DNA from: a candidate division FCPU426 bacterium
Lineage (GTDB): Bacteria > Oederibacteriota > Muellerivitia > Muellerivitales > Muellerivitaceae
Assembly: GCA_963847625.1 (NCBI GenBank)
Contig: CAWKAR010000013.1
Location: 64,001-128,000 of the forward strand
Direction: 5' to 3'
DNA: 64,000 nt
Part shown: positions 1-64,000 of the stretch, in pieces
How positions within the stretch are numbered: the first letter of the stretch is position 1
How the letters are laid out: each line of letters begins with the position of its first letter
Made by a program: the position numbers and the translations under genes
Notes under the pieces: model-generated
Seen by the model: only the letters and a program-made list of their open reading frames with translations
Told to the model about the DNA's origin: nothing
Database searches by the model: none

Positions 1-256
1 TGTCCAATTCGTTGACCGGTATGGCTTGCCGGTAAACTAAAATCATGTCCTCCTCGCCCAAACCGCGAATATCCTCAAAATCGAAAAGGCCTTTACTTTC
101 AATCTTTCCATCGTCTGAAAGCCAGGGAAGGTTTTCCAAAAGATGGTTCGGGGGTAATACGGAATCCGTCACCTGATTCTGGCCCCAAGCAAGGCTTGCC
201 AGGAGTAAAAAAGGAAAAGTAAAAAAGGAAAATCTTTTCAAGAGACCATAACCCAT
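1..256 (-). CDS. Secreted hypothetical protein, N-terminal part only (runs off the window start)
   Basis: Manual translation from ATG 256, preceded by GGAGG: MGYGLLKRFSFFTFPFLLLASLAWGQNQ..., a signal-peptide-like N-terminus; open to position 1. Confidence 0.6.
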   Translation of the reverse strand, partial: MGYGLLKRFSFFTFPFLLLASLAWGQNQVTDSVLPPNHLLENLPWLSDDGKIESKGLFDFEDIRGLGEEDMILVYRQAIPVNELD

Positions 257-423
257 AAAGCCTCCAACCGATAAATTTGGAAAATTAACTTGAAAATCAA
301 ATTTTATTGTCAAAATCACCGTTAAGTTTTCAATCACTTATTACCATGAAAATCTAGACCCAAATAAGAAAATTTGAAAACGAATCACTTTACATGTACC
401 GAGTATACAAAGTTTAGAAAATT

Positions 424-1428
424 TTATGGTTGTAACCAACCATTTTCTAAATAAAACCGCGCGGTGTCCACAATACCCTTCCTGATATCGATTCGTGGTG
501 TGAAGGATAATTCGCGCCGAATTTTACGATTACTACAAACCCACCCGGGAGCTGCGGCTTCCTTAACCTTGTCTTTGCTGACGATCGGCGGCAACAAGGG
601 CTTGCCAGTCCAAGAAGCCGCCCAATCTCCCAACGAGGCCACTATTCTAACGATTCCGAGGGGAACATTGAATGTTTTATACGTCTTTTTCAAGACATTT
701 CCAATAAGTTGAGCCAACTCATTCCAGCTGATATCTTGACCGTCGGAAACGAAGAAAGTTCGTCCGTTGGCTTTGAGGCTCTGACTCGCGAGCAAGATTG
801 CCTCCACCAGATCTGCCACATGGATGAAACTAACCCTTTGGTTGCCATCGCCCGAGTTCAACACCAATCCCCTGTTAACCATTCTGAAGTACTCGAATAG
901 ATCCGTTTCCCGCTGGCCATAAACGACACCAGGTCTCAAAATCGAAACCTGGAATTTACCGTTGAATGCCTGGACGATTTTTTCCCCTTCTAATTTGGTT
1001 TGCCCGTAAAAGCTGATGGGGCGGCAAGGCATGGTTTCATCGATTTCCGAATTAACCTCGGATGGCCCTGCGGCGGAAAGCGAGCTGATATAAGTCAACC
1101 GCTTGACGGTTCCAGCCTCCGCGGCGGCCCAACAAATATTCCAAGTCCCGGCCACATTTACCTTTCGATAACTCGATAGGTCGGAACCCCTTAAAACCCC
1201 AGCCAAATGGTAGATCGCCCTTACATTCCTGGTGGCCGTTCGGACTGATTCCAAATCCGTCACGTCACCGTAGCATAATTCCATTCCCGGAAGAAGTTGA
1301 AAAGGAAGACGACTCGTAGTGCGTACTAGAAGTTTTATTTTAATCTTTTGCTTGGCTAGGGTTTCAGCCAAATGGCTTCCCACAAAACCACTTGCGCCAG
1401 TGATTAAGACCGGAGAAAGAAATTTCAT
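424..1428 (-). CDS. Extended SDR / NAD-dependent epimerase-dehydratase; candidate 3-keto-sphingoid or oxidised-ceramide reductase
   Basis: TGASGFVG Rossmann motif and YGQTK catalytic motif; divergent from the spt-like gene. Specific function inferred from context only. Confidence 0.8.
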   Translation of the reverse strand: MKFLSPVLITGASGFVGSHLAETLAKQKIKIKLLVRTTSRLPFQLLPGMELCYGDVTDLESVRTATRNVRAIYHLAGVLRGSDLSSYRKVNVAGTWNICWAAAEAGTVKRLTYISSLSAAGPSEVNSEIDETMPCRPISFYGQTKLEGEKIVQAFNGKFQVSILRPGVVYGQRETDLFEYFRMVNRGLVLNSGDGNQRVSFIHVADLVEAILLASQSLKANGRTFFVSDGQDISWNELAQLIGNVLKKTYKTFNVPLGIVRIVASLGDWAASWTGKPLLPPIVSKDKVKEAAAPGWVCSNRKIRRELSFTPRIDIRKGIVDTARFYLENGWLQP

Positions 1429-1704
1429 AGTTGCCGGGATTTACTGGCAAAATGTTTGATAAACATAGTTCACCATCCTATAATAACCCGGCCTTCAGCA
1501 ACAACATTTGCATGATCTTCATCCCGCTTGAATTCCCCCAGGGATTGGGGCATCGGGCCGTTAATGAGGTGTCGAGCTTTTTGGGGCCTTAAAACAGCAA
1601 ATTCGCTGCCATTCTCAATAGGTTCTTCCAAATTCGGTGGCTGTTTAAGACGAAATGAATCAAAAACAGAAGCCGCGGATAAAACTTTTTTAACATGAGG
1701 ATTT

Positions 1705-2883
1705 ATGGATATCTTTGACAAAGCTAATAGTTGGACAGCCGCAGACGAGGTTAGAAAAGCTGGTGTCTATCCATATTTTCGTCCTAATACCTCCAGCCTT
1801 GGCACCGAGGTGACCATCGGGGGCAAGAAGATGATCATGGTGGGTTCCAACAACTACCTGGGTCTGGTCACCCACCCCGAGGTGCTCGAAGCAATGGTCC
1901 AGGCCATTCGGAAATACGGTTCGGCTTGCACGGGTTCCCCCTTTTTGAACGGCACCTTGGATATCCGCGTGGAGTTGGAAAAAAAGCTCGCCGAATTTGT
2001 GCACATGGAGGAAGCCCTGGTTTATTCCACGGGTTTCCAGGCCAATCTAGGGGTTCTTTCCACCATTGCCGCCCGCGGCGATTTCATCCTTTCCGACCGG
2101 GATAACCATGCCAGTATCGTGGACGGCTGCAAGATTTCCTTCGCCAAAACGGTCAAGTACGCCCACAACGACATGGCCGAGCTGGAACGTATTCTCAAGA
2201 ACCATGCTAAGGACTCCAAGCTCATTGTGACGGATGGCGTGTTTTCCATGGGCGGCGACGTGTGCAACCTGCCCAAGATCGTGGAACTTAAGAAGAAATA
2301 TCACGCGCGTCTCATGGTGGACGAGGCGCACTCCCTCGGTATCTTTGGGCCCCAAGGCGAAGGTACCGGATCCCATTTCAACCTCCAGCACGAAGTGGAC
2401 ATTGTGATGGGCACCTTTTCCAAATCCCTGGTATCCATCGGGGGCTTCATCGCCTCCACCCACAAAGTCATCGACTACCTGAAGCACAACAGCCGGCCCC
2501 TCATTTTCTCAGCGAGCCTCTCGCCCGCCGATACCGCAGCCGTGTTGAAAAGCCTGGAAATCATCAAGCGCGAGCCGGAACGCCGGGAGCGGCTTTGGAA
2601 GATCATTAAACGCATGCGCGAGGCATACAAGGCCATGGGCTGGAACACCCTCAACACCCAGTCGGCCATCATCCCCTTGATGGTGGGCGACAACATGAAA
2701 ACATTCGCCATGACCAAGGAACTGGGCGAAATGGGGGTCTTTGCCACTCCCGTCGTATCCCCCGCGGTTCCTCCCGAGCAAACCTTGATTCGAACCAGCT
2801 ATACCGCCACCCACACCGACCAACAGCTCGACCATGTTCTGGACTGTTTCAAAAAGGTCGGCAAGAAATACAAGGTTATTTGA
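1705..2883 (+). CDS. spt: PLP-dependent alpha-oxoamine synthase, most similar to serine palmitoyltransferase
   Basis: GSNNYLGL, NHASIVDG, DGVFSMGGD, VDEAHS and GTFSKS (PLP lysine); GVYPYFR N-terminus and FLNGTLDI are typical of bacterial SPT; no bio genes nearby. Confidence 0.75.
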   Translation: MDIFDKANSWTAADEVRKAGVYPYFRPNTSSLGTEVTIGGKKMIMVGSNNYLGLVTHPEVLEAMVQAIRKYGSACTGSPFLNGTLDIRVELEKKLAEFVHMEEALVYSTGFQANLGVLSTIAARGDFILSDRDNHASIVDGCKISFAKTVKYAHNDMAELERILKNHAKDSKLIVTDGVFSMGGDVCNLPKIVELKKKYHARLMVDEAHSLGIFGPQGEGTGSHFNLQHEVDIVMGTFSKSLVSIGGFIASTHKVIDYLKHNSRPLIFSASLSPADTAAVLKSLEIIKREPERRERLWKIIKRMREAYKAMGWNTLNTQSAIIPLMVGDNMKTFAMTKELGEMGVFATPVVSPAVPPEQTLIRTSYTATHTDQQLDHVLDCFKKVGKKYKVI

Positions 2884-2899
2884 AGGAGGATCAAATCCC

Positions 2900-4045
2900 A
2901 TGGCGATAACCATAAAAACGGTTGAGAGCAAAAAGGACCTGGAAGTTTTTCTCCATCTGCCATGGAAAATCTACGCTCCCGGGGGAAAACGCGATCCGAA
3001 CTGGGTGCCGCCTTTCCTGCCCGACCACCGAAGCCTGCTGAACCCCAAGATCAATCCCTATCACAAGCACAGCCGCACCAGGCTTTTTGTGGCCTTGAAC
3101 AATCAAGGCGAGCCGGCCGGCCGCATCTCCGCGAGCGTGGACGACAACTTCAACAAGCAATGGAGCGAGAAAACCGGCTTTTTCGGCTGGTTTGAGTGCG
3201 TGAACGATCTTGAAACTGCCAAGGCCCTTTTTACCGAAGCCGAGAAATACATCAAGAGCGAGGGTATGAACTGCGTCCGGGGGCCCGCCAGCTTCACCTC
3301 GAATGACGACTGCTACGGTTTTCTGCTGAAAGGCTACGACAAACCGGCGGTCATGGCCATGACCTATAACCCTCCCTATTACCTGGAACTGGCCGAGAAA
3401 GCCGGCTATGCCAAGGCCAAGGACCTCTATGCCTGGTGGCTCGGAACCGACAAGCCCTTTCCCGAGCGGATCGTGCGCATCGCCGAATATATCATGAAGC
3501 GCGAAAAACTGGTGATCCGGACCCTGAACATGAAGAACTTTTTCAAGGAAGTCATGGCCTTCAAGGACGTCTACAACCAGGCTTGGGAAAAGAACTGGGG
3601 CGCCGTCTCCATGACGGACGACGAACTGAATTACCAGGCCAAGAAGCTCAAGGATATCGTCTGGCCCGATTTCGTTATTTTCGCCGAGGTGGATGGCAAA
3701 ACCGTCGGAGCCTGCCTCTGCACCCCGGATGTGAACCAGGTTCTCATGAAATTAAACGGCGAGCTTTTTTCGCTCAGCGATCCCTTCGCGGTCCTCAAGT
3801 TCCTTTCGGGCATGAAAAAGGTGAACGCGGCCCGGCTGATGGCTTTGGGGGTTATTCCCGAGTACCGTTTGAGGGGCATCGAGGCGGTGCTTTATTACGA
3901 GATCTTCAAGGCCGGCATGAAACGGCATGTGGTCGGCGGCGAGCTTTCCTGGACCCTGGAAGACAACGACATGATCAACAAGGGCATCGCGGCCACCGGA
4001 GCCACTCAATACAAAAGTTTTAGAATTTACGGTAAAAATATATAA
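2900..4045 (+). CDS. YghO-like GNAT N-acyltransferase; candidate bacterial ceramide synthase
   Basis: Start at ATG 2900 after GGAGG; DPNWVPP, GRISA, GFFGWFEC, YNPPYY, LGVIPEYRLRG, ELSWTLEDN motifs; 16 nt downstream of spt. Confidence 0.75.
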   Translation: MAITIKTVESKKDLEVFLHLPWKIYAPGGKRDPNWVPPFLPDHRSLLNPKINPYHKHSRTRLFVALNNQGEPAGRISASVDDNFNKQWSEKTGFFGWFECVNDLETAKALFTEAEKYIKSEGMNCVRGPASFTSNDDCYGFLLKGYDKPAVMAMTYNPPYYLELAEKAGYAKAKDLYAWWLGTDKPFPERIVRIAEYIMKREKLVIRTLNMKNFFKEVMAFKDVYNQAWEKNWGAVSMTDDELNYQAKKLKDIVWPDFVIFAEVDGKTVGACLCTPDVNQVLMKLNGELFSLSDPFAVLKFLSGMKKVNAARLMALGVIPEYRLRGIEAVLYYEIFKAGMKRHVVGGELSWTLEDNDMINKGIAATGATQYKSFRIYGKNI

Positions 4046-4105
4046 CCGTTCATGAGGTCATTGTTATAAGTTCACTTATTAACATCTCTTTACCCTCTTA
4101 CGAAT

Positions 4106-4150
4106 AAAAAAACCCCTTGGAGAAGAATCCTCCAAGGGGTTTTTGTTTTT
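4106..4150. terminator. Bidirectional intrinsic terminator
   Basis: A-tract + CCCCTTGGAG / CTCCAAGGGG stem + T-tract between convergent genes. Confidence 0.8.
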
Positions 4151-4163
4151 CCGGCTTATTCGA

Positions 4164-4754
4164 TCAGTTGGTACCCTTTAAGGCTTTGATGAACTGGGAA
4201 AGCAGGGCATTGTTCGGATTCAAGGACAAGGCTTTTTCATATGCGGCTAAGGCTTGATCCTTCTGCCCCAAGTAATAGTAGCAAGTTCCCATCCCTTGGT
4301 AAGCCGCGACTGAATTCGGGTCGTCGTTGGCGGCGGCCTGGTAATATTGAAGGGCGCTTTTGTAATCCTTGTTGGCGAGGGATTGGCCCCCCATCGCCAA
4401 GGCGTTGGAAGGAGCGGCAGCCGGTTGGGAAGCGGTCTGGGTCCCCGACGGGGCAAATACTTTCACGGTCTGCCCTGAAACGGTGACGATGCCCGTGATC
4501 ATGTTGAGGATTTCATCCAGGAAGGATGCTTGGGACTGGATCGTATAATTCGTCAATCCCTTGCTTTTGGCAATTTGCCCGCCATCCACGTTGTTGAGCG
4601 GGACCAACCCCCACAGGATATACCACTGTCTTTCGCTTGCGACTTCATTTCCGTCCGTACCGCCGGTTCCAACAGTGTGATTCAGGGTGGAGCAACCCGA
4701 AAGCCACAATACTGAAAATAGAGTGAAAATCAGGCAAGCCGTTGCTTTTTTCAT
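4164..4754 (-). CDS. Lipoprotein with Bor-like domain and C-terminal TPR repeats
   Basis: MKK...LSGC lipobox; QWYILWGLVP Bor-like segment; AYQGMGTCYYYLGQKDQALAAYEKALSLNP TPR. Confidence 0.7.
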   Translation of the reverse strand: MKKATACLIFTLFSVLWLSGCSTLNHTVGTGGTDGNEVASERQWYILWGLVPLNNVDGGQIAKSKGLTNYTIQSQASFLDEILNMITGIVTVSGQTVKVFAPSGTQTASQPAAAPSNALAMGGQSLANKDYKSALQYYQAAANDDPNSVAAYQGMGTCYYYLGQKDQALAAYEKALSLNPNNALLSQFIKALKGTN

Positions 4755-4871
4755 GGTATTCCTTCCCTTCTGGATTAATGACAAATCAAGGATGGATTTT
4801 ACCACAAGGAAATTCAGCCGAGTCACATAAAGAATGAATCATGTCGAATTGGGCCAAATACTCAATCCGGG

Positions 4872-6959
4872 CTAACAACTAGCCAAAACTACCACGGACC
4901 TGGGCTGGACCTGGCAGTTCAAAGAGATCAAGGCCGGGGCAACGCTCAGGTCCAAAAGATCCATCGGGCTAGGCGCTCCTGTATCAACGACTTTCTTCCA
5001 ATCCCCGGCTTTTCCCTGTTGGATTTGAAAATTCAACGGGTTCCACCAAGCGTTAACCATCATATAGAGGTCCAGGTCGTTCAACGAACCTCCTTTCAGG
5101 CAAAAAGCGAAACTGTGGGAATCCGGGGAAATATCCGTCTGAGCGCCTACTCCATACCAAGCCACATCCTCACCCCAAAAAGTGGAACGGCATAGGGAGG
5201 GATGGGACTTTCGGAAAGCCACCATCTTGGAGAAAAAGCGGAAAACATCCTCATTCACTTTCAGCCGGTTCCAATCCAACCAAGTCAAAAAGCTGTCGAT
5301 GTTATAGGGGTTCGCGTCGCCCAATTGGGTTTGAAGAAACTCATCTCCCGCCCGGAACATGGGCGTGCCGTTGGAAAGCAGCAGCAGGGTGATGAAATTT
5401 TTTACCTGCTGTTTGCGAAGCGCCAATACCGCCGGGGCCGCTCCCGCGTCACCCTCCCATCCGCAATTCCAACTTTGCTGGTCCTCGCGGCTGTAGGCCG
5501 TCAGGTCATATAGAGTCGGGCCGTCGTGTGAGGAAATGTAATTCAGGCTCTGGTACGCCCGGTAAGAAAAGGGAAGTTCGTCTGGGAAGAAGTCGGAGCT
5601 TCCATACACGCGCGTGAGTATTTCCGCGACCAATCCCCCATCCCCCTTTAAGAACTGGCGTGTTTGCATGCGGAACTGGTCGTTCCATTGGCGCCAATAG
5701 ATACCGGGAAAGCTTCGTTGGGTTGGTTCATTGCCCAGCTCATAATTGCCTTGGGCCCCTCCCTCCCAGGGTTCCGCGATGAGGCGTATGTTATAAAGAT
5801 TGGGCTCCAATGCAATCTCATCGATGATCGGCGGGTCGTCAAAATTCACGCTCCCGTTGGAATTCCGCGAGAAAACCGAAGCCAGGTCGAACCGGAATCC
5901 ATCCACGTGCATTTCCTCAACCCAGTACCGAAGACTGTCGGTAATGAGCCGTTGGACCGCCTGTCTGGAGCAGTTCAAGGTGTTGCCGGTGCCGGTGAAA
6001 TCGGCATAAGGCGCGTCCGGGAAGGGGCCGGTCATGTAATAGGTGTCGTTGTCGATCCCGCGGAAGCTGAAACAGGGGCCGTTTTCGTTTCCCTCGGTCG
6101 TGTGGTTATAAACCACGTCCATGATCACTTCGATGTCCGCCTCGTGGAGGGCCTTGACCATTTGTTTGAACTCCGTGATGGGTTGCCCCGGCTTCTGGCC
6201 GGTGGCGTAGGCGGCGTGGGGCAAGAAAAAGTTAAGGGTCATGTATCCCCAGTAATTGGGCTCCGAAGCGTCGAACTGCTGGACGGGCATCAACTCCACG
6301 GCCGTGATTCCCAGTTCCTTCAGGTAGGGTATCTTTTCGATGACCCCCAAAAAAGTTCCCCGGCGGCCGGGCGCCAACCCCGAGTTGGGATTACGGGTGA
6401 AACCTCCCACGTGCATTTCATAAATCACCAGGTCGTGGTCGTGCCGGGGCCGGGTTTCATTTCCCCAGGCGTATGATTCCTGTCCCTCCAAAAGAACCCC
6501 CAAGGGGGCCCGTCCCACGTTGCTCCCCGCCCCGCAAGCGGCGGTTCTGGAAAAATCCGGGGGGAAAAAAACCTGGTGGGCATAGGGGTCCAGGAGCACC
6601 TTAGCCGGGTTGAAAAAACCCTGTTCAGGGGATTCATCCAGGGAAGAGGGTCCATTGACGGAATAAGCGTAATACTGGGCCCCCTGAAGGGCGGCCTTAG
6701 AGATGCGGGCGTGCCAAATCCGGGAAGTTTTGTTACGCAAGGGGTCGAAGGAATAAGTAAAGACGGGATGGATGAAATCATCCGGTCCATAAGCTAAGAG
6801 GGTGACTTCAGAGGCGTTTTTTGAATAAAGGGCGAAGTTGAAGGATTGGCTATCCGGCAGCCAGGTCGCGCCCAGCGGGGACGCGGAACCTTCCGTTTCC
6901 TCCCAAAGTGCCGTCAGGGGTTTTATGTCCCCAGTCGATTTCGCCGGCCTCTTCGGCAT
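4872..6959 (-). CDS. glgX: Glycogen debranching enzyme / isoamylase (GH13)
   Basis: PLGATW, YWGY, DVVYNHT, DGFRFDLAS, IAEPW, SHDG motifs. Confidence 0.9.
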   Translation of the reverse strand: MPKRPAKSTGDIKPLTALWEETEGSASPLGATWLPDSQSFNFALYSKNASEVTLLAYGPDDFIHPVFTYSFDPLRNKTSRIWHARISKAALQGAQYYAYSVNGPSSLDESPEQGFFNPAKVLLDPYAHQVFFPPDFSRTAACGAGSNVGRAPLGVLLEGQESYAWGNETRPRHDHDLVIYEMHVGGFTRNPNSGLAPGRRGTFLGVIEKIPYLKELGITAVELMPVQQFDASEPNYWGYMTLNFFLPHAAYATGQKPGQPITEFKQMVKALHEADIEVIMDVVYNHTTEGNENGPCFSFRGIDNDTYYMTGPFPDAPYADFTGTGNTLNCSRQAVQRLITDSLRYWVEEMHVDGFRFDLASVFSRNSNGSVNFDDPPIIDEIALEPNLYNIRLIAEPWEGGAQGNYELGNEPTQRSFPGIYWRQWNDQFRMQTRQFLKGDGGLVAEILTRVYGSSDFFPDELPFSYRAYQSLNYISSHDGPTLYDLTAYSREDQQSWNCGWEGDAGAAPAVLALRKQQVKNFITLLLLSNGTPMFRAGDEFLQTQLGDANPYNIDSFLTWLDWNRLKVNEDVFRFFSKMVAFRKSHPSLCRSTFWGEDVAWYGVGAQTDISPDSHSFAFCLKGGSLNDLDLYMMVNAWWNPLNFQIQQGKAGDWKKVVDTGAPSPMDLLDLSVAPALISLNCQVQPRSVVVLASC

Positions 6960-6991
6960 AGTTTCCTCCAAAATTTATTCACAGTGGGGAT

Positions 6992-7045
6992 TGTCATTGC
7001 GACGAGTGGCCGCCGAATAGGCGGCCGTTAACGAGGAAGCAACCC
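6992..7045. repeat. REP-like palindromic element (GTCATTGCGA family)
   Basis: TGTCATTGCGA...GGCCGCC-gaata-GGCGGCC...GAAGCAACC; related element at 63795-63953. Confidence 0.5.
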
Positions 7046-7096
7046 AAGTTTAAATATGATTTAAACTATAACCCCGATTAATATCCAAAAAGTTTT

Positions 7097-7882
7097 TTAT
7101 TTCCGCCGCTTCCCGGTTTTCTTCTTCGTCTTCCGGCGGGCTTTGCGCTTCCCTTTCGGGCGGCCGACTTTTTTCTTTCGGGCGGTTTTGGGCGCGGCCG
7201 GCTTCTTTTCCACCACTTTAGCGGCAGGAGCGACAGCCGCCAAGGCGGCCTTTTCAAAGCGGTCCAAAACCTCCTGCAAAGGTCCCTCGCAGGGAATGCG
7301 TTTCAAGATGCCTTTTTTGTCGTAATAATCGATCAAAGGGGCTGTGTCTTTTTGGTAAACGTTCAGGCGGTTTTCGATTGTGGCCCTTTCGTCGTCCGCC
7401 CTTTGGATGACTTCCCCGCCGCACTTGTCGCAAATCCCTTCCTGTTTCGGGGGGAGCCCGGTGTTGACGTTGTAAGTCGCCCCGCATCCCTTGCAAACCC
7501 GTCGGCCTGTGAGGCGCGTGATCAGGGTGTCCCTTCCCACCTCGACCTTGAGCACTGCGTTCACGGGGCGCCCAAGTTCCTTAAGGATACCCTCCAAGGC
7601 CTCGGCTTGGGGAATGGTCCGGGGAAAACCGTCCAGGATGTAACCCTTCGCCGCATCCGGCTGGTTCAGCCTTTCCTTGACGAGACCGATGACCACGGAA
7701 TCCGGAACCAATTCACCCTTTTTCATGAACTCCTGGGCCTTCAGCCCCAAAGGCGTCCCCGCCTTCACCGCTGCGCGTAGGATGTCACCGGTTGAGACCT
7801 GCGGAATTTGGAACTTCTTGATTAAAACCGAGGAATAGGTTCCTTTGCCAGCCCCTGGTTCCCCTAAAAGTATGAATCTCAT
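7097..7882 (-). CDS. adk: Adenylate kinase (Zn-LID type) with Lys/Arg-rich C-terminal extension
   Basis: GEPGAGKGT P-loop, STGDILR, LDGFPRT, CKGC..CDKC LID domain. Confidence 0.95.
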   Translation of the reverse strand: MRFILLGEPGAGKGTYSSVLIKKFQIPQVSTGDILRAAVKAGTPLGLKAQEFMKKGELVPDSVVIGLVKERLNQPDAAKGYILDGFPRTIPQAEALEGILKELGRPVNAVLKVEVGRDTLITRLTGRRVCKGCGATYNVNTGLPPKQEGICDKCGGEVIQRADDERATIENRLNVYQKDTAPLIDYYDKKGILKRIPCEGPLQEVLDRFEKAALAAVAPAAKVVEKKPAAPKTARKKKVGRPKGKRKARRKTKKKTGKRRK

Positions 7883-8037
7883 GGCCGCCTCCTGATTGTA
7901 TTAGAGTCCCAACCGAGGGCATAGCTTACCCGATAGGTACGATTGGTAATTTGACGAAAATCATAAAAGAAGGAATCCAACTCGGATTCACAGGCTAAAA
8001 AAGCCTTTAAAGAAGCCCATTTCCCGGGCATATCCCA

Positions 8038-8958
8038 TTATTCACAGGAAGCTTTCGCGGGTATCTCGATTTTTCTTGGCATTCGAAGCCTTAAACCCAC
8101 CACCTTCATGGGGCTCTTTGAAAGCCTGATCTTGAGCCGGTCGCCCAATCCGAAAGGCACCACCCGGTTTGAGCCATCCACGAAGATCCGCCCGTCCTTC
8201 ATGTAGGAATAGATTTCCAGGGCTTGGTCCCGGCTCAAAACGCCTTTCACGTGCCTGCGGCGCCCGAATTTCCTTTGGTAAACTTCCCGGACCACGAACT
8301 GGAATTTCTTGGCCGTGACGGGAAGGATTTTTCCGCCCGCCGAGGCGTTGGCGGCCGTGGATCCGGCGGCAGTGCTCACCCAGACGCCGCTGGACATTTG
8401 TTCCTCTGTCTGGGCTCCTATCTTCAACATGTAGCGGGAAGTGCCCGCCGGGCTGAGAGTGCTCACCAACAGGTCATTCAAGACTCTCCAGGGGTGAACT
8501 TTTCCGTTAATAAAAAATTCAATCCGGGGCACTTCCACGGGCGGTAAATCCCCCGCGAGATAAGCCTTCAAAACCGATTGGAAGTTTTTGCAGGTACAAC
8601 AGCTGAAACGCGCGACACTACGTTGGGGGTCCGAATTCACGCCCAGAATGGGGATGGAACGAAGGTAGTGGCATGAATCCAGCAAGGTGCCGTCCCCGCC
8701 GACTGAAATGGCCAAATCAAACCTTTTTTCGGCGTCCTGAAGTTGTTGGAGCTGGTTCCGGTGAAAGAATACGGAGGATATGCCCTCTTTTTTTAGGACT
8801 TCCCGGACTTTTTGGATCGTATCCACATGGCGCTGATGGCTTCCGCAAAGAATTTTCCAGTAACGCCCCTTGCGGAAGTGGTTCGCGAGAGTATCGGTGT
8901 TCTGAATTCTCGAGAAAGCGCTTAGCTTGTAGATGACTAAAATCCTGGGCTTAGGCAT
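8038..8958 (-). CDS. nadK: NAD(+) kinase
   Basis: GGDGT, LND and STAAGSTA..SAGG motifs. Confidence 0.85.
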   Translation of the reverse strand: MPKPRILVIYKLSAFSRIQNTDTLANHFRKGRYWKILCGSHQRHVDTIQKVREVLKKEGISSVFFHRNQLQQLQDAEKRFDLAISVGGDGTLLDSCHYLRSIPILGVNSDPQRSVARFSCCTCKNFQSVLKAYLAGDLPPVEVPRIEFFINGKVHPWRVLNDLLVSTLSPAGTSRYMLKIGAQTEEQMSSGVWVSTAAGSTAANASAGGKILPVTAKKFQFVVREVYQRKFGRRRHVKGVLSRDQALEIYSYMKDGRIFVDGSNRVVPFGLGDRLKIRLSKSPMKVVGLRLRMPRKIEIPAKASCE

Positions 8959-8991
8959 GAAAACCTCATTCGATGAAGATTAACCGCACAC

Positions 8992-9573
8992 CTACCTGAA
9001 AGACGAAAACCCGACCCGGATCATCATAACAGCGTACGCGGCCAAAAGAAGGGCGGCCAGTTTGGAAACCACCTTCGTTCCTGAAACTCCCATCCAACGC
9101 ATCAATAAGTCCGACTGCCTGAATACCAACCAGCTGATGAACAGGTTCAGAATCAGGCTCATTCCGATCTCGAAAAGATTGAATCGGGCCTTCAAGAGAA
9201 TCAGGGTGGCCAATACCGCCGGCCCCACCAATAGGGGAATCCCCAGGGGCACGATGCCCGCCCCGCCCTGGTAGTCATGGGTGAACATCTTCCGGTCCCA
9301 GACAATATCCCTCAAAGCGATCACCAAAACCAATAGCCCGCCCGCCACCTGGAAATCACCTGGCTTCAGGCCCAAAGCGCTTAAAACCATCGGCCCCAAG
9401 GGGATGAACAACAGTCCCACCACCCCGGCCGTGAGGATGGACCCGTCCACGATCTTCCGACGCTTCGGCGAGGAAATGTCGGAGGTCATTTGGATAAAGG
9501 CGGGCAATACCCCTAATGGGTCCATGGCCACAAAAAGGGGCAAAAACAAACTCAAAAAATCCGGAAAAGTCAT
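8992..9573 (-). CDS. MarC family membrane protein
   Basis: LFVAMDPLG, FQVAGGLLV, VPLGIPLLVGPA; six hydrophobic segments. Confidence 0.9.
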   Translation of the reverse strand: MTFPDFLSLFLPLFVAMDPLGVLPAFIQMTSDISSPKRRKIVDGSILTAGVVGLLFIPLGPMVLSALGLKPGDFQVAGGLLVLVIALRDIVWDRKMFTHDYQGGAGIVPLGIPLLVGPAVLATLILLKARFNLFEIGMSLILNLFISWLVFRQSDLLMRWMGVSGTKVVSKLAALLLAAYAVMMIRVGFSSFR

Positions 9574-9745
9574 TAGAAAACACCTCAGAATTGGTTATTG
9601 CGGCTCAAGGATTATAGTCTACAGAAGATGGTTAGGGCAGTCCCGATCCGCAATAGCAACATTGTTTTTGAGAAGATACTATTAAAATTATGGCTCCCCA
9701 GCGTGGACAAAAATATTTATTAATTAATCCATAAGGGTTTATTAG

Positions 9746-11023
9746 TTACTGCTGAATTTTCCGGATCAGGTTGTTTCCCGTATCCGCAACATAAACATTG
9801 CCGGAAGAATCAACCGCAACACCTGATGGATCATAGAACGTCGCCGTAACTGCTGCACCGTCGTCGTGGCCGTAACCCCCTTCCCCCGCCAAAGTTGAAA
9901 CCATTCCACCCGGGGTGATTTTACGGATCATCTGATTGCCATTATCCGCAACGTAAACATTTCCGGCGGAATCTGTTGCGACTCCTTCGGGCGCATTGAA
10001 TGTTGCGATAGATCCAGGCCCATTAGCCATTCCATTCAATCCGGATCCAGCGAATGTCGACACTATCAAACTGGTGTTGATTACACGTATTACATCGTTA
10101 TATGAATCCCCGACATATATATTTCCGAAAGAATCAAGCGCGACACCAGATGGCATATTGAAAGACGCAAAAGTCGTTGGCCCATTGACAAATCCTTGAG
10201 AACCCGAACCAGCTAGAGTTGATACAATGGCTGAAGAATTGATTTCCCGGATCAGGCTATTTGAATCTGCAAAGTAAATATTGTCTCCTGAATCAATTGC
10301 GAGCGCAGTTGGATGGCAGAGTGTAGAAGTAATCCCCATTCCATTGACAGACCCGCATACCGACACTGTTCCCGCTAAAGTCGAAACCACTCCCCCAGGA
10401 GTGATTTCCCGGATAAGATTATTTCCCCAATCGGTGACGTAAACATTCCCGGAGAGATCCACCGCGATTCCAGAAGGAAAATTGAATGACGCTACATTCC
10501 CTGGCCCATTGGCGGCCCCGGTAACACCCGCTTGGCCCGCCAAAGTCGACACGGTTCCGCCGGTAGTAATTACCCGAATCAGGTTATTACCTGAATCCGC
10601 GATGTAAATATTTCCAGCTGAATCCACCGCTACGCCACAGGGCGATCTGAATGAAGCCGCGGTTGCCGGTCCGTCGGCGGAACCCCCAGACAATTTACCC
10701 GCCACGGTCGTCACCATGGCGCCATTGGTAGGCGTTGGAGTTGCTGTGATGGTGATTGTCGGAGTATTCGTTGACGTGGGGCTTGCGGTAAGGGACAACG
10801 TAGGTGTCATCGAATCCGTTGGACTGTTTGTCCACATAACCGTGCTGGTTGGTGTTGGGGTAATGGTCTGGGTGCATGTGTAAGGATAACAAGTGCTTGT
10901 GGGAGTGGGAGTTGGCGCTTGAATAGGCGAGACGCTATATTTTTGGGAGCAGGCCACCGGGGAAAGCCACAAGAGGGATAGAAGAATCAAGCCGAAACAA
11001 AGCACATATATTGTTCGATGCAT
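9746..11023 (-). CDS. Putative lipoprotein with Thr/Pro stalk and NHL-repeat beta-propeller
   Basis: Hydrophobic leader ending PVAC; PTPTPT stalk; repeated F..P.GVAVD..GN.Y.AD.GNN.IR.I units. Confidence 0.85.
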   Translation of the reverse strand: MHRTIYVLCFGLILLSLLWLSPVACSQKYSVSPIQAPTPTPTSTCYPYTCTQTITPTPTSTVMWTNSPTDSMTPTLSLTASPTSTNTPTITITATPTPTNGAMVTTVAGKLSGGSADGPATAASFRSPCGVAVDSAGNIYIADSGNNLIRVITTGGTVSTLAGQAGVTGAANGPGNVASFNFPSGIAVDLSGNVYVTDWGNNLIREITPGGVVSTLAGTVSVCGSVNGMGITSTLCHPTALAIDSGDNIYFADSNSLIREINSSAIVSTLAGSGSQGFVNGPTTFASFNMPSGVALDSFGNIYVGDSYNDVIRVINTSLIVSTFAGSGLNGMANGPGSIATFNAPEGVATDSAGNVYVADNGNQMIRKITPGGMVSTLAGEGGYGHDDGAAVTATFYDPSGVAVDSSGNVYVADTGNNLIRKIQQ

Positions 11024-11495
11024 AAACACCCCCGGCAAAATTTCTTTAAAATTTTTATTTAGTTTATCATTCCCACAGCGATAGTTGGTTTGGTTTTTCA
11101 GGGGCTAAAAAAGCTTCTTTTTTCGTCCAATACAACTCCCAGGGTTGGACATCTATCCATGCTTCGCATTCACAGGAGTAAATCCCCCATGTGTACCCCG
11201 GTAAACAGCATGGGGAAGCCTCTTCCCCATACCTCATCCCGTTTCGAGTCCCAATTTAAACCTGTCCCCGGGCTGGACTCCCTTCGTTTCACTCAGGGCA
11301 AGCTCACTTCAAGCCCGCTATATCACCATTGAAATGCCATTTTAACGCCTCGGTATTAATGTTGGGAATTCTTAGCGTAGTAACATGTGGAAAAGGTAAG
11401 AGGAAAGGATATGAAGAAGGAAATATTACCAAAAAATCAAAAAATAGTCCGGCTCTACGTTACAGAACGCAGAGCCGGACCTTAAAAAATTAATC

Positions 11496-12101
11496 TTATT
11501 TAGCGGCTGGGGTAGCGACGGCTTCTGTAGGTGTAGTTTCCGCAGCTGGCTTGGCTGCGGATTTCTTCTTGGCCCCTCCCCCCACGATGGTGACCTTTTC
11601 CATCTTATCCCCCATCTGGATCTGCTCCACGTATTCCATCCCCTTGATGACCTGTCCGAACACTGCGTACTTGCCGTCCAAAGCGGGTTGCGCTCCCAGA
11701 CAGATGTAGAACTGGCTTCCCGCTGAATCGGGAATATTCGTGCGCGCCATGGCCACTGCCCCGTTAACATGTTTCTGGGTGTTGTTCACGCCGTTTTCCG
11801 TAAACTCACCCTTGATGGTGTATCCGGGACCGCCGCTTCCATCGCCGTTCGGATCCCCGCCCTGCACCACAAAACCCGCAACCACCCGGTGGAACGCAAG
11901 ACCGTTATAGAAGCCTTTCTTTGCCAACTTGATGAAATTGGCCACGCTTTCGGGCGCATCCTGGGGATAAAATTTGATGACAATCTCACCCCCTTTGGCC
12001 AGCTTGATAATGGCGCGGGTACTGTCTGAAACCTTCGCAAAAAGCCTAGAACCAGCCAGGCAAAATCCAAGCAATACCGTGAAAGCAAGAACTCGTTTCA
12101 T
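11496..12101 (-). CDS. Exported cyclophilin-type peptidyl-prolyl cis-trans isomerase
   Basis: Signal peptide; FHRVVAGFVVQGGDP, GAVAMAR, SAGSQFYI, YAVFGQV. Confidence 0.95.
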   Translation of the reverse strand: MKRVLAFTVLLGFCLAGSRLFAKVSDSTRAIIKLAKGGEIVIKFYPQDAPESVANFIKLAKKGFYNGLAFHRVVAGFVVQGGDPNGDGSGGPGYTIKGEFTENGVNNTQKHVNGAVAMARTNIPDSAGSQFYICLGAQPALDGKYAVFGQVIKGMEYVEQIQMGDKMEKVTIVGGGAKKKSAAKPAAETTPTEAVATPAAK

Positions 12102-12223
12102 GAGGCTTCTCCTTGAAAATGAATAAAAAAACCGGTCTAACTAAGCAAGTGGCAAGATAAACCGAAGGGGGGCTTTTGGCAAGCTCTGGAAAATAAGCAA
12201 GTTTCACCCCCTTGTAAACAGCC

Positions 12224-12650
12224 TTTTGTCCATCCGATGGACAAAAACTGCTTCAGAAAGGGGCATCTTGCCCCCAGCGGCGGGGCAAAAATGGACGTAA
12301 CCCAGACCCATCTCCACTAGGTTTGTCCAGCCGCTGGACAAAATGCCACCAAGAATACCGGCCTCTGCCCTTCGACGAGACTTAGAGCAGGGTTCCCAGC
12401 CAGTTCCCGAGTTCCCATGGTTCCCGGCCAGTTCTCGGGTTCTTGTCTAGTTCTCGGGTTTCCCGGTTTGGCACAATCCCCGAAAAGTGTCCTTGTTCTA
12501 CTGGGTTCGTCCCCCTTGGAACTGGCCCTTCGACAGAGCCTGTGGTAAGCCCTTCGACAAGCTTAGGGCAGACTTTGTCGAACGGTTCGGTAAAACCTGT
12601 GGTGAGTTCATCGAACCACTCACCGCAGGACCATTCAGGACAGGCCGCCA
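12224..12650. repeat. Intergenic cluster of palindromes and REP-like pieces (TTTTGTCCA..TGGACAAAA palindromes, CTTCGAC repeats, reverse GGGAAC/GAGAAC units)
   Basis: Palindromes at 12224-12246 and 12322-12343; CCTTCGAC three times; GTTCCC/GTTCTCGGG run at ~12391-12465. Confidence 0.55.
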
Positions 12651-12740
12651 AGCGGAAACACTCGTAATGCCGGGGTGGAAACAGGGTGTCGGAGGTGGAA
12701 ATACTTAAAAATTCAGATGTTAATGGGGTATCGCTGAATC

Positions 12741-13946
12741 TTAAAACCTGATCTCGTAATGGGTGCCGAGGTTCCAAAAGTCGTAAATGGCATCAGTAGG
12801 ATTGTTGTTGATGTCGTAACCGTAGTTATGGGCCAAGATCCTGTCATATGACACGAAAAACCTTAACGCGGATGTTTCATCCAAGGATAGTTTCCAGGAT
12901 GGCTCCAAACCAGCCATAAATCCCCCCCCGTTATAGAGGTCGAGGTTGGATATGTTATAACCGTTGGGAAAGACGTATTTCGCGACGCCTGATAAAGTGA
13001 GATCCCCGATGGCGTAACTGGGCGTCAGGTAGAACCTAGGGCCGTAGGAGTACGTGGGTTCGGCGGTGAACTGTCCATTGATCTCCCTTTTACAGGGCAG
13101 GTAAACCTGGCCGCCCAGCTCGAGGGAAAAGGCGGTGGGATTGTTCCATCCATAGGAGGCATTGAAATTAGTCCCCAACTGGAAACTGTTGACCCCGTTC
13201 TCCTGGGTGGGGACCGAGAAAAACGCCGAGGCGCGGATCACCTCCTTGTTCCCGTCCGAAAAAGTCTGGACGTGGTTTGCCGCCACGAAAATGGAATCTC
13301 CCAGCTTCAATTGAGTGCCGGGATTGGGCACCAGGTTCGCGTTCGGGTTGAAGGCGCCCGAGTACATGTAACCCACCCCCGCCCCGAAATCGCCGCCGCC
13401 GGAAGGAAAAGATATTCCGTACAGGGCGCTGATCCCGAAACCACGCCCCTGGTAACGCGTGTCCACAAAGGCCGTGGGGACATTCGCGAGGTATTGCTGA
13501 ACTTCCCAGGATTGGTCCCCCGTCGGCAAGTTAAATGCCACATCCAACAAGGCCGGCAGGTCGAAATTCTTAAAAGACAACTGGCCGCCAAGGACCGTGT
13601 CCGAGACGTTGCTCAGGTTGATCGTTTGGGACGACTCGGTGTAATGCCCGTCCGCGAACTCGGAATTGCCGTAGACCTGAAAATCCTTGGACAAATTCAA
13701 GCTCGCGGCCAAGGGGGTCAGGATTTCCCAACCGCTGAACGGCGGTTGGAAATTGCTGGACCATCCCGCGTATTGGACCCCCAAACCAAGCTGGCCTGCC
13801 GGGGATGCCATTGGGAGAACTAAGAAAGCCAAGACCAAGCAGGCTTTTTTAAGATAACCCACTAAAATCCAAATTATCGGTTTTTCGCTTTTCAAGGCAA
13901 AACCTTTCCCACCTTCATTCAAGTTCTCCGGTCTCACCGATATCAT
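12741..13946 (-). CDS. Outer-membrane beta-barrel protein, paralog 1
   Basis: Hydrophobic leader, alternating beta-strand pattern, C-terminal HYEIRF; clear paralog of 28855-30048 (NLPTGD.WE, YMYSGAFNPN, QLKLGDS, GPRFYLTPSY). Start codon uncertain. Confidence 0.75.
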   Translation of the reverse strand: MISVRPENLNEGGKGFALKSEKPIIWILVGYLKKACLVLAFLVLPMASPAGQLGLGVQYAGWSSNFQPPFSGWEILTPLAASLNLSKDFQVYGNSEFADGHYTESSQTINLSNVSDTVLGGQLSFKNFDLPALLDVAFNLPTGDQSWEVQQYLANVPTAFVDTRYQGRGFGISALYGISFPSGGGDFGAGVGYMYSGAFNPNANLVPNPGTQLKLGDSIFVAANHVQTFSDGNKEVIRASAFFSVPTQENGVNSFQLGTNFNASYGWNNPTAFSLELGGQVYLPCKREINGQFTAEPTYSYGPRFYLTPSYAIGDLTLSGVAKYVFPNGYNISNLDLYNGGGFMAGLEPSWKLSLDETSALRFFVSYDRILAHNYGYDINNNPTDAIYDFWNLGTHYEIRF

Positions 13947-13948
13947 CC

Positions 13949-14755
13949 TCAGGGCTTCACGTTGATTTTTATATTCAGTCTACCCCCGCCCTCGACGCCG
14001 GGATCGTTCAGATTATTCTGACCATTGATGATCAAACCCGACCCGAATTGCCCGGTAAGGTCATTTAAAGCCGGGTTGCCGGGTGTACCGTTGCCGTTAC
14101 CCCCTGTCGTCGAACCGTTTCCGTTGCCGCCCCCCGATGAACCATTGCCGTTTCCCCCTGTGGAAGAGCCGCCCCCTGGGACGTTCAACAAAATCCCGCC
14201 CTCAAAATTCAAATCCTGTCCCGGGTTATAAAACTGGAATTTGCCGTTGACGTCCGTGTATACGGTGCCTTCATATACATGCAGGTGGACCCCCTTGTGG
14301 GTGGGGTCGTAAGAAACCGAGAACCGTGTCCCGCGGACCCCGCAGACCACACCGCCAGCCTCGATCTCAAAGGCGGACTTGGCCGAGAACAGCTTGGTCA
14401 CCTTGGCGAGCAGTTGGCCCAGCCTTAGTTTGAGCTTGATGATCTTGTCATTGGGGTTTGGCTTTTTGAGGTTATCAACCCAGAAATCGGTGTTGGGGCT
14501 GATCTTGAGTTCGGACCCGTCGAAGATTTTCAGGGTGGCCTGGGCGTCGGAGCCGGTGACGATACGCTCATTTTCCCCTACTGCGGTGTTCTTTTTAGCC
14601 AGACGGATCATATGCCCCTTGTGGCCCCGGATCTCGATCTTTCCAGTAACGGAGGTGAAGATGGCCTCTACCGGGGTCGATACGGCCGGAGGCGCTGCCA
14701 AACAGTAAATCGGCAGCAAGACCACCAGCGCCGTCAGAAGAATTTTCCTTCTCAT
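13949..14755 (-). CDS. Secreted FecR-domain protein, paralog 1
   Basis: Signal peptide; I.TG....A.L..FDGS and FEIEAGGVVCGVRGTRF FecR-domain signature; Gly/Asn linker. Confidence 0.8.
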   Translation of the reverse strand: MRRKILLTALVVLLPIYCLAAPPAVSTPVEAIFTSVTGKIEIRGHKGHMIRLAKKNTAVGENERIVTGSDAQATLKIFDGSELKISPNTDFWVDNLKKPNPNDKIIKLKLRLGQLLAKVTKLFSAKSAFEIEAGGVVCGVRGTRFSVSYDPTHKGVHLHVYEGTVYTDVNGKFQFYNPGQDLNFEGGILLNVPGGGSSTGGNGNGSSGGGNGNGSTTGGNGNGTPGNPALNDLTGQFGSGLIINGQNNLNDPGVEGGGRLNIKINVKP

Positions 14756-14794
14756 AAAAACCTCTTCAACTTGAATTGCTGCTTCATAAACCTT

Positions 14795-17700
14795 CTAACG
14801 CGGAGCGAATTTCTGGACCCGCCCGCTGCCGTAATCCGCGACGTAAATGTTTCCCGTGCCATCCACCGCCACACCGGCGGCCCGGTTGAATTGGCCCGGG
14901 GCCGTGCCCGTGGAGCCCCACTCGCTCACTAGGTTGCCGGTTGGGTTGAATTCGACGACCTGGTTATTGGTGCTGTCAGTTGCATAAACATTCCCGGCCT
15001 GGGGGCCGCCCGGCGAGACGGTGATGGCGGTGTAAGTCCCTGAACTTCCATACCATTGGGTGATGGCGGAACCCGCGGCGGTGTAGAGATAAACAGCAAG
15101 GGTCCCATCGGTCACATAAACGGTCGTTCCGGCCGAGTTGACCGCCACCGCGGCGTCACAACAACCCACGTTCCAGGCGGCTTGGTTGGCGCCTGAAGAA
15201 TTGAAGGTTTGAACGGTATAAGAGGCCCCGTTTTCTCCCACATAAACATTGCCGGAGGAATCCACGCCTACACCCGAAACACCATAGAGGTAGCCAGGCA
15301 TTGCATATCCATAAGAGTTGTAATTTCCGAATGTCAGAAGTGCGGTTCCTGAAGGACTGTATTTGTAGATATAATTATTCCCACTGTCGGTGATGTAGAG
15401 ATTGCCCGTGGCGTCCGTAGTCAAAGCTTCCGGCGCCCCGCCCGAAATGGTCCAGGTAGCCGAAGCGGAATAATTAACCCCGTCGGAACTGGTCCAGGCT
15501 TGGATATCCGGAATATAGTAATAACTAGCCTGGAAATTGTAGGAGAGGTAAAGGCTGGTTCCGGCCGAATTGACGGCGATTCCTCCGGTGTTTTGCCAAC
15601 CGTAAATTGTGGAAGAGTCCTGGGCCACAAAGGAAGCAATCGGAGCTACCGGCGTGGGGGTGGATGTGGGTATGTATCCCCCCTGCACCACCAGGCGATA
15701 ATCACCGTCGGAGCCGTTGTAGTTCGAGAAAACGGCTACGTAATAATCCCCGGCCGGGAGAACGTCCGACGTGCCGTTAGGATAGGACATATCACCGCTG
15801 GAATCGATGACCGATATCCCTCCGCCTCCAGTGTCAACGTAGAGATCAAAGCCCACCTGGTCCAGGTAATTTCCATTGTCGAAGCAATCCAGGGATATGT
15901 TGTAAAAGATGTTGTCGGACCCGGCGGTGAAGTGCCAAACATGCTGGGCCCCGACGTAAAACTGCACACTGCCAAGGCCGACCGCTGTCGTACCGCTGGA
16001 AACCATCCCCAGTTCGTCCGCCACAGCGGCAGAAGGATTCGCGGAGCTGGAAATATTAGGTTTAGAGGCTCGAACTGGCGCGACACTTCCAAGATAACCG
16101 CAGGTAGGCTGGAATGGTTCAGGGTCAGGGTGAAGGATCCATATTGGCTTGAATCAGCCCCGTCCACGATCAGGTAATAGGTGCCGGGATTCAAAAGAGG
16201 GGTGATGAAATCCGGATAAGTACAGCCATCCCCGCAGTTTCCGGCGCCCAAGGACAGGGTGGTGGAAGGGTCATCCTGTTTCGTCCTCAAATACGCCGCA
16301 AAGTAGGTATTGATGCCGTTCCCAAAACGGATGTCAAGCTGTTGGGGCTGGTTCAGGGTGAACATGTAAACCAAATCCGGGGCCCCTTTGCCCCAACTGT
16401 TTCCCTCGAGGTCCGTGTAGGAATGCGCGTCAGGCTGTCCGGTCGTATCGCCAATGAGGGTCATTCCGCTGTTGATGTAGGAAGTGATGTCCTGCGCGGG
16501 TTCGGGCGTAGGCGTGGGGGCCAGGGTCCCCTGAATGACCAGGTGATAGTCGGAATCCGAACCGCAGGTATTGGCGTACGCCGCCACATAATAGTCCCCC
16601 GGGTCAAGCCAGTCCGACATTTGGTTCGGGTAGGAGATTTCCGTAGTGGCGTCCACCAATTGGAACCCGCCGGACCCGTTGGGCTGGTAAAGATCCAGGG
16701 CCACCTGGTCCTTCCCCGTTCCGTCATCGTAACAATCGGCGGAGAGGGTGTACTCCCCCGGCGCCGACACGTGGAAAAGCCAGGTATTGACGGGGCTCAA
16801 GTCGTATTTAACTTGACCCGTTCCCACCAAGTCTGACCCAGGTGAGACAATCCCGATATTCCCCGCGTCAGTGAAGAGAGTGTCGTCCACTCCCGGGGTG
16901 ACGGAAGGATTAGGCGTGGAGGTGGGGGTCAAGGCGCAAATGGGATTGAAATTTGAAACGGTCATTGAAAAAGGGCCTACGTACAAAAAGGTGGAATTGT
17001 AAAAGCTATCCACGACAACGGTATAGGTCCCGGGTTGAAGCTGTCCCGTTGTCAGCGAGGTTTGGTAAAAGCCCGAGCAGAGATTCACATCGGAAAGGGT
17101 GGAACCGTTGGGCCCCAGGATATACAGGAGGGGATAATACAAATTAACGTTTGCGGTCAAATTGAAATAAAGCCTTTGCGGGGTAGAAAGATTGAAAGTA
17201 AATGCGGTATCAGGCACCCCCGATCCGTAAATATTAGTCGCCCCGCCGCTGACAACAGTAGCACTGTAGTTGTCCGCGGACAAAGAGGTATCGCCCGTGA
17301 TGGCCTGGCCGCTGTTGATATAGCCCGTGATGTCCATGTTCGGGGCGGCGTAGGTGGGGGTCGGTGTGGGGGGGAAAGTATTGGTGGGAGTGGAGGTGAC
17401 GGTCGGGATTCCCGACACCAGGCCTTGGAGGACTAGGTGGTAATCGGCGTCAGTGCCGCAAGTGTCGGCATAAACAGCCACAATATAGGTGACTCCGGCC
17501 GTCAGCCAATCGGTGGTTTGGGCTGGTTCGACCCCGAACGCGGAGGCATCCATATAGGAAACACTCCCGGCACCCAGGGATTGGTAGAGATCGAAACCTT
17601 CCTGCGACTTCAGAGTGCCATCATCGAAACAATCCAAGGAAACAATGTATTCCCCGTCAGCCTGGACGGTGAAAGCCCAGATGTTCACGTCTCCCATGTT

Positions 17701-20234
17701 TTCTTTCACGTTGCCCTGGGCGACCAAATCCGACCCCACCGAAACGGAACCAAGATAGCCGGCATCGGTATATGTACTATTGTCCACGCCGGGTGTCACA
17801 GAAGGAACCGGCGTGGAAACCGGCGTTAAATGGCAGACAGGATTAAAGGCGGAAAGACTCAAACTGAACGGCCCTTGGTTATAGGGAGGATAGTTCCCGT
17901 AATCGCTGTCCACGACCACGTAATAGGTTCCGGGCTGCAATGCGCCGGTTGCCAAGGAATATTCGGAACCGGAGCCACAGCTCGAATTCAAATCAATCAT
18001 GGTGGAGGGGTCTGTCGGGTTGGTCAGAATGTACAGGAGGGGGGTGTAATAAGTCGCCGATAGGTTGAAATAAAAAGCTTGGGGCGCCGTCAAAGTGAAT
18101 TGGAAGCTGACATCCGGGGAGCCCAAACCGTAGGTGGTAATGGTCGTTGTCGCCATGGAAAAATAGTAGCCCTGGTGGTTATCCGCGGAATTGGCCGTGT
18201 TGCCGGTGAGGGTGACGGTTTGTCCGGCGATGGCGTTATTGACGAGGGAGGTGATGTCCTGGCCTCCCGGCGGTAGCGTCGCGGTCGCGGTGGGCGTGGA
18301 CGTGGGCGTGGGGCTCAAAAGGTAATTCTGAACAACCAGCCGGTAATCACCGTCCGAACCGTCGGCGATGGAATAAACCGCTACGTTATAGGTTCCTTGG
18401 GCCAGGACGTCCGCTATCTGGTCCAAAGGCGTATTGCCGGCCGAGGAATCAATTAGAGTGCCGTAAGAATCGTAAAGGTCCATGGCCACCCGGTCCTTGC
18501 CGGTCCCGTCGTCGAAATTGTCCAGTGAAAGGTTGACTAACGTTCCATCATTGGCAACGGTGAAACTCCATGTATCCACCTCATCCAGGTAATACTTCGC
18601 GTTCCCGGTTCCGGCCAACTGGCCGCCCACCCCAAAGTTCCGAGGCTGGTGGTTTGGGTGAAATAAGTGTCGTCATTGTTGGGCTCGGCTTCGGCGGCCG
18701 GAACGGCCGTGGGTGTCAGCGCGGCGGTGGGTAGGAACGAGGTGATGGACAGCACGAAGGGGCCAAAGTTGCCGGGACTGAAACCATCCACGACCACGTA
18801 ATAGGTACCGGGGGTAAGGAGGCCCGTGGCCAGGGTGGTTTGGAGACTGCCGCCGGCGCAGTATTGGGAGTCGTCCGCGAGATCTACCAGGGTGGAGGAG
18901 GGGTTGTTCGGGTCGGTGCAAAGGTAAAGAACCGTGTCGAAATTGGCGTTACAGAGGTTGAAAAAGAGTCGTTTTTGCCCTGTAAGGGTGAACTTGTAAA
19001 CGAGGTCCGGCGCCCCGGTTCCCCAGTTATCCCCATTGACCATGACGCTATGGCCGTCGGGCTGGCCGCTGGTGTCCCCGGATACCGATGCCCCGTCGAT
19101 ATTACCCGTGATGTCCGGATAGGCGACAGTGGGGGTGGGGGTACCTGAGGGTGTCACTGTTGGGGTTTGGGTTGGAAGCGGGCTTGTAGTGATAGTGGGA
19201 GTCACAGTAAGAGTCGGCGTCGCGGTCGGGGTTTGGGTCAGAACTGGGCTGGTAGTGTTAGTGGGAGTCCCGGTTATAGTCGGTGTCGGGGTGGGTGTAG
19301 CTGTCTGGGTCGGGCTCGAAGTAGGGGTGAGGGTGGAGGTGGGCGTCGACAAGGGCGACAGGCAGGTCCCGTGAATGTCCGCGTTGGTCTGCTCATAACT
19401 GAAATAAGGGACGTTGGTGTTGACCCGGAACCGGAAGGATGGCCCAAAGCTGGCAGAGCCGGGATTGATGACTTGAAGCCAGGCGTGTCCGCCGCCTGCA
19501 AATTGGCAGCAATAAACGTCGGAGGCTTGAAGGATGGTGGTTGCAATCCCAGCCGCTTGTTTCGCCGCCCCCGAAGAGGAGAAATAACCGGCGGATGGAG
19601 CCGCCGCGAAATTCACAAGATTCCCATTTCCAAGATATGCCACGTTGGCGGCACCCTGGGCGTCCCGGATCTGGAAACCTCCCGATGCGGGGTTCAAAAG
19701 GATGTCGTAACCCGTGGAGGTCGCGGTCGTGGCGTCCGCCAAGCTGTCGTTCTCGAAGGAGAAATAGGAACCGTTCGCGAGCAGGGACGTGTCCACCGAA
19801 TAACAGTTGCTCCCCACCGGTCCCAGGTTCACCGTCACGGTTCCGGAACCCGGCGGGTTGAAGTCGAATAGGGCCGCGCCCAGCGCCAGGGGCTGGTGGT
19901 TGGAGGCGTTGTTTAATTGGAGAGCAAGCAAGCGGGAGGTTCCCGGTGGGATGGTGACCGTGAGATCCAGCGAACCCGTATTTCCCGGCGCGCTGAAGGG
20001 CCCGGCGGTTCCTGATACCGGGGACATTCCCGGTCCCGTTATCCGGTACAGGATTTCATTGCTCGCCGCGCCTAAAAGATTCGCTGAAAGTTCCTTGCCC
20101 GCGGGGATGGAAATGGAAAGGGTCGAACCCTGGTAAGGCGCCACAGGGGCGGGGGAATGGTTGGTACAGCCCGTATAAACGAGCAAACCCGCCAAGAAAG
20201 AAAAAGATACGGGAACCAGGAAGCGTTTTTGCAT
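14795..20234 (-). CDS. Giant surface lipoprotein B (~1,813 aa if restored): shared N-domain, T/P stalk, four paired beta-sandwich modules, NHL propeller; split by two -1 frameshifts
   Basis: ORFs 18537-20327, 15736-18630 and 14795-16024 join into a continuous repeat pattern if one base is added at 18630-18633 and one at ~16116; lipobox VYTGC after ATG 20234. Confidence 0.75.
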
Positions 20235-20429
20235 TTTCCAGTTCTTTTCAATAAAGATAACGCAGGTTGAACAATGGCCATTACAGGGAAGGATAAAGCA
20301 CGGATGAACTTTTCCCTTAAACGTCAATATTTTGATTGAAAATAGTCCTAAAAATCAAGAAATAAGCTTGTTGAGTATTTAAGTAAAAGACAATAACGGT
20401 TAATCGAAAAAAGTGGGTTAAAAATAGCC

Positions 20430-22679
20430 CTACTTTGTTTTCATGACGAAAACGCCGTCCCAATCCGGGGGGAATTGTTCCTTTTCCAGGATTCTGCAAC
20501 GCTCCAGGAATATCCTCGCCGGGCCGTCATGGGAGTCCAGTTCCAAGCAGTTCCGGAAACACTGGGAGGCTTCCTTCCATTTTTGCGCGCGGTAGAGTCC
20601 GAGCCCTTCCTCGAAAACCTTTGCCTTCATTTCCTTCATACCCGCGGCCTTCAAGCGGTGGTCCACCAGCTCGTAGATGCGGATGGGGCGGGACTTACCC
20701 TTCACCCTCAGCAAGTCCAACTCGCGGCAAAGCATGTCGTCCTTGACCTGGACGTAGGTAGTCTCGCCAATGATGATCTCAACCCCGTATTCCTTGGTGG
20801 CTCCCTCCAGGCGGCTTCCCAGGTTCACCGCATCCCCGATCAAAGTGTAGTTCTTGATGGATTCCGAACCCACGAAACCCACCACCATGTTTCCCGTATT
20901 CAGGCCGATGCCGATCTCCAGTTTTTCCTTCCCTTCCATCTCCCACTTGGGGTGGAGAAGGGATTTCAGCAGGTCCACCATCCCCAGGGCGGTGCTACAG
21001 GCCCGGTAGGCATGGTCCTTTTGCTCAGTGGGCGCCCCCCAGAAGGCCATGACCGCGTCGCCGATGTACTTGTCCAGGGTGCCCTCGGTCTGGAAGATCA
21101 GGTGAGTCATCTGGGTCAGGTACTCGTTGAGCACAGCTACGACTTCCGCGGGCGTATGCTTCTCGGAATAAGTGGTGAATCCCCGGATGTCTGCGAACAT
21201 GACCGTGAGGTCCTTCTCTTCGCCACCCAGCTCGATGCCCGCCGGTAGTTTCAGGATTTCCTCCACGACCTTCGGCGTCACCATGCTCTGGAATGTCTGC
21301 TTGAGGTAACGGCTGTATTTGACCTCGGTGCGGAACTTGTAGGTGGTGAGGGCCGTGAATGTCAGGGCCAGGGAAGCGAGGGGATAAACCAGGTTGATCA
21401 CGTCGCCCAGGTAATTAAAGCAGAGGCAGGCCGCCGCGAAGTAGGCGATTAAAAGAAAGAAAAACCCGATGGTTCCCTGCATGGGGGTAAGCCTTGGGAT
21501 CAGGAACCACATCAGGAGCCCGAGGACCAGGATCAACAGGTAGGTCCAATAATCCGGGAGAAGCTTCAGGAAACTGCCCGAGTACACGTTCTCCAGGATG
21601 TTGGCGTTCATTTCCACCCCGGAGGAGTTGTGGGTATAGGGAGTGGGTCTCAGGTCGAATAAGCCCGTGGCCGTGGCGCCGATGATGACGGCGGCTCCCT
21701 TCAAGACCCCCGGTTCGAGCTTGCCGGAAAGCACGTCGCATACGGAGTAAGTTGGGAAAGTCCCCTCGGGGCCGCAATAATTGATGAGCGCGAAGTTATC
21801 CTCCAAAACCGGTATTTTTCTTCCCGCCACTTCGGCATAGTCGCCCGAATGGATCTGAATGGGCTTCAAGTCACCCATCAGGTAGCGGGCCACCTGCAGG
21901 GAAAGATGGGGGATGAGCTTTCCCTGGTAGGAGAACGCGGTGGGATAGTAGCGGTAAATGCCGTCCGAAAAGGGGAAACAACGCGTATGCCCGGAATCCC
22001 GCACGTTGTTTTGGAGCGCAGGGATCGAGAGAAGAAGGGATTGGGAGGGCACGAAATCCTGGATAAATCCCCCGAACAGCTCGGCCTCGGTCATATGCAG
22101 GGATTCGGGGTTGGGGCTTCTCCCCTCTTTTCCGGTGATGAAAGGCTCGATGGGAAGGAACACGTTCCCGGCATCCTTTATAGCTTTGGCGAACTCCATG
22201 TCCCCGTTTTGGTTTTCCGCCAGCCGGTGGAGGTCGGCGAGGATTTTTTCGCGGATCTTTTGGGCCGGCGGGGAATCCCCCGGCAAGGTGGAGTCCAGAA
22301 GGGACTTCAATTGGCCGATCATCTTTCCCTGGGAACGTTCCGGCTCGGGGAAAAATACGTCATAAAAGACGCATTTCACGCCGTCTTCCTTCAAGCGGCG
22401 GATCAACTGCGCCTGAAGCGCCCGGGGCCACGGCCATTGGCCGACTTCCCTCAAGCTCTGTTCGTCCACGGCCAGGACCTTGATGGGGGCTTGGGGCGTG
22501 CGGTAACCCCTCACGGCGAAACGAAAATCGATGGATTTGTTTTCCAGGGCTTGGAATAAGGGAATATGGTTATTGAATAAGTTGCAGGCGGAAAGGAGGA
22601 GAATAACCCCCAGGGTCAACCAAAGTGAGGTGGACCGGCGGTAATGGACCTTGACTTCTCGGGCTTGGGCCTCGGGCAT
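20430..22679 (-). CDS. CHASE2-domain class III adenylate cyclase
   Basis: VDEQSL..VGQWPWPR and GVEMNANILEN (CHASE2); three TM helices; FADIRGFT, DKYIGDAVMA, YTLIGDAVNLGSRLEG with ATP-specifying Lys/Thr and catalytic Asn/Arg. Confidence 0.95.
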   Translation of the reverse strand: MPEAQAREVKVHYRRSTSLWLTLGVILLLSACNLFNNHIPLFQALENKSIDFRFAVRGYRTPQAPIKVLAVDEQSLREVGQWPWPRALQAQLIRRLKEDGVKCVFYDVFFPEPERSQGKMIGQLKSLLDSTLPGDSPPAQKIREKILADLHRLAENQNGDMEFAKAIKDAGNVFLPIEPFITGKEGRSPNPESLHMTEAELFGGFIQDFVPSQSLLLSIPALQNNVRDSGHTRCFPFSDGIYRYYPTAFSYQGKLIPHLSLQVARYLMGDLKPIQIHSGDYAEVAGRKIPVLEDNFALINYCGPEGTFPTYSVCDVLSGKLEPGVLKGAAVIIGATATGLFDLRPTPYTHNSSGVEMNANILENVYSGSFLKLLPDYWTYLLILVLGLLMWFLIPRLTPMQGTIGFFFLLIAYFAAACLCFNYLGDVINLVYPLASLALTFTALTTYKFRTEVKYSRYLKQTFQSMVTPKVVEEILKLPAGIELGGEEKDLTVMFADIRGFTTYSEKHTPAEVVAVLNEYLTQMTHLIFQTEGTLDKYIGDAVMAFWGAPTEQKDHAYRACSTALGMVDLLKSLLHPKWEMEGKEKLEIGIGLNTGNMVVGFVGSESIKNYTLIGDAVNLGSRLEGATKEYGVEIIIGETTYVQVKDDMLCRELDLLRVKGKSRPIRIYELVDHRLKAAGMKEMKAKVFEEGLGLYRAQKWKEASQCFRNCLELDSHDGPARIFLERCRILEKEQFPPDWDGVFVMKTK

Positions 22680-25600
22680 GGCGGTATTCTAAGCGCGAAA
22701 ACCATCAACAGCAAACGGTTTTCGAGGATTTTGAATCTTGAATTTAAAATCAAGGATGAATGAAGCAATAAAATTAGAACTTAAATGAATGCAATCAACG
22801 TTGAGGCAACAGTCCACCTTCAATCCGCGTCACTGCCCTGAATTCAAATTGTTTCGAAGGAATTTAAGCCATCCAGATGTCGCCGCGACTGATCCGAAAC
22901 CAAAATATTTTCGGAATATTTTAGGGGGGAATGTTATAAACGCTGAGGTTCCGGAACGTGATATCACCTTGATCGGCCTGGAAGCCGAAGTTGCCCGTAG
23001 GATAGGCACTCAAGTTGGGATCCGTGACGGTCAACTGCCAGTCAGGTTCCCCCGCGCCGGTTTGCCATTCTTTCGCCATGATCTGGTCCCCATAAATGCG
23101 CACCCGGTAGGAATACCAGGTGTTGCGGGCGATACAGGGAATGGTGGCCTGGGTTGCGGTGAGGTTATTCCCGTCGGTCCAGGTGGTTTGGCTGCATGCC
23201 GCGCCATTGGGCGCCATCGTATCGTAGAAAAGCCTGCTGGTTCCGACGCAGGTGTCGCTGAGTTGCCATTGGTCGCCCCGGATCATGAAATACTGCTGAC
23301 AGTTAGCGTAACGGGCGATAAAAACGGTGTCGTCGTCGCCCGAATAAGCCGAGAGAGGAAGGCAGGCCTCGTAGTAGAATTCGACGTCCGGCCCGATCGT
23401 GACGTTGGAAATGATTTGCGGATACTGGCTTACCGCCGAGGAATTGTATGGGCCATAATTAAGCCCCATACACCCGCCATTCTCCGCGCGGATGTACCAG
23501 GCAGCCCCGGGCCAGCCATAAGTCGCGCCGCTGCTGGCCGTCCCAGCGTTGGTCCAACCCGTGGGCATGCTGGTCATCGGGTAGGAATACAGTAAAACAG
23601 GGGTAGGTGTCGGGGTGGCAGTAAAGCAAGGCCGGACCACTGAAATTGCGTTCGAAATTATATTGTTGCCACCATAGGCCACAGAAGCAGTGTTGATTAA
23701 CATTTGGCACTGATTGTTTTGCCAATTAGAATCCACAAAATTCGTGTACATGGTAACGCAATTGCTTCCTCCGCCAAATTCGCTCCAATAAATTTGATTG
23801 CCATTAACAAAGGGTTGACCCCCTCCATTGGTGTAACAGGAAGTCGGCTCAAAGCCCCAACAATTAAATGAAAATGTCGTTCCACTCTGGTTGTCTGTGA
23901 CTGTAACCCCTCCGGTTGACACAGGGCCGCCGTCGTTGCATGCCACGATTGAGAAAGTGGCGAACATATTGTTGGAGCTATCGGTCACCGGTGTGCCGTA
24001 TTGGGCGCAGGTGATAGAAAAGTTTGGCGGTCCAGCCAAAGTCGAGGGAGGAGGGATCGTGGTTGCCTGCCGGAAGAAAAGAGCTCCGAATGAGTTGGCT
24101 GGGTTATAAGCTCCGGAACTGTCCGAGGAAATGAACGGGACTTGACTGCCGCTAACAGGATTGAAGAGGGGTTGGCCCCAACAGCATAAACCGGAGGTGG
24201 TGTTAACCACTGTCGGGTTGCCCCAACCGCTGTCATCATAGTTGGTCGCGTACCAATTGCTCGCGGGGGGAGTAGTGGGGTTCCCGATACTGATGTAATC
24301 CATCTTAACGCCGCCGCTCCCGCTGGTGATTTCGGAATGCAGGCCATTGGAATAGGTGATATCCAAGTCCCAGGAACTGTAAACGTTGTTGGTGGCCGTG
24401 TTTTGGGTATAAATGGCGATATTAACTTGGCTCCCGGTTAATAGAGTTGGGTTTATGAAAATACAACCCGGTGGGCAGGTACCGCTGCCATCCCAGTTGC
24501 AATAAGTGATTTCGCCTAAGTAAACCCCACCTATGTAAACTTGTGACCAGTCGTCACTATTCATGCAAATCTGCGCGTGGGTTATCGTGGTGGATATGGG
24601 AGTCGGGGTAGAAGTGACTGTGGCAGTGGGCGATATCGTTCCTGTTGGGGTGTCCGTAACCGTGGGCGTGTTCACCGGTGGATTCGTTTGGATAACCAAG
24701 CGGTAATCAGAACTGTTTTCTGATTGGTTGGCCGCATAAACCACAACCGTGTACTGCTGCTGGGTTAAAGACACACCCAAGGCATCCAACGGGAAATATC
24801 CAAGAGAATTCGCAACCAGGTTGGTATTCGAATCGTAAAGGTCGTACCTCACCCGCGACCTATGCGATCCGTCATCGAAACAGTCCAGCGAGATCGACGC
24901 GGGGCCGGCCGTGGCAGGCGTGAAAGTCCAGGAATTGGTGTATTGCAAATAATAATCAACATGGCCCACGCCCACCAAATCGGAGTAGTAATTGCCGAGG
25001 GTTCCCAAGTCGGTGGTTCCCAACGGGCTCGCGAGCGTCACCGGGGTGGAAACAGGCGTCAGTACGCAGTTTGGCGTGAAAGTACTCAGGCAAAGGGTAA
25101 AAGGCCCGCGATCGGGCCAACTTTCACCAATATAACTCCCATCCACGATTAAGTAATAAGTTCCAGGTTGTAAAACACCAGTCACCAACCCGGATCCGTA
25201 GGGTTGTCCGCAATAATCGCATTCGGTATCGTAAGCCAAGGTAGTGGAAGGATTTTCCGGATCGGTCCTGACATAGATACAGGAGTAGTTGGTTGTCCCG
25301 CAAAGGTTGATAAAGAGGCTCTTGGCGGTGTCAAGCGTGAACTTGTAGACGATGTCCGGTGATCCCGATCCGTTATACAGGTTCCAATAAGAACTGTCGT
25401 ACTGGGAATGATTGTCCGGCATGCCGGTGGTATCGCCATTAATGCAAGCCCCGTCGATGTTGGCCGTGATGTCCATGATCCCAGGAGTCGGAGTGGGCGT
25501 TGCCGTTGGGCTAGGAGTGGATGTATTAATTGGCGTGAGGGTGGATGTGCTCGTGGGAGTAGCGGTATAGGTCGGTGTAAGAGTGGGCGTGTTGCAAATG

Positions 25601-26058
25601 ACCGTGATGGAAATGTTGTTGCTGGTAACCGGCCCCCCTCCCGGCCAACTGGCTATTCCCCTGTCGGTGACAACCTGGCAATAATCGCTGGAAATCGCGC
25701 TATAAGAACCCACGTTGAAATCGATCGGGACACAATCACCGCCCGGAAGGCTGAGAACCTGCCAACTGAGGTTCGGGTATGTCGTACCTACCGGATTGAT
25801 CGTAACCGGATCACTTCCCACCATCACGGTCCATTGGCTGTAATGAAGTCCTTGGAAGGACCATAATAGTGGATTGGTGATATCGTCGGTCACCGTGACT
25901 CCAGTAACCGTCCCCGCTCCCGCCGCATTGCAAACCATGATGGTCATGGCAATGGCGCTGGCGTCGGAGTAATTAGAGGTGGGGCCGCCGGTGGTCTTGG
26001 TCAAGCTGATATTTGGCGACCCCGGCGTAAGTGTATTTGTCACTATCGGTGTAAGAGT

Positions 26059-26393
26059 GGGCGTAGTACTTGGCGTGACCGTGGATGTATTTGTGGGCGA
26101 TGCCGTCCCGGTAAGTGTGTTCGTCGGGGTGGTGGTCGAGGTAAAAGAAAGGGTAGAGGTGGAAGTTGATGTCGAAGTGAATGTCCTGGTAAAAGTGGGA
26201 GTGGACGTATTGGTCGGCGTTGAAGCGGGCGTAGTACTTGGCGTGACCGTGGATGTATTTGTGGGCGATGCCGTCCCGGTAAGTGTGTTCGTCGGGGTGG
26301 TGGTCGAGGTAAAAGAAAGGGTGGAGGTGGAAGTTGATGTCGAAGTGAATGTCCTGGTAAAAGTGGGAGTGGACGTATTGGTCGGCGTTGAAG
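26059..26393. repeat. Near-perfect 168-bp in-frame tandem duplication in the Thr/Pro stalk
   Basis: GCGTAGTACTTGGCGTGACC starts at 26061 and 26229; a 56-aa unit is repeated. Confidence 0.85.
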
Positions 26394-27732
26394 TGGGCGT
26401 AACAGTTGGCGTGAAAGTGCGTGTGTTAGTGGGCGATGCCGTCCCAGTCAGAGTGTTCGTCGGTGTGCGGGTCGGTGTAGAAGTTGGAGTTAAGGTGTAG
26501 GTGGGAGTGGATGTCGAAGTGAATGTCCTGGTAAAAGTGATGGTAGGTGTGTTCGTGGGCGATACCGTCCCGGTCAATGTATTCGTCGGGGTGAGTGTCG
26601 GAGTGGCCGTAGGCGTAGATGTGGAAGTGTTGGTTGGTATCGGGCTGTTCGTAGAGGTGGGTTGGACGGTAAGGGTTGCCGTTGGGCTACTGGTCGGGGT
26701 CAAGGTCTGTGTAGGGGTTGGAACCGGGCTGTTCGTAAAGGTGGGTTGGATGGTAAGGGTCGGCGTTGGGCTGTCGGTCGGCGTCGGGATGAACGTAGCG
26801 GTCATGGTAGGGCTCAAAATCGGGGGAAAGGTAGGAGTGGGGACTGGGGTCAAGCACATGCCGGCCAAATCCGCTGCGGTGGGGTCATAGGCGCAATAAG
26901 GGAGGGTCTTGTTGGCCCGGAACCGGAACAGGGGTCCTTTGGAAAGGGTCCCAAAGGGCTGGTTGGGGTTGACGATTTGGACCCAGGCATAGCCGCCGGC
27001 CGCGCCCAGCCCCAGGCTGACGCAGTAAACATCACCGGCTTGTAAAAAGGCGGGTGACGCGAATGCCGCCGTTTGCTTAGCGGTTGCAGAGGAGGAAACG
27101 AAGGCCGTGGGTACAGGCGCCGAAGCGAAATTCACCAGGTCCCCGTTGCCCAGAAAAGCGACCCCGTTGTTGCCCAGCGCCGTGATTTGAAAACCCCCGG
27201 CCATGCTCGTAACGGCAATGTCATCAGAGCCTGAACCCGAACTGGATAAGACATCGTTTTGGAAGGAGAAATATGCGTTCCCGCCAAAAGACGAGGTATC
27301 CACCGTATAGCAGTTCCTCACCACCGAACCCATGGTCACCCAAACATTGCTCACGCTTCCCGCGGCTATGTCCATCTGGACGGCGCCCAAGGCCAAAGGC
27401 TGGTGATTGACCGCGTCGTTCAACTGGAAAGCCATCAGGCGGGACGGGCCCTGGGGAACGGTGATGGCAACATCCACCTCGCCGGATTGTGAACTGGTGT
27501 TGAAAGGCCCGGCGACACCGGTAACCGCGGCCATTTTCGGCCCGGTCACCTTGTACAGGATTTCGTTGAGGGTGACCCCCAACAGGCTGGCCTTGACCTC
27601 CTTGGTGATAGGGATGGAAAGGGATAAAGCCATGCCTTTGGCGGGCGCCACCGGCGAGGTGGGCGAAGATTTCCCCCGGCATCCGCCATTGGCGAAAATC
27701 CCTAAAACCAAGCCGATGGTTGATATAAGGAT

Positions 27733-28787
27733 CCCGAGTTCCATAAGTAAGTGCAACACTTAGTGTCTGAAGAAGGCCGCATGAATAGGATATGCGGCTA
27801 TGAAAAAGAAATACAAGCATTTAAGCGTTGAAGAAAGAGATCATTTATCCGTCTTGAAAGGAAAGGGTCTTAGCCTTCGAGCAATTTCACGCGCCTTGAA
27901 GAGGTCTCCTTCCACCCTCTCCAGGGAACTCAAGCGCAATGCTCCCCCTATCCGTTCTGGTTATTATCTTTCTCATCGAGCCCATCAACGGTATGTTGAC
28001 CGCAACCAACAACGAGCACGCCGTTTACGCCTGAAAACAAAACGAATTCGTGCCTACGTCCGTCGTCAATTGAAACGAGGCTGGTCTCCAGAACTCATTT
28101 CAGGTCGATTAGGTCACCTACGGCCTAAGCAAACCATTGGTCCTGAAGCTATCTATCAGTGGGTTTATGCTGAAGCCACTGAGCTGATTCCTTGCCTAGT
28201 TCGACACCACCGGCGACGATTCTCATTTGGCCATAGCCGTAAGCACGCCAAAAACCATATCCCAGGCCGTGTTTCCATCGATAAGCGCTCCGAGATCGCC
28301 AATCAACGCAAGCAATTCGGCCATTGGGAAACCGACACCATGGTCTCTCGTCAGAGTAAAGTGGCTATGCGGGCTCTCGTCGAGCGTCAAAGCCGTTTTT
28401 CCAAGTTGGGAAAGCTCAAACGAAAGACCGCTCGCCAAATGAGTCATAGCCTCAACCGCGCTTTATGCCGCTTCCCTCAAGACGCCCGCCTGAGTCTGAC
28501 CTATGACAACGGAACCGAAAACACCAACCACTTGGAAACCAACCACGTGCTTGGTACAAAATCCTTTTTCTGCGCCCCTTTCCACAGTTGGGAAAAAGGT
28601 ACGGTGGAAAATACTATCGGTCTTGTCCGCCGCCATTTGCCTAAAAAGACTGATCTTGCTAAAGTGTCCTTCAAAGAATTCAGGACCATAGAAAGATGGC
28701 TCAATAACAGGCCCAGGAAATGTTTGGGCTTTAAAACTCCGGCGGAAGTCTTCCGGCGAAGTGTTGCACTTACTCCGTGAATTCGGC
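27733..28787 (+). mobile_element. IS30-family insertion sequence (1,055 bp)
   Basis: Imperfect terminal IRs with core AGTAAGTGCAACACTT; 3-bp target duplication GAT at 27730-27732 and 28788-28790. Confidence 0.9.
27800..28780 (+). CDS. IS30-family transposase
   Basis: N-terminal HTH STLSRELKRN, WSPELI, GHWETDT, TYDNGTE, WEKGTVEN, LNNRPRKCLG. Confidence 0.95.
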   Translation: MKKKYKHLSVEERDHLSVLKGKGLSLRAISRALKRSPSTLSRELKRNAPPIRSGYYLSHRAHQRYVDRNQQRARRLRLKTKRIRAYVRRQLKRGWSPELISGRLGHLRPKQTIGPEAIYQWVYAEATELIPCLVRHHRRRFSFGHSRKHAKNHIPGRVSIDKRSEIANQRKQFGHWETDTMVSRQSKVAMRALVERQSRFSKLGKLKRKTARQMSHSLNRALCRFPQDARLSLTYDNGTENTNHLETNHVLGTKSFFCAPFHSWEKGTVENTIGLVRRHLPKKTDLAKVSFKEFRTIERWLNNRPRKCLGFKTPAEVFRRSVALTP

Positions 28788-28854
28788 GATGAAAATTTTT
28801 ACTTTCAAATTGATCTTCCCTTGGCCCCTTGTTTCCGGCAACTCGAAAGGGCTG

Positions 28855-30048
28855 TTAAAGTTTCAATTCGTAATCCGTCCCGAAGGTGAAACGGTTGTAA
28901 ATGATGTCCGTGCGGCTTCCCGCGGCATCAAATCCCGCCTCAAAAGCGGTGATGTTGTCGAAGGACGCTTTAAATTTGAGCGCGGATGTATGGCTCAACC
29001 GCACCCGGAAGGACGGTTCCAACCCCAATAAAACCCCGCCCCCGTCATAAAAAAGGTCCGTATTCGGATAGCCATTGGGAAGCACATATTTGGCCCTGGC
29101 CGCAAGGGTTAGATTTCCGAATGAGTAACTGGGCGTCAGGTAGAAGCGCGGACCCAGGGAGGAATGGGACTCGGCCATCAATTGCCCGTTCACCAGGGTC
29201 TGGGACGTGAAGAAATACTGGCCGCCCGCTTCGAACGAAAAGGCCGAGGGGTTCTGCCAGCCATAGGAAGCGTTGATATTGGGGCCCATCTGCAGAAGGT
29301 TGGTGCCGTTCGCTTGGGTGGGAAGGAAGTAAAAAGCCGACAATCGGATGACATCACTTTGGCCGGTTCCATGGGCGGTAACCCGGTTGAGGGACAAAAA
29401 TACGGAATCCCCCAGTTTCAATTGCTCCGCCGGAACCCCCAGGCCGTAATTCGGGTTGAAGGCGCCGGAATACATGTAGCCGACCGCGGCCCCGTACTGG
29501 GCCTGCCCAGCCGGCAGGGCGATTCCGTACAGCGTGCTCATCCCGAAACCTCTTCCCCGGTAGCGGCTGTCTATAAAATCGTAAGGAAGGTTGGATGCCG
29601 AAGCCTTTGTCTCCCAGGTGGGATCACCGGTGGGCAGATTGAAGCCGATGTTCAAGGCCGAAGGCAGGGAAAAGGCGTTGAACCCCATCTGCAGTCCCGC
29701 TACCGTGTCGGTAAAACCGGTCAGGCTCTGGGTTTGCGTGTTCTTGAGCGAATCGGTATATCGCCCGTTCCCGAATTCGGTCTGGGCGTATAGTTGAACG
29801 CCCTTCCAAGGGAACAGGCTCAAGGTGAAAGGGGTCCAAATTTCCCGGCCGTTGAAGGGCTGGACATAGTTGGAATCCCAGGATTCGTACTCGCCGCCCA
29901 CGTTAAGCCGGCAAAAGTAACTTGCGTTTGGTTTCTGAGGCGCTTCGTCCGATAAAACTTTTTCCGGCAAAACCAACAGGGCCGCCAGGGCAAAAACCCA
30001 GCAAGTCATCCGCCGTTTGATTTGGGTTTGGCTCCAAATGCGGTTCAA
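28855..30048 (-). CDS. Outer-membrane beta-barrel protein, paralog 2
   Basis: Signal peptide, beta-strand pattern, C-terminal TDYELKL; TTG start overlaps the FecR stop. Confidence 0.75.
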   Translation of the reverse strand: MNRIWSQTQIKRRMTCWVFALAALLVLPEKVLSDEAPQKPNASYFCRLNVGGEYESWDSNYVQPFNGREIWTPFTLSLFPWKGVQLYAQTEFGNGRYTDSLKNTQTQSLTGFTDTVAGLQMGFNAFSLPSALNIGFNLPTGDPTWETKASASNLPYDFIDSRYRGRGFGMSTLYGIALPAGQAQYGAAVGYMYSGAFNPNYGLGVPAEQLKLGDSVFLSLNRVTAHGTGQSDVIRLSAFYFLPTQANGTNLLQMGPNINASYGWQNPSAFSFEAGGQYFFTSQTLVNGQLMAESHSSLGPRFYLTPSYSFGNLTLAARAKYVLPNGYPNTDLFYDGGGVLLGLEPSFRVRLSHTSALKFKASFDNITAFEAGFDAAGSRTDIIYNRFTFGTDYELKL

Positions 30049-31193
30049 GGCACCGTCTCCTTGGGGGGAACGACCAAGTGGATGTTCAATGTTTGCTGCG
30101 CGGAATTGAGGCAGTTGTCGTTATTAACCAGGATTCCACTGGTGAACTGGTTGTTCAAATCAGTCAAAGCCTCATTGGTTTCCAAGTTTGGAGCCGTAAT
30201 GACCTGCTCTTGCGGATTCAAGGGGGAAACTGGCGGCTGGATGACAGGTTCCACCGCCGGAACCGCATTGCCTTGGCCCGGGGGGGCTGTAGCGTTGCCG
30301 CTTCCGGGAGCGGCAACTACGGAAGTTGCGCCGCCGGCTAAATTTTCGATTGTAGCCCCGCCTGATTGGATTTGTCCCGTGGCGTTGGGGCCTCCTCCAA
30401 CGGCACCAACCACGGAGGTTACGCCTTCCGTGTTTCCGGTTGCAGGTCCGCCGGATTGGGTTTGACCGTTGCCGTTATTATTCCCTCCAACTGCGCCAAC
30501 CACGGAGGTTGCACCGCCTCCCGTGTTTCCGGTCGTAGGCCCGCCGGATTGATTCTGGCCGGTTCCGTTGTTGTTTCCACCTGTTTCGCCTTTAGGATTT
30601 TTATGTAAACTGCCCGGGCCTTCCCCTTCGCGGATCATCCGGCCGTTCTGGAAAATGCATTCATGGCCCGCCGGGCACAACTGGGTGACTCCCCCGGAAC
30701 TCGCGGCAACGACGCCATCCAATACATTCAACCTCATCCAACCGGTCTTTTGGTCGCACTCCATCGTGAATTCGGTTCCCCTGACCCCGCAAACCACGCC
30801 ACCCGCCTCGATTTCGAAGCTGGAATGGGCGGAAAAAAGCTGGCGCACTTTCACCAGGGCTTTTCCAAAACCCAACCGCATAAAAATATTTTTTTCCTCT
30901 TTAAAGGCGTGCAAGGTGGCGAGGGTAAGCCGGCTGTTAGCCATCAATTCCAGGGTGGATTCGTCGAATAACTGCAATGTCGCCTTGGAGGCCCGCCGCA
31001 CGATGATGGTTTCGCCCTGGTAAGCTTTGGCGCCTGTATGGGCCCTTCGAACCGAGCCCATCCCGTTTTGAACGGTTACCGTTCCCTTTACGGATAGGAA
31101 AACAGCTTCCCGTTCGGGTGGGTCGGCGGCTGAAACTGCGTTGAACATGCCGGAGCACAGAAAAAGAAAAGAAATAAGAAAGGGTTTATTCAT
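30045..31193 (-). CDS. Secreted FecR-domain protein, paralog 2, with long Gly/Asn/Pro linker
   Basis: Signal peptide from ATG 31193; FEIEAGGVVCGVRGTEF; C-terminal motif shared with paralog 1. Confidence 0.8.
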   Translation of the reverse strand: MNKPFLISFLFLCSGMFNAVSAADPPEREAVFLSVKGTVTVQNGMGSVRRAHTGAKAYQGETIIVRRASKATLQLFDESTLELMANSRLTLATLHAFKEEKNIFMRLGFGKALVKVRQLFSAHSSFEIEAGGVVCGVRGTEFTMECDQKTGWMRLNVLDGVVAASSGGVTQLCPAGHECIFQNGRMIREGEGPGSLHKNPKGETGGNNNGTGQNQSGGPTTGNTGGGATSVVGAVGGNNNGNGQTQSGGPATGNTEGVTSVVGAVGGGPNATGQIQSGGATIENLAGGATSVVAAPGSGNATAPPGQGNAVPAVEPVIQPPVSPLNPQEQVITAPNLETNEALTDLNNQFTSGILVNNDNCLNSAQQTLNIHLVVPPKETVP

Positions 31194-31401
31194 TACTTGC
31201 CGCTCATGAAATATTTTTTGCCCCATAGCTGTTGGGAAAATCGGCAAAGGGGCAATCGATTAATAATAAGTTTAACTCAAAAAAAATAGATTTGTCGAAT
31301 AAATTGTCTACTCGTAGTAGGGGGTTTTTACTTGGTTTATCTCATGAAAACTGTATTGCAGTACAAGGGAGAGGAATTCGACCTGAATTAAAAATTGCTT
31401 T

Positions 31402-32199
31402 TCAGGAAGACGCGCTCCGGTAACGCTTCAATCCTTTTTTCCAGATCCAGGTCGTAAAGGCGAAGAAAGCCAGCCCCAAGGCGAACCCGTAGACGATCCA
31501 CCCGCCTTTGAGCTTGTTGATCAAAACTCCCGCGGGGAAGTTGGATACGATGAGCATGGGGACCAGAGTCAAAAGCAGACGCCGTAGGAGCCAGGGGTAG
31601 ATCTCCCCGGGATATCGGGAAAACTGGCCGAACTGCCAGTAAAGCTCCAGCAGGTTGCTGGAGCGCCCGATCCAGAAGGTCCAGACCGACAGGGTGAACA
31701 GCATGGTGTAATAAATGAGGATGCTGTTGACCACCAGGGCCCCGAAAAGCAGCACTTCCCCAAATCCTACCACGGTGCCGCCCTGCGCCAAGGCAAAGGC
31801 GATCATGGCGAAACCCACCAGGCTCGTGCTGATGGAGGCGTAGTCCGTGTAACGAAGCGAGACGAGGAACTGGGTGTTAATAGGCTTGATGAGGTTGAAA
31901 TCCAGGTCCCCCTGGCGGATTTGGTCGGTCAAGCGCATGCAGTTGTCGTAAAAGAAGGCCTCGAAAAGCTGGGTAATAACGTTGTTGGTTCCCAGGAGCA
32001 CCACCATGTCCCACTTGTTCCAACCCCCGATGCTGGCTGTCTGCGAGTACATGACCTCGATGTAAATGATCTGCATGCCGAGCCAAAGGACCTCGGTCAC
32101 GAGCCGGACAAGGAAATTCACCTTGAACTGCATCTCCCGCACCAGGCAGTTCTTCATCATCAGCACGGTCAGTTTTAAATAACGCCTCAGTATCGCCAT
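31402..32199 (-). CDS. ABC-2 family permease (DUF990-like)
   Basis: GDLDFNLIKPI, FSRYPGEIYP, GLKRYRSASS; multiple TM segments. Confidence 0.85.
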   Translation of the reverse strand: MAILRRYLKLTVLMMKNCLVREMQFKVNFLVRLVTEVLWLGMQIIYIEVMYSQTASIGGWNKWDMVVLLGTNNVITQLFEAFFYDNCMRLTDQIRQGDLDFNLIKPINTQFLVSLRYTDYASISTSLVGFAMIAFALAQGGTVVGFGEVLLFGALVVNSILIYYTMLFTLSVWTFWIGRSSNLLELYWQFGQFSRYPGEIYPWLLRRLLLTLVPMLIVSNFPAGVLINKLKGGWIVYGFALGLAFFAFTTWIWKKGLKRYRSASS

Positions 32200-32419
32200 G
32201 CGACGTTTCCTTTATTCATGAATTCATAATTCAAAATCACACCTGTCCCAAATAAACCTAGCCACGGATGCATGGGATTCATGGGATTTAACAAACACAA
32301 ATATTTAAAGCCTTTTTTCTTAGCCCAATCTAAATGTATCCCCTGAATCCGTGGCTAAGAAGGGTTTGCCTTAGCAGTTCATTCATAATTCAAAATTTAA
32401 AATTCAAAATTGTTTTTTT
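32200..32419. repeat. Intergenic repeat patch (AATTCAAAAT units; AGCCACGGAT...ATCCGTGGCT inverted repeat)
   Basis: CACACCTGTCCCAAATAAACCTAGCCACGGATGCATGGGA occurs here and again at ~33444. Confidence 0.65.
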
Positions 32420-33277
32420 CTATCCCCCGACCGCCGAGTAACGTTTCATTCCCGCCTTCCAGGTAAGCCGGCAAAAGAGGAAAAAGGCCCCCACCCACAA
32501 GAACCCGATTCCCAGTAATGGGAGCAGTTTGTCCGCAGGAACCTTGCCCAGCAGGATCATGCATGGCCAATATCCTTCATAACCGAAAGGCGAATAATTG
32601 AGAAATGGCAGGAGGGAAAGGGGCATGAGGTTTAAGGGAATCAGGTGTCCGGACAGGAAAAACTCGATGGTCATCACGACGAACAGGAAGGTGGAGATTT
32701 CCAGGAACCAGAAAGCCAGGTTGCCGATCAAAAAGCTGAACAGCATCCCGATCCAAAAGCATATGACGAGGGAAACCACGAAAGCCGCCCATTCCAAGAG
32801 CGTGGGAATGTGGCTGAAGTAATGCCGCATGAGGAAAAAAATGGGGGGGAAGGTGAAAAGCGCCACGTACCAGAAAACCACCTTGTGGGCCAGCCGGTAC
32901 ATGATCTGGTAACCCAGGTAGCTCATGGGCCGGATGAGGTAGCGGTTGAGCAGGCCGTCCTTGATATCCAGGTTGATATCCCTGGCCATGCCCGGCATGC
33001 TGGAAAATCCCCTGGCAATGTACATGAAAGCGTAATAGGCCACCATGTCCTCGTAGCTCATGCCCCGGATATTGGAAGGGGCCCCGCCCAACTTACGGGA
33101 CTGGTAGATGGCGTACCAGAGGAACAGCGTGGTGACCAGGGGGAGGAAGCGGAAGATGGCCCCGAATATATAGTTGGCGCGGTAAACCATATCCTCCTGG
33201 GTACGGGTGGATAGGATCACCCAGTACTTATGGAGGGGGGATTTGGGTTTGTTTTCACTCAACGTCATTTCCGGCAT
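32420..33277 (-). CDS. ABC-2 family permease (DUF990-like)
   Basis: IKDGLLNRYLIRPMSY, FLSGHLIPL, GMKRYSAVGG. Confidence 0.85.
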   Translation of the reverse strand: MPEMTLSENKPKSPLHKYWVILSTRTQEDMVYRANYIFGAIFRFLPLVTTLFLWYAIYQSRKLGGAPSNIRGMSYEDMVAYYAFMYIARGFSSMPGMARDINLDIKDGLLNRYLIRPMSYLGYQIMYRLAHKVVFWYVALFTFPPIFFLMRHYFSHIPTLLEWAAFVVSLVICFWIGMLFSFLIGNLAFWFLEISTFLFVVMTIEFFLSGHLIPLNLMPLSLLPFLNYSPFGYEGYWPCMILLGKVPADKLLPLLGIGFLWVGAFFLFCRLTWKAGMKRYSAVGG

Positions 33278-33279
33278 CT

Positions 33280-33610
33280 AAAATCCTTTTTCAAAACATT
33301 CCAAAAATCTCTAGCCACAGATGTGCCGATTCACCATAAAACAAATATTGAAATCGGTACGATACCAGCCCCCCGAAAAGCTTCATCGAGGGCTGGCATG
33401 CATGGGATTCATGGGATTTGCTTAAAATTAAAAATTTAACATCACACCTGTCCCAAATAAACCTAGCCACGGATGCATGGGATAGATGGGATTTGCGTAA
33501 AATTAAAAATTTAAAATTTAGCATTTAAAATTCATTCATGTTTTTCATGAATGCTTTAGCCATCCGAGTGCATCCCCTGAATCCGTAGCCAAGATTATGA
33601 GTTGTGGTAC
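33280..33610. repeat. Intergenic repeat patch with a nested 77-bp two-hairpin element (33324-33400)
   Basis: Same repeat family as 32200-32419; one copy is split by an insertion ending CATG. Confidence 0.6.
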
Positions 33611-33612
33611 TT

Positions 33613-34596
33613 TTACTTATCGCTTCCCTTAAACACCTTCTCAATCACTTCCTCGATGGGCACTTCCTCGATGTTGATGTCGTCCACGTCGAAACGGTTC
33701 AGGATTTCGTTGGAGGCTTGTTTTACCTGTTCCCGCAACACCTTCAAGACCGCCTTGTGCCGGGTGTGCTCCAAGACCGTGCCCAAGGATGACAACTGCT
33801 CCGCCGTTACCCCGCCGTCCTCAAAGGTGACAGTAATAAGCTTGGATTGGGAGAACTGCTCCACCACGTCGTCCAGGCGGCCGTCAAAAATCTTTTTCCC
33901 GTGGTTGATGACGATGACCCGGTCGCAAAGGGCCTGGATGTCGTTCATGTAATGGCTGGTCAAAAGGATCGTGGTCTTGGTCCGGCGGTTGTAGTCGCGG
34001 ATGAACTCCCGGATGTTCTTCTGGGCCACCACGTCCAGCCCGATGGTGGGCTCGTCCAGGAACAACACCCGGGGCCGGTGCAGGAGGGAGGCGATCAGCT
34101 CGAATTTCATGCGCTCGCCGAGCGAAAGCTCGCGCACCATGATCCCCAGGAGCTTTTTCACTTGGAGCAGTTCGGTCATCTCATCCAGGACCTTCTTATA
34201 GTCATCGTCTTCCACGCCGTAGATTTCCTTGTTCAGGAAAAGGGATTCCTGGGCCGGCAGGTCCCACCAAAGCTGGTTTTTTTGGCCCATGACCAGGGCG
34301 AATTGCCGCCGGTACTCGTTCTTGCGTTCCGAGGGAATGAAGCCCAGGACCCGGGCTTCCCCGGTGGTCGGAAAAAGGATGCCGGAAAGCATCTTGAGGG
34401 TGGTGGTCTTCCCCGCCCCGTTGGGGCCCAAAAACCCCACCAGTTCCCCCTCGGCGATGGAAAAGCTCACCCCGTCCACCGCCCTCACCTCGGTGAATTT
34501 GCGGTTGAAAAGCCCCTTAAAAGCCCCGCCCAGGCCCGGCAGGCGTTTCTGGGTTCGGTAGATCTTGGACAGGTCCTTCACTTCAATCATGGGCAT
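33613..34596 (-). CDS. ABC transporter ATP-binding protein
   Basis: GPNGAGKTT, LSLGERMK, LFLDEPTIGLD, LTSH. Confidence 0.95.
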   Translation of the reverse strand: MPMIEVKDLSKIYRTQKRLPGLGGAFKGLFNRKFTEVRAVDGVSFSIAEGELVGFLGPNGAGKTTTLKMLSGILFPTTGEARVLGFIPSERKNEYRRQFALVMGQKNQLWWDLPAQESLFLNKEIYGVEDDDYKKVLDEMTELLQVKKLLGIMVRELSLGERMKFELIASLLHRPRVLFLDEPTIGLDVVAQKNIREFIRDYNRRTKTTILLTSHYMNDIQALCDRVIVINHGKKIFDGRLDDVVEQFSQSKLITVTFEDGGVTAEQLSSLGTVLEHTRHKAVLKVLREQVKQASNEILNRFDVDDINIEEVPIEEVIEKVFKGSDK

Positions 34597-35721
34597 GGGC
34601 TTGATATCTCTCGTTTGATTTTGTAGCTTCGCGAAGTAGTTATTATAGGAACCGCATCGGAAAGATTCCAACTGCCAGAACCGAATTATTTCAACGCCAG
34701 ACCAAAGCGCAAAGTTTAAAAATAAGATATCCCTTTACAACAAGTAAAAGAAAAAGGGCATGGAACCGCCGATCAAATCCGATGTCCTGCATCTCCATAA
34801 AGGAGTTAATGGATTGCGGGACTATACCACTTTCATTTGAAATTCTTTCAATAGTGAAGTGGCATGTGCCAATCTAACATGAAAATATTTTGAGATTGGT
34901 ACTATACCAGCCACATTGAATATTTATGGAAGGCTGGCATGGACGCCGATAAGCTAGAGTAAGTCTTAATCTATAAGCCCTCATCGGCGTTAATCGGCCG
35001 TTATCCACGATAAAAAAATTGTTTACGTCGATCCCCAAAAAAAATGAATAAAATGCTCGTCCTTCCCTGATATGTCATAACCCGACGGTTACGATTCATC
35101 CCAGAGAGCATCAAAAGAGTTAAAATAAGGCCCACTTAAAGAGGATGGTTGGCCGGTTTGTCCCCAACCCGCGGACCAATTAAATTTGGATAGAATATTT
35201 TTGTAAAGTCATTCAAAGAGTGGTTATGACGAAAAATTTAAGAGAACGCATAAAATTAAAATATGCAAAAGTCGGAATTATATTATTTGGCGTTTTAGAA
35301 ATCATTTTCGCTATAGCCCTGATTTCGGCGCTTATATATGCATCAAGCTTTTTTGATAAAATCCAAAATTATGAAAAGTCGATAAATATTTGGTCTCAAT
35401 TCACAATTGTTATTTTTTGGATAATTGTTTTAATTTGGCTTGGTATTGGAACTTTCCAAATAAAATTATGGGCACGATCAATATGTTTAGCACTTTCTTG
35501 GATCTCATTAGTAGAGGGATCACTTCGGATTTGTACGAGAATTGTTTATGATTATTTTGTTTTCCATTTCAAGACAATTTATGAAGGAGTATTAATTACA
35601 CCAGAGGCTTATTGGACAGAGCTTGGGATCAGAATTATTTCCTCCATACTTTTACTGACCTTTCCCCCGAAAACTGATCCAAAAATATGTTAGTTTTGGA
35701 TTATAGATCGGGAGGGGAAAG

Positions 35722-35991
35722 ATGGCAAAGAAACGGTTTTTATCTGAGCAGATAGTGGCTATTCTCCGCGAGGCGGAGAAAGCTCCCGCCGTTGAGGAAG
35801 TTCTCCGAAAGCATGGCATTTCCGAGCAGACTTACTACCGCTGGAAACGCATGTACGGAAGCCTTGGAGTTTCCGAAGTCCACCGCATCAAACAGCTGGA
35901 AGAAGAAAACCGGAAACTCAAGCAGTTAGCGGGTGATCAGGCCCTGGCTATTCAGGTTCTCCAAGAGCACATAAAAAAAAAGGGGTATTGA
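35722..35991 (+). CDS. IS3 transposase OrfA
   Basis: EQIVAILRE...GISEQTYYRWK HTH; A9-GGGG slippery site at 35973-35985 for a -1 frameshift into OrfB. Confidence 0.9.
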   Translation: MAKKRFLSEQIVAILREAEKAPAVEEVLRKHGISEQTYYRWKRMYGSLGVSEVHRIKQLEEENRKLKQLAGDQALAIQVLQEHIKKKGY

Positions 35992-36818
35992 TCGAGGAGC
36001 AAAAAGGCATGGTGGAAGCCCTGAAGGCTCAGGAAGTACCGGAAAGACGAGCCTGTGATGTTCTTGGGGTAAATCGATCGAGTTTTCGATATGAGGCCCA
36101 GCCAGAAGATCCGTTGAACCAGGTGATCCTGCAGGAAATGGTTAAGTTAGCGCAAAGAAACCGACGTTTCGGAAGCCCTCGGATGTTGTGGATGTTGGAA
36201 CGCAGAGGCCTTGATGTGAATCACAAGCGGGTGGAGAGGCTCTACCAGGTAGCAGGGCTTCAATTACCGCGCAGGAGACCCAGGAAGAAGAGGGTTCCGA
36301 CGGAATGGAGAAGGCCCCACCCGGCTTTGGGTTCCAACGAGGTGTGGACGATGGACTTCGTGCATGACCTGACATGGTTCGGGGGAAAGGTGAAGTTTTT
36401 GACGGTGTTGGATGAAGGATTTAGGGAATGCTTGGAGATCCGGGCGGAGAAGCGAATGAGAAGCCGGGACGTGCTGGAGACGCTGGACGAGTTGATGACG
36501 GAGTACGGGACACCAAAGTGCCTGCGGGTGGACAACGGGCCAGAGTTCGTGGCGAAAGAACTGAGGAACTGGCTTGAGGAGAAGGGCGTAGAGGTGCTAT
36601 ATATCGAACCAGGGAGTCCATGGCAGAATGGATTCATCGAAAGTTTCAACGGAAAGTTTAGGGATGAGTGCCTGAACCAAGAAATTTTTCTTTCAAAAGC
36701 GGAGGCCCAGGTAGTCGTGGATTGGTGGAGGCAGGTGTATAACTGGCAGAGACCGCACAGCAGTTTGGGGGGAAAAACCCCAATGGAAGCAAAGGCCGAA
36801 AAGTTGGGCCTTAACTAA
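35988..36818 (+). CDS. IS3 transposase OrfB (DDE)
   Basis: WTMDF, VDNGPEF, PGSPWQNGFIESFNGKFRDECL, RPHSSLG. Confidence 0.95.
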   Translation: MIEEQKGMVEALKAQEVPERRACDVLGVNRSSFRYEAQPEDPLNQVILQEMVKLAQRNRRFGSPRMLWMLERRGLDVNHKRVERLYQVAGLQLPRRRPRKKRVPTEWRRPHPALGSNEVWTMDFVHDLTWFGGKVKFLTVLDEGFRECLEIRAEKRMRSRDVLETLDELMTEYGTPKCLRVDNGPEFVAKELRNWLEEKGVEVLYIEPGSPWQNGFIESFNGKFRDECLNQEIFLSKAEAQVVVDWWRQVYNWQRPHSSLGGKTPMEAKAEKLGLN

Positions 36819-37505
36819 CTTAAATTTGGATCAAACATTGGGGGAAGGTCATTACCGTTAATAGTTATCCTATTTTATAGGAATAAATATGTTACAGCGG
36901 CATTCAAAAGCAAAGATTCTAAAATCCCATGGACTGACAAAATCCCATTTTTGGTTCTAATCTTAAGTCTGCTTTTGATCGAAAAGATAATTGGAATTCT
37001 TTTTAGCAACCCATTTACATCTGGTTTGCACCTCTTTTTCGGACACCAAACTTCAAATCTTTATTGGGGTCTTTTCAAAAGCGCGGATGTATTTTTCCTG
37101 CTTTATTTAGCATACGGTGTTTATCAACAAAAGGTTTCTGCTTGGCGGCTTGTAAACGCACGCTATTTTTTATCGCTATTGTCTTGGGTTATAGGTTATT
37201 CCCACGAAAATTACTTAAAAATTTATGAAAATCTTGGTTATTCACAGGAAAAGGCAAATGAATATCTAAGAGGAATTTTTATTGAAAATTACATGATTAG
37301 TTGGTTAATCATCCTTGCAACCATTGGATATTTTTGGTACGTCCGAAAATATTTTTACCCCTCTAAGATGAACAACAGAAAAAATTCGTATAAAAGAACT
37401 TCAATATGGAAATTATGGAATAAACGCCTCAGACATTTGACGGTTTAAACTCTAATTACCTCAAATTTGCGGTCGAAAATCGTCCAGAGTGGGGAGAGAT
37501 AAAGG

Positions 37506-37787
37506 ATGAAGCTTCAATTATCGGTTGCCTGGAAAGTTCGAATTGGTTTTCTTTGTTTTTTTGTAGGAAGCTATGTTTTAAGTAATTTAAGAGCATATGG
37601 TTTTATCGACTCTACAATTTTAGGTGTTGCCGTTGCTGTGTTGACAGGTGTGAGTTTCTTTCCAATCGCAAGATTAAAATGTCCATATTGCAAAGAACCG
37701 TTACCCGGAAAATTTGCAAATCCGGCAATATATGTCTTTCCGGGTCAAAAATGTCCTAAATGTGGTAAGAGGCTAGATGAATCATAA
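37506..37787 (+). CDS. Small two-TM protein with C-terminal zinc ribbon
   Basis: Two hydrophobic segments, CPYC...CPKCG; purine-rich RBS. Confidence 0.6.
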   Translation: MKLQLSVAWKVRIGFLCFFVGSYVLSNLRAYGFIDSTILGVAVAVLTGVSFFPIARLKCPYCKEPLPGKFANPAIYVFPGQKCPKCGKRLDES

Positions 37788-37851
37788 AGGAGTAAAAAAA
37801 GATTTGGATTTTAACTGCGGCTATATGGCTCTGTGGTAAAGTCTTCTAATT

Positions 37852-38490
37852 ATGCCCAATCAAAATACAAACAAAATTATCAAGGAACTCAAGCGGCTCT
37901 ACCCCGACACGGGGAGTTTCCTGAAATACCAAACCCCTTTCCAATACCTCTGCGCGGTCATCCTCTCGGCGCAATGCACCGACGCCAGGGTGAATTTGGT
38001 GGCGCCTCATCTTCACAAGGCCTTACCCACCCCCGAGAAAATGGCGAAGGCCAAACTGAAGGACGTTGAAAAGATCATCAAATCCACCGGGTTCTACCAC
38101 AACAAGGCCAAGAACCTGATTGGATGCGCCCAGGCGTTGTTGAGGCTATATCAAGGCAAGATTCCTAAAACCATCGAGGAATTCGTGAAGATCCCGGGTG
38201 TGGGCCGCAAGACCGCCAATGTGGTGCTGGGGGAAATTTACGGCATCGCGGAAGGCGTCACGGTGGACACCCACGTCATCCGGCTTTCCAACCGGTTGGG
38301 ATTCACCCGGTACCAGGACGCCGTCAAAATCGAGGTGGATTTGATGAAGGCGATCCCGAAGGAAGAATGGATCCCTTTTTCCCACCGGCTGATCCAACAC
38401 GGCCGGAAGGTCTGCGACGCCCGCAAACCCTTGTGCGCGGTTTGCACCCTGAGCCAGTGGTGCCCCTCCGCGACGAAATTCATGAGCTGA
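37852..38490 (+). CDS. nth: Endonuclease III
   Basis: ILSAQCTD, HhH IPGVGRKTANVV, VDTHV, C-x6-C-x2-C-x5-C 4Fe-4S motif. Confidence 0.95.
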   Translation: MPNQNTNKIIKELKRLYPDTGSFLKYQTPFQYLCAVILSAQCTDARVNLVAPHLHKALPTPEKMAKAKLKDVEKIIKSTGFYHNKAKNLIGCAQALLRLYQGKIPKTIEEFVKIPGVGRKTANVVLGEIYGIAEGVTVDTHVIRLSNRLGFTRYQDAVKIEVDLMKAIPKEEWIPFSHRLIQHGRKVCDARKPLCAVCTLSQWCPSATKFMS

Positions 38491-38600
38491 ACAGGCATTC
38501 AGTTCAGGACAACTTGTGCTTATAACCCGGAAAACCAGCGATATACACCGCACCCGATGAAGTATTCCCCGGGCCGTCGGTTCTAAAATAAAATCCAAAA

Positions 38601-38641
38601 TAAAAAAGCCCCCCAGCCGAAAGGCCGGGGGGCATATTTTT
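38601..38641. terminator. Intrinsic terminator between convergent genes
   Basis: AAAAAAGCCCCCAGCC-GAAA-GGCCGGGGGGC then AT-rich tail. Confidence 0.65.
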
Positions 38642-38656
38642 ACCAACGAGACCGCG

Positions 38657-39244
38657 TCACTTGAAGTTATAACCCACCGCAAGGTCAAATCCGAGGGTGG
38701 ACTGATTCAGGGAACCGTTATATTTCCCGATGTCGCTCAGGCCCCCGTCGACCCGGAATTCCGCGCGGAAATGATCGACATCCACACCGATACCCCCGAT
38801 GAGGCTTCCATCCACCCCGTTAACATCGTCTTTGACGTCAGTAGATTGGCCGTTTACTGTTTGGGTCGCGCCCAACAGGAAGTTGGGGGCGGCGCCGAGA
38901 ACTACGTAAAGTTTCGCCTCGCTTTTTGGGGTGATATAAGCCCTGAACAGGAGTGGGATCTGGAGGTAGTCTATTTCGTTCGTGGCACCGCTCTCGGAAT
39001 CCCCCTTCTGGATGTATGTCATCTCGGTCCCAAGGGAGAAGCTGTTGTCGTTGAAAGGGAAATCCACGAAAAATCCGCCGAGCAAACCCGCCTTCATGTC
39101 ACCGGATTGGGATTCATCTCCGCCGCTGGTGATGATGTTGTACATCGCCAGTCCAGCTTTGAGCCCCACATTCACCCTGTATTCATCGGCGATTGCCGGA
39201 ACAGCCATCATCACGGCCGCTAATAGGAAAAGAACCTTCTTCAT
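38657..39244 (-). CDS. Outer-membrane beta-barrel protein (PorT/OMP_b-brl_2-like)
   Basis: MKKVLFLLAAVMMAVPAIA signal; GLKAGL, YIQKG, YLQIPLLFR, VGYNF. Confidence 0.8.
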   Translation of the reverse strand: MKKVLFLLAAVMMAVPAIADEYRVNVGLKAGLAMYNIITSGGDESQSGDMKAGLLGGFFVDFPFNDNSFSLGTEMTYIQKGDSESGATNEIDYLQIPLLFRAYITPKSEAKLYVVLGAAPNFLLGATQTVNGQSTDVKDDVNGVDGSLIGGIGVDVDHFRAEFRVDGGLSDIGKYNGSLNQSTLGFDLAVGYNFK

Positions 39245-39363
39245 ATTTCGCACCCTCCAGAATGGAATGTACTGATAAACAATAATCACGAACATCAACA
39301 TTTATCTTAAGCGTGGTCCTACATATCTGACAGCATAAAAGGGGCTACGCGGGGTAAACAGTT

Positions 39364-39440
39364 TCCAAGGCCAAAAACCCATATGTGGTGTTTGTACCTT
39401 GAGCCAGTGGTGCCCTTCAGCGACGAAATTCAATAACTGA
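39364..39440 (+). pseudogene. Degenerate copy of the extreme 3' end of nth
   Basis: TGAGCCAGTGGTGCCC.TC.GCGACGAAATTCA matches 38449-38483. Confidence 0.75.
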
Positions 39441-39541
39441 TTAGGTCTTAACTTCAGGATAAATTTCCTAACTTCAGTTATACAAAGTACAGCCTCAAGC
39501 ATCCCTGGAATCCTTCAAATTCCCCAAGGAAGGAAAGTCTT

Positions 39542-41170
39542 TTAGGGTTTCTTCCGGTAAACCAGCAGTTCCACCCGCCGATTCTTGGCCTGCCCCTCAG
39601 GCGTGGCGTTGGAGACAATGGGCCTTTCAGCCCCGAAACCCGCCACTCGTAGGAATTTTGGTTTCACCCCATCACGCACCAGGCCGTCCCGGGCAGCCCG
39701 GGCCCGGGCCAGGGAAAGTTCCCGGTTGGTTGTGAATTTCGATTCTTTCAGGTCCCGGTTGTCCGTATGGCCCGCCACGAGAATGAGACATCCGGGATAT
39801 TTCGCGAAAATCGTCCGGGCGGCCTCAGCCAAGCGTTCACGGTCGCTCCCGGTAAGCTCGTCGGTCCCCGAATCGAATTGAAGATTCTCCGAAACGTTTA
39901 AACTCTCCCAACCCGGTATTTCAGGCGGGGCTTCCTTGGCCAGAAAACTAAGGGGTTCCGACCGGCCCTTCCCTTCCTCCCCTTGTTTCACTTCCAACCA
40001 GGCCCGGTATTGGTCCTGGCCCACTAAAAAGCCTTGTGGATTTTCCCCGTCCCAGGCGAAACCCTCCGGGGGAGCCCCTTGGCCCGATTGGGCCCAAACT
40101 CTCGTTCCCTTGGAATCCTCGATCCATGCTTTCCATTCGCGGACCCCTTCCCGGTCCTGGATATCATCGGCTATTTTCAGGGATTGGGCACCCAGGATGA
40201 ACTCCGATGGCGCGGTTAGGTCCACCCGGGTTGCCGGACCCTTCCCGCCGAAATCCAGGCCCAGCGCAATTTGATGGGTCGTCCCCAAATCCCCCAGGGT
40301 CGTGAGGGCATAATCCAATTTCCAATCCATGTATTTGACCCCCACCCCCAAGGCCAACCCCGACAAGCCATCCAGGGAACCGGTGTCGGCGAAACGGTAT
40401 CCCGCCCGAATGGCCAGGTTGCGGATGAGCCAATATTCCCCTCCCATCCCCAAACTGGAAGATCCCCCAACGAGGGGCAAGGATTCCTCTAGGGATAGGT
40501 CGAGGCTTCCCTCACCCGTTTGTTTTCCGCGGTCCAGCCGGTAATCAGCCCCCAGCCTGAGGCGCATGGGCAGGTCAGCCCCGTCCAGGGAACCGCCCAG
40601 GTCGTTGACCGAGCCCTGGAGCGATAAACCGGTTCCCGGCAACCGGTATAGGAGTCCCGCGTCGAAGGCGGCGGCCTGGCCTGAACTGGTTTGGATCGTG
40701 TCATAAAGGAAACGGGCCGCCACGCCGGCCTCAAGGTTGGGGGAAAGGCAACGGGCGTAGCCGGCGGCAAGGTTGAGGCCCATGGGGGAATAAGTCCCGT
40801 CGGAAAAGGGCAGTCCTCCCGTGACAACGTAACGGTTTACCGTGCCGAAACCCATGGCGTCCCCGCCCAGCGCGAGCACCGAACCGTCGCCCAGGGGCTG
40901 GGCCCACGCCAGGTGGGACAGGGAAAGGTCCTGGACCCAGAAACTTTGGGAAAGGGAGACCTGGGGGCCGTCCAATTGGGCCAAGCCCGCGGGGTTCAGG
41001 TCCAATGAATCCGCTCCGGCAAAGGCGGACCCTGACCCCCCCATGGCCGATTCCCGGACGCCAGGTGAAATTTTAAGCCAGGAGGCCCCGGGATCCGCGG
41101 CCCCTGCCGCAGGGGGGAGCAGGGCCCAAACGCCAAGGAGGAGGGCGGCCGACGCTATTTTCATTTTCAT
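39542..41170 (-). CDS. PorV/PorQ-like beta-barrel fused to C-terminal OmpA-like peptidoglycan-binding domain
   Basis: [32 protein letters not shown]...[34 protein letters not shown] 41170 overlaps the upstream TGA. Confidence 0.8.
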
Positions 41171-44100
41171 GGCGCCACCACGACTTTCTGCCAAACCGTG
41201 GACGTCCTGCCGCCGGCGTAAGTAAGCTTGAGCCGGACGAGGTAAAGGCCCGGTTGGAGGTCCTGGGTATCCCGGCAAGCGGCCGTCCCGCCCGTGAAAT
41301 CCTGGTGGGCTACGGACTCTCCGACGGTGTTGAAAAAGTCCCATTGGCTGGAAAGAAGGGGTGAATCGGGATAAAGGCAAAGGTCCTGCCCGCGGGACAC
41401 GGGCACCGGCGCTAAGACCGCCTTGCCCAGGCCGGACAAAGCCTGCGTCAACGTGGAAGTTGCCGTTTCGGTGGGGCTTGGTGTGGCGGTATAGGTTGAA
41501 GTTTGGGTGGGTGTGCCGGTTGGCGTATTGGTTGCGGTTGATGTAGCCGTGGGTGTAAACGTCGGGGTAAAAGTATTGGTGGGTGTGGCCGTAGGGGTGT
41601 TGGTCTGTGTATTGGTTGGGGTATTGGTTGCGGTTGAAGTTGTTGTCGGTGTAAAGGTCGGGATAAAAGTATCGGTTGGGGTGGCGGTTGGCGTGTCGGT
41701 CGGCGTATCCGTCGGAGTCAAGGTGGGAGTATTGGTTGGAGTATCAGTAGGCGTAAAAGTGGGGGTGTCGGTATTGGTGTTCGTGGGTGTATTCGTGGCG
41801 GAATTAGTCGGCGTGGGGGTTGACGTAGCAGTACTGGTTGGCGTATCCGTCGGCGTATCCGTCGGTGTGCTGGTAGAGGTTGGAGTTGGCGTATTCGTAG
41901 GCGTATTGGTTATTGTTGGCGTGGCCGTGTTGGTCGGTGTGTTCGTCGGCGTAAAGGTAGATGTACTGGTTCCCGTGGAAGTGGGAGTGGGGGTTGGGAA
42001 AAATAACCTACAAACAAAAGCGTCCTCACTCCCCCCGCCATTAGCCGTCTGATAGGCACCGTTGGTCGTGGGAAAATTGGTGGCAGTAGTTCCACCCGTC
42101 ACATAAACCTTCCCCGATCCATCTAGTGCGATGCCATAGGGCGTATCCGCGGTGCCCAGGTAGGTGGAATAGGCCAGGGCGCTACCTGACACATTCAGTT
42201 TTGTCACGAAAACACCCCCGGTAGCCGTCTGATAGGCCCCGCTGGTTATAGGAAAATTACCACCGGTGTTTCCCGTCACATAAGCGTTTCCCAGCCCATC
42301 CACCGTGATTCCTCTGCCATAAGCCGTAGTACCGCTCCCCCCCAGGAAGGTTGAATAAACCAGATCGCTCACACCACCACCGGCTGGATTAAGTTTCGCC
42401 ACAAAAGCGTCAGTGCCGCTGGGACAAACCGACTGAAAGGCCCCGCTGGTCGTAGGAAAACCACATGAAGTATCGCCTGTCACATAAACGTTCCCCAATC
42501 CATCCACCGCGATGGCTTTGCCAAAGTCGGCATTAATCCCTCCCAGATAGGTCGAGTAGATCAAATCGCTCGCTCCGCTGCCCGCCGGATTCAGTTTCGC
42601 CATAAAAGCGTCATCGCCGCCACCGTGGTTAACCGTTTGATAGGCTCCACTGGTTTTGGGAAAATCCGTTGAAGATGTATATCCAGTCACATACGCGTTC
42701 CCAGAACCATCCAAAGCGATGGCATAGCCATAATCTGTCCCAGTCCCGCCTAGATCGGTCGAGTAGACCAGGTCGCTCGCTCCGCCACCCGCCGGATTCA
42801 GTTTCGCCACAAAAACGTTTCGCAAACCGTGATTAACCGTTTGATAGGCACCAGTGGTCGTGGGAAAAATTCCCCCAGAATCGCCAACCAAATAAGCATT
42901 TCCCGAGCTATCGACCGCAATACCCCTGCCCAGATTAGTTCCGTTCGCGCCCAGATAAGTCGAATAGACCAGCGATCCAGAGGAATTCAGCTTCGCCATA
43001 AAAGCGTCATCAGTGCCGCCGAAAGTTGACTGATAGGCCCCACTGGTAGTAGGAAAATTTGTTGATACGGTATCGCCCGTCACATAAGCGTTCCCCGATC
43101 CATCCACAGCGATGCCATAGCCATAATCATCACCGCTACCGCCCAGATAAGTCGCGTAGACTAAATCGCTCGCTCCGCCGCCCGCCGGATTCAATTTCGC
43201 CACAAAAACGTCATAAGCGCCGCCGAAAACCGTCTGAGAGGCCCCGCTGGTCATGGGAAAATTCGTTGAAGAAGTATTGCCGATAACATAAATGTTCCCT
43301 GACCCATCCACCGTGATTCCATTGCCGATATCTGCTCCGCTCCCGCCCAGGTAGGTCGAATAATCCAGGAACGGGTCGATCACCAGGGGTATAGCCTTGT
43401 CATAGGAGCCCACCTCAAAGCAGATGCGTTGGTCATGGCCCATCACGTACCGGCCTTCCACCTTGGTTTTAACTATTGTCCATTTTCCATTCTCGATTCC
43501 CTTTCGTTCCTGGTACATCACCGGCGCCTTAAAGGCCACATCACCTTGTGCCATCCGGAAAACCAGGTTTCCGTTTCCATCCAATTGGGCTCTTGCCGCG
43601 CCCTCGCAGGTGAGCCCGATCATTTTGGGGTCCGCCCCGGGCGCCACCACGAAGTCGTACTCCAACTTTCTTTGGTTGCCGTAATACACCATGTCAATTC
43701 CGGGATAAACTTGTTTCATCCTCACTTTGGCGTATTGGGCCACGCCGGTGCGCCACTTGGAAGAATTGTTGCCAAGGAAATAACTGCTTTCGCCTTCCGC
43801 TTTTTCCATCCCCTGGAAAACTGCCTTGCGGTTGCCGCCGGCCAGTCTCAAGCGCAAAACCTCAGGCCTCTCCAATGGATGTGCGCAATGAGAGGCTTCG
43901 GGTTTTCTAATTTTCTCCCGGATCTTGGATTCGCGCCGGTTCATCACGAAAACCGCTTCGGCGGGCGTAATAAAGAGGGTATAGCCGCTTCCCCTGGAAA
44001 TGAATTTGACTTGGGGATCAGCCTGTCCTGAGCCCGTCGAACGGATTTGGCCCACATTGGGCTCGAACCAAAGGGGAAGATTGACATAGGATTGAAAAAA

Positions 44101-44235
44101 TCCGGCCTTGGCTTTTTCTTGAAGGGGGGGGGCAAGATTGGCTGGCTTCGGCGTAACCGCCTTAAAGCCGATTGAGGCGTACATCAAGAACGAAAAAAAT
44201 ATGATCCCAAACCTGGAAATTATTTTCATATTCAT
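41167..44235 (-). CDS. SBBP-repeat surface protein with Thr/Pro stalk and T9SS/FlgD-like C-terminal domain
   Basis: FEPNVGQ...[14 protein letters not shown]-domain; repeated [28 protein letters not shown]; tail LAPVP...PGLYLVRL...KVVV. Confidence 0.85.
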
Positions 44236-44503
44236 ATTCGCCCTCTCATTTACAGTCATAAGATCTATCAAACAGAAATAAGTTCTCCGGCAAACACTAA
44301 AAAATTTAGTTTCTCCGGATATTAAACGCGGCAACATTTAATAACAGGTCAATTAACCATTCAACATAAATACACAACAATTTTCCATTAATAGGTTCCG
44401 GGGTGTTAATCGGTTTACAAATAACGTATGGGACCAGAAAAAGATAAGGTAAAAACTTAAATCAACTTTTTTAGTTCCCTGGCGGCCCATCCATCAGAAA
44501 CTC

Positions 44504-44740
44504 ATTGGGGAGGGGATCACGGTGGACACGCATGTCATCCGGCTTTCCAACCGGCTGGGATTCACCAAGCACCAGGACGCCGTCAAAATCGAGGTGGATT
44601 TGATGAAGGCGATTCCGAAGGAAGAATGGACCCCTTTTTCACACCGGCTGATCCAACACGGCCGGAAGGTCTGCGACGCCCGCAAACCCTTGTGCGCGGT
44701 ATGCACCCTGAATCAGTGGTGCCCCTCCGCCCCAAAATAA
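44504..44740 (+). pseudogene. Duplicate 3' third of nth
   Basis: GEGITVDTHVIRLSNRLGF...CPSAPK, nearly identical to the nth C-terminus; no N-terminal part. Confidence 0.85.
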
Positions 44741-45145
44741 TAATTTTTGGCGAATATCCCTTTGAAATAAGTAAACAAGAAAATTAGATTCGATAGTCAA
44801 ACCATTTAACCGCCGATAACGGCCGATTGACGCCGATATCGGCTTATAGTTCAAAGCGTTTTCAAACTTATCGGCGTCCATCGGATTTGATCGGCGGTTT
44901 AACCTTATTTAATTACTTATCTAAAGGGGATAATCGCTTAATTTTTGGCGAATATCCCTTTGAAATAAGTAAACAAGAAAATTAGATTCGATAGTCAAAC
45001 CATTTAACCGCCGATAACGGCCGATTGACGCCGATATCGGCTTATAGTTCAAAGCGTTTTCAAACTTATCGGCGTCCATCGGATTTGATCGGCGGTTTAA
45101 CCTTATTTAATTACTTATCTAAAGGGGATAATCGCTTAATTTTTG
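44741..45145. repeat. Exact 198-bp tandem duplication containing AACCGCCGAT/ATCGGCGGTT inverted repeats
   Basis: Units start at 44741 and 44939; reverse-complement relative at 34763-35010. Confidence 0.9.
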
Positions 45146-45194
45146 AAGAAACTCCCTAAAAAGAAGTGCGGTTGGCGGGAAAACAGAAAAAGCG

Positions 45195-45275
45195 GCCGGC
45201 GGGGATGAATAAGCGGTTTCAATGGTCGCGGCATTTGGAAAATATTAATAAATGATGATTGACCCCATTTACACT
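45195..45275. repeat. ~75-bp direct repeat ending TGACCC.ATTTACACT (second copy 49333-49410)
   Basis: ATGAATAAGCGGTTTCAATGGTCGCGGCATTTGGAAAAT is identical at both loci. Confidence 0.85.
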
Positions 45276-45316
45276 AATTAGGCTTTTTTCTTCATCCTTC
45301 ACTTCTCAACTTTCAC

Positions 45317-45371
45317 CTGTCCACCCTCACTGATCCTCTTTGCGGTAAGAGGATCTCCCCATCGTGGACAG
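45317..45371. repeat. TGTCCA..CTCCCC..TGGACA hairpin (copies at 48721-48772, 50040-50091, 11125-11151; half sites at 9694, 49691, 49971)
   Basis: Outer stem CTGTCCAC/GTGGACAG, inner stem GATCCTCTT/AAGAGGATC. Confidence 0.75.
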
Positions 45372-45422
45372 CTAACAACTCTGAAATTGCCTATAAAGAT
45401 CGAATAATTCCGGGTTTTCAAT

Positions 45423-48400
45423 TTACCGGCCGGAGATCTTGGCTTCTTCCGATTCAACACTCGCCAAGCGCGCCGCATGCGCCTTCTTTTTCTCGAACCG
45501 CGCCATCACGCTGTAAAAGCACGGCACCACATAAAGCGTGAGCAGGGTCGAAAAGACCACGCCGCCGATGACCGCGATGGCCATGGGGTTGCGGCTTTCC
45601 GCGTCCGGGCCCAAGGCCAGGGCGGCGGGAACGGCGCCCGCGATGGTGGCCACCGAGGTCATCAGGATGGGCCGCAAGGCGGATGGGACAGGCCGTCAGG
45701 AGGGCCTTGCGGACGGATTCCTCCCCCTTTTCCCGTACCTGGTTCGTGAAATCCACCAGCAGGATCGAGTTCTTCTTGACGATCCCCATGAGCAGGATCA
45801 GGCCGATGACGCTGTAGATGTTGATGGACTGGTGGGTGGCCAACAGGGCCATGAGCGCGCCGGAGACGCTGAAAAGGGAAGGGCCATGAGCACCGAGAGC
45901 GGGTCGATGAAGCTGTTGAACTGGCGAAGCCAGCACCATGTAGGCCACGACGATGCCGAGCATCAGCACCCAGAAGAGGCTCTGGAGGGACTCGGTGAAT
46001 GTCTGCGAGCTCCCGGTCAGGGTGATGTGATAGTCCGGCGGCAGGATGCGCTTGGCGATGTCCTGGGCGGCCTGCAGGGCCTTTTGCTGGGACTCCCCCG
46101 CCTTGACGTTGGCGTAAACCGTGATGGACCGTTCCCGGTTGCTGCGCCAGATCGCCACCATGGACTGCTTATTCCTCCATGGTGACCAGGTCGGAAAGGG
46201 GGACCAGTTCGCCCCGGTTGTTCCGCACAAACAGGCTGTTCACCTTGGTGCGCGGGTCTTCGTTGCTCTCTTCCAGTTTCAGGCGGATGTCGTAACGGTG
46301 GCCGCCTTTCTCATAGGTGCCGACCAGGACGCCGCCGATCATGGCCTCCATGATCTGGGAGATGCTGGCGATGCTCACCCCGCGTTCGGACGCCTTTTTG
46401 CGGTCGGGCACCACGTGCAGTTCGGGCTGGCCCAGGGCATAATTGGTGTCCAGGTCGGTGACCAGGCCGGTCTTTTCCAGCTCCGTCCATTATTTGTTTG
46501 CGAATAATCCGCCAGCTTGTCCCAATCCGGCCCCTGGACCGTGAACTCCACCGGGAAACCCCGGGAGGCGGTAAAAGCCTTGGTGGAAAGGTCCTGGATC
46601 ACCGCGCTGCACGTCGGGGATCTTGTTGAACTGCTTCCGGCAGACGCCCATGAATTCCTGCTGGCTCAGTTCGTGCCCCACGGTCGGATCGATTCCCGCG
46701 CTTGCCCCGGTCCTTCATCGTGACCAGCACGAACCGCTGTTGGAGTCGCCGGGAGAACCTCCCCCGACCTGCAGGACGTAGCGGTCCACCTCGGGCTTCG
46801 GGACGCGAGGAATTTCTCGACCTCGCTGAATTTCTGGTCCGAATAGGTCAGGCGCCGAGCCAACCGGGGTCTTGAGCCGGACATTGAACCGGCTCTGGTC
46901 CTCGGGAGGGATGAATTCCTTGTTGAGACACCAAAAAGCCGAGAAGCTCAAGGCGAAGAGCGATCAGCGCCGCGACGAATCACCTTCCAGCGGTGGTTCA
47001 AGGCCGTCGCCAAGCGACTCCGCGTAAAACATCGCTCGTCTTGTCCATGAGCCATTCCATCCCCTTGCCGAACCGGGTCGTCCGTTTTCCGATATCCACG
47101 AACTGCGAACAGCGCATGGGGGTCAGGGTCAGGGCTTCCAGAAGGGACAGCAGCACGGCCACCGTGATGGTCACCCCGAACTGGAAGAAGAATTTCCCGA
47201 TCACGCCGCTCATGAAGGCCACCGGCAGGAAGATCGCCACGATGGAGATGGTGGCGGCCATGGCGGCGAAGGTGATTTCCCTGGACCCGGCCAGGGCCGC
47301 CAGGATCCTGTTCTTGCCCTTTTCCTGGTGGCGGATGATGTTTTCCAGCACCATGATGGCGTCATCCACCACGATGCCGATGGAAAGGCTGAGGCCCAGC
47401 AGGGTAAAGGTGTTCAGGGTGAACCCGGCGAAATAGAGCACGATGAAGGTGCCGACGACCGAGGTCGGGATCGCCAGCAGAACGTTCAGGGTGGATGTCC
47501 AGGAACCCAGGAACATCCAGCAGACCAGCGCGGTCAAAAGGGCCGAGAGCAGCAGCGTGAAGTTCCAGCTCGTGGACCGCTTGTTCGATATAGCGGGTGC
47601 TGTCGAAGTTGACAGCTCAGCTTCATGCCCTCGGGCAAGCCCTTTCTGGACCTCCGCGACCTTGGCCCGGACGGCTTTGGCCACCGCGACGGCGTTGGAC
47701 CCGCGCTGCTTGAGGATGTTCAGCGCGACGCCAGGGGTCCCCATGGCGCGGCTGATCCTCAAGGCGTCGGCCATGCCTTCCTCGATCCGCGCGACTTGAT
47801 TCAGGTGGATGCGGGATATAGTTCGGCTGCCCGCCGCGCTGGTTGATGACCAGGTCGCCGAATTCCTCGATGGTTTTGGCTTCGCCCATGGTCCGGACAT
47901 TCAATTGCCGCTTTCCCTCCTCCAACTGGCCCGCGGGGGATTCCAGGTGCTCGTTCTGGATCGTGTTGATGACGTCATTGACCGAAAGCGCGTAGCGGTT
48001 GAGCGCCTTGCTCATCCACCCAGATGCGCAGGTTGGGGTCGCGGTAACCGCCCAGGGTAATGTCGCCGACTCCCGCCACCGTGGAGAACTGGTCCTTGAT
48101 GCGGTCATTGCGTAAGGACATCAGGTCCTTGAGGGGATACTTATCGCTCTCCAGGGTCAGCAGCATGATCGGCTGGTCCTCGGGATTGGATTTGCGGATG
48201 GTCGGCGAGGTGATTTCCTTGGGAAGTTTCTGCAGGACGGAGGCGACTTTGGCCTGGACGTCCTGGACCGCGAGGTCGATATCGCGGTTGAGCTCGAATT
48301 CGATCGTCACGGTTCCTTCGCTGTCTTCCGACTCGGAGGTGACGCTGCGGATGCTCTGGATGCTCATCACCGCGTCCTCGACGATATCGACGATGGAGGT

Positions 48401-48580
48401 TTCGATGACCTCCGGGGCCGCCCCTTCCAGGCGGATATTGACGGAAACCACGGGATAGTCCACGTCCGGAAGCTGGCTGATCCCCATGCGCATGAAGGAG
48501 ATCCCGCCGAATACGATGAGCCCGGCCATGAGCATCCAGGCAAAGACGGGCCGTTTGATGGAAATTTCGGAAAGATTCAA
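45423..48580 (-). pseudogene. AcrB/AcrD/AcrF-family RND permease with about ten or more frameshifts
   Basis: ISIKRPVFA, GIVVDDAIMVLENI, GIVKKNSILLVDF, RPILMTS motifs are scattered across all three frames; may be consensus error. Confidence 0.85.
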
Positions 48581-48774
48581 GGTTTACCCCAATAGGTTTT
48601 GGACGGAAAATCATAACATAATGGAGCGGATTTGATTCGAACCATCGGCACTATAGATTGGATTATGGAATCAGGCTTTTGGGGGAGACAGGCCAAAGAC
48701 GGAAAACCTTAAAAAGGATCGTCCAACCTCACTGATCCTCTTTGCGGTAAGAGGATCTCCCCATCTTGGACAAA

Positions 48775-49230
48775 TTATTCCCGGACATACAATATGAAAT
48801 CGGTGGCCGGGGGGGTTCCGCCTGATTTCTTAATCAAACTTGCGATCTGCCCCCTGTGGTAGGGGCCGTGAGTGACCGAATGAGTCAATATGTCGGAAAG
48901 AAGGGTTTCATGATCCGCGCCTTTGAAGTCCTTATAGGCGATCTTTTCCGATAGTTTCCCCTCCGACAGGCCGACAAAAAAGGTTTGGAATTTCGACTTT
49001 ATTTCCCCGCTCAATTTTCGGCATTCCGGGGCGGATAGCGCCTGATTCGCGGGCGGAACGAAACCAACGGAAGGTAACCGCGATAGCCAAACAGCCTTGG
49101 CTATAAGAATATTGCCCAATTTCTTAAGGGCCTCCTCAGGCGGCGAAGGCATCGATTCCAAGGCACCTAAAATCTTTTCATTGGCCCAATCATCGTATTC
49201 GAATAACTTTTTAAAATAGGCGGTATCCAT
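48775..49230 (-). CDS. DinB family protein
   Basis: YDDWAN, HSVTHGPYHRGQI. Confidence 0.85.
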   Translation of the reverse strand: MDTAYFKKLFEYDDWANEKILGALESMPSPPEEALKKLGNILIAKAVWLSRLPSVGFVPPANQALSAPECRKLSGEIKSKFQTFFVGLSEGKLSEKIAYKDFKGADHETLLSDILTHSVTHGPYHRGQIASLIKKSGGTPPATDFILYVRE

Positions 49231-49477
49231 GTTTTTTGCCTTTTTGAGAATGTTTCTTTTTAAAGAGGTTACCAACCATTATTTTACCGTTTTAAGAAAA
49301 ATGGCGGGAATTCTTTGAAAATCCGGCCCCGACCGGCGGAAATGAATAAGCGGTTTCAATGGTCGCGGCATTTGGAAAATTAATAATTGTTAACTGACCC
49401 TATTTACACTTGCTGATTTTCTTTTTTCAGGCCTGACCCCGCGCATGACCCCGCGCACGTCATGGACAGTAAGCCCT

Positions 49478-49681
49478 TCATGCTCCCATTTTATTTGCGA
49501 TCAGGATAATGACTGCGAGTAAGGCGAGAATCGAGAGACCAATCCAGCCCAAGTCAAAATAAAATATTCCAATGAGATCGAGGATTCCGATGAAAAGAAT
49601 TGTGTATGGTAGTTTTCTACTACCGTTTATGAAACTAAGCGAGACCCCAATCAACCAAGCGGCTATTGCGAACCAAATCAT
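49478..49681 (-). CDS. Small hydrophobic membrane protein (67 aa)
   Basis: GGGGAGG RBS before ATG 49681; three hydrophobic segments. Confidence 0.55.
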   Translation of the reverse strand: MIWFAIAAWLIGVSLSFINGSRKLPYTILFIGILDLIGIFYFDLGWIGLSILALLAVIILIANKMGA

Positions 49682-49709
49682 TTGTATTGCCTCCCCATCG
49701 TGGACAATT

Positions 49710-49964
49710 TTATTTCTGTAAAAAAATGGAATCCTTGCGCTTTTGAATGAACCGCTCGACCACAAACTTTATAGAGAAAGAAACGATAGAGCTCACGATG
49801 AAGCACAGCAAGATTTCCGCCAAAAGGGCCAATGAGTGGTAGTGGATAGGAAAAACCATACCGTCCAAGGCCCAAAAAACAATGACGAAAACAAGGAAGA
49901 AAGAGAAACAGAACAACCGGTGATTGTACTTGAAATCCAGTGGAACCCCTCCGCCTCCCGGCAT
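49710..49964 (-). CDS. Small two-TM membrane protein
   Basis: GGGAGGG before ATG 49964; two hydrophobic segments. Confidence 0.45.
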   Translation of the reverse strand: MPGGGGVPLDFKYNHRLFCFSFFLVFVIVFWALDGMVFPIHYHSLALLAEILLCFIVSSIVSFSIKFVVERFIQKRKDSIFLQK

Positions 49965-50109
49965 TTTTCCCTCCCTATCGTAGACAGCCCTAACCCACAT
50001 CAAAAAAATCGGGTCCAGGGCCCCATTGTCCATTTTCCTTGTCCACGATCCCTGCAACAAGCCGGGGGCTTGATGCTCCCCGTCGTGGACAGCCTCCAAA
50101 CATACTTTC

Positions 50110-51774
50110 CTAGGGTTTGACGGAATATTTTTGCTGGTTCGCCGGCACGTACCAACGTTCAGGATGAAAACCGATGCCGTTGCGGTTGGCCAAAAGCCCC
50201 TTGAAACGCTTATGTACCGCCGGCAGGGCGTGACGAGCGAAAAGGAAGGTAGCCGCCACGTCATCCGCCATGATCTTGTGGATGCGGTGATAAATCTTGG
50301 CCCTTTTGGCAAGGTCCAGTGTCTCCTGCCCCTGCACCAACAGGCGGTCCACGGTTTTATTCTGGTAGCACACCCAGTTGAACTGGTGCTCGCCCATCTG
50401 GGAGGAATGCCAAGAATCGTAACAGTCGGGTTCGGGGCTGCCTATATATCCCATCACCATGGCGTCGTATTTGCGTTTATTGATGTATTCGTTCACCATG
50501 GTCGTCCATTCCATGACTTGCGGCTGGCAGTCGATCCCGACCTGTTTCAACTCCTGTTTCACGATGGCCGCGATGCGTTCATAGCAGACATCGCCCTGGA
50601 TGGTGAGCAGCTTGAAGGCAAAGGGGGTGTCTTTACCGTTAATCGTCGTATGAAGAAGCCCATCCGCCCCGGGCTTCCAACCGGCCTTTTTCAGCAGGGC
50701 CTTGGCCTCCTCGGGGTCGAAAGGTAGCTGTTTCACATCCTTGTTATAGGCCCAGGATTGGGGCAAGAAGGGCCCCGTAGTGAGGTTTCCCAGGCCGTAA
50801 ACCACGTTCTGGAGGAGGGCCTGGCGGTCGATAGCCATCGTAAGGGCCCGGCGGACCTGGACGTCCTTGAAAAGAGGGTTGCCCAAGTTCCAACCGATAA
50901 ATTCGTAAAGAAACTGGTCCGTCTGGTACTTGTTGTAATAGTCGGTGAACTTGGGCGTATCGGCATCGCGGGCGTATTGATCGGGCGTCAGACCTAAAAA
51001 GCCCCAGGCCCCCATGGCGTCGATTTCACCCTTCAGGAGGCTCAAGAAAATCGAGGACTGGTCAGGAATGATTCGTAGGACGTAACGGCGGATATGCGGC
51101 TTTCCCTCCCAATAATCGGGATTGGCTTCCAACACGATCTGCTGGGCTTTCTTCCATTCCACGATCTTATAGGGACCGGTGCCGATGGGGTGCCGGTTGA
51201 AATCGCACTTGTTGAAATCCTTTCGGAGCTGACCGTCCTTGTCAACCAGGAGGTGCTTGGGGAGTATGGCCCAAAAGTTATTGGCCAGCGCCGGCGCGAA
51301 GGCCTTTTTATAGATCACTTTGACCTTGTAGGGGCTCATGATCTCGACGTTCTGGATGTACCGGTAATCGGCGGCCCCAGGCGAGTTGACCGACGGGTCA
51401 GCGGTGGCCTTCCAGGTAAAGACCACGTCCTCGGCGGTCATTTCCACCCCGTCGTGGAATTTGACGCCCTTGCGCAAGTAAAAAGTGATGACCTTGCCGT
51501 CCTTGGAGACGGTCCATTTTTTGGCCAGGCAGGGTTCCAGTTCATTGTTTTCGTTGAAGCGCAGGAGGCCGTTGAAAACGAGGTTGTCGAGGTACCCTTC
51601 GGTGGCTTCTTCCGTCAGAACGGGATTCAGGGTTTTGGCATCCATGTTGGTGGCCTCAATGAGGGTGTCCCCATCGGCTACGGGGCCGTCCTGGGAATAG
51701 ATTTTGGGGTCTTTCTTACCAAAGCCGGCTGCCAGGAATAGAACCAGAATGAAAAATATTGATTTGCGAAACAT
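50110..51774 (-). CDS. ABC peptide-binding protein, family 5 (AppA/OppA-like), orphan
   Basis: LRKGVKFHDG.EMTAEDVVFT, PIGTGPY, VRRALTMAIDR. Confidence 0.9.
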   Translation of the reverse strand: MFRKSIFFILVLFLAAGFGKKDPKIYSQDGPVADGDTLIEATNMDAKTLNPVLTEEATEGYLDNLVFNGLLRFNENNELEPCLAKKWTVSKDGKVITFYLRKGVKFHDGVEMTAEDVVFTWKATADPSVNSPGAADYRYIQNVEIMSPYKVKVIYKKAFAPALANNFWAILPKHLLVDKDGQLRKDFNKCDFNRHPIGTGPYKIVEWKKAQQIVLEANPDYWEGKPHIRRYVLRIIPDQSSIFLSLLKGEIDAMGAWGFLGLTPDQYARDADTPKFTDYYNKYQTDQFLYEFIGWNLGNPLFKDVQVRRALTMAIDRQALLQNVVYGLGNLTTGPFLPQSWAYNKDVKQLPFDPEEAKALLKKAGWKPGADGLLHTTINGKDTPFAFKLLTIQGDVCYERIAAIVKQELKQVGIDCQPQVMEWTTMVNEYINKRKYDAMVMGYIGSPEPDCYDSWHSSQMGEHQFNWVCYQNKTVDRLLVQGQETLDLAKRAKIYHRIHKIMADDVAATFLFARHALPAVHKRFKGLLANRNGIGFHPERWYVPANQQKYSVKP

Positions 51775-52218
51775 AAAACCCCCTTTTTACTTTTATTTCA
51801 ACACAATATGATTTGTTGTACATTTTATTATATCTACCACGGACGCCCCGAAAAGCAAAAAACCCATCCATCAACCACACCTGCCGTGAGCCCACAAGGC
51901 GAATGGCAAGATTTGGTTGTGCCAACTGCCGTAAGCAGTTGGTACAAGTTGATGGGTGATGAATGGCAATGTCTTACAAATGGTCTTATCAATGCCATTC
52001 CATGAACCATTTGTGCTGTCGGGCGAATTACCCGACCATTTGCATAAGCAAATGATATTTACCCTTCACTTAACCCCAAGTTAAGTGAAGAAGGTTGATA
52101 ATGCCAATTGAAAATCAATTGGTATAAAGCGGGGGGAATTGGCTTAAAGGCCTAAAGTGACGAATGTTCCCTGCACCAAGCTGGGGGCTTGGTGCCTGAC
52201 CCCCTTTTTCCCGTTTGT

Positions 52219-52632
52219 TTATGGCACAAAATCCCGGATAAATTCCGTGGGGCTTAATATTTGTATCCCCCTAAAGTTCTTGAGCGGCTGAAGATGCTTT
52301 TTGTCGCCTGAAACAAGGAAATGGGCTTTGCCGGAAAGGGCGCATTCCAGGATACGGTTGTCGCTTTCATCCTCCCGGATCACCTCCAAAACATGCCGGG
52401 TCTTGACCACTTCCGCCACGGCCAAAAGGCTTTGCCTGACCGATTCGAGCCTTTCCGAATCGAAATGGAATTTCGCCCGGAGAACCCCCGATAACTCATC
52501 CAATATAAAATCGGATAAAAGTAATGTGATCTTATCGGCCGCGGCCAAGTCCAGGATTTTTGAGGGGTGATGCCCAGGAAGAATGAAATGGGAAACCAGG
52601 ATGTTGGTATCCACAGCCACCCGGAATTTCAA
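52219..52632 (-). CDS. PIN-domain toxin
   Basis: VDTNILVS, DESDNRILECA, LVSGDKKHL; start overlaps the antitoxin stop. Confidence 0.85.
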   Translation of the reverse strand: MKFRVAVDTNILVSHFILPGHHPSKILDLAAADKITLLLSDFILDELSGVLRAKFHFDSERLESVRQSLLAVAEVVKTRHVLEVIREDESDNRILECALSGKAHFLVSGDKKHLQPLKNFRGIQILSPTEFIRDFVP

Positions 52633-52874
52633 CGTTTTTTCCGGCGGTAGTCGTGGACCACCCGGTCCACGTCGCTTTCATTCCGGATACCCAGGCTTTG
52701 GGCTTGCTTGGCGCCGAATTCCCGCAAACTCTCCCACTGCTTCATGGCGTAATACTTCCCCACCGCCTCATTGACCACCTCGCTGCGGCTTTTATTCTCC
52801 GCCTTGGCCAGTTCGCCGGCCTGCTTGATAGTCTCCGGAGAAAGGGAAAAACTCGCGACAACGGATCTTTTCAT
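52629..52874 (-). CDS. RHH/CopG-type antitoxin
   Basis: SFSLS...LAKAENKSRSEVVNEAV; upstream of the PIN gene. Confidence 0.8.
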   Translation of the reverse strand: MKRSVVASFSLSPETIKQAGELAKAENKSRSEVVNEAVGKYYAMKQWESLREFGAKQAQSLGIRNESDVDRVVHDYRRKKR

Positions 52875-52994
52875 ATCGCCCCCCTGTATTTAATAGAATA
52901 TTAATAATTTATTAATAACATTTCAAATACATTTTTCTTTTTCTTCCGGGCCATCAAGCAGACCCCTTTGCCAACCCCGCATTCCCTCAACAAG

Positions 52995-53016
52995 GTTGTC
53001 GCCGTTTGGCGACAAC
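52995..53016. repeat. Palindrome GTTGTCGCC-N4-GGCGACAAC (second copy 54601-54630)
   Basis: Perfect arms at both loci, each followed by GAGAGAC...ATTTA. Confidence 0.7.
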
Positions 53017-53135
53017 ATAGGGAGAGACCGGAGGAATTTAAATCGAATGGGGAGAGGCTTAAGGGATTGAACACCAAGTTCTAAAAAATTAAGGGATTAA
53101 GGACTTAGCGGGAAAAACCCGGCGGAAGAGGCATT

Positions 53136-53282
53136 GGCGGGGGGGTGGATTTATTCGTGCAAATGAAAATGGCGATGGATTTCGAGACGACGGCCGAAAG
53201 CAACGCGTCCAAAGGCAAGTTTTATTCCGACAATCCCATCATCCTATTTCCCATAGAGATCGGGGCGAATTGTCGTTTCTAG
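53136..53282 (+). pseudogene. 3' fragment of the OMP gene at 56171-56683
   Basis: TTCGTGCAAATGAAAATGGCGATGGATTTCGAGACG is shared. Confidence 0.8.
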
Positions 53283-53423
53283 CAGGGAAGGAAATATCTT
53301 AGAACTCTAAAATGACGAATGTTCCCTATCGCACGCTGTGGGGCGGGCGTTTAGGCCCCTTTTTCGTTACCCCAAGGTCAGCGGCCGGCCAGGGTCATTT
53401 ACCTTCCCAGACCCGTGCTTCTT

Positions 53424-54212
53424 TTACCAGGTGTTCTGGGTCACAACCCCATTGCCGCCGTTATAAGAGGCACCCCCAAGTCCGGTCCCACCATTCGCAT
53501 TCGGCGTTCCGGAATAAGTATTGGAGGTATGGCTGGTTAACAGGATGATTCCGCCCCCGCCCCCTGGGCCCGTACCTGAGTTGGACCCTAAAGCCTCGAC
53601 CGTCCCGTTTCCAGTGATGGTATCGGCTTTGACGTAAACAGTCCCGCCGGCCCCTCCGGAACCGCTTGCCAATCCGCCGTTCATGCTGATGAATCCGTTC
53701 AAGGTGGCCGGACCGCTTGTGACGTTAACCCTGAAAAGAGCCCCCCCGGTCGCGCCATTCGACCCGCTTCCCATGGTCGCGGGGGCTGTGGCAACATCAT
53801 TGGCAGGCCCAAAAGTGCCCGAGCAGGTGCCATCCTCGTCTTCCCCCCCGTAACCCCCGTGACCCGCCCCCGCGCCACAGGAACTAATAAGCGCCCCAGG
53901 CCCCTGGGAGAGGCCGTAGCCCAAACCATCCCCAATGATCGAGGACCCCGACGCCAGGTTGAAATACTGCAGGACGTCCAGGGTGACCGCCCCGTTGATG
54001 ACTAGCGTCGCGCCGGATTGAAGGTTGACGTAACTGTACTTGTAATCCCCCGTGGTGAGCGTGGTAGACCCGGACGACAAATTCAGCGGCGTCGGGGTCG
54101 CGGTGGGTTTAGGGCTGGCCGGGGAACTGTTCGAACAGCCGGTAAAAGTGAGAAATCCCATCCCCAACAAAGCGTTAAAAGCCAGGATCCATGCCAATAG
54201 GCGTAAATTCAT
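53424..54212 (-). CDS. Gly-rich putative surface lipoprotein
   Basis: LTFTGC lipobox, PTATPTP linker, GAGHGGYGG and GGAGG motifs. Confidence 0.75.
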   Translation of the reverse strand: MNLRLLAWILAFNALLGMGFLTFTGCSNSSPASPKPTATPTPLNLSSGSTTLTTGDYKYSYVNLQSGATLVINGAVTLDVLQYFNLASGSSIIGDGLGYGLSQGPGALISSCGAGAGHGGYGGEDEDGTCSGTFGPANDVATAPATMGSGSNGATGGALFRVNVTSGPATLNGFISMNGGLASGSGGAGGTVYVKADTITGNGTVEALGSNSGTGPGGGGGIILLTSHTSNTYSGTPNANGGTGLGGASYNGGNGVVTQNTW

Positions 54213-54982
54213 AAAAGTCTCCCCTTTATTCTTCAGGAATTTTCCTTCTGTTTCTATTTTCGCGAGAAACGGCCGGCCGCCGAAACGGACTTAACCAGCA
54301 GAGTTCCCCACGGGGGTAAGTGTGGGGTTTCATGGAAATGGAATCAAGGCTGGGAGGGTAAAAAGAAAAGAATGTGGTATCCGCCAGTAACCTAGTCAAA
54401 CCGTTTAACCTTGGGGTATGAATGACCCGGTCGGATCACATGCAGGAAACTGAACTAATGAAAAAAAACCCCACCCTACAAAAGTGGAATGGGGTTTGAT
54501 CGGCCCCGGCGAGCGGGCCTATTGGCCGGCATTGCCGTACCTAAAGGTACATAAACAAAAATTCGCGGGATAAAGCCAGATACCAATCCAACCCTTTTTA
54601 TTATGTTGTCGCCGATTGGCGACAACATAATGAGAGACGAAGATGATTTAAGCCGAAGATATAAAAGCTATAGCTGGAGTGACTATTAGCAGATTAAAGC
54701 TTGAGGAAAAAGCTAATCGGCTTCGCCAAGCATTAGAGGGTTTTCGCGGGATTTGCCGATCACTTAACCACCAGTTAAGTGATAATGCTTGGCAATGCCA
54801 ATTGAAAAACAATTGGTATAAAGCAGGGGGATTCAACGGCCTAAAGTAAAATGTTGGCCAGACTCCGGATTTCGTAAGTGCTAAAAAAGTATATGAAGAA
54901 CGGCATATAAGGTATTATGCGCCGGTATTTTGGCGGGTGACTTTCCGCGCCAATTGAACAATCCCAAGTGGAAAGGTTACAT

Positions 54983-55648
54983 ATGAAAAAAAGACTGGTT
55001 GCCGCCTGTTTGACGGTCGCTTTGTTCGGAACTTGCTGCGCGATAGGCTGGGCGTTGGATAAAAAAGGGAAGATGGAGCGGAAAGAGGAAAAGCCCAGCC
55101 CCCAATTAAGGAAGCTTTTATCGGAATATGAAAGGATCAAAAAGAAGCTGCCGACCTTGCCGCCAGCCGACCAATGGCCGGCCTATAAACCCAGTAAGAA
55201 AGGCACGGTCCCGTATGAATTGTGCGCCTGCGACGGTTTCGTCCCTCCGATGATGGTGATGACCTTGTCCGATATGAAGGGGCGTATTCTCGCGCAAACC
55301 TCTACACTTGAATCCGGTTACTGTATTTCGGTGAATATCAACCCCGCGAACTATCCCGGTCCCAATCCGGTGACCTTACTAGTGGAAACCTATTCCGCGG
55401 AACCTTGCCCATTGGCCGCCATAGACACGAGCATCGTCATTGATAATGGAGGAATCACCCCCATCGGAGTTTATGACCGCCCTTACCAGGACCCTCGAAC
55501 CAGTTTCCGGACCTTTGATTTTATTTGGCCATCCAAATTAAGGGCGGGTGGGGATTCCCAAATCATGGGGCAAGTCGTAAACCAAGCGGGGTGGTTGTCT
55601 AAAGCGGTTGGTATCCATTGCCATTGGCTGGATCCCATGGGCCACTGA
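54983..55648 (+). CDS. Secreted hypothetical protein
   Basis: MKKRLVAACLTVALFG signal-like N-terminus; GAAAGG RBS. Confidence 0.65.
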   Translation: MKKRLVAACLTVALFGTCCAIGWALDKKGKMERKEEKPSPQLRKLLSEYERIKKKLPTLPPADQWPAYKPSKKGTVPYELCACDGFVPPMMVMTLSDMKGRILAQTSTLESGYCISVNINPANYPGPNPVTLLVETYSAEPCPLAAIDTSIVIDNGGITPIGVYDRPYQDPRTSFRTFDFIWPSKLRAGGDSQIMGQVVNQAGWLSKAVGIHCHWLDPMGH

Positions 55649-55724
55649 TACAACCTAGGTTCCGTTATTAAAAACGGCTCATCTATTTACGAAAAGTCAT
55701 AAATCATGCCTGACCCCGTTTACA

Positions 55725-56147
55725 TTTCCGACAGGCAGGCCACCCCTTCCGACAGGGCTACCTTGGAACTCCGGAACTAGCCCGGAATTCGGGAACTAGC
55801 CCGGAACTCCGGAACTGGCCCGGAACTTCGGAACTGCCCGGAACTCCGAAACTGCCCGGAACCCCGGAACTAGCCCGGAACCCCGGAACTAACCCGGAAC
55901 CTCGGAACTGCCCGGAACCCCGGGAACCACGAGAACTGCGGGAACCACAGGAACCCCGGGAACTGCGGGAACTCAGGAACCACGGGAACCCGGGAACTAC
56001 GGGAACTCGGGAATCCAGGAACCACAGGAACTCAGGAACCCGGGAACTCTGGAACCACAGGAACCACGGGAACCACGGGAACTCGGGAACTACGGGAACC
56101 ACGGGAACTCGGGAACCACGGGAACTACGGGAACTCGGGAACTCGGG
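55725..56147 (+). repeat. Irregular array of 8-11-nt GGAAC-core units with a ~45-bp leader
   Basis: About 40 GGAAC cores; leader TTTCCGACAGGCAGGCCACCCCTTCCGACA recurs at 59221. Confidence 0.85.
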
Positions 56148-56170
56148 GGTCCTAGTGGCAGGTTTCGGGA

Positions 56171-56683
56171 GTGCAAGGCGGGGAGGTTTTGCCCGCCAGC
56201 AGTGACGCGGTTTCGCATTTAAACGCGGGTTCTTGCGGCGATATCCAGGCGGGTTATGCTTTCCCGGGAAACTTTTCTCTAAGCTTGGAGTACGGCATCG
56301 GGAGTTTCTCCTTTAAAAACCTTCCCTCAAGTATGTCCGCGAATCTGTCCCACAATCCCCTGGAGATCGTGGCCCAATATGATTGCCCGATCGGGGCCGG
56401 ATTTTACCCCTTTGTCCTGCTGGGTGCCGAAATCGCGATGGATTCATTAAGCATGACCCCCGCACCCCCAGCGAGTGCGGTTACGAACTGGACTAATCCC
56501 GAGTTAGACCCCGGCATCGGTATTGGTTTTAATTTGGCGGGGGGCTTGGATGTATTCGTGCAAATGAAAATGGCGATGGATTTCGAGACGCCGGCCCAAA
56601 GCAATGCGTCAAAAGGCAAGCTTTATTCCGACAACCCTATCCTGCTGTTTCCAGTCGAAGCCGGCGTCAATTATTGCTTTTAG
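56171..56683 (+). pseudogene. Outer-membrane beta-barrel gene lacking its 5' end and signal peptide
   Basis: Beta-strand pattern, C-terminal GVNYCF; 5' end abuts the GGAAC array. Confidence 0.65.
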
Positions 56684-56799
56684 AAGTCTTATTGAAAAGC
56701 AATTGGTATGCGGGATGTTCAAGGCGGGAGCAGGATGGGAAATGGCTAAAATCTAAAGTGTTGTGTTTTCCCAGAGCCCAAAGATATCTTCGCTTAAAA

Positions 56800-57090
56800 C
56801 TACCGGGTATAAGCGTCTTTTCGCGGATCGAACGCGATCATGGTAACTATCTTATCCGTCTCATCGATTTCATAAAAAAACCGCCAGGAGCCAATCCTAT
56901 ATCGCCAAGTTTCCGGTTTCCAATCGCGCAATTTTTTTATATTAGGGCCGAAATGCGGTTGGTTTTTAAGCCACGGATAAACATAAGTGCTTAGTTTTTC
57001 CCTGAATTTATGGCGGATGGATTCCGGGAGTTTTTCCATGTCCTCGTAGAATATGGCGGTTTCAAATAGGCGGTAGTTCCCCGGATTCAA
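56800..57090 (-). CDS. RelE/ParE-family toxin
   Basis: IKKLRD...WRYRIGSWRFFYEID...PRKDAY. Confidence 0.85.
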   Translation of the reverse strand: MNPGNYRLFETAIFYEDMEKLPESIRHKFREKLSTYVYPWLKNQPHFGPNIKKLRDWKPETWRYRIGSWRFFYEIDETDKIVTMIAFDPRKDAYTR

Positions 57091-57335
57091 TCCACGAACC
57101 GCCCTTGTTTCTTGCGGGCAGCCTTGGAACCAGCCTTCAGCCTGGATACTAAAGCCGGATTGTTCCTGATTTCAGCCATTTCAGCCTCAGACACCATGGC
57201 GCATTCCCGTAAATGCCGTTTGGCGGCAGTTTCAATCAAATTCGCCAAGGGTCGATTGTCCGCCTCGGCGTAATTCCGAAAAAGCTCATAATCCAGGTCG
57301 GAAAGACGAAGAGTAATGGTTTTAGGCATAATCAT
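57087..57335 (-). CDS. RHH/CopG-type antitoxin
   Basis: KTITLRLS..DYELF..YAEADNRPLANLIE; overlaps the toxin start. Confidence 0.8.
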   Translation of the reverse strand: MIMPKTITLRLSDLDYELFRNYAEADNRPLANLIETAAKRHLRECAMVSEAEMAEIRNNPALVSRLKAGSKAARKKQGRFVD

Positions 57336-57772
57336 TCCTTTTCTTTCTTATTTATTCATTATTATTCTATCGTACTGGCGGAAAAATTTAAAGGGATAAA
57401 TCCAATGCGCCCCATGGGCGTGCCTGTGGGGCTTCTTAGCCTGAAAACAGGATGGAAAAAGGGGCCTCAGCCGGGCTGGCTGGAAGAACTCAATTTAAAA
57501 CATTGCGGTGAGTTCATCGAACCGTTCATCATTCAAAATTCATAATTCGGGCGCACCGGCAGTTGTCAAACAATTTAATGGTTCGAATGAGGCCACGAAT
57601 GAAGAACTCACTTCAATTCATGCCAGCCTTCCATAAAGCTAATTGTGAGGCTGGTATAGTACAAATTTCACCCAATTAACCGGCCACAGGCCGGGAATAA
57701 AGATGTGAATTTGCACATAATTAAAAATTCAAAATTCAAAATTCGGGCGCGCTAGCGCCCGTCAGGGTTCGT

Positions 57773-58936
57773 TCACCCTAACCCCGCGCCCAAGTCCCGG
57801 CCCGGGTGAAGCTGGAGAAGAAACTCATCGCAGGGCAGGCAGAGGATTTTTCCTTTTTTAAGCCGGTCCTTGCCCCTGTACAGGAATAAACCCTTGGCCT
57901 CCGGGTAATCCTCCAGGAACGCCTTGAGGGGCCTCAATTCCTCATCCCTGATTTTCCCGGTGTTCTTCACCTCGATGCCCCAGAACCCCCCCGGGCCGTA
58001 AACCACGAAATCCACCTCGGTTCCGGAATGGGTCCTCCAGAAAGACAACGTGTGCTTGCCCCCGCCATAGGCGGCCCAGGCCCTGATATGCTGGGCCACG
58101 AGGCCCTCCAACGCCGGGCCTTCCGCCTCCGCGGCGCGGTCCAGGGGACCGGCCGGGCGCAAGGACCGGAAAACGCCGGCGTCGAAAAAATAGAACTTCG
58201 GGCGGGTGGAAAGGCCCCGCTTGGCCCGCTTGGAAAAGACCGGAATGGTGAAGGAAAGCAATAGGTCCCCGAGGATATCCAGGTAACCCTCGACGGTTTT
58301 ACGCTCGACGCCGCAATCGCGGGCCACGTTGCTGAGGTTCAGCACCGTGGCGTGGGAGAACGATATGGATTCCAAAAACCTCGAAAAATTCCCGATGTTC
58401 CGGACCAGGCCCTCTTGTTGGACTTCCTCCCTCACGTACAAGGCGGCGTAGGCCCGCAAGGTCTCGTCCGGTTTGGCCGCGCCCATGACCAGCGGAATAA
58501 GCCCTTGCTGAAGGGCGGTCCCCAGGTCGAAATTCCCGCCCAACTCGGCGGCCATGAATGGGTGCATGGTTTGAAGGGCCGCCCTCCCGGCCAGGAGATC
58601 CGACCCGGTGCGTTTAAGCTTCCGGGCGCTGGAACCGGTCAGGATAAAACGGTGCCCCCCTTTTTTTTCGATTAAGGAATGGACCATGGGAAGAAGCTCG
58701 GGGATTTTTTGGACCTCATCCACGATAAAGGTTGTTGGTTTGGCATGGGCCCCGACGAGTTCACCCAGCCGCTCAGGGTGGGTTTGGTGCAGGCGGAGGG
58801 TTTCGGGATCCAGGAGGTCCAGGTATACCGCGGCGGGGAACATTCTCCGGATCCAGGTGGATTTTCCCGTGCCCCGGGGGCCGAATAGGAAAAAGCTGGC
58901 GGCGGGAGGTTTTAAAAATCTGGGAATCGGTTCCAT
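57773..58936 (-). CDS. AAA_14 ATPase with DUF4143 domain
   Basis: GPRGTGKST, VDEVQK, LTGSSA, LAGRA, PKFYFFD, EVDFV..IEVK; true start ATG 58936. Confidence 0.9.
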   Translation of the reverse strand: MEPIPRFLKPPAASFFLFGPRGTGKSTWIRRMFPAAVYLDLLDPETLRLHQTHPERLGELVGAHAKPTTFIVDEVQKIPELLPMVHSLIEKKGGHRFILTGSSARKLKRTGSDLLAGRAALQTMHPFMAAELGGNFDLGTALQQGLIPLVMGAAKPDETLRAYAALYVREEVQQEGLVRNIGNFSRFLESISFSHATVLNLSNVARDCGVERKTVEGYLDILGDLLLSFTIPVFSKRAKRGLSTRPKFYFFDAGVFRSLRPAGPLDRAAEAEGPALEGLVAQHIRAWAAYGGGKHTLSFWRTHSGTEVDFVVYGPGGFWGIEVKNTGKIRDEELRPLKAFLEDYPEAKGLFLYRGKDRLKKGKILCLPCDEFLLQLHPGRDLGAGLG

Positions 58937-59220
58937 ATCTAGTCCAAATTTGGAATTAGTACTTCCATATTTTATCACCTTCCCGGGAAGAAACCATACT
59001 GAAATCCCTGAAAAACCAAAAAAGCGGCCAACAGGAGTTCGACCCCATACCGATTTCTTCTTTAGAAGCCTAAAAGAGATCGGCATAGTCCCCCGGGCTG
59101 CGCCGTAGGCGCTGCGGTAAGTCGGCCATGCCGACGGTACTTCCGCCCCATGCCGGTAGGCGGCATACCCCATGCCAGTAGGTGGTAAGCCAGTAAGCCC
59201 AGTCTTCCGACAGGGGTACC

Positions 59221-60018
59221 TTTCCGACAGGCAGGCCACCCCTTCCGACATGGCTACCTTGGAACTCTGGAACCGGCCTGGAACCACTGCAACTCGGGAA
59301 TCCAGGAACCCTGGAACTCTGGAACCCGAGAACTGCCCGAGAACCCGAGAACTGGCCACCCGAGGCCACAAGCCGAGGGTGATGCTTGCCAGTGCAGATT
59401 CAAATGAAATCTGTGCCCGAGAACTAGCCGAGAACCCGAGAACTACCCGAGAACCCGAGTACTGCCCGAGAACTGGCCACCCGAGGCCACAAGCCGAGGG
59501 TGATGCTTGCCAGTGCAGATTTAAATGAAATCTGTGCCCGAGAACTAGCCGAGAACCCGAGAACTACCCGAGAACCCAAGAATTGCCCGGGATCCCGAGA
59601 ACTACCCGAGAACCCGAGAACTAGCCGAGAACTGGCCACCCGAGGCCACAAGCCGAGGGTGATGCTTGCCAGTGCAGATTTAAATGAAATCTGTGCCCGA
59701 GTACTGCCCGGGATCCCGAGAACTACCCGAGAACCCGAGAACTAGCCGAGAACTGGCCACCCGAGGCCACAAGCCGAGGGTGATGCTTGCCAGTGCAGAT
59801 TTAAATGAAATCTGTGCCCGAGAACTACCCGAGAACCCGAGAACTGGCCGGGAACCCGGTGAAAGCCGGTAAAGTCGGTGAAGCCAGTGAAAGCCGGTGA
59901 AAGTCGGTGAACCCGATAAGGACGGTAAGCCGGTAAGCCGGGCGGTAAGCCCAACAATAAGCGGTAAGGGCGGTAAGCCAGAAAGCCGGTAAGCCAGGCG
60001 GTAAGCCGGGGCGGTAAA
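59221..60018 (+). repeat. Compound array: leader, GGAAC/GAGAAC units, four ~70-bp structured repeats, then CGGTGAAAG/CGGTAAGC units
   Basis: ACTGGCCACCCGAGGCCACAAGCCGAGGGTGATGCTTGCCAGTGCAGATT.AAATGAAATCTGTGCCCGAG at 59351, 59472, 59631 and 59752. Confidence 0.9.
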
Positions 60019-60199
60019 ACCTTCGTCCTGCTGGGCGCCGGAATCGCAATGGATTCATTAAGTATGACCCCCGCGCCCCCGGCGGAGGAACGGCCTGCAT
60101 GTTATCTAATTCGGGCACGTCAGTGCCCGTTACGGTGCGTGTGATCTGACCCCTTGTTCATTTTGTTGGACATTGTTCTCTTTTTATTTTTACCTGTTT

Positions 60200-60466
60200 T
60201 TATTCGTAATGAGTCCACATTCGGATGATCTTGATGGTCCTGCTTTCTTTCAGGATCTGGTAAACCAGCCGATGGTGGATATTGATTCTGCGGGAATAAG
60301 CTCCGTCCAAGTCGCCGACCAACTTCTCAAAGGAGGGGGGCTGCCGGTAGGGGTCTTGCGCCAATAAATCCAAGAGATTTTCGACTTTGGACCTCAAGCC
60401 CGCCGCCGAGACTTTCTTGGCGTCTTTCAAAGCTTGTTTGGTATATCGAAGCTGCCAATTCACCAT
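60200..60466 (-). CDS. yoeB: Txe/YoeB toxin
   Basis: FEKLVGDLDGAYSRRINIHHRLVY...MWTHYE. Confidence 0.9.
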   Translation of the reverse strand: MVNWQLRYTKQALKDAKKVSAAGLRSKVENLLDLLAQDPYRQPPSFEKLVGDLDGAYSRRINIHHRLVYQILKESRTIKIIRMWTHYE

Positions 60467-60702
60467 TGGATCTTTTGGGCTAGTTTTGACACGGGCGTCT
60501 TCAGCCCTTTGCGGATGGATTCACGCATCCCGGGGATGGACAAAAGAAAGAGGGTTTCCTGAATGGCCTTCCAGTCTTCCTCGGAAACGAGGATCCCATT
60601 GTTTCTTTTACCGGTGATTTGGACCGGCTCATGGTTTTTCGCGGTCTGATCCAGCAACTTGTACAAATTGGCCCGTGCCAAGCTGGCAGTCAAAGTAGTC
60701 AT
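60460..60702 (-). CDS. yefM: Phd/YefM antitoxin
   Basis: ARANLYKLLD...PVQITGKR...SEEDW..IQETLFLLS.PGM; GGGAGGA RBS. Confidence 0.9.
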   Translation of the reverse strand: MTTLTASLARANLYKLLDQTAKNHEPVQITGKRNNGILVSEEDWKAIQETLFLLSIPGMRESIRKGLKTPVSKLAQKIQW

Positions 60703-60720
60703 GTTGTCCTCCCTCCATAA

Positions 60721-60738
60721 CGTACCATATTGCGTACG
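60721..60738. promoter_or_regulatory. Candidate TA autoregulatory operator
   Basis: CGTAC-catattgc-GTACG inverted repeat just upstream of the yefM RBS. Confidence 0.45.
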
Positions 60739-60916
60739 TTTTGTCATTCCGAATAATACCAGGGGGTTTGAACCCCAGAAATTCGCGGGATTTGCCCATC
60801 CATCAATCACAAGTTGATGGATGAAGATTGGCAATGTCATTTGCATAAACAAATGATAAAAGCAGGTGGGTTCAACGGCCTAAAGTGTTGAATGGTGGCC
60901 TGACCCCCTTTTTTTG

Positions 60917-61116
60917 CGAACTGGACTAATCCCGAGTTGAACCCTGGTATCGGTCTGGGATTCAAATTGGCGGGGGGCTTGGATTTATTCGTACAAATGA
61001 AAATGGCGATGGATTTCGAGACGACGGCCCAAAGCAACGCGTCAAAAGGCGAGCTTTATTCCGACAACCCTATACTATTTTTCCCAATCCAAGCCGGCGC
61101 GAATTACCATTTCTAG
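60917..61116 (+). pseudogene. 3' fragment of the OMP gene (its preceding piece lies at ~60020-60085)
   Basis: GAACTGGACTAATCCCGAGTT...AATTACCATTTCTAG aligns with 56485-56683. Confidence 0.8.
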
Positions 61117-61219
61117 GCGTGGGGCAGACCCTTATTTCCTGACCGCAAAATATTACGTATTCTATAATCAATAGGCCCCTTTTTTTCGATGACCTTTTTT
61201 TCATTTATATTCAGGGAAG

Positions 61220-61686
61220 TCATTTAGAATCCACAGTTATTTTCATATTTGTCACTGTATTCAATAATTTTTTATTTAACTGTATAAGATTTTCATCAAA
61301 AATTTTTAAATGATTGGTAAAGTTCGACATTGATTCCATATTAATCCGATAATTTTCTCTACTTTTAATAATTTGTAACCTCTGAAAAAGTCGGCTTATC
61401 GCCAACTTTTTCAGCAATCATTGAAGGTAACCCCACGATTTCCCGCGGAAATCTTTGGGGTCGAAACCTCTGTTGGTCGCTTTTTTTGTTTTTCAGAGGT
61501 TTCAATTTCATTTATATTTTCAATTTCCAATGATGTATTTCTAAGATTAATAAACATTTCCGGTTTTTCCAAATAATAACTCGACAAATATATTTTCGCC
61601 AAATCAAAAAAACCCGTTTTAAGTAGTACAAGGGGAAATACAGATGCTTGGTTTTTTGATAAAAATCCTAATTCTTCTATCAACAT
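61220..61686 (-). pseudogene. AT-rich gene remnant(s) next to IS3
   Basis: Two short overlapping AT-rich ORFs; no recognisable motif. Confidence 0.3.
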
Positions 61687-61752
61687 AGTTTGATTTTTAT
61701 TAATTATTTCAAAGTCACTTGACCTTCCCCCAATGTTTGATCCAAATTTAAG

Positions 61753-62583
61753 TTAGTTAAGGCCCAACTTTTCGGCCTTTGCTTCCATTGGGGTTTTTCC
61801 CCCCAAACTGCTGTGCGGTCTCTGCCAGTTATACACCTGCCTCCACCAATCCACGACTACCTGGGCCTCCGCTTTTGAAAGAAAAATTTCTTGGTTCAGG
61901 CACTCATCCCTAAACTTTCCGTTGAAACTTTCGATGAATCCATTCTGCCATGGACTCCCTGGTTCGATATATAGCACCTCTACGCCCTTCTCCTCAAGCC
62001 AGTTCCTCAGTTCTTTCGCCACGAACTCTGGCCCGTTGTCCACCCGCAGGCACTTTGGTGTCCCGTACTCCGTCATCAACTCGTCCAGCGTCTCCAGCAC
62101 GTCCCGGCTTCTCATTCGCTTCTCCGCCCGGATCTCCAAGCATTCCCTAAATCCTTCATCCAACACCGTCAAAAACTTCACCTTTCCCCCGAACCATGTC
62201 AGGTCATGCACGAAGTCCATCGTCCACACCTCGTTGGAACCCAAAGCCGGGTGGGGCCTTCTCCATTCCGTCGGAACCCTCTTCTTCCTGGGTCTCCTGC
62301 GCGGTAATTGAAGCCCTGCTACCTGGTAGAGCCTCTCCACCCGCTTGTGATTCACATCAAGGCCTCTGCGTTCCAACATCCACAACATCCGAGGGCTTCC
62401 GAAACGTCGGTTTCTTTGCGCTAACTTAACCATTTCCTGCAGGATCACCTGGTTCAACGGATCTTCTGGCTGGGCCTCATATCGAAAACTCGATCGATTT
62501 ACCCCAAGAACATCACAGGCTCGTCTTTCCGGTACTTCCTGAGCCTTCAGGGCTTCCACCATGCCTTTTTGCTCCTCGATCAA
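61753..62583 (-). CDS. IS3 transposase OrfB
   Basis: Identical translation to 35988-36818. Confidence 0.95.
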   Translation of the reverse strand: MIEEQKGMVEALKAQEVPERRACDVLGVNRSSFRYEAQPEDPLNQVILQEMVKLAQRNRRFGSPRMLWMLERRGLDVNHKRVERLYQVAGLQLPRRRPRKKRVPTEWRRPHPALGSNEVWTMDFVHDLTWFGGKVKFLTVLDEGFRECLEIRAEKRMRSRDVLETLDELMTEYGTPKCLRVDNGPEFVAKELRNWLEEKGVEVLYIEPGSPWQNGFIESFNGKFRDECLNQEIFLSKAEAQVVVDWWRQVYNWQRPHSSLGGKTPMEAKAEKLGLN

Positions 62584-62849
62584 TACCCCTTTTTTTTTAT
62601 GTGCTCTTGGAGAACCTGAATAGCCAGGGCCTGATCACCCGCTAACTGCTTGAGTTTCCGGTTTTCTTCTTCCAGCTGTTTGATGCGGTGGACTTCGGAA
62701 ACTCCAAGGCTTCCGTACATGCGTTTCCAGCGGTAGTAAGTCTGCTCGGAAATGCCATGCTTTCGGAGAACTTCCTCAACGGCGGGAGCTTTCTCCGCCT
62801 CGCGGAGAATAGCCACTATCTGCTCAGATAAAAACCGTTTCTTTGCCAT
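62580..62849 (-). CDS. IS3 transposase OrfA
   Basis: Identical translation to 35722-35991. Confidence 0.9.
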   Translation of the reverse strand: MAKKRFLSEQIVAILREAEKAPAVEEVLRKHGISEQTYYRWKRMYGSLGVSEVHRIKQLEEENRKLKQLAGDQALAIQVLQEHIKKKGY

Positions 62850-62915
62850 CTTTCCCCTCCCGATCTATAATCCAAAACTAACATATTTTTGGATCAGTTT
62901 TCGGGGGAAAGGTCA

Positions 62916-63505
62916 AGGTTACGGTCTTCCTTGACTGGTTTGGCGCGGCGAATGGCACGGACCCGGTGCTCAAGGCCGGTATTGCCCATTTCTGGTTCGT
63001 GACCATCCATCCGTTTGAGGATGGCAACGGCCGCATCAGCAGGGCGATAGCCGACATGGCGCTGGCACGGGCCGAGGATACGATTGAACGGTTTTACAGC
63101 ATGTCCACGCAAATCGAAGCTGAAAAAAAACAGTATTACTCGAACTTGGAGCAAAGCCAGAAGGGCGGAATGGATATAACCCCGTGGCTGGAGTGGTTCT
63201 TGGGTTGCCTCGGACGCGCCATCGCGGGATCGGAAGATAGTCTCGCGGGCGTCCTACGTAAAGCGAAAGTTTGGGAACGCGTCAACCGCCAGTCACCGGT
63301 AAACGAGAGACAGCGCAAGGTGATCAATCGGCTGCTGGATGGTTTTGAGGGTAAACTCTCCACGTCAAAATACGCCAAGCTTGCCCAATGTTCTGGTGAC
63401 ACGGCATTGAGGGATATTAAATTTTTGCTTGACCGGGGCATTCTCATCCAAGACGAGGGCGGAGGCCGGTCTACGAGTTACCGTTTGGCGGAGCCGGAAG
63501 AATAG
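62916..63505 (+). pseudogene. Fic-family protein, 5'-truncated by IS3
   Basis: HPFEDGNGRISR motif and C-terminal wHTH (DTALRDI...GGRSTSY); the frame begins abruptly at the IS end. Confidence 0.85.
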
Positions 63506-63794
63506 CCCATGCCATCCAACCACAATGCCACTTTTCCCGATTGTATCCATTAACTAAGGTGACTATACCTTCACGACACGTCAAGGGACGACCCTTCGGG
63601 TCGCCACTTGGGCGGAGCATGAACCCCGCCCAAGTACACGGCTAGGCCCCCAGGCAAACCCGGGGCCTTGGCGGCCGGTAAAGAAATTTTTTCCGCGGAC
63701 AACGACCGACGTGCTCCGCACGCGCCGATAACGGCTTAAAGTTTAGGGGCTTATATAGTTAACTTCCTCGACGAAAAGTAAAGATGTAGTTAGG

Positions 63795-63953
63795 TGTCAT
63801 TGTGAGGAGCGTCTTTCATTGGTTTTAGCGACAAAGCAACCTCAGTTAATGGGTATTAATACGCCGTCAAATTTGACTTGCCTGTTCCTTTAAGACGAAA
63901 ACCACCCATGAACTTTGGTTGCTTCGTCACAAAGTTCGTTCCTCGCAATGACA
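63795..63953. repeat. REP-like element with TGTCATTG(T/C)GAGGA terminal inverted repeats
   Basis: TGTCATTGTGAGGA ... TCCTCGCAATGACA. Confidence 0.6.
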
Positions 63954-64000
63954 AATAAACCCTCCAGCAAAAGGGAGTTAAGTAAGTAAATCCCATAGTT

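Follow-up and report, generated by a model that had tools for sequence, protein, structure and literature searches.

The accessible portions of two studies of Sinorhizobium meliloti describe NsrA as required for CyaK/CyaD signalling (PMC7529298, PMC13001267), and those of the former describe an outer-membrane partner as needed for signal-dependent cAMP synthesis (PMC7529298). According to the available excerpts of a further report, a Campylobacterota gene cluster encoding a CHASE2 adenylate cyclase, a phosphodiesterase, a FecR-domain protein of the outer membrane plus a TPR protein has been proposed to represent a single pathway (PMC9239204). In a third arrangement, likewise known from parts of its source, a LysM-FecR protein gene lies beside that of a CHASE2 histidine kinase, as in the Burkholderia 'BiofilmReg' operon and a P. 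aeruginosa pair (PMC5192318).

The window (the whole 64,000-nt stretch of DNA analysed here) contains a locus that resembles NsrA-CyaK/CyaD1/CyaD2 in that an inner-membrane CHASE2 class III cyclase is encoded beside a FecR-domain outer-membrane partner. CHASE2 and class III domains, a FecR domain and a partner gene beside the cyclase gene were all identified, whereas the TPR region situated between FecR and barrel in NsrA was not. NsrA is a single 1224-aa chain with FecR, then TPR (436-550), then a barrel of ~500 aa; in the window, the FecR domain resides on a separate secreted chain that is not fused to the barrel, the barrel comprises ~360 aa, and a dedicated lipoprotein is added. BLASTP comparison of the barrel with NsrA yielded no meaningful alignment (best 23.5 bits, in the TPR part of NsrA). 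Furthermore, cassettes outnumber cyclases in the family of the window, whereas one NsrA serves three cyclases in S. meliloti.

Like the Campylobacterota cluster, the locus combines a CHASE2 cyclase and an envelope protein with a FecR domain; it differs in that no phosphodiesterase or TPR gene was detected in the window's cluster using Pfam, while a lipoprotein goes unmentioned in the available portions of that report (PMC9239204). As in the LysM-FecR arrangement, the gene for a secreted FecR-domain protein immediately adjoins that for a CHASE2 sensor, although the excerpts of that source describe a histidine kinase output, a LysM (peptidoglycan) anchor instead of a barrel, and no lipoprotein; the position of LysM-FecR next to a CHASE2 kinase speaks for FecR being the periplasmic protein with which CHASE2 usually pairs (PMC5192318). 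In outline, an outer-membrane barrel and a FecR-type domain are also shared with the FecA-FecR-FecI and SusC/SusD systems. There, the signal passes inward from an outer-membrane barrel (lipoprotein-capped in Bacteroidota) by way of a periplasmic FecR-type domain. Unlike such systems with anti-sigma factors, no ECF sigma factor or TonB-dependent receptor was found by Pfam among the 10 ORFs scanned in the region, as the preliminary description of this DNA had stated, and the putative output is cAMP. FecR/FecI/FecA sigma signalling was rejected on these grounds, and on the lack of a membrane span in the FecR proteins.

The locus probably represents a split form of the NsrA-CyaK type of relay from envelope to cAMP, specific to this lineage and including a lipoprotein as an additional partner. 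The architecture is already partly described and not wholly novel.

Organisation of the locus

The following features were identified, listed in the order of minus-strand transcription and followed by the upstream context:

30045..31247, minus strand: FecR1, secreted FecR-domain protein, 400 aa (Pfam PF04773, E 1.5e-11, 45 bits)
28855..30048, minus strand: barrel1, outer-membrane beta-barrel of an unnamed family, 397 aa (no Pfam/NCBIfam family; AF2 model)
28788..28808, minus strand: isolated 5' remnant of giantB, start codon and six further codons, charged n-region of the signal peptide
27733..28787, no strand assigned: IS30-family insertion sequence, 1,055 bp (transposase 27800-28780 on the plus strand)
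22921..27732, minus strand: giantB lipoprotein with tether and N-domain, long P/T-rich linkers and distal domains (5' end interrupted by the IS)
20430..22679, minus strand: CHASE2 class III cyclase, probably an adenylate cyclase, 749 aa (PF05226, E 2.9e-49; PF00211, E 1.4e-28)
14795..20234, minus strand: giantA lipoprotein, paralogous to giantB, with N-domain, four PPC-like units and a C-terminal NHL propeller (three ORFs)
13949..14755, minus strand: FecR2, secreted FecR-domain protein, 268 aa (Pfam PF04773, E 1.2e-13, 51.7 bits)
12741..13946, minus strand: barrel2, paralog of barrel1, 401-aa ORF (51% identity to barrel1)
31402..34671, minus strand: ABC-2 type transporter genes, one ATPase and two permeases (Pfam; upstream context)

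The seven co-oriented genes reported previously are present, but an eighth gene, the IS30-family transposase, lies on the opposite strand. The order given for them (FecR2-barrel2 through to FecR1-barrel1) was incorrect within each pair: on plus-strand coordinates it is barrel2, FecR2, giantA, cyclase, giantB, barrel1 and FecR1, corresponding to transcription in the order FecR1, barrel1, IS30-family element, giantB, cyclase, giantA, FecR2 and barrel2. Each FecR gene is located 5' of its barrel gene and abuts it, as had been noted, with a 4-base overlap for FecR1/barrel1 and a 2-base gap in the other pair. The ABC-2 transporter trio is also found directly 5' of the cyclase gene in two related loci (L033 and L034), and is listed here as context, its membership in the system being unproven.

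The description of all non-cyclase components as paralogous pairs was borne out, with 51% identity between barrel1 and barrel2 (E 3.6e-111), 51% identity between the ~290-aa N-terminal domains of giantA and giantB (E 2.6e-78; 47% over 291 aa in a separate alignment) and PF04773 matches in both FecR proteins. As judged from these sequence similarities, paralogy within the locus is far beyond chance. Two sets of a giant lipoprotein, a FecR protein and a barrel flank the cyclase gene; barrel1 and giantB represent the pair expected from the conserved gene order, whereas barrel2 has no lipoprotein gene behind it, and both giant genes are damaged. The earlier observations were confirmed in part.

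Disruption of both lipoprotein genes

The transposase (NF033563, 236.7 bits, cut-off 80; HTH_38 and rve domains) belongs to an element present in ~40 near-identical copies across the genome, which share their ends at 27731-27734 and 28787. Imperfect terminal inverted repeats were identified, as well as a 3-bp direct repeat with the same three bases beside both ends. All IS30-type traits tested are present, i.e. a DDE transposase, inverted ends, a short target duplication and multiple copies. The element is inserted into the signal-peptide coding region of giantB; the first 9 codons of the 1612-aa giantB ORF derive from the IS, while seven in-frame minus-strand codons, including the start codon and two lysines, abut the opposite IS end at 28788-28808.

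giantA, previously treated as a single gene, consists of three ORFs (596, 964 and 409 aa), the reading frame shifting by one base within a G run near 18630 and again at 16115/16116. The contig of a related strain contains one extra base at 16115, which restores the frame at that position. The two FecR genes, the two barrel genes and that of the cyclase are intact. Because both lipoprotein genes are damaged, the surface-to-cAMP route is probably impaired in this genome.

The CHASE2 cyclase and the FecR proteins

The cyclase (PF05226, 168 bits; PF00211, 100 bits) is the only CHASE2 protein in this genome, yielding the single genome match. Aligned over 416 aa, it shares 34% identity with S. meliloti CyaK (E 1e-50), and the conserved blocks around the metal-binding aspartates and the Lys/Asp pair aligned identically with those of CyaK; we take the former to bind metal and the latter to be the substrate-specifying pair of an adenylate rather than a guanylate cyclase. 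Since 13 class III cyclase domains are encoded in this genome, cAMP does not depend on the CHASE2 cyclase alone. Across the phylum, CHASE2 proteins were found in 89 of 99 genomes and the window-type barrel in 33 of 99, showing that CHASE2 occurs without a need for this particular barrel.

FecR1 consists of a Sec signal peptide, the FecR domain, a G/N/S/T-rich linker and a C-terminal peptide of ~45 aa, which is shared with FecR2 and whose motif is kept across 19 relatives. Both proteins start with cleavable signal peptides and have PF04773 as their sole domain, with no anti-sigma or transmembrane part.

The barrel family and its predicted lipoprotein contact

No Pfam or NCBIfam family was found for the barrel proteins, and Pfam revealed no TPR family in FecR1, FecR2, barrel1 or barrel2. 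The AF2 model of barrel1 (pLDDT 81.4, pTM 0.76) contains ~16-18 strands and matches generic 16-18-strand outer-membrane barrels (Z 16-18.6), with no Slam entry among the best 50 fold matches. The Slam-like fold is a 14-strand barrel with periplasmic TPR; the barrels of the window lack TPR. When 22 sequences of the barrel family were compared with outer-membrane Pfam models, none matched at E up to 5, the Slam (DUF560) and TonB-dependent receptor models included. Neither a TonB-box nor a plug domain was seen in the barrel.

Complex prediction for lipoprotein and barrel returned 'supports binding' with a score of 0.64, compared with 0.27 for the best of three controls; among solved complexes 116 of 157 attained this mark, as did 2 of 215 mismatched pairs. 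Agreement between runs was low, with scores of 0.65, 0.00 and 0.64 (i.e. one of three at 0.00) and at least 3% of contacts in common, at a partner pLDDT of at least 77. As no sequence relative exists in the PDB, this result is not the memory of a solved homologous complex. In the predicted interface, residues 34-42 of the lipoprotein meet residues 59-63, 101, 151, 332-335 and 370-382 of the barrel, all located on the side of the barrel model that bears the long loops. In outer-membrane proteins, the long-loop mouth is as a rule the outer one. The model predicts that a proline-bearing lipoprotein tether, located 7-15 residues past the lipidated cysteine, docks on the long-loop, presumably outer, mouth of the barrel. 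Docking via the N-domain had been proposed; contact between the two proteins is supported, but it would involve the short post-lipobox tether and not the globular N-domain.

The lipoprotein family

The motifs originally quoted for the shared N-domain occur in both giant translations. The distal parts, which had been considered different, are only partly so, as a ~270-aa PPC-like two-domain unit is common to both, occurring four times in giantA and once in giantB. The conserved lipoprotein core comprises ~300 aa and most family members are about that long, with hypervariable tails ranging from 0 to >4,000 aa; the giant stalked antenna is optional. The lipobox cysteine is invariant in 29/29 aligned N-domains, preceded by Gly in at least 90%, and two prolines of the ensuing tether are kept in at least 90% of these 29 sequences. 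Together with the N-termini of 14 relatives, this agrees with the hydrophobic signal peptide, small residue and ensuing invariant cysteine expected for lipoproteins.

The model of the giantB N-domain (pLDDT 82) predicts a head formed by a beta-sandwich and a HmuY-like all-beta domain. The likeness to HmuY is confined to the second half of the head (residues ~148-290), for which five chains of HmuY-family or related proteins gave Z 9.4-10.6 and rmsd 2.8-4.2 over 116-129 aligned residues, and extends to the position of the gene beside a barrel gene. Unlike for HmuY, the barrel that would serve as partner does not belong to the TonB-dependent receptors; sequences are no more than 12-19% identical, and Foldseek returned no match at E <= 0.001.

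Distribution and synteny of the cassette

Synteny was assessed for 81 barrel places, 30 cyclases and 85 N-domain places in 31 genomes of the taxonomic family of the window. Barrel and lipoprotein N-domain are each present in 31/31 genomes and one full-length CHASE2 cyclase in 30/31, counts that are not independent events since the genomes all belong to related members of a single family. The conserved unit was shown to be FecR, barrel and lipoprotein, in that order: a FecR domain is encoded within 2.6 kb upstream of at least 68 of the 81 barrels, and a lipoprotein gene within 400 bp of 60, in every case downstream and on the same strand. Most barrels without a lipoprotein neighbour are located at contig ends. 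Separately fetched loci (18, overlapping with the genomes of the family survey) displayed FecR directly 5' of the barrel in 17, the lipoprotein directly 3' in 11 and a cyclase in view in seven.

A barrel is encoded within 12 kb of 23 of the 30 cyclases. This adjacency spans 17 genera with unchanged orientation and spacing and two fixed layouts, and in 16 genomes the distance between barrel and CHASE2 match is ~2.0 kb. In G052, the barrel is located 16.8 kb from the cyclase, behind a 4,852-aa giant, and in G064 a lipoprotein gene lies 1.3 kb from it. One locus (L034) represents a minimal four-gene form, consisting of cyclase, FecR, barrel and a 364-aa lipoprotein, while the sister species (G056) encodes cyclase, FecR, a divergent barrel and a 371-aa lipoprotein. 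Conversely, no cassette was found within 49 kb of the cyclase gene in the complete genome G058, nor on the 14 kb of contig downstream of it in G071. The co-occurrence of barrel, N-domain, FecR and CHASE2 that had been postulated is largely upheld within the family, except that only 28 of the 81 barrels are encoded within 12 kb of the cyclase, the other 53 not being near it.

Functional interpretation

The two copies of the FecR/16-18-strand barrel/lipoprotein cassette may act as the outer-membrane input device of the sole CHASE2 cyclase, as a split functional relative of Sinorhizobium NsrA-CyaK, a reading to which we assign a probability of about 0.5. The preliminary interpretation is partly supported.

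It is possible, though rather doubtful, that the cassette is instead an autonomous surface-lipoprotein device, in which the barrel holds or exports the lipoprotein or cooperates with it in ligand binding or uptake (cf. HmuY-HmuR, SusD-SusC and Slam-cargo), with FecR as a periplasmic accessory and the cyclase as a mere neighbour of one copy, or as regulated by that specialised copy only. This would be consistent with the 53 of 81 barrels located away from the cyclase, the occurrence of 1-11 barrel places per genome, the strictly 3' position of the lipoprotein gene (60/60 neighbouring cases), the HmuY-like fold of the head, the docking predicted at the long-loop mouth and the hypervariable tails, which recall adhesins or binding proteins; in addition, a TPR and barrel fusion in a relative (P0073) resembles the Slam layout. 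However, in at least 23 of 30 genomes the sole cyclase has a cassette as its neighbour, in one of two fixed layouts, other families and phyla also show FecR next to CHASE2 but with unrelated barrels, and the barrels lack both Slam or TonB-dependent receptor matches (0/22) and a discernible TonB-box or plug.

Less plausibly still, the FecR-barrel pair alone would partner the cyclase, as a two-piece NsrA, with lipoproteins as passengers, i.e. signal-less adhesins anchored on the barrel. NsrA works without a known lipoprotein, as far as the accessible portions of the report state (PMC7529298); a third FecR-barrel pair of this genome adjoins neither lipoprotein nor cyclase genes, several pairs in relatives also lack a lipoprotein gene, and the lipoprotein genes are those damaged here. 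This is unlikely in view of the ~300-aa lipoprotein core, with its invariant cysteine and tether, in 31/31 genomes and in minimal four-gene clusters, and of the contig-end position of most barrels lacking a lipoprotein neighbour. A functionless neighbourhood, in which a multi-copy, mobile-like cassette family came to lie beside the cyclase by chance or hitch-hiking, could be suspected from the active IS in the region and the differing layout in even the sister species, but is already disfavoured and very improbable given the constancy of the adjacency across 17 genera and the FecR-CHASE2 linkage in unrelated lineages, as described in excerpts of two reports (PMC5192318, PMC9239204).

Under the NsrA-CyaK-like reading, the conserved C-terminal peptide of the FecR protein would keep this protein at the barrel, and its flexible linker may allow the FecR domain to reach the periplasmic CHASE2 domain, such that events at the surface lipoprotein could alter cAMP synthesis. 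Cassettes elsewhere in the genome might signal in trans to the same cyclase or work without a cyclase.

Related arrangements

Among six sampled loci from other families of the phylum, three contain, in order, the cyclase, a 217-aa protein, an Ig-like protein of ~340 aa, a FecR protein and a 783-787-aa protein, while no FecR gene was found near the cyclase in the remaining three. As in the window, this variant brings together a CHASE2 cyclase, a FecR protein and a large protein to which Pfam assigns no family; unlike in the window, the large partner has double the length and shows no relation to the barrel by tblastn, and no N-domain lipoprotein is present. Within relatives of the window's proteins, fusions of FecR with barrel (P0002, 542 aa) and of TPR with barrel (P0073, 506 aa) together echo the FecR-TPR-barrel layout of NsrA.

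Organization of the gene cluster

The cluster was shown to consist of two cassettes, each comprising an FecR protein, an outer-membrane barrel and a lipoprotein, which flank a single CHASE2 cyclase. In the order of transcription, the features are as follows.

30045-31247, minus strand: FecR1, 400 aa, FecR domain (Pfam PF04773); first in transcription order
28855-30048, minus strand: barrel1, 397 aa; second gene, followed by the insertion sequence
27733-28787: IS30-family element of ~1,055 bp, with its transposase at 27800-28780 on the plus strand
22921-27759, minus strand: giantB ORF, 1612 aa; between the insertion sequence and the cyclase
20430-22679, minus strand: CHASE2 cyclase, 749 aa, CHASE2 and Guanylate_cyc domains (Pfam); after giantB
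14795-20234, minus strand: giantA, PPC and NHL in parts (Pfam); after the cyclase
13949-14755, minus strand: FecR2, 268 aa, FecR domain (Pfam PF04773); after giantA
12741-13946, minus strand: barrel2, 401 aa; last in transcription order

The paralogy proposed in the preliminary description is solid, with barrel2 and barrel1 sharing 51% identity (E 3.6e-111) and the conserved N-terminal parts of the two giants (N-domains) being 47-51% identical. The order within each FecR-barrel pair had been given in reverse: the FecR gene comes first and abuts the barrel gene, with a 4-base overlap in one pair and a 2-base gap in the other. The earlier reading of seven genes had also overlooked the IS30-family element, which makes up nearly all of the 1,095-base gap between barrel1 and giantB. 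Pfam returned no family for the barrels or giantB, NCBIfam returned none for the cluster proteins beyond the IS30 transposase, and a promoter and terminator scan of 12000-31600 found sites no more numerous than in shuffled sequence. Two further large secreted-type proteins are encoded in the window, one with NHL repeats (9746-11038; 27-30% identity to the C-terminal propeller of giantA over ~250 aa) and the other a repeat protein of 1,056 aa with DUF7948 and an SBBP beta-propeller (41167-44337).

Conservation of the cassette

At least 80 barrel relatives were identified, all of them unnamed and all from metagenomes among the matches listed. In 18 loci fetched from uncultured genomes, which overlap with the set of family genomes, an FecR gene was located directly before the barrel gene in 17 (the 18th has only 376 bases upstream), and a gene for an N-domain lipoprotein was located directly behind it in 11; among the remaining seven, four stop at or just past the barrel gene and two continue with another FecR gene. 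A cyclase gene was within view in seven of the 18 loci. Whole-genome searches detected the barrel in all 31 genomes of the window's family (17 genera) and in both genomes of one other family of the phylum, and in none of the 66 genomes of the phylum's other 21 families. In this second family, the cyclase of one genome (G046) is located on a separate short contig, and the other genome (G047, 89% complete) yielded no CHASE2 match. The N-domain was likewise found in all 31 family genomes and one full-length CHASE2 cyclase in 30 of them, the single genome lacking it being 80% complete.

Synteny was counted from coordinates, based on 81 merged barrel places, 30 cyclases and 85 N-domain places. An FecR domain was present within 2.6 kb upstream and on the same strand for at least 68 of the 81 barrels among the FecR matches listed, a lower bound because 47 of the 197 FecR matches are not among these. 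An N-domain gene lies within 400 bases of 60 barrels, in every case downstream and on the same strand. The expected co-occurrence with the cyclase held in one direction, as a barrel is encoded within 12 kb of 23 of the 30 cyclases; in the other direction it was limited, with only 28 of the 81 barrels being near a cyclase and with 1-11 barrel places per genome. As for the other cyclases, that of G052 has a barrel at 16.8 kb, beyond a 4,852-aa giant, that of G064 has a lipoprotein gene at 1.3 kb, those of G068 and G076 have surroundings cut by contig ends, and G070 is ambiguous. Genuine exceptions to the adjacency of cyclase and cassette are apparently found in two genomes, G071 and G058; the flanking genes are conserved in G058, and a deletion seems to have removed the cassette from between them. 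Since the family genomes are kin and overlap with the 18 loci, these counts describe one lineage and not independent events.

Two layouts were found to be recurrent: cyclase, FecR, barrel and lipoprotein; and cyclase, giant lipoprotein, FecR and barrel, as for giantA in the window. In its compact version, the set of this lineage is reduced to four genes, for the cyclase, the FecR protein, a ~360-aa barrel and a ~300-aa lipoprotein; the smallest cluster, at fetched locus L034, encodes a 364-aa lipoprotein. Three ABC-2 transporter genes (one ATPase and two permeases) are located at 31402-34671 of the window, where only the FecR1-barrel1-giantB cassette separates them from the cyclase; in loci L033 and L034 the trio is directly upstream of the CHASE2 cyclase. 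A third FecR-barrel pair is present elsewhere in the window's own genome (contig 57, 16051-18209; positions 10051-12209 of locus L004), its barrel being 40% identical to barrel1. This pair has no adjoining lipoprotein or cyclase gene; it is next to kdp genes and is followed by a gene for an 851-aa membrane protein with a spermidine-synthase domain.

FecR proteins, cyclase and barrel

All 19 FecR proteins compared were shown to possess a cleavable signal peptide, an FecR domain, a low-complexity linker rich in G, N, S and P, and a strongly conserved C-terminal peptide of ~45 aa, which ends in Val-Pro in most of them. This peptide is more conserved than the FecR domain (50-72% versus about 40%). 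NCBIfam scores for LipL45, Lsa33 and Lsa19 were far below their cut-offs, and the LapA retention module was rejected at 30 bits against a cut-off of 50; these weak rows are read as reflecting a common FecR-type fold rather than membership. The cyclase shares 34% identity with Sinorhizobium meliloti CyaK in a 416-aa alignment across both domains, and its periplasmic CHASE2 domain comprises about residues 36-389. No other CHASE2 protein is encoded in the genome, in which this cyclase accounts for one of 13 class III cyclase domains, besides which there are 11 cNMP-binding domains.

The AlphaFold2 model of the barrel is closed (pLDDT 81.4, pTM 0.76) and has about 16-18 strands, 18 being counted from DSSP of the model, with all short turns on the side of the termini and the long loops opposite. 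Its best fold matches were generic outer-membrane barrels of 16-18 strands (CdiB, porins, OprB/OprP, PelB, PgaA and BcsC), tied at Z 16-18.6, and these model-based matches name no family. Pfam searches of 22 barrel relatives at E values up to 5 gave a single stray SUN match. An atlas lead to Phenol_MetA_deg (16% of a look-alike cluster) received no confirmation from Pfam, and BLASTP of NsrA, the FecR-TPR-barrel outer-membrane partner of the S. meliloti cyclases CyaK and CyaD (from pSymB), returned nothing against barrel1; against FecR1, NsrA aligned in the FecR domain only. Two barrel relatives are natural fusions, P0002 of FecR and barrel (542 aa, called as a protein without signal peptide, one contig) and P0073 of TPR and barrel (506 aa, two contigs), which together recall the FecR-TPR-barrel chain of NsrA.

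The lipoprotein N-domain and its predicted docking

The N-domain family is small (110 clusters at 50% identity among 1.84 billion proteins). The domain is always N-terminal, in proteins of about 300 to 3,942 aa, and often stands alone at ~300 aa; the many stand-alone forms indicate that the tails of the giants are add-ons. In an alignment of 29 N-domain sequences the lipobox cysteine was invariant, a proline-x-x-proline motif was located in the tether 7-15 residues past this cysteine, with each proline kept in at least 90%, and two more cysteines were conserved at 90% or above, one of these being invariant. The AlphaFold2 model (pLDDT 82, pTM 0.78) predicted a low-confidence tether and two beta domains, of which the first displayed a weak likeness to pilotin or C2-type sandwiches (Z 7.5-8.3). 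The modelled second domain (about residues 148-290) resembled HmuY-type surface lipoproteins (Z 9.4-10.6, rmsd 2.8-4.2) in an alignment covering 116-129 residues. Foldseek gave no match for the N-domain at E <= 0.001 and an atlas search no usable match.

One controlled complex prediction combined barrel1 with the C-terminal 66 residues of FecR1 and with the N-domain of giantB, the latter being the partner that was scored. The verdict was 'supports binding' at 0.64 (runs 0.65, 0.00 and 0.64), the best of three controls reaching 0.27; the mark used is reached by 116 of 157 solved complexes and by 2 of 215 mismatched pairs. Runs agreed in at least 3% of contacts, with a partner pLDDT of at least 77, and run 2 of 3 was the one scoring 0.00. 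The pass is a measure of model confidence and not a measurement, one of the three runs having failed; it does not represent memory of a solved homologous complex, because the PDB contains no sequence relative of either protein (searches with barrel and N-domain profiles returned chance-level rows only, E 0.066 and 0.026). The proposal that the lipoprotein docks on the barrel via its N-domain is thus supported as regards docking, and not as regards the globular domain: the confident interface is formed by the tether (residues 34-42). The predicted tether contacts are barrel residues 59-63, 101, 151, 332-335 and 370-382, all of which are on the long-loop side of the barrel model. In outer-membrane proteins the termini and short turns are usually periplasmic, the opposite side being the cell surface, and the predicted interface fits a surface-exposed lipoprotein held at the barrel mouth. 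This predicted contact provides a specific, mutable site. Of the unscored FecR1 C-peptide, only residue 385 touched the partner in the model, a hint only.

Relation of the cassette to the CHASE2 cyclase

A signalling link between cassette and cyclase is inferred, and the steady place of the cyclase beside the cassette in the window's family counts as evidence towards it, as do the two natural fusions that recall NsrA and the repeated presence of FecR genes beside CHASE2 genes in combination with different partners. The preferred reading, to which we assign a probability of roughly one half, is that the cassette passes an envelope signal to the cyclase. The lipoprotein at the barrel mouth would sense or report the signal, the C-peptide would keep the FecR protein at the barrel, and the flexible linker would let the FecR domain reach CHASE2, whereupon cAMP output would shift.

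In the main rival, which we consider possible and clearly less probable, the cassette works by itself as a surface-lipoprotein device, and at most one copy of it signals to the cyclase. This rival is favoured by the surplus of cassettes relative to cyclases and by the HmuY-like lipoprotein head; the family-wide adjacency described here stands against it. A more far-reaching proposal, which we regard as rather unlikely, is that one CHASE2 cyclase receives the signals of up to eleven interchangeable surface receptors per cell, each equipped with an FecR tether of its own. In each receptor, the lipoprotein, with its HmuY-like binding head and variable stalk, would cap the barrel; the FecR C-terminal peptide would enter the barrel from below and meet the lipoprotein tether at the outer mouth, and binding of an outside ligand would be relayed across the outer membrane, first to the FecR domain and then to CHASE2. 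If this were true, the general answer to what CHASE2 domains sense would be the state of their FecR-domain partner. That FecR and barrel alone form the relay, with the lipoproteins as passengers, is a smaller rival and is deemed improbable. Chance neighbourhood is very unlikely.

CHASE2 proteins were detected in 89 of 99 genomes of the phylum, and six cyclase loci were sampled from its other families. Three of these (L041, L042 and L045) have, behind the cyclase gene, an envelope set of different construction in that same position, with genes for a 217-aa protein, an Ig-like protein of ~340 aa, an FecR protein and a 783-787-aa protein with no Pfam family; the other three have no FecR gene near the cyclase. 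According to the available excerpts of the respective reports, signalling by CyaK and CyaD requires NsrA (PMC7529298, PMC13001267), and in Burkholderia and P. aeruginosa a LysM-FecR protein is encoded next to a histidine kinase with CHASE2, in a report that still describes the signal of such sensor domains as unknown (PMC5192318). FecR and CHASE2 therefore look like the constant pair, with exchangeable outer-membrane parts: a small barrel and lipoprotein here, a ~785-aa protein in sister families, and LysM or TPR-barrels in print. These parts would have been swapped between lineages while FecR and CHASE2 persisted, and the recurrent pairing of CHASE2 with a secreted FecR protein suggests that its periplasmic input is usually an FecR domain.

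The one studied case of CHASE2 signalling is that of NsrA and the cyclases of rhizobia, and the cluster is a lineage-specific split variant of this known kind, in which the lipoprotein would be a third component added to the NsrA-type scheme. Its new features are the unnamed barrel family, the dedicated lipoprotein with a conserved tether and the many cassettes per genome; the excerpts retrieved in a literature search contained no description of the barrel family or the lipoprotein partner.

Insertion sequences and gene decay

The IS30-family element has imperfect inverted ends, each bordered by one and the same base triplet, and ~40 near-identical copies (99-100% identity) across the genome point to a recent expansion. 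Its left end is inside the giantB ORF, of which the first nine codons are IS sequence. Beyond the element, positions 28788-28808 (minus strand) hold an in-frame start codon and six codons with two lysines, which is the charged start of the giantB signal peptide, the hydrophobic core and lipobox resuming at 27732; the IS has thus split this signal peptide. It has also separated giantB from barrel1, the lipoprotein gene of relatives being no more than 400 bases behind the barrel gene.

The description of giantA as one ORF was not borne out, as it consists of three ORFs with two frame changes, at a G run near 18630 and at 16115/16116. Counterparts in relatives are intact as a single ORF (1,595-2,524 aa). 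Two public peat-metagenome runs held related strains only (90-99% alike); in a contig from one of them (95-99% alike) an extra base at 16115 restores the frame there, and the site near 18630 was outside their coverage. The frame changes may be real or assembly errors. An AcrB/RND-type transporter gene (45426-48583, minus strand), split into at least five pieces by frame changes and also by two in-frame stops, is a real pseudogene and is relevant to the reading of the giantA frameshifts, since its in-frame stops indicate that real gene decay occurs in this IS-rich genome. With both lipoprotein genes damaged and the FecR, barrel and cyclase genes intact, the system may here be decaying or running without lipoproteins.

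Elsewhere in the window, a PIN-domain protein is encoded at 52219-52632, and a short ORF at 62966-63505, which matches just the last part of the Fic/DOC profile (positions 63-93 of 93), is probably a fragment. An IS3-family element of 1,196 bp (rve_3 transposase), with 19 copies longer than 1 kb in the genome, is present as inverted, 100% identical copies at 35656-36851 and 61720-62915; the pair brackets ~25 kb of the window and could represent a composite transposon or a substrate for inversion.
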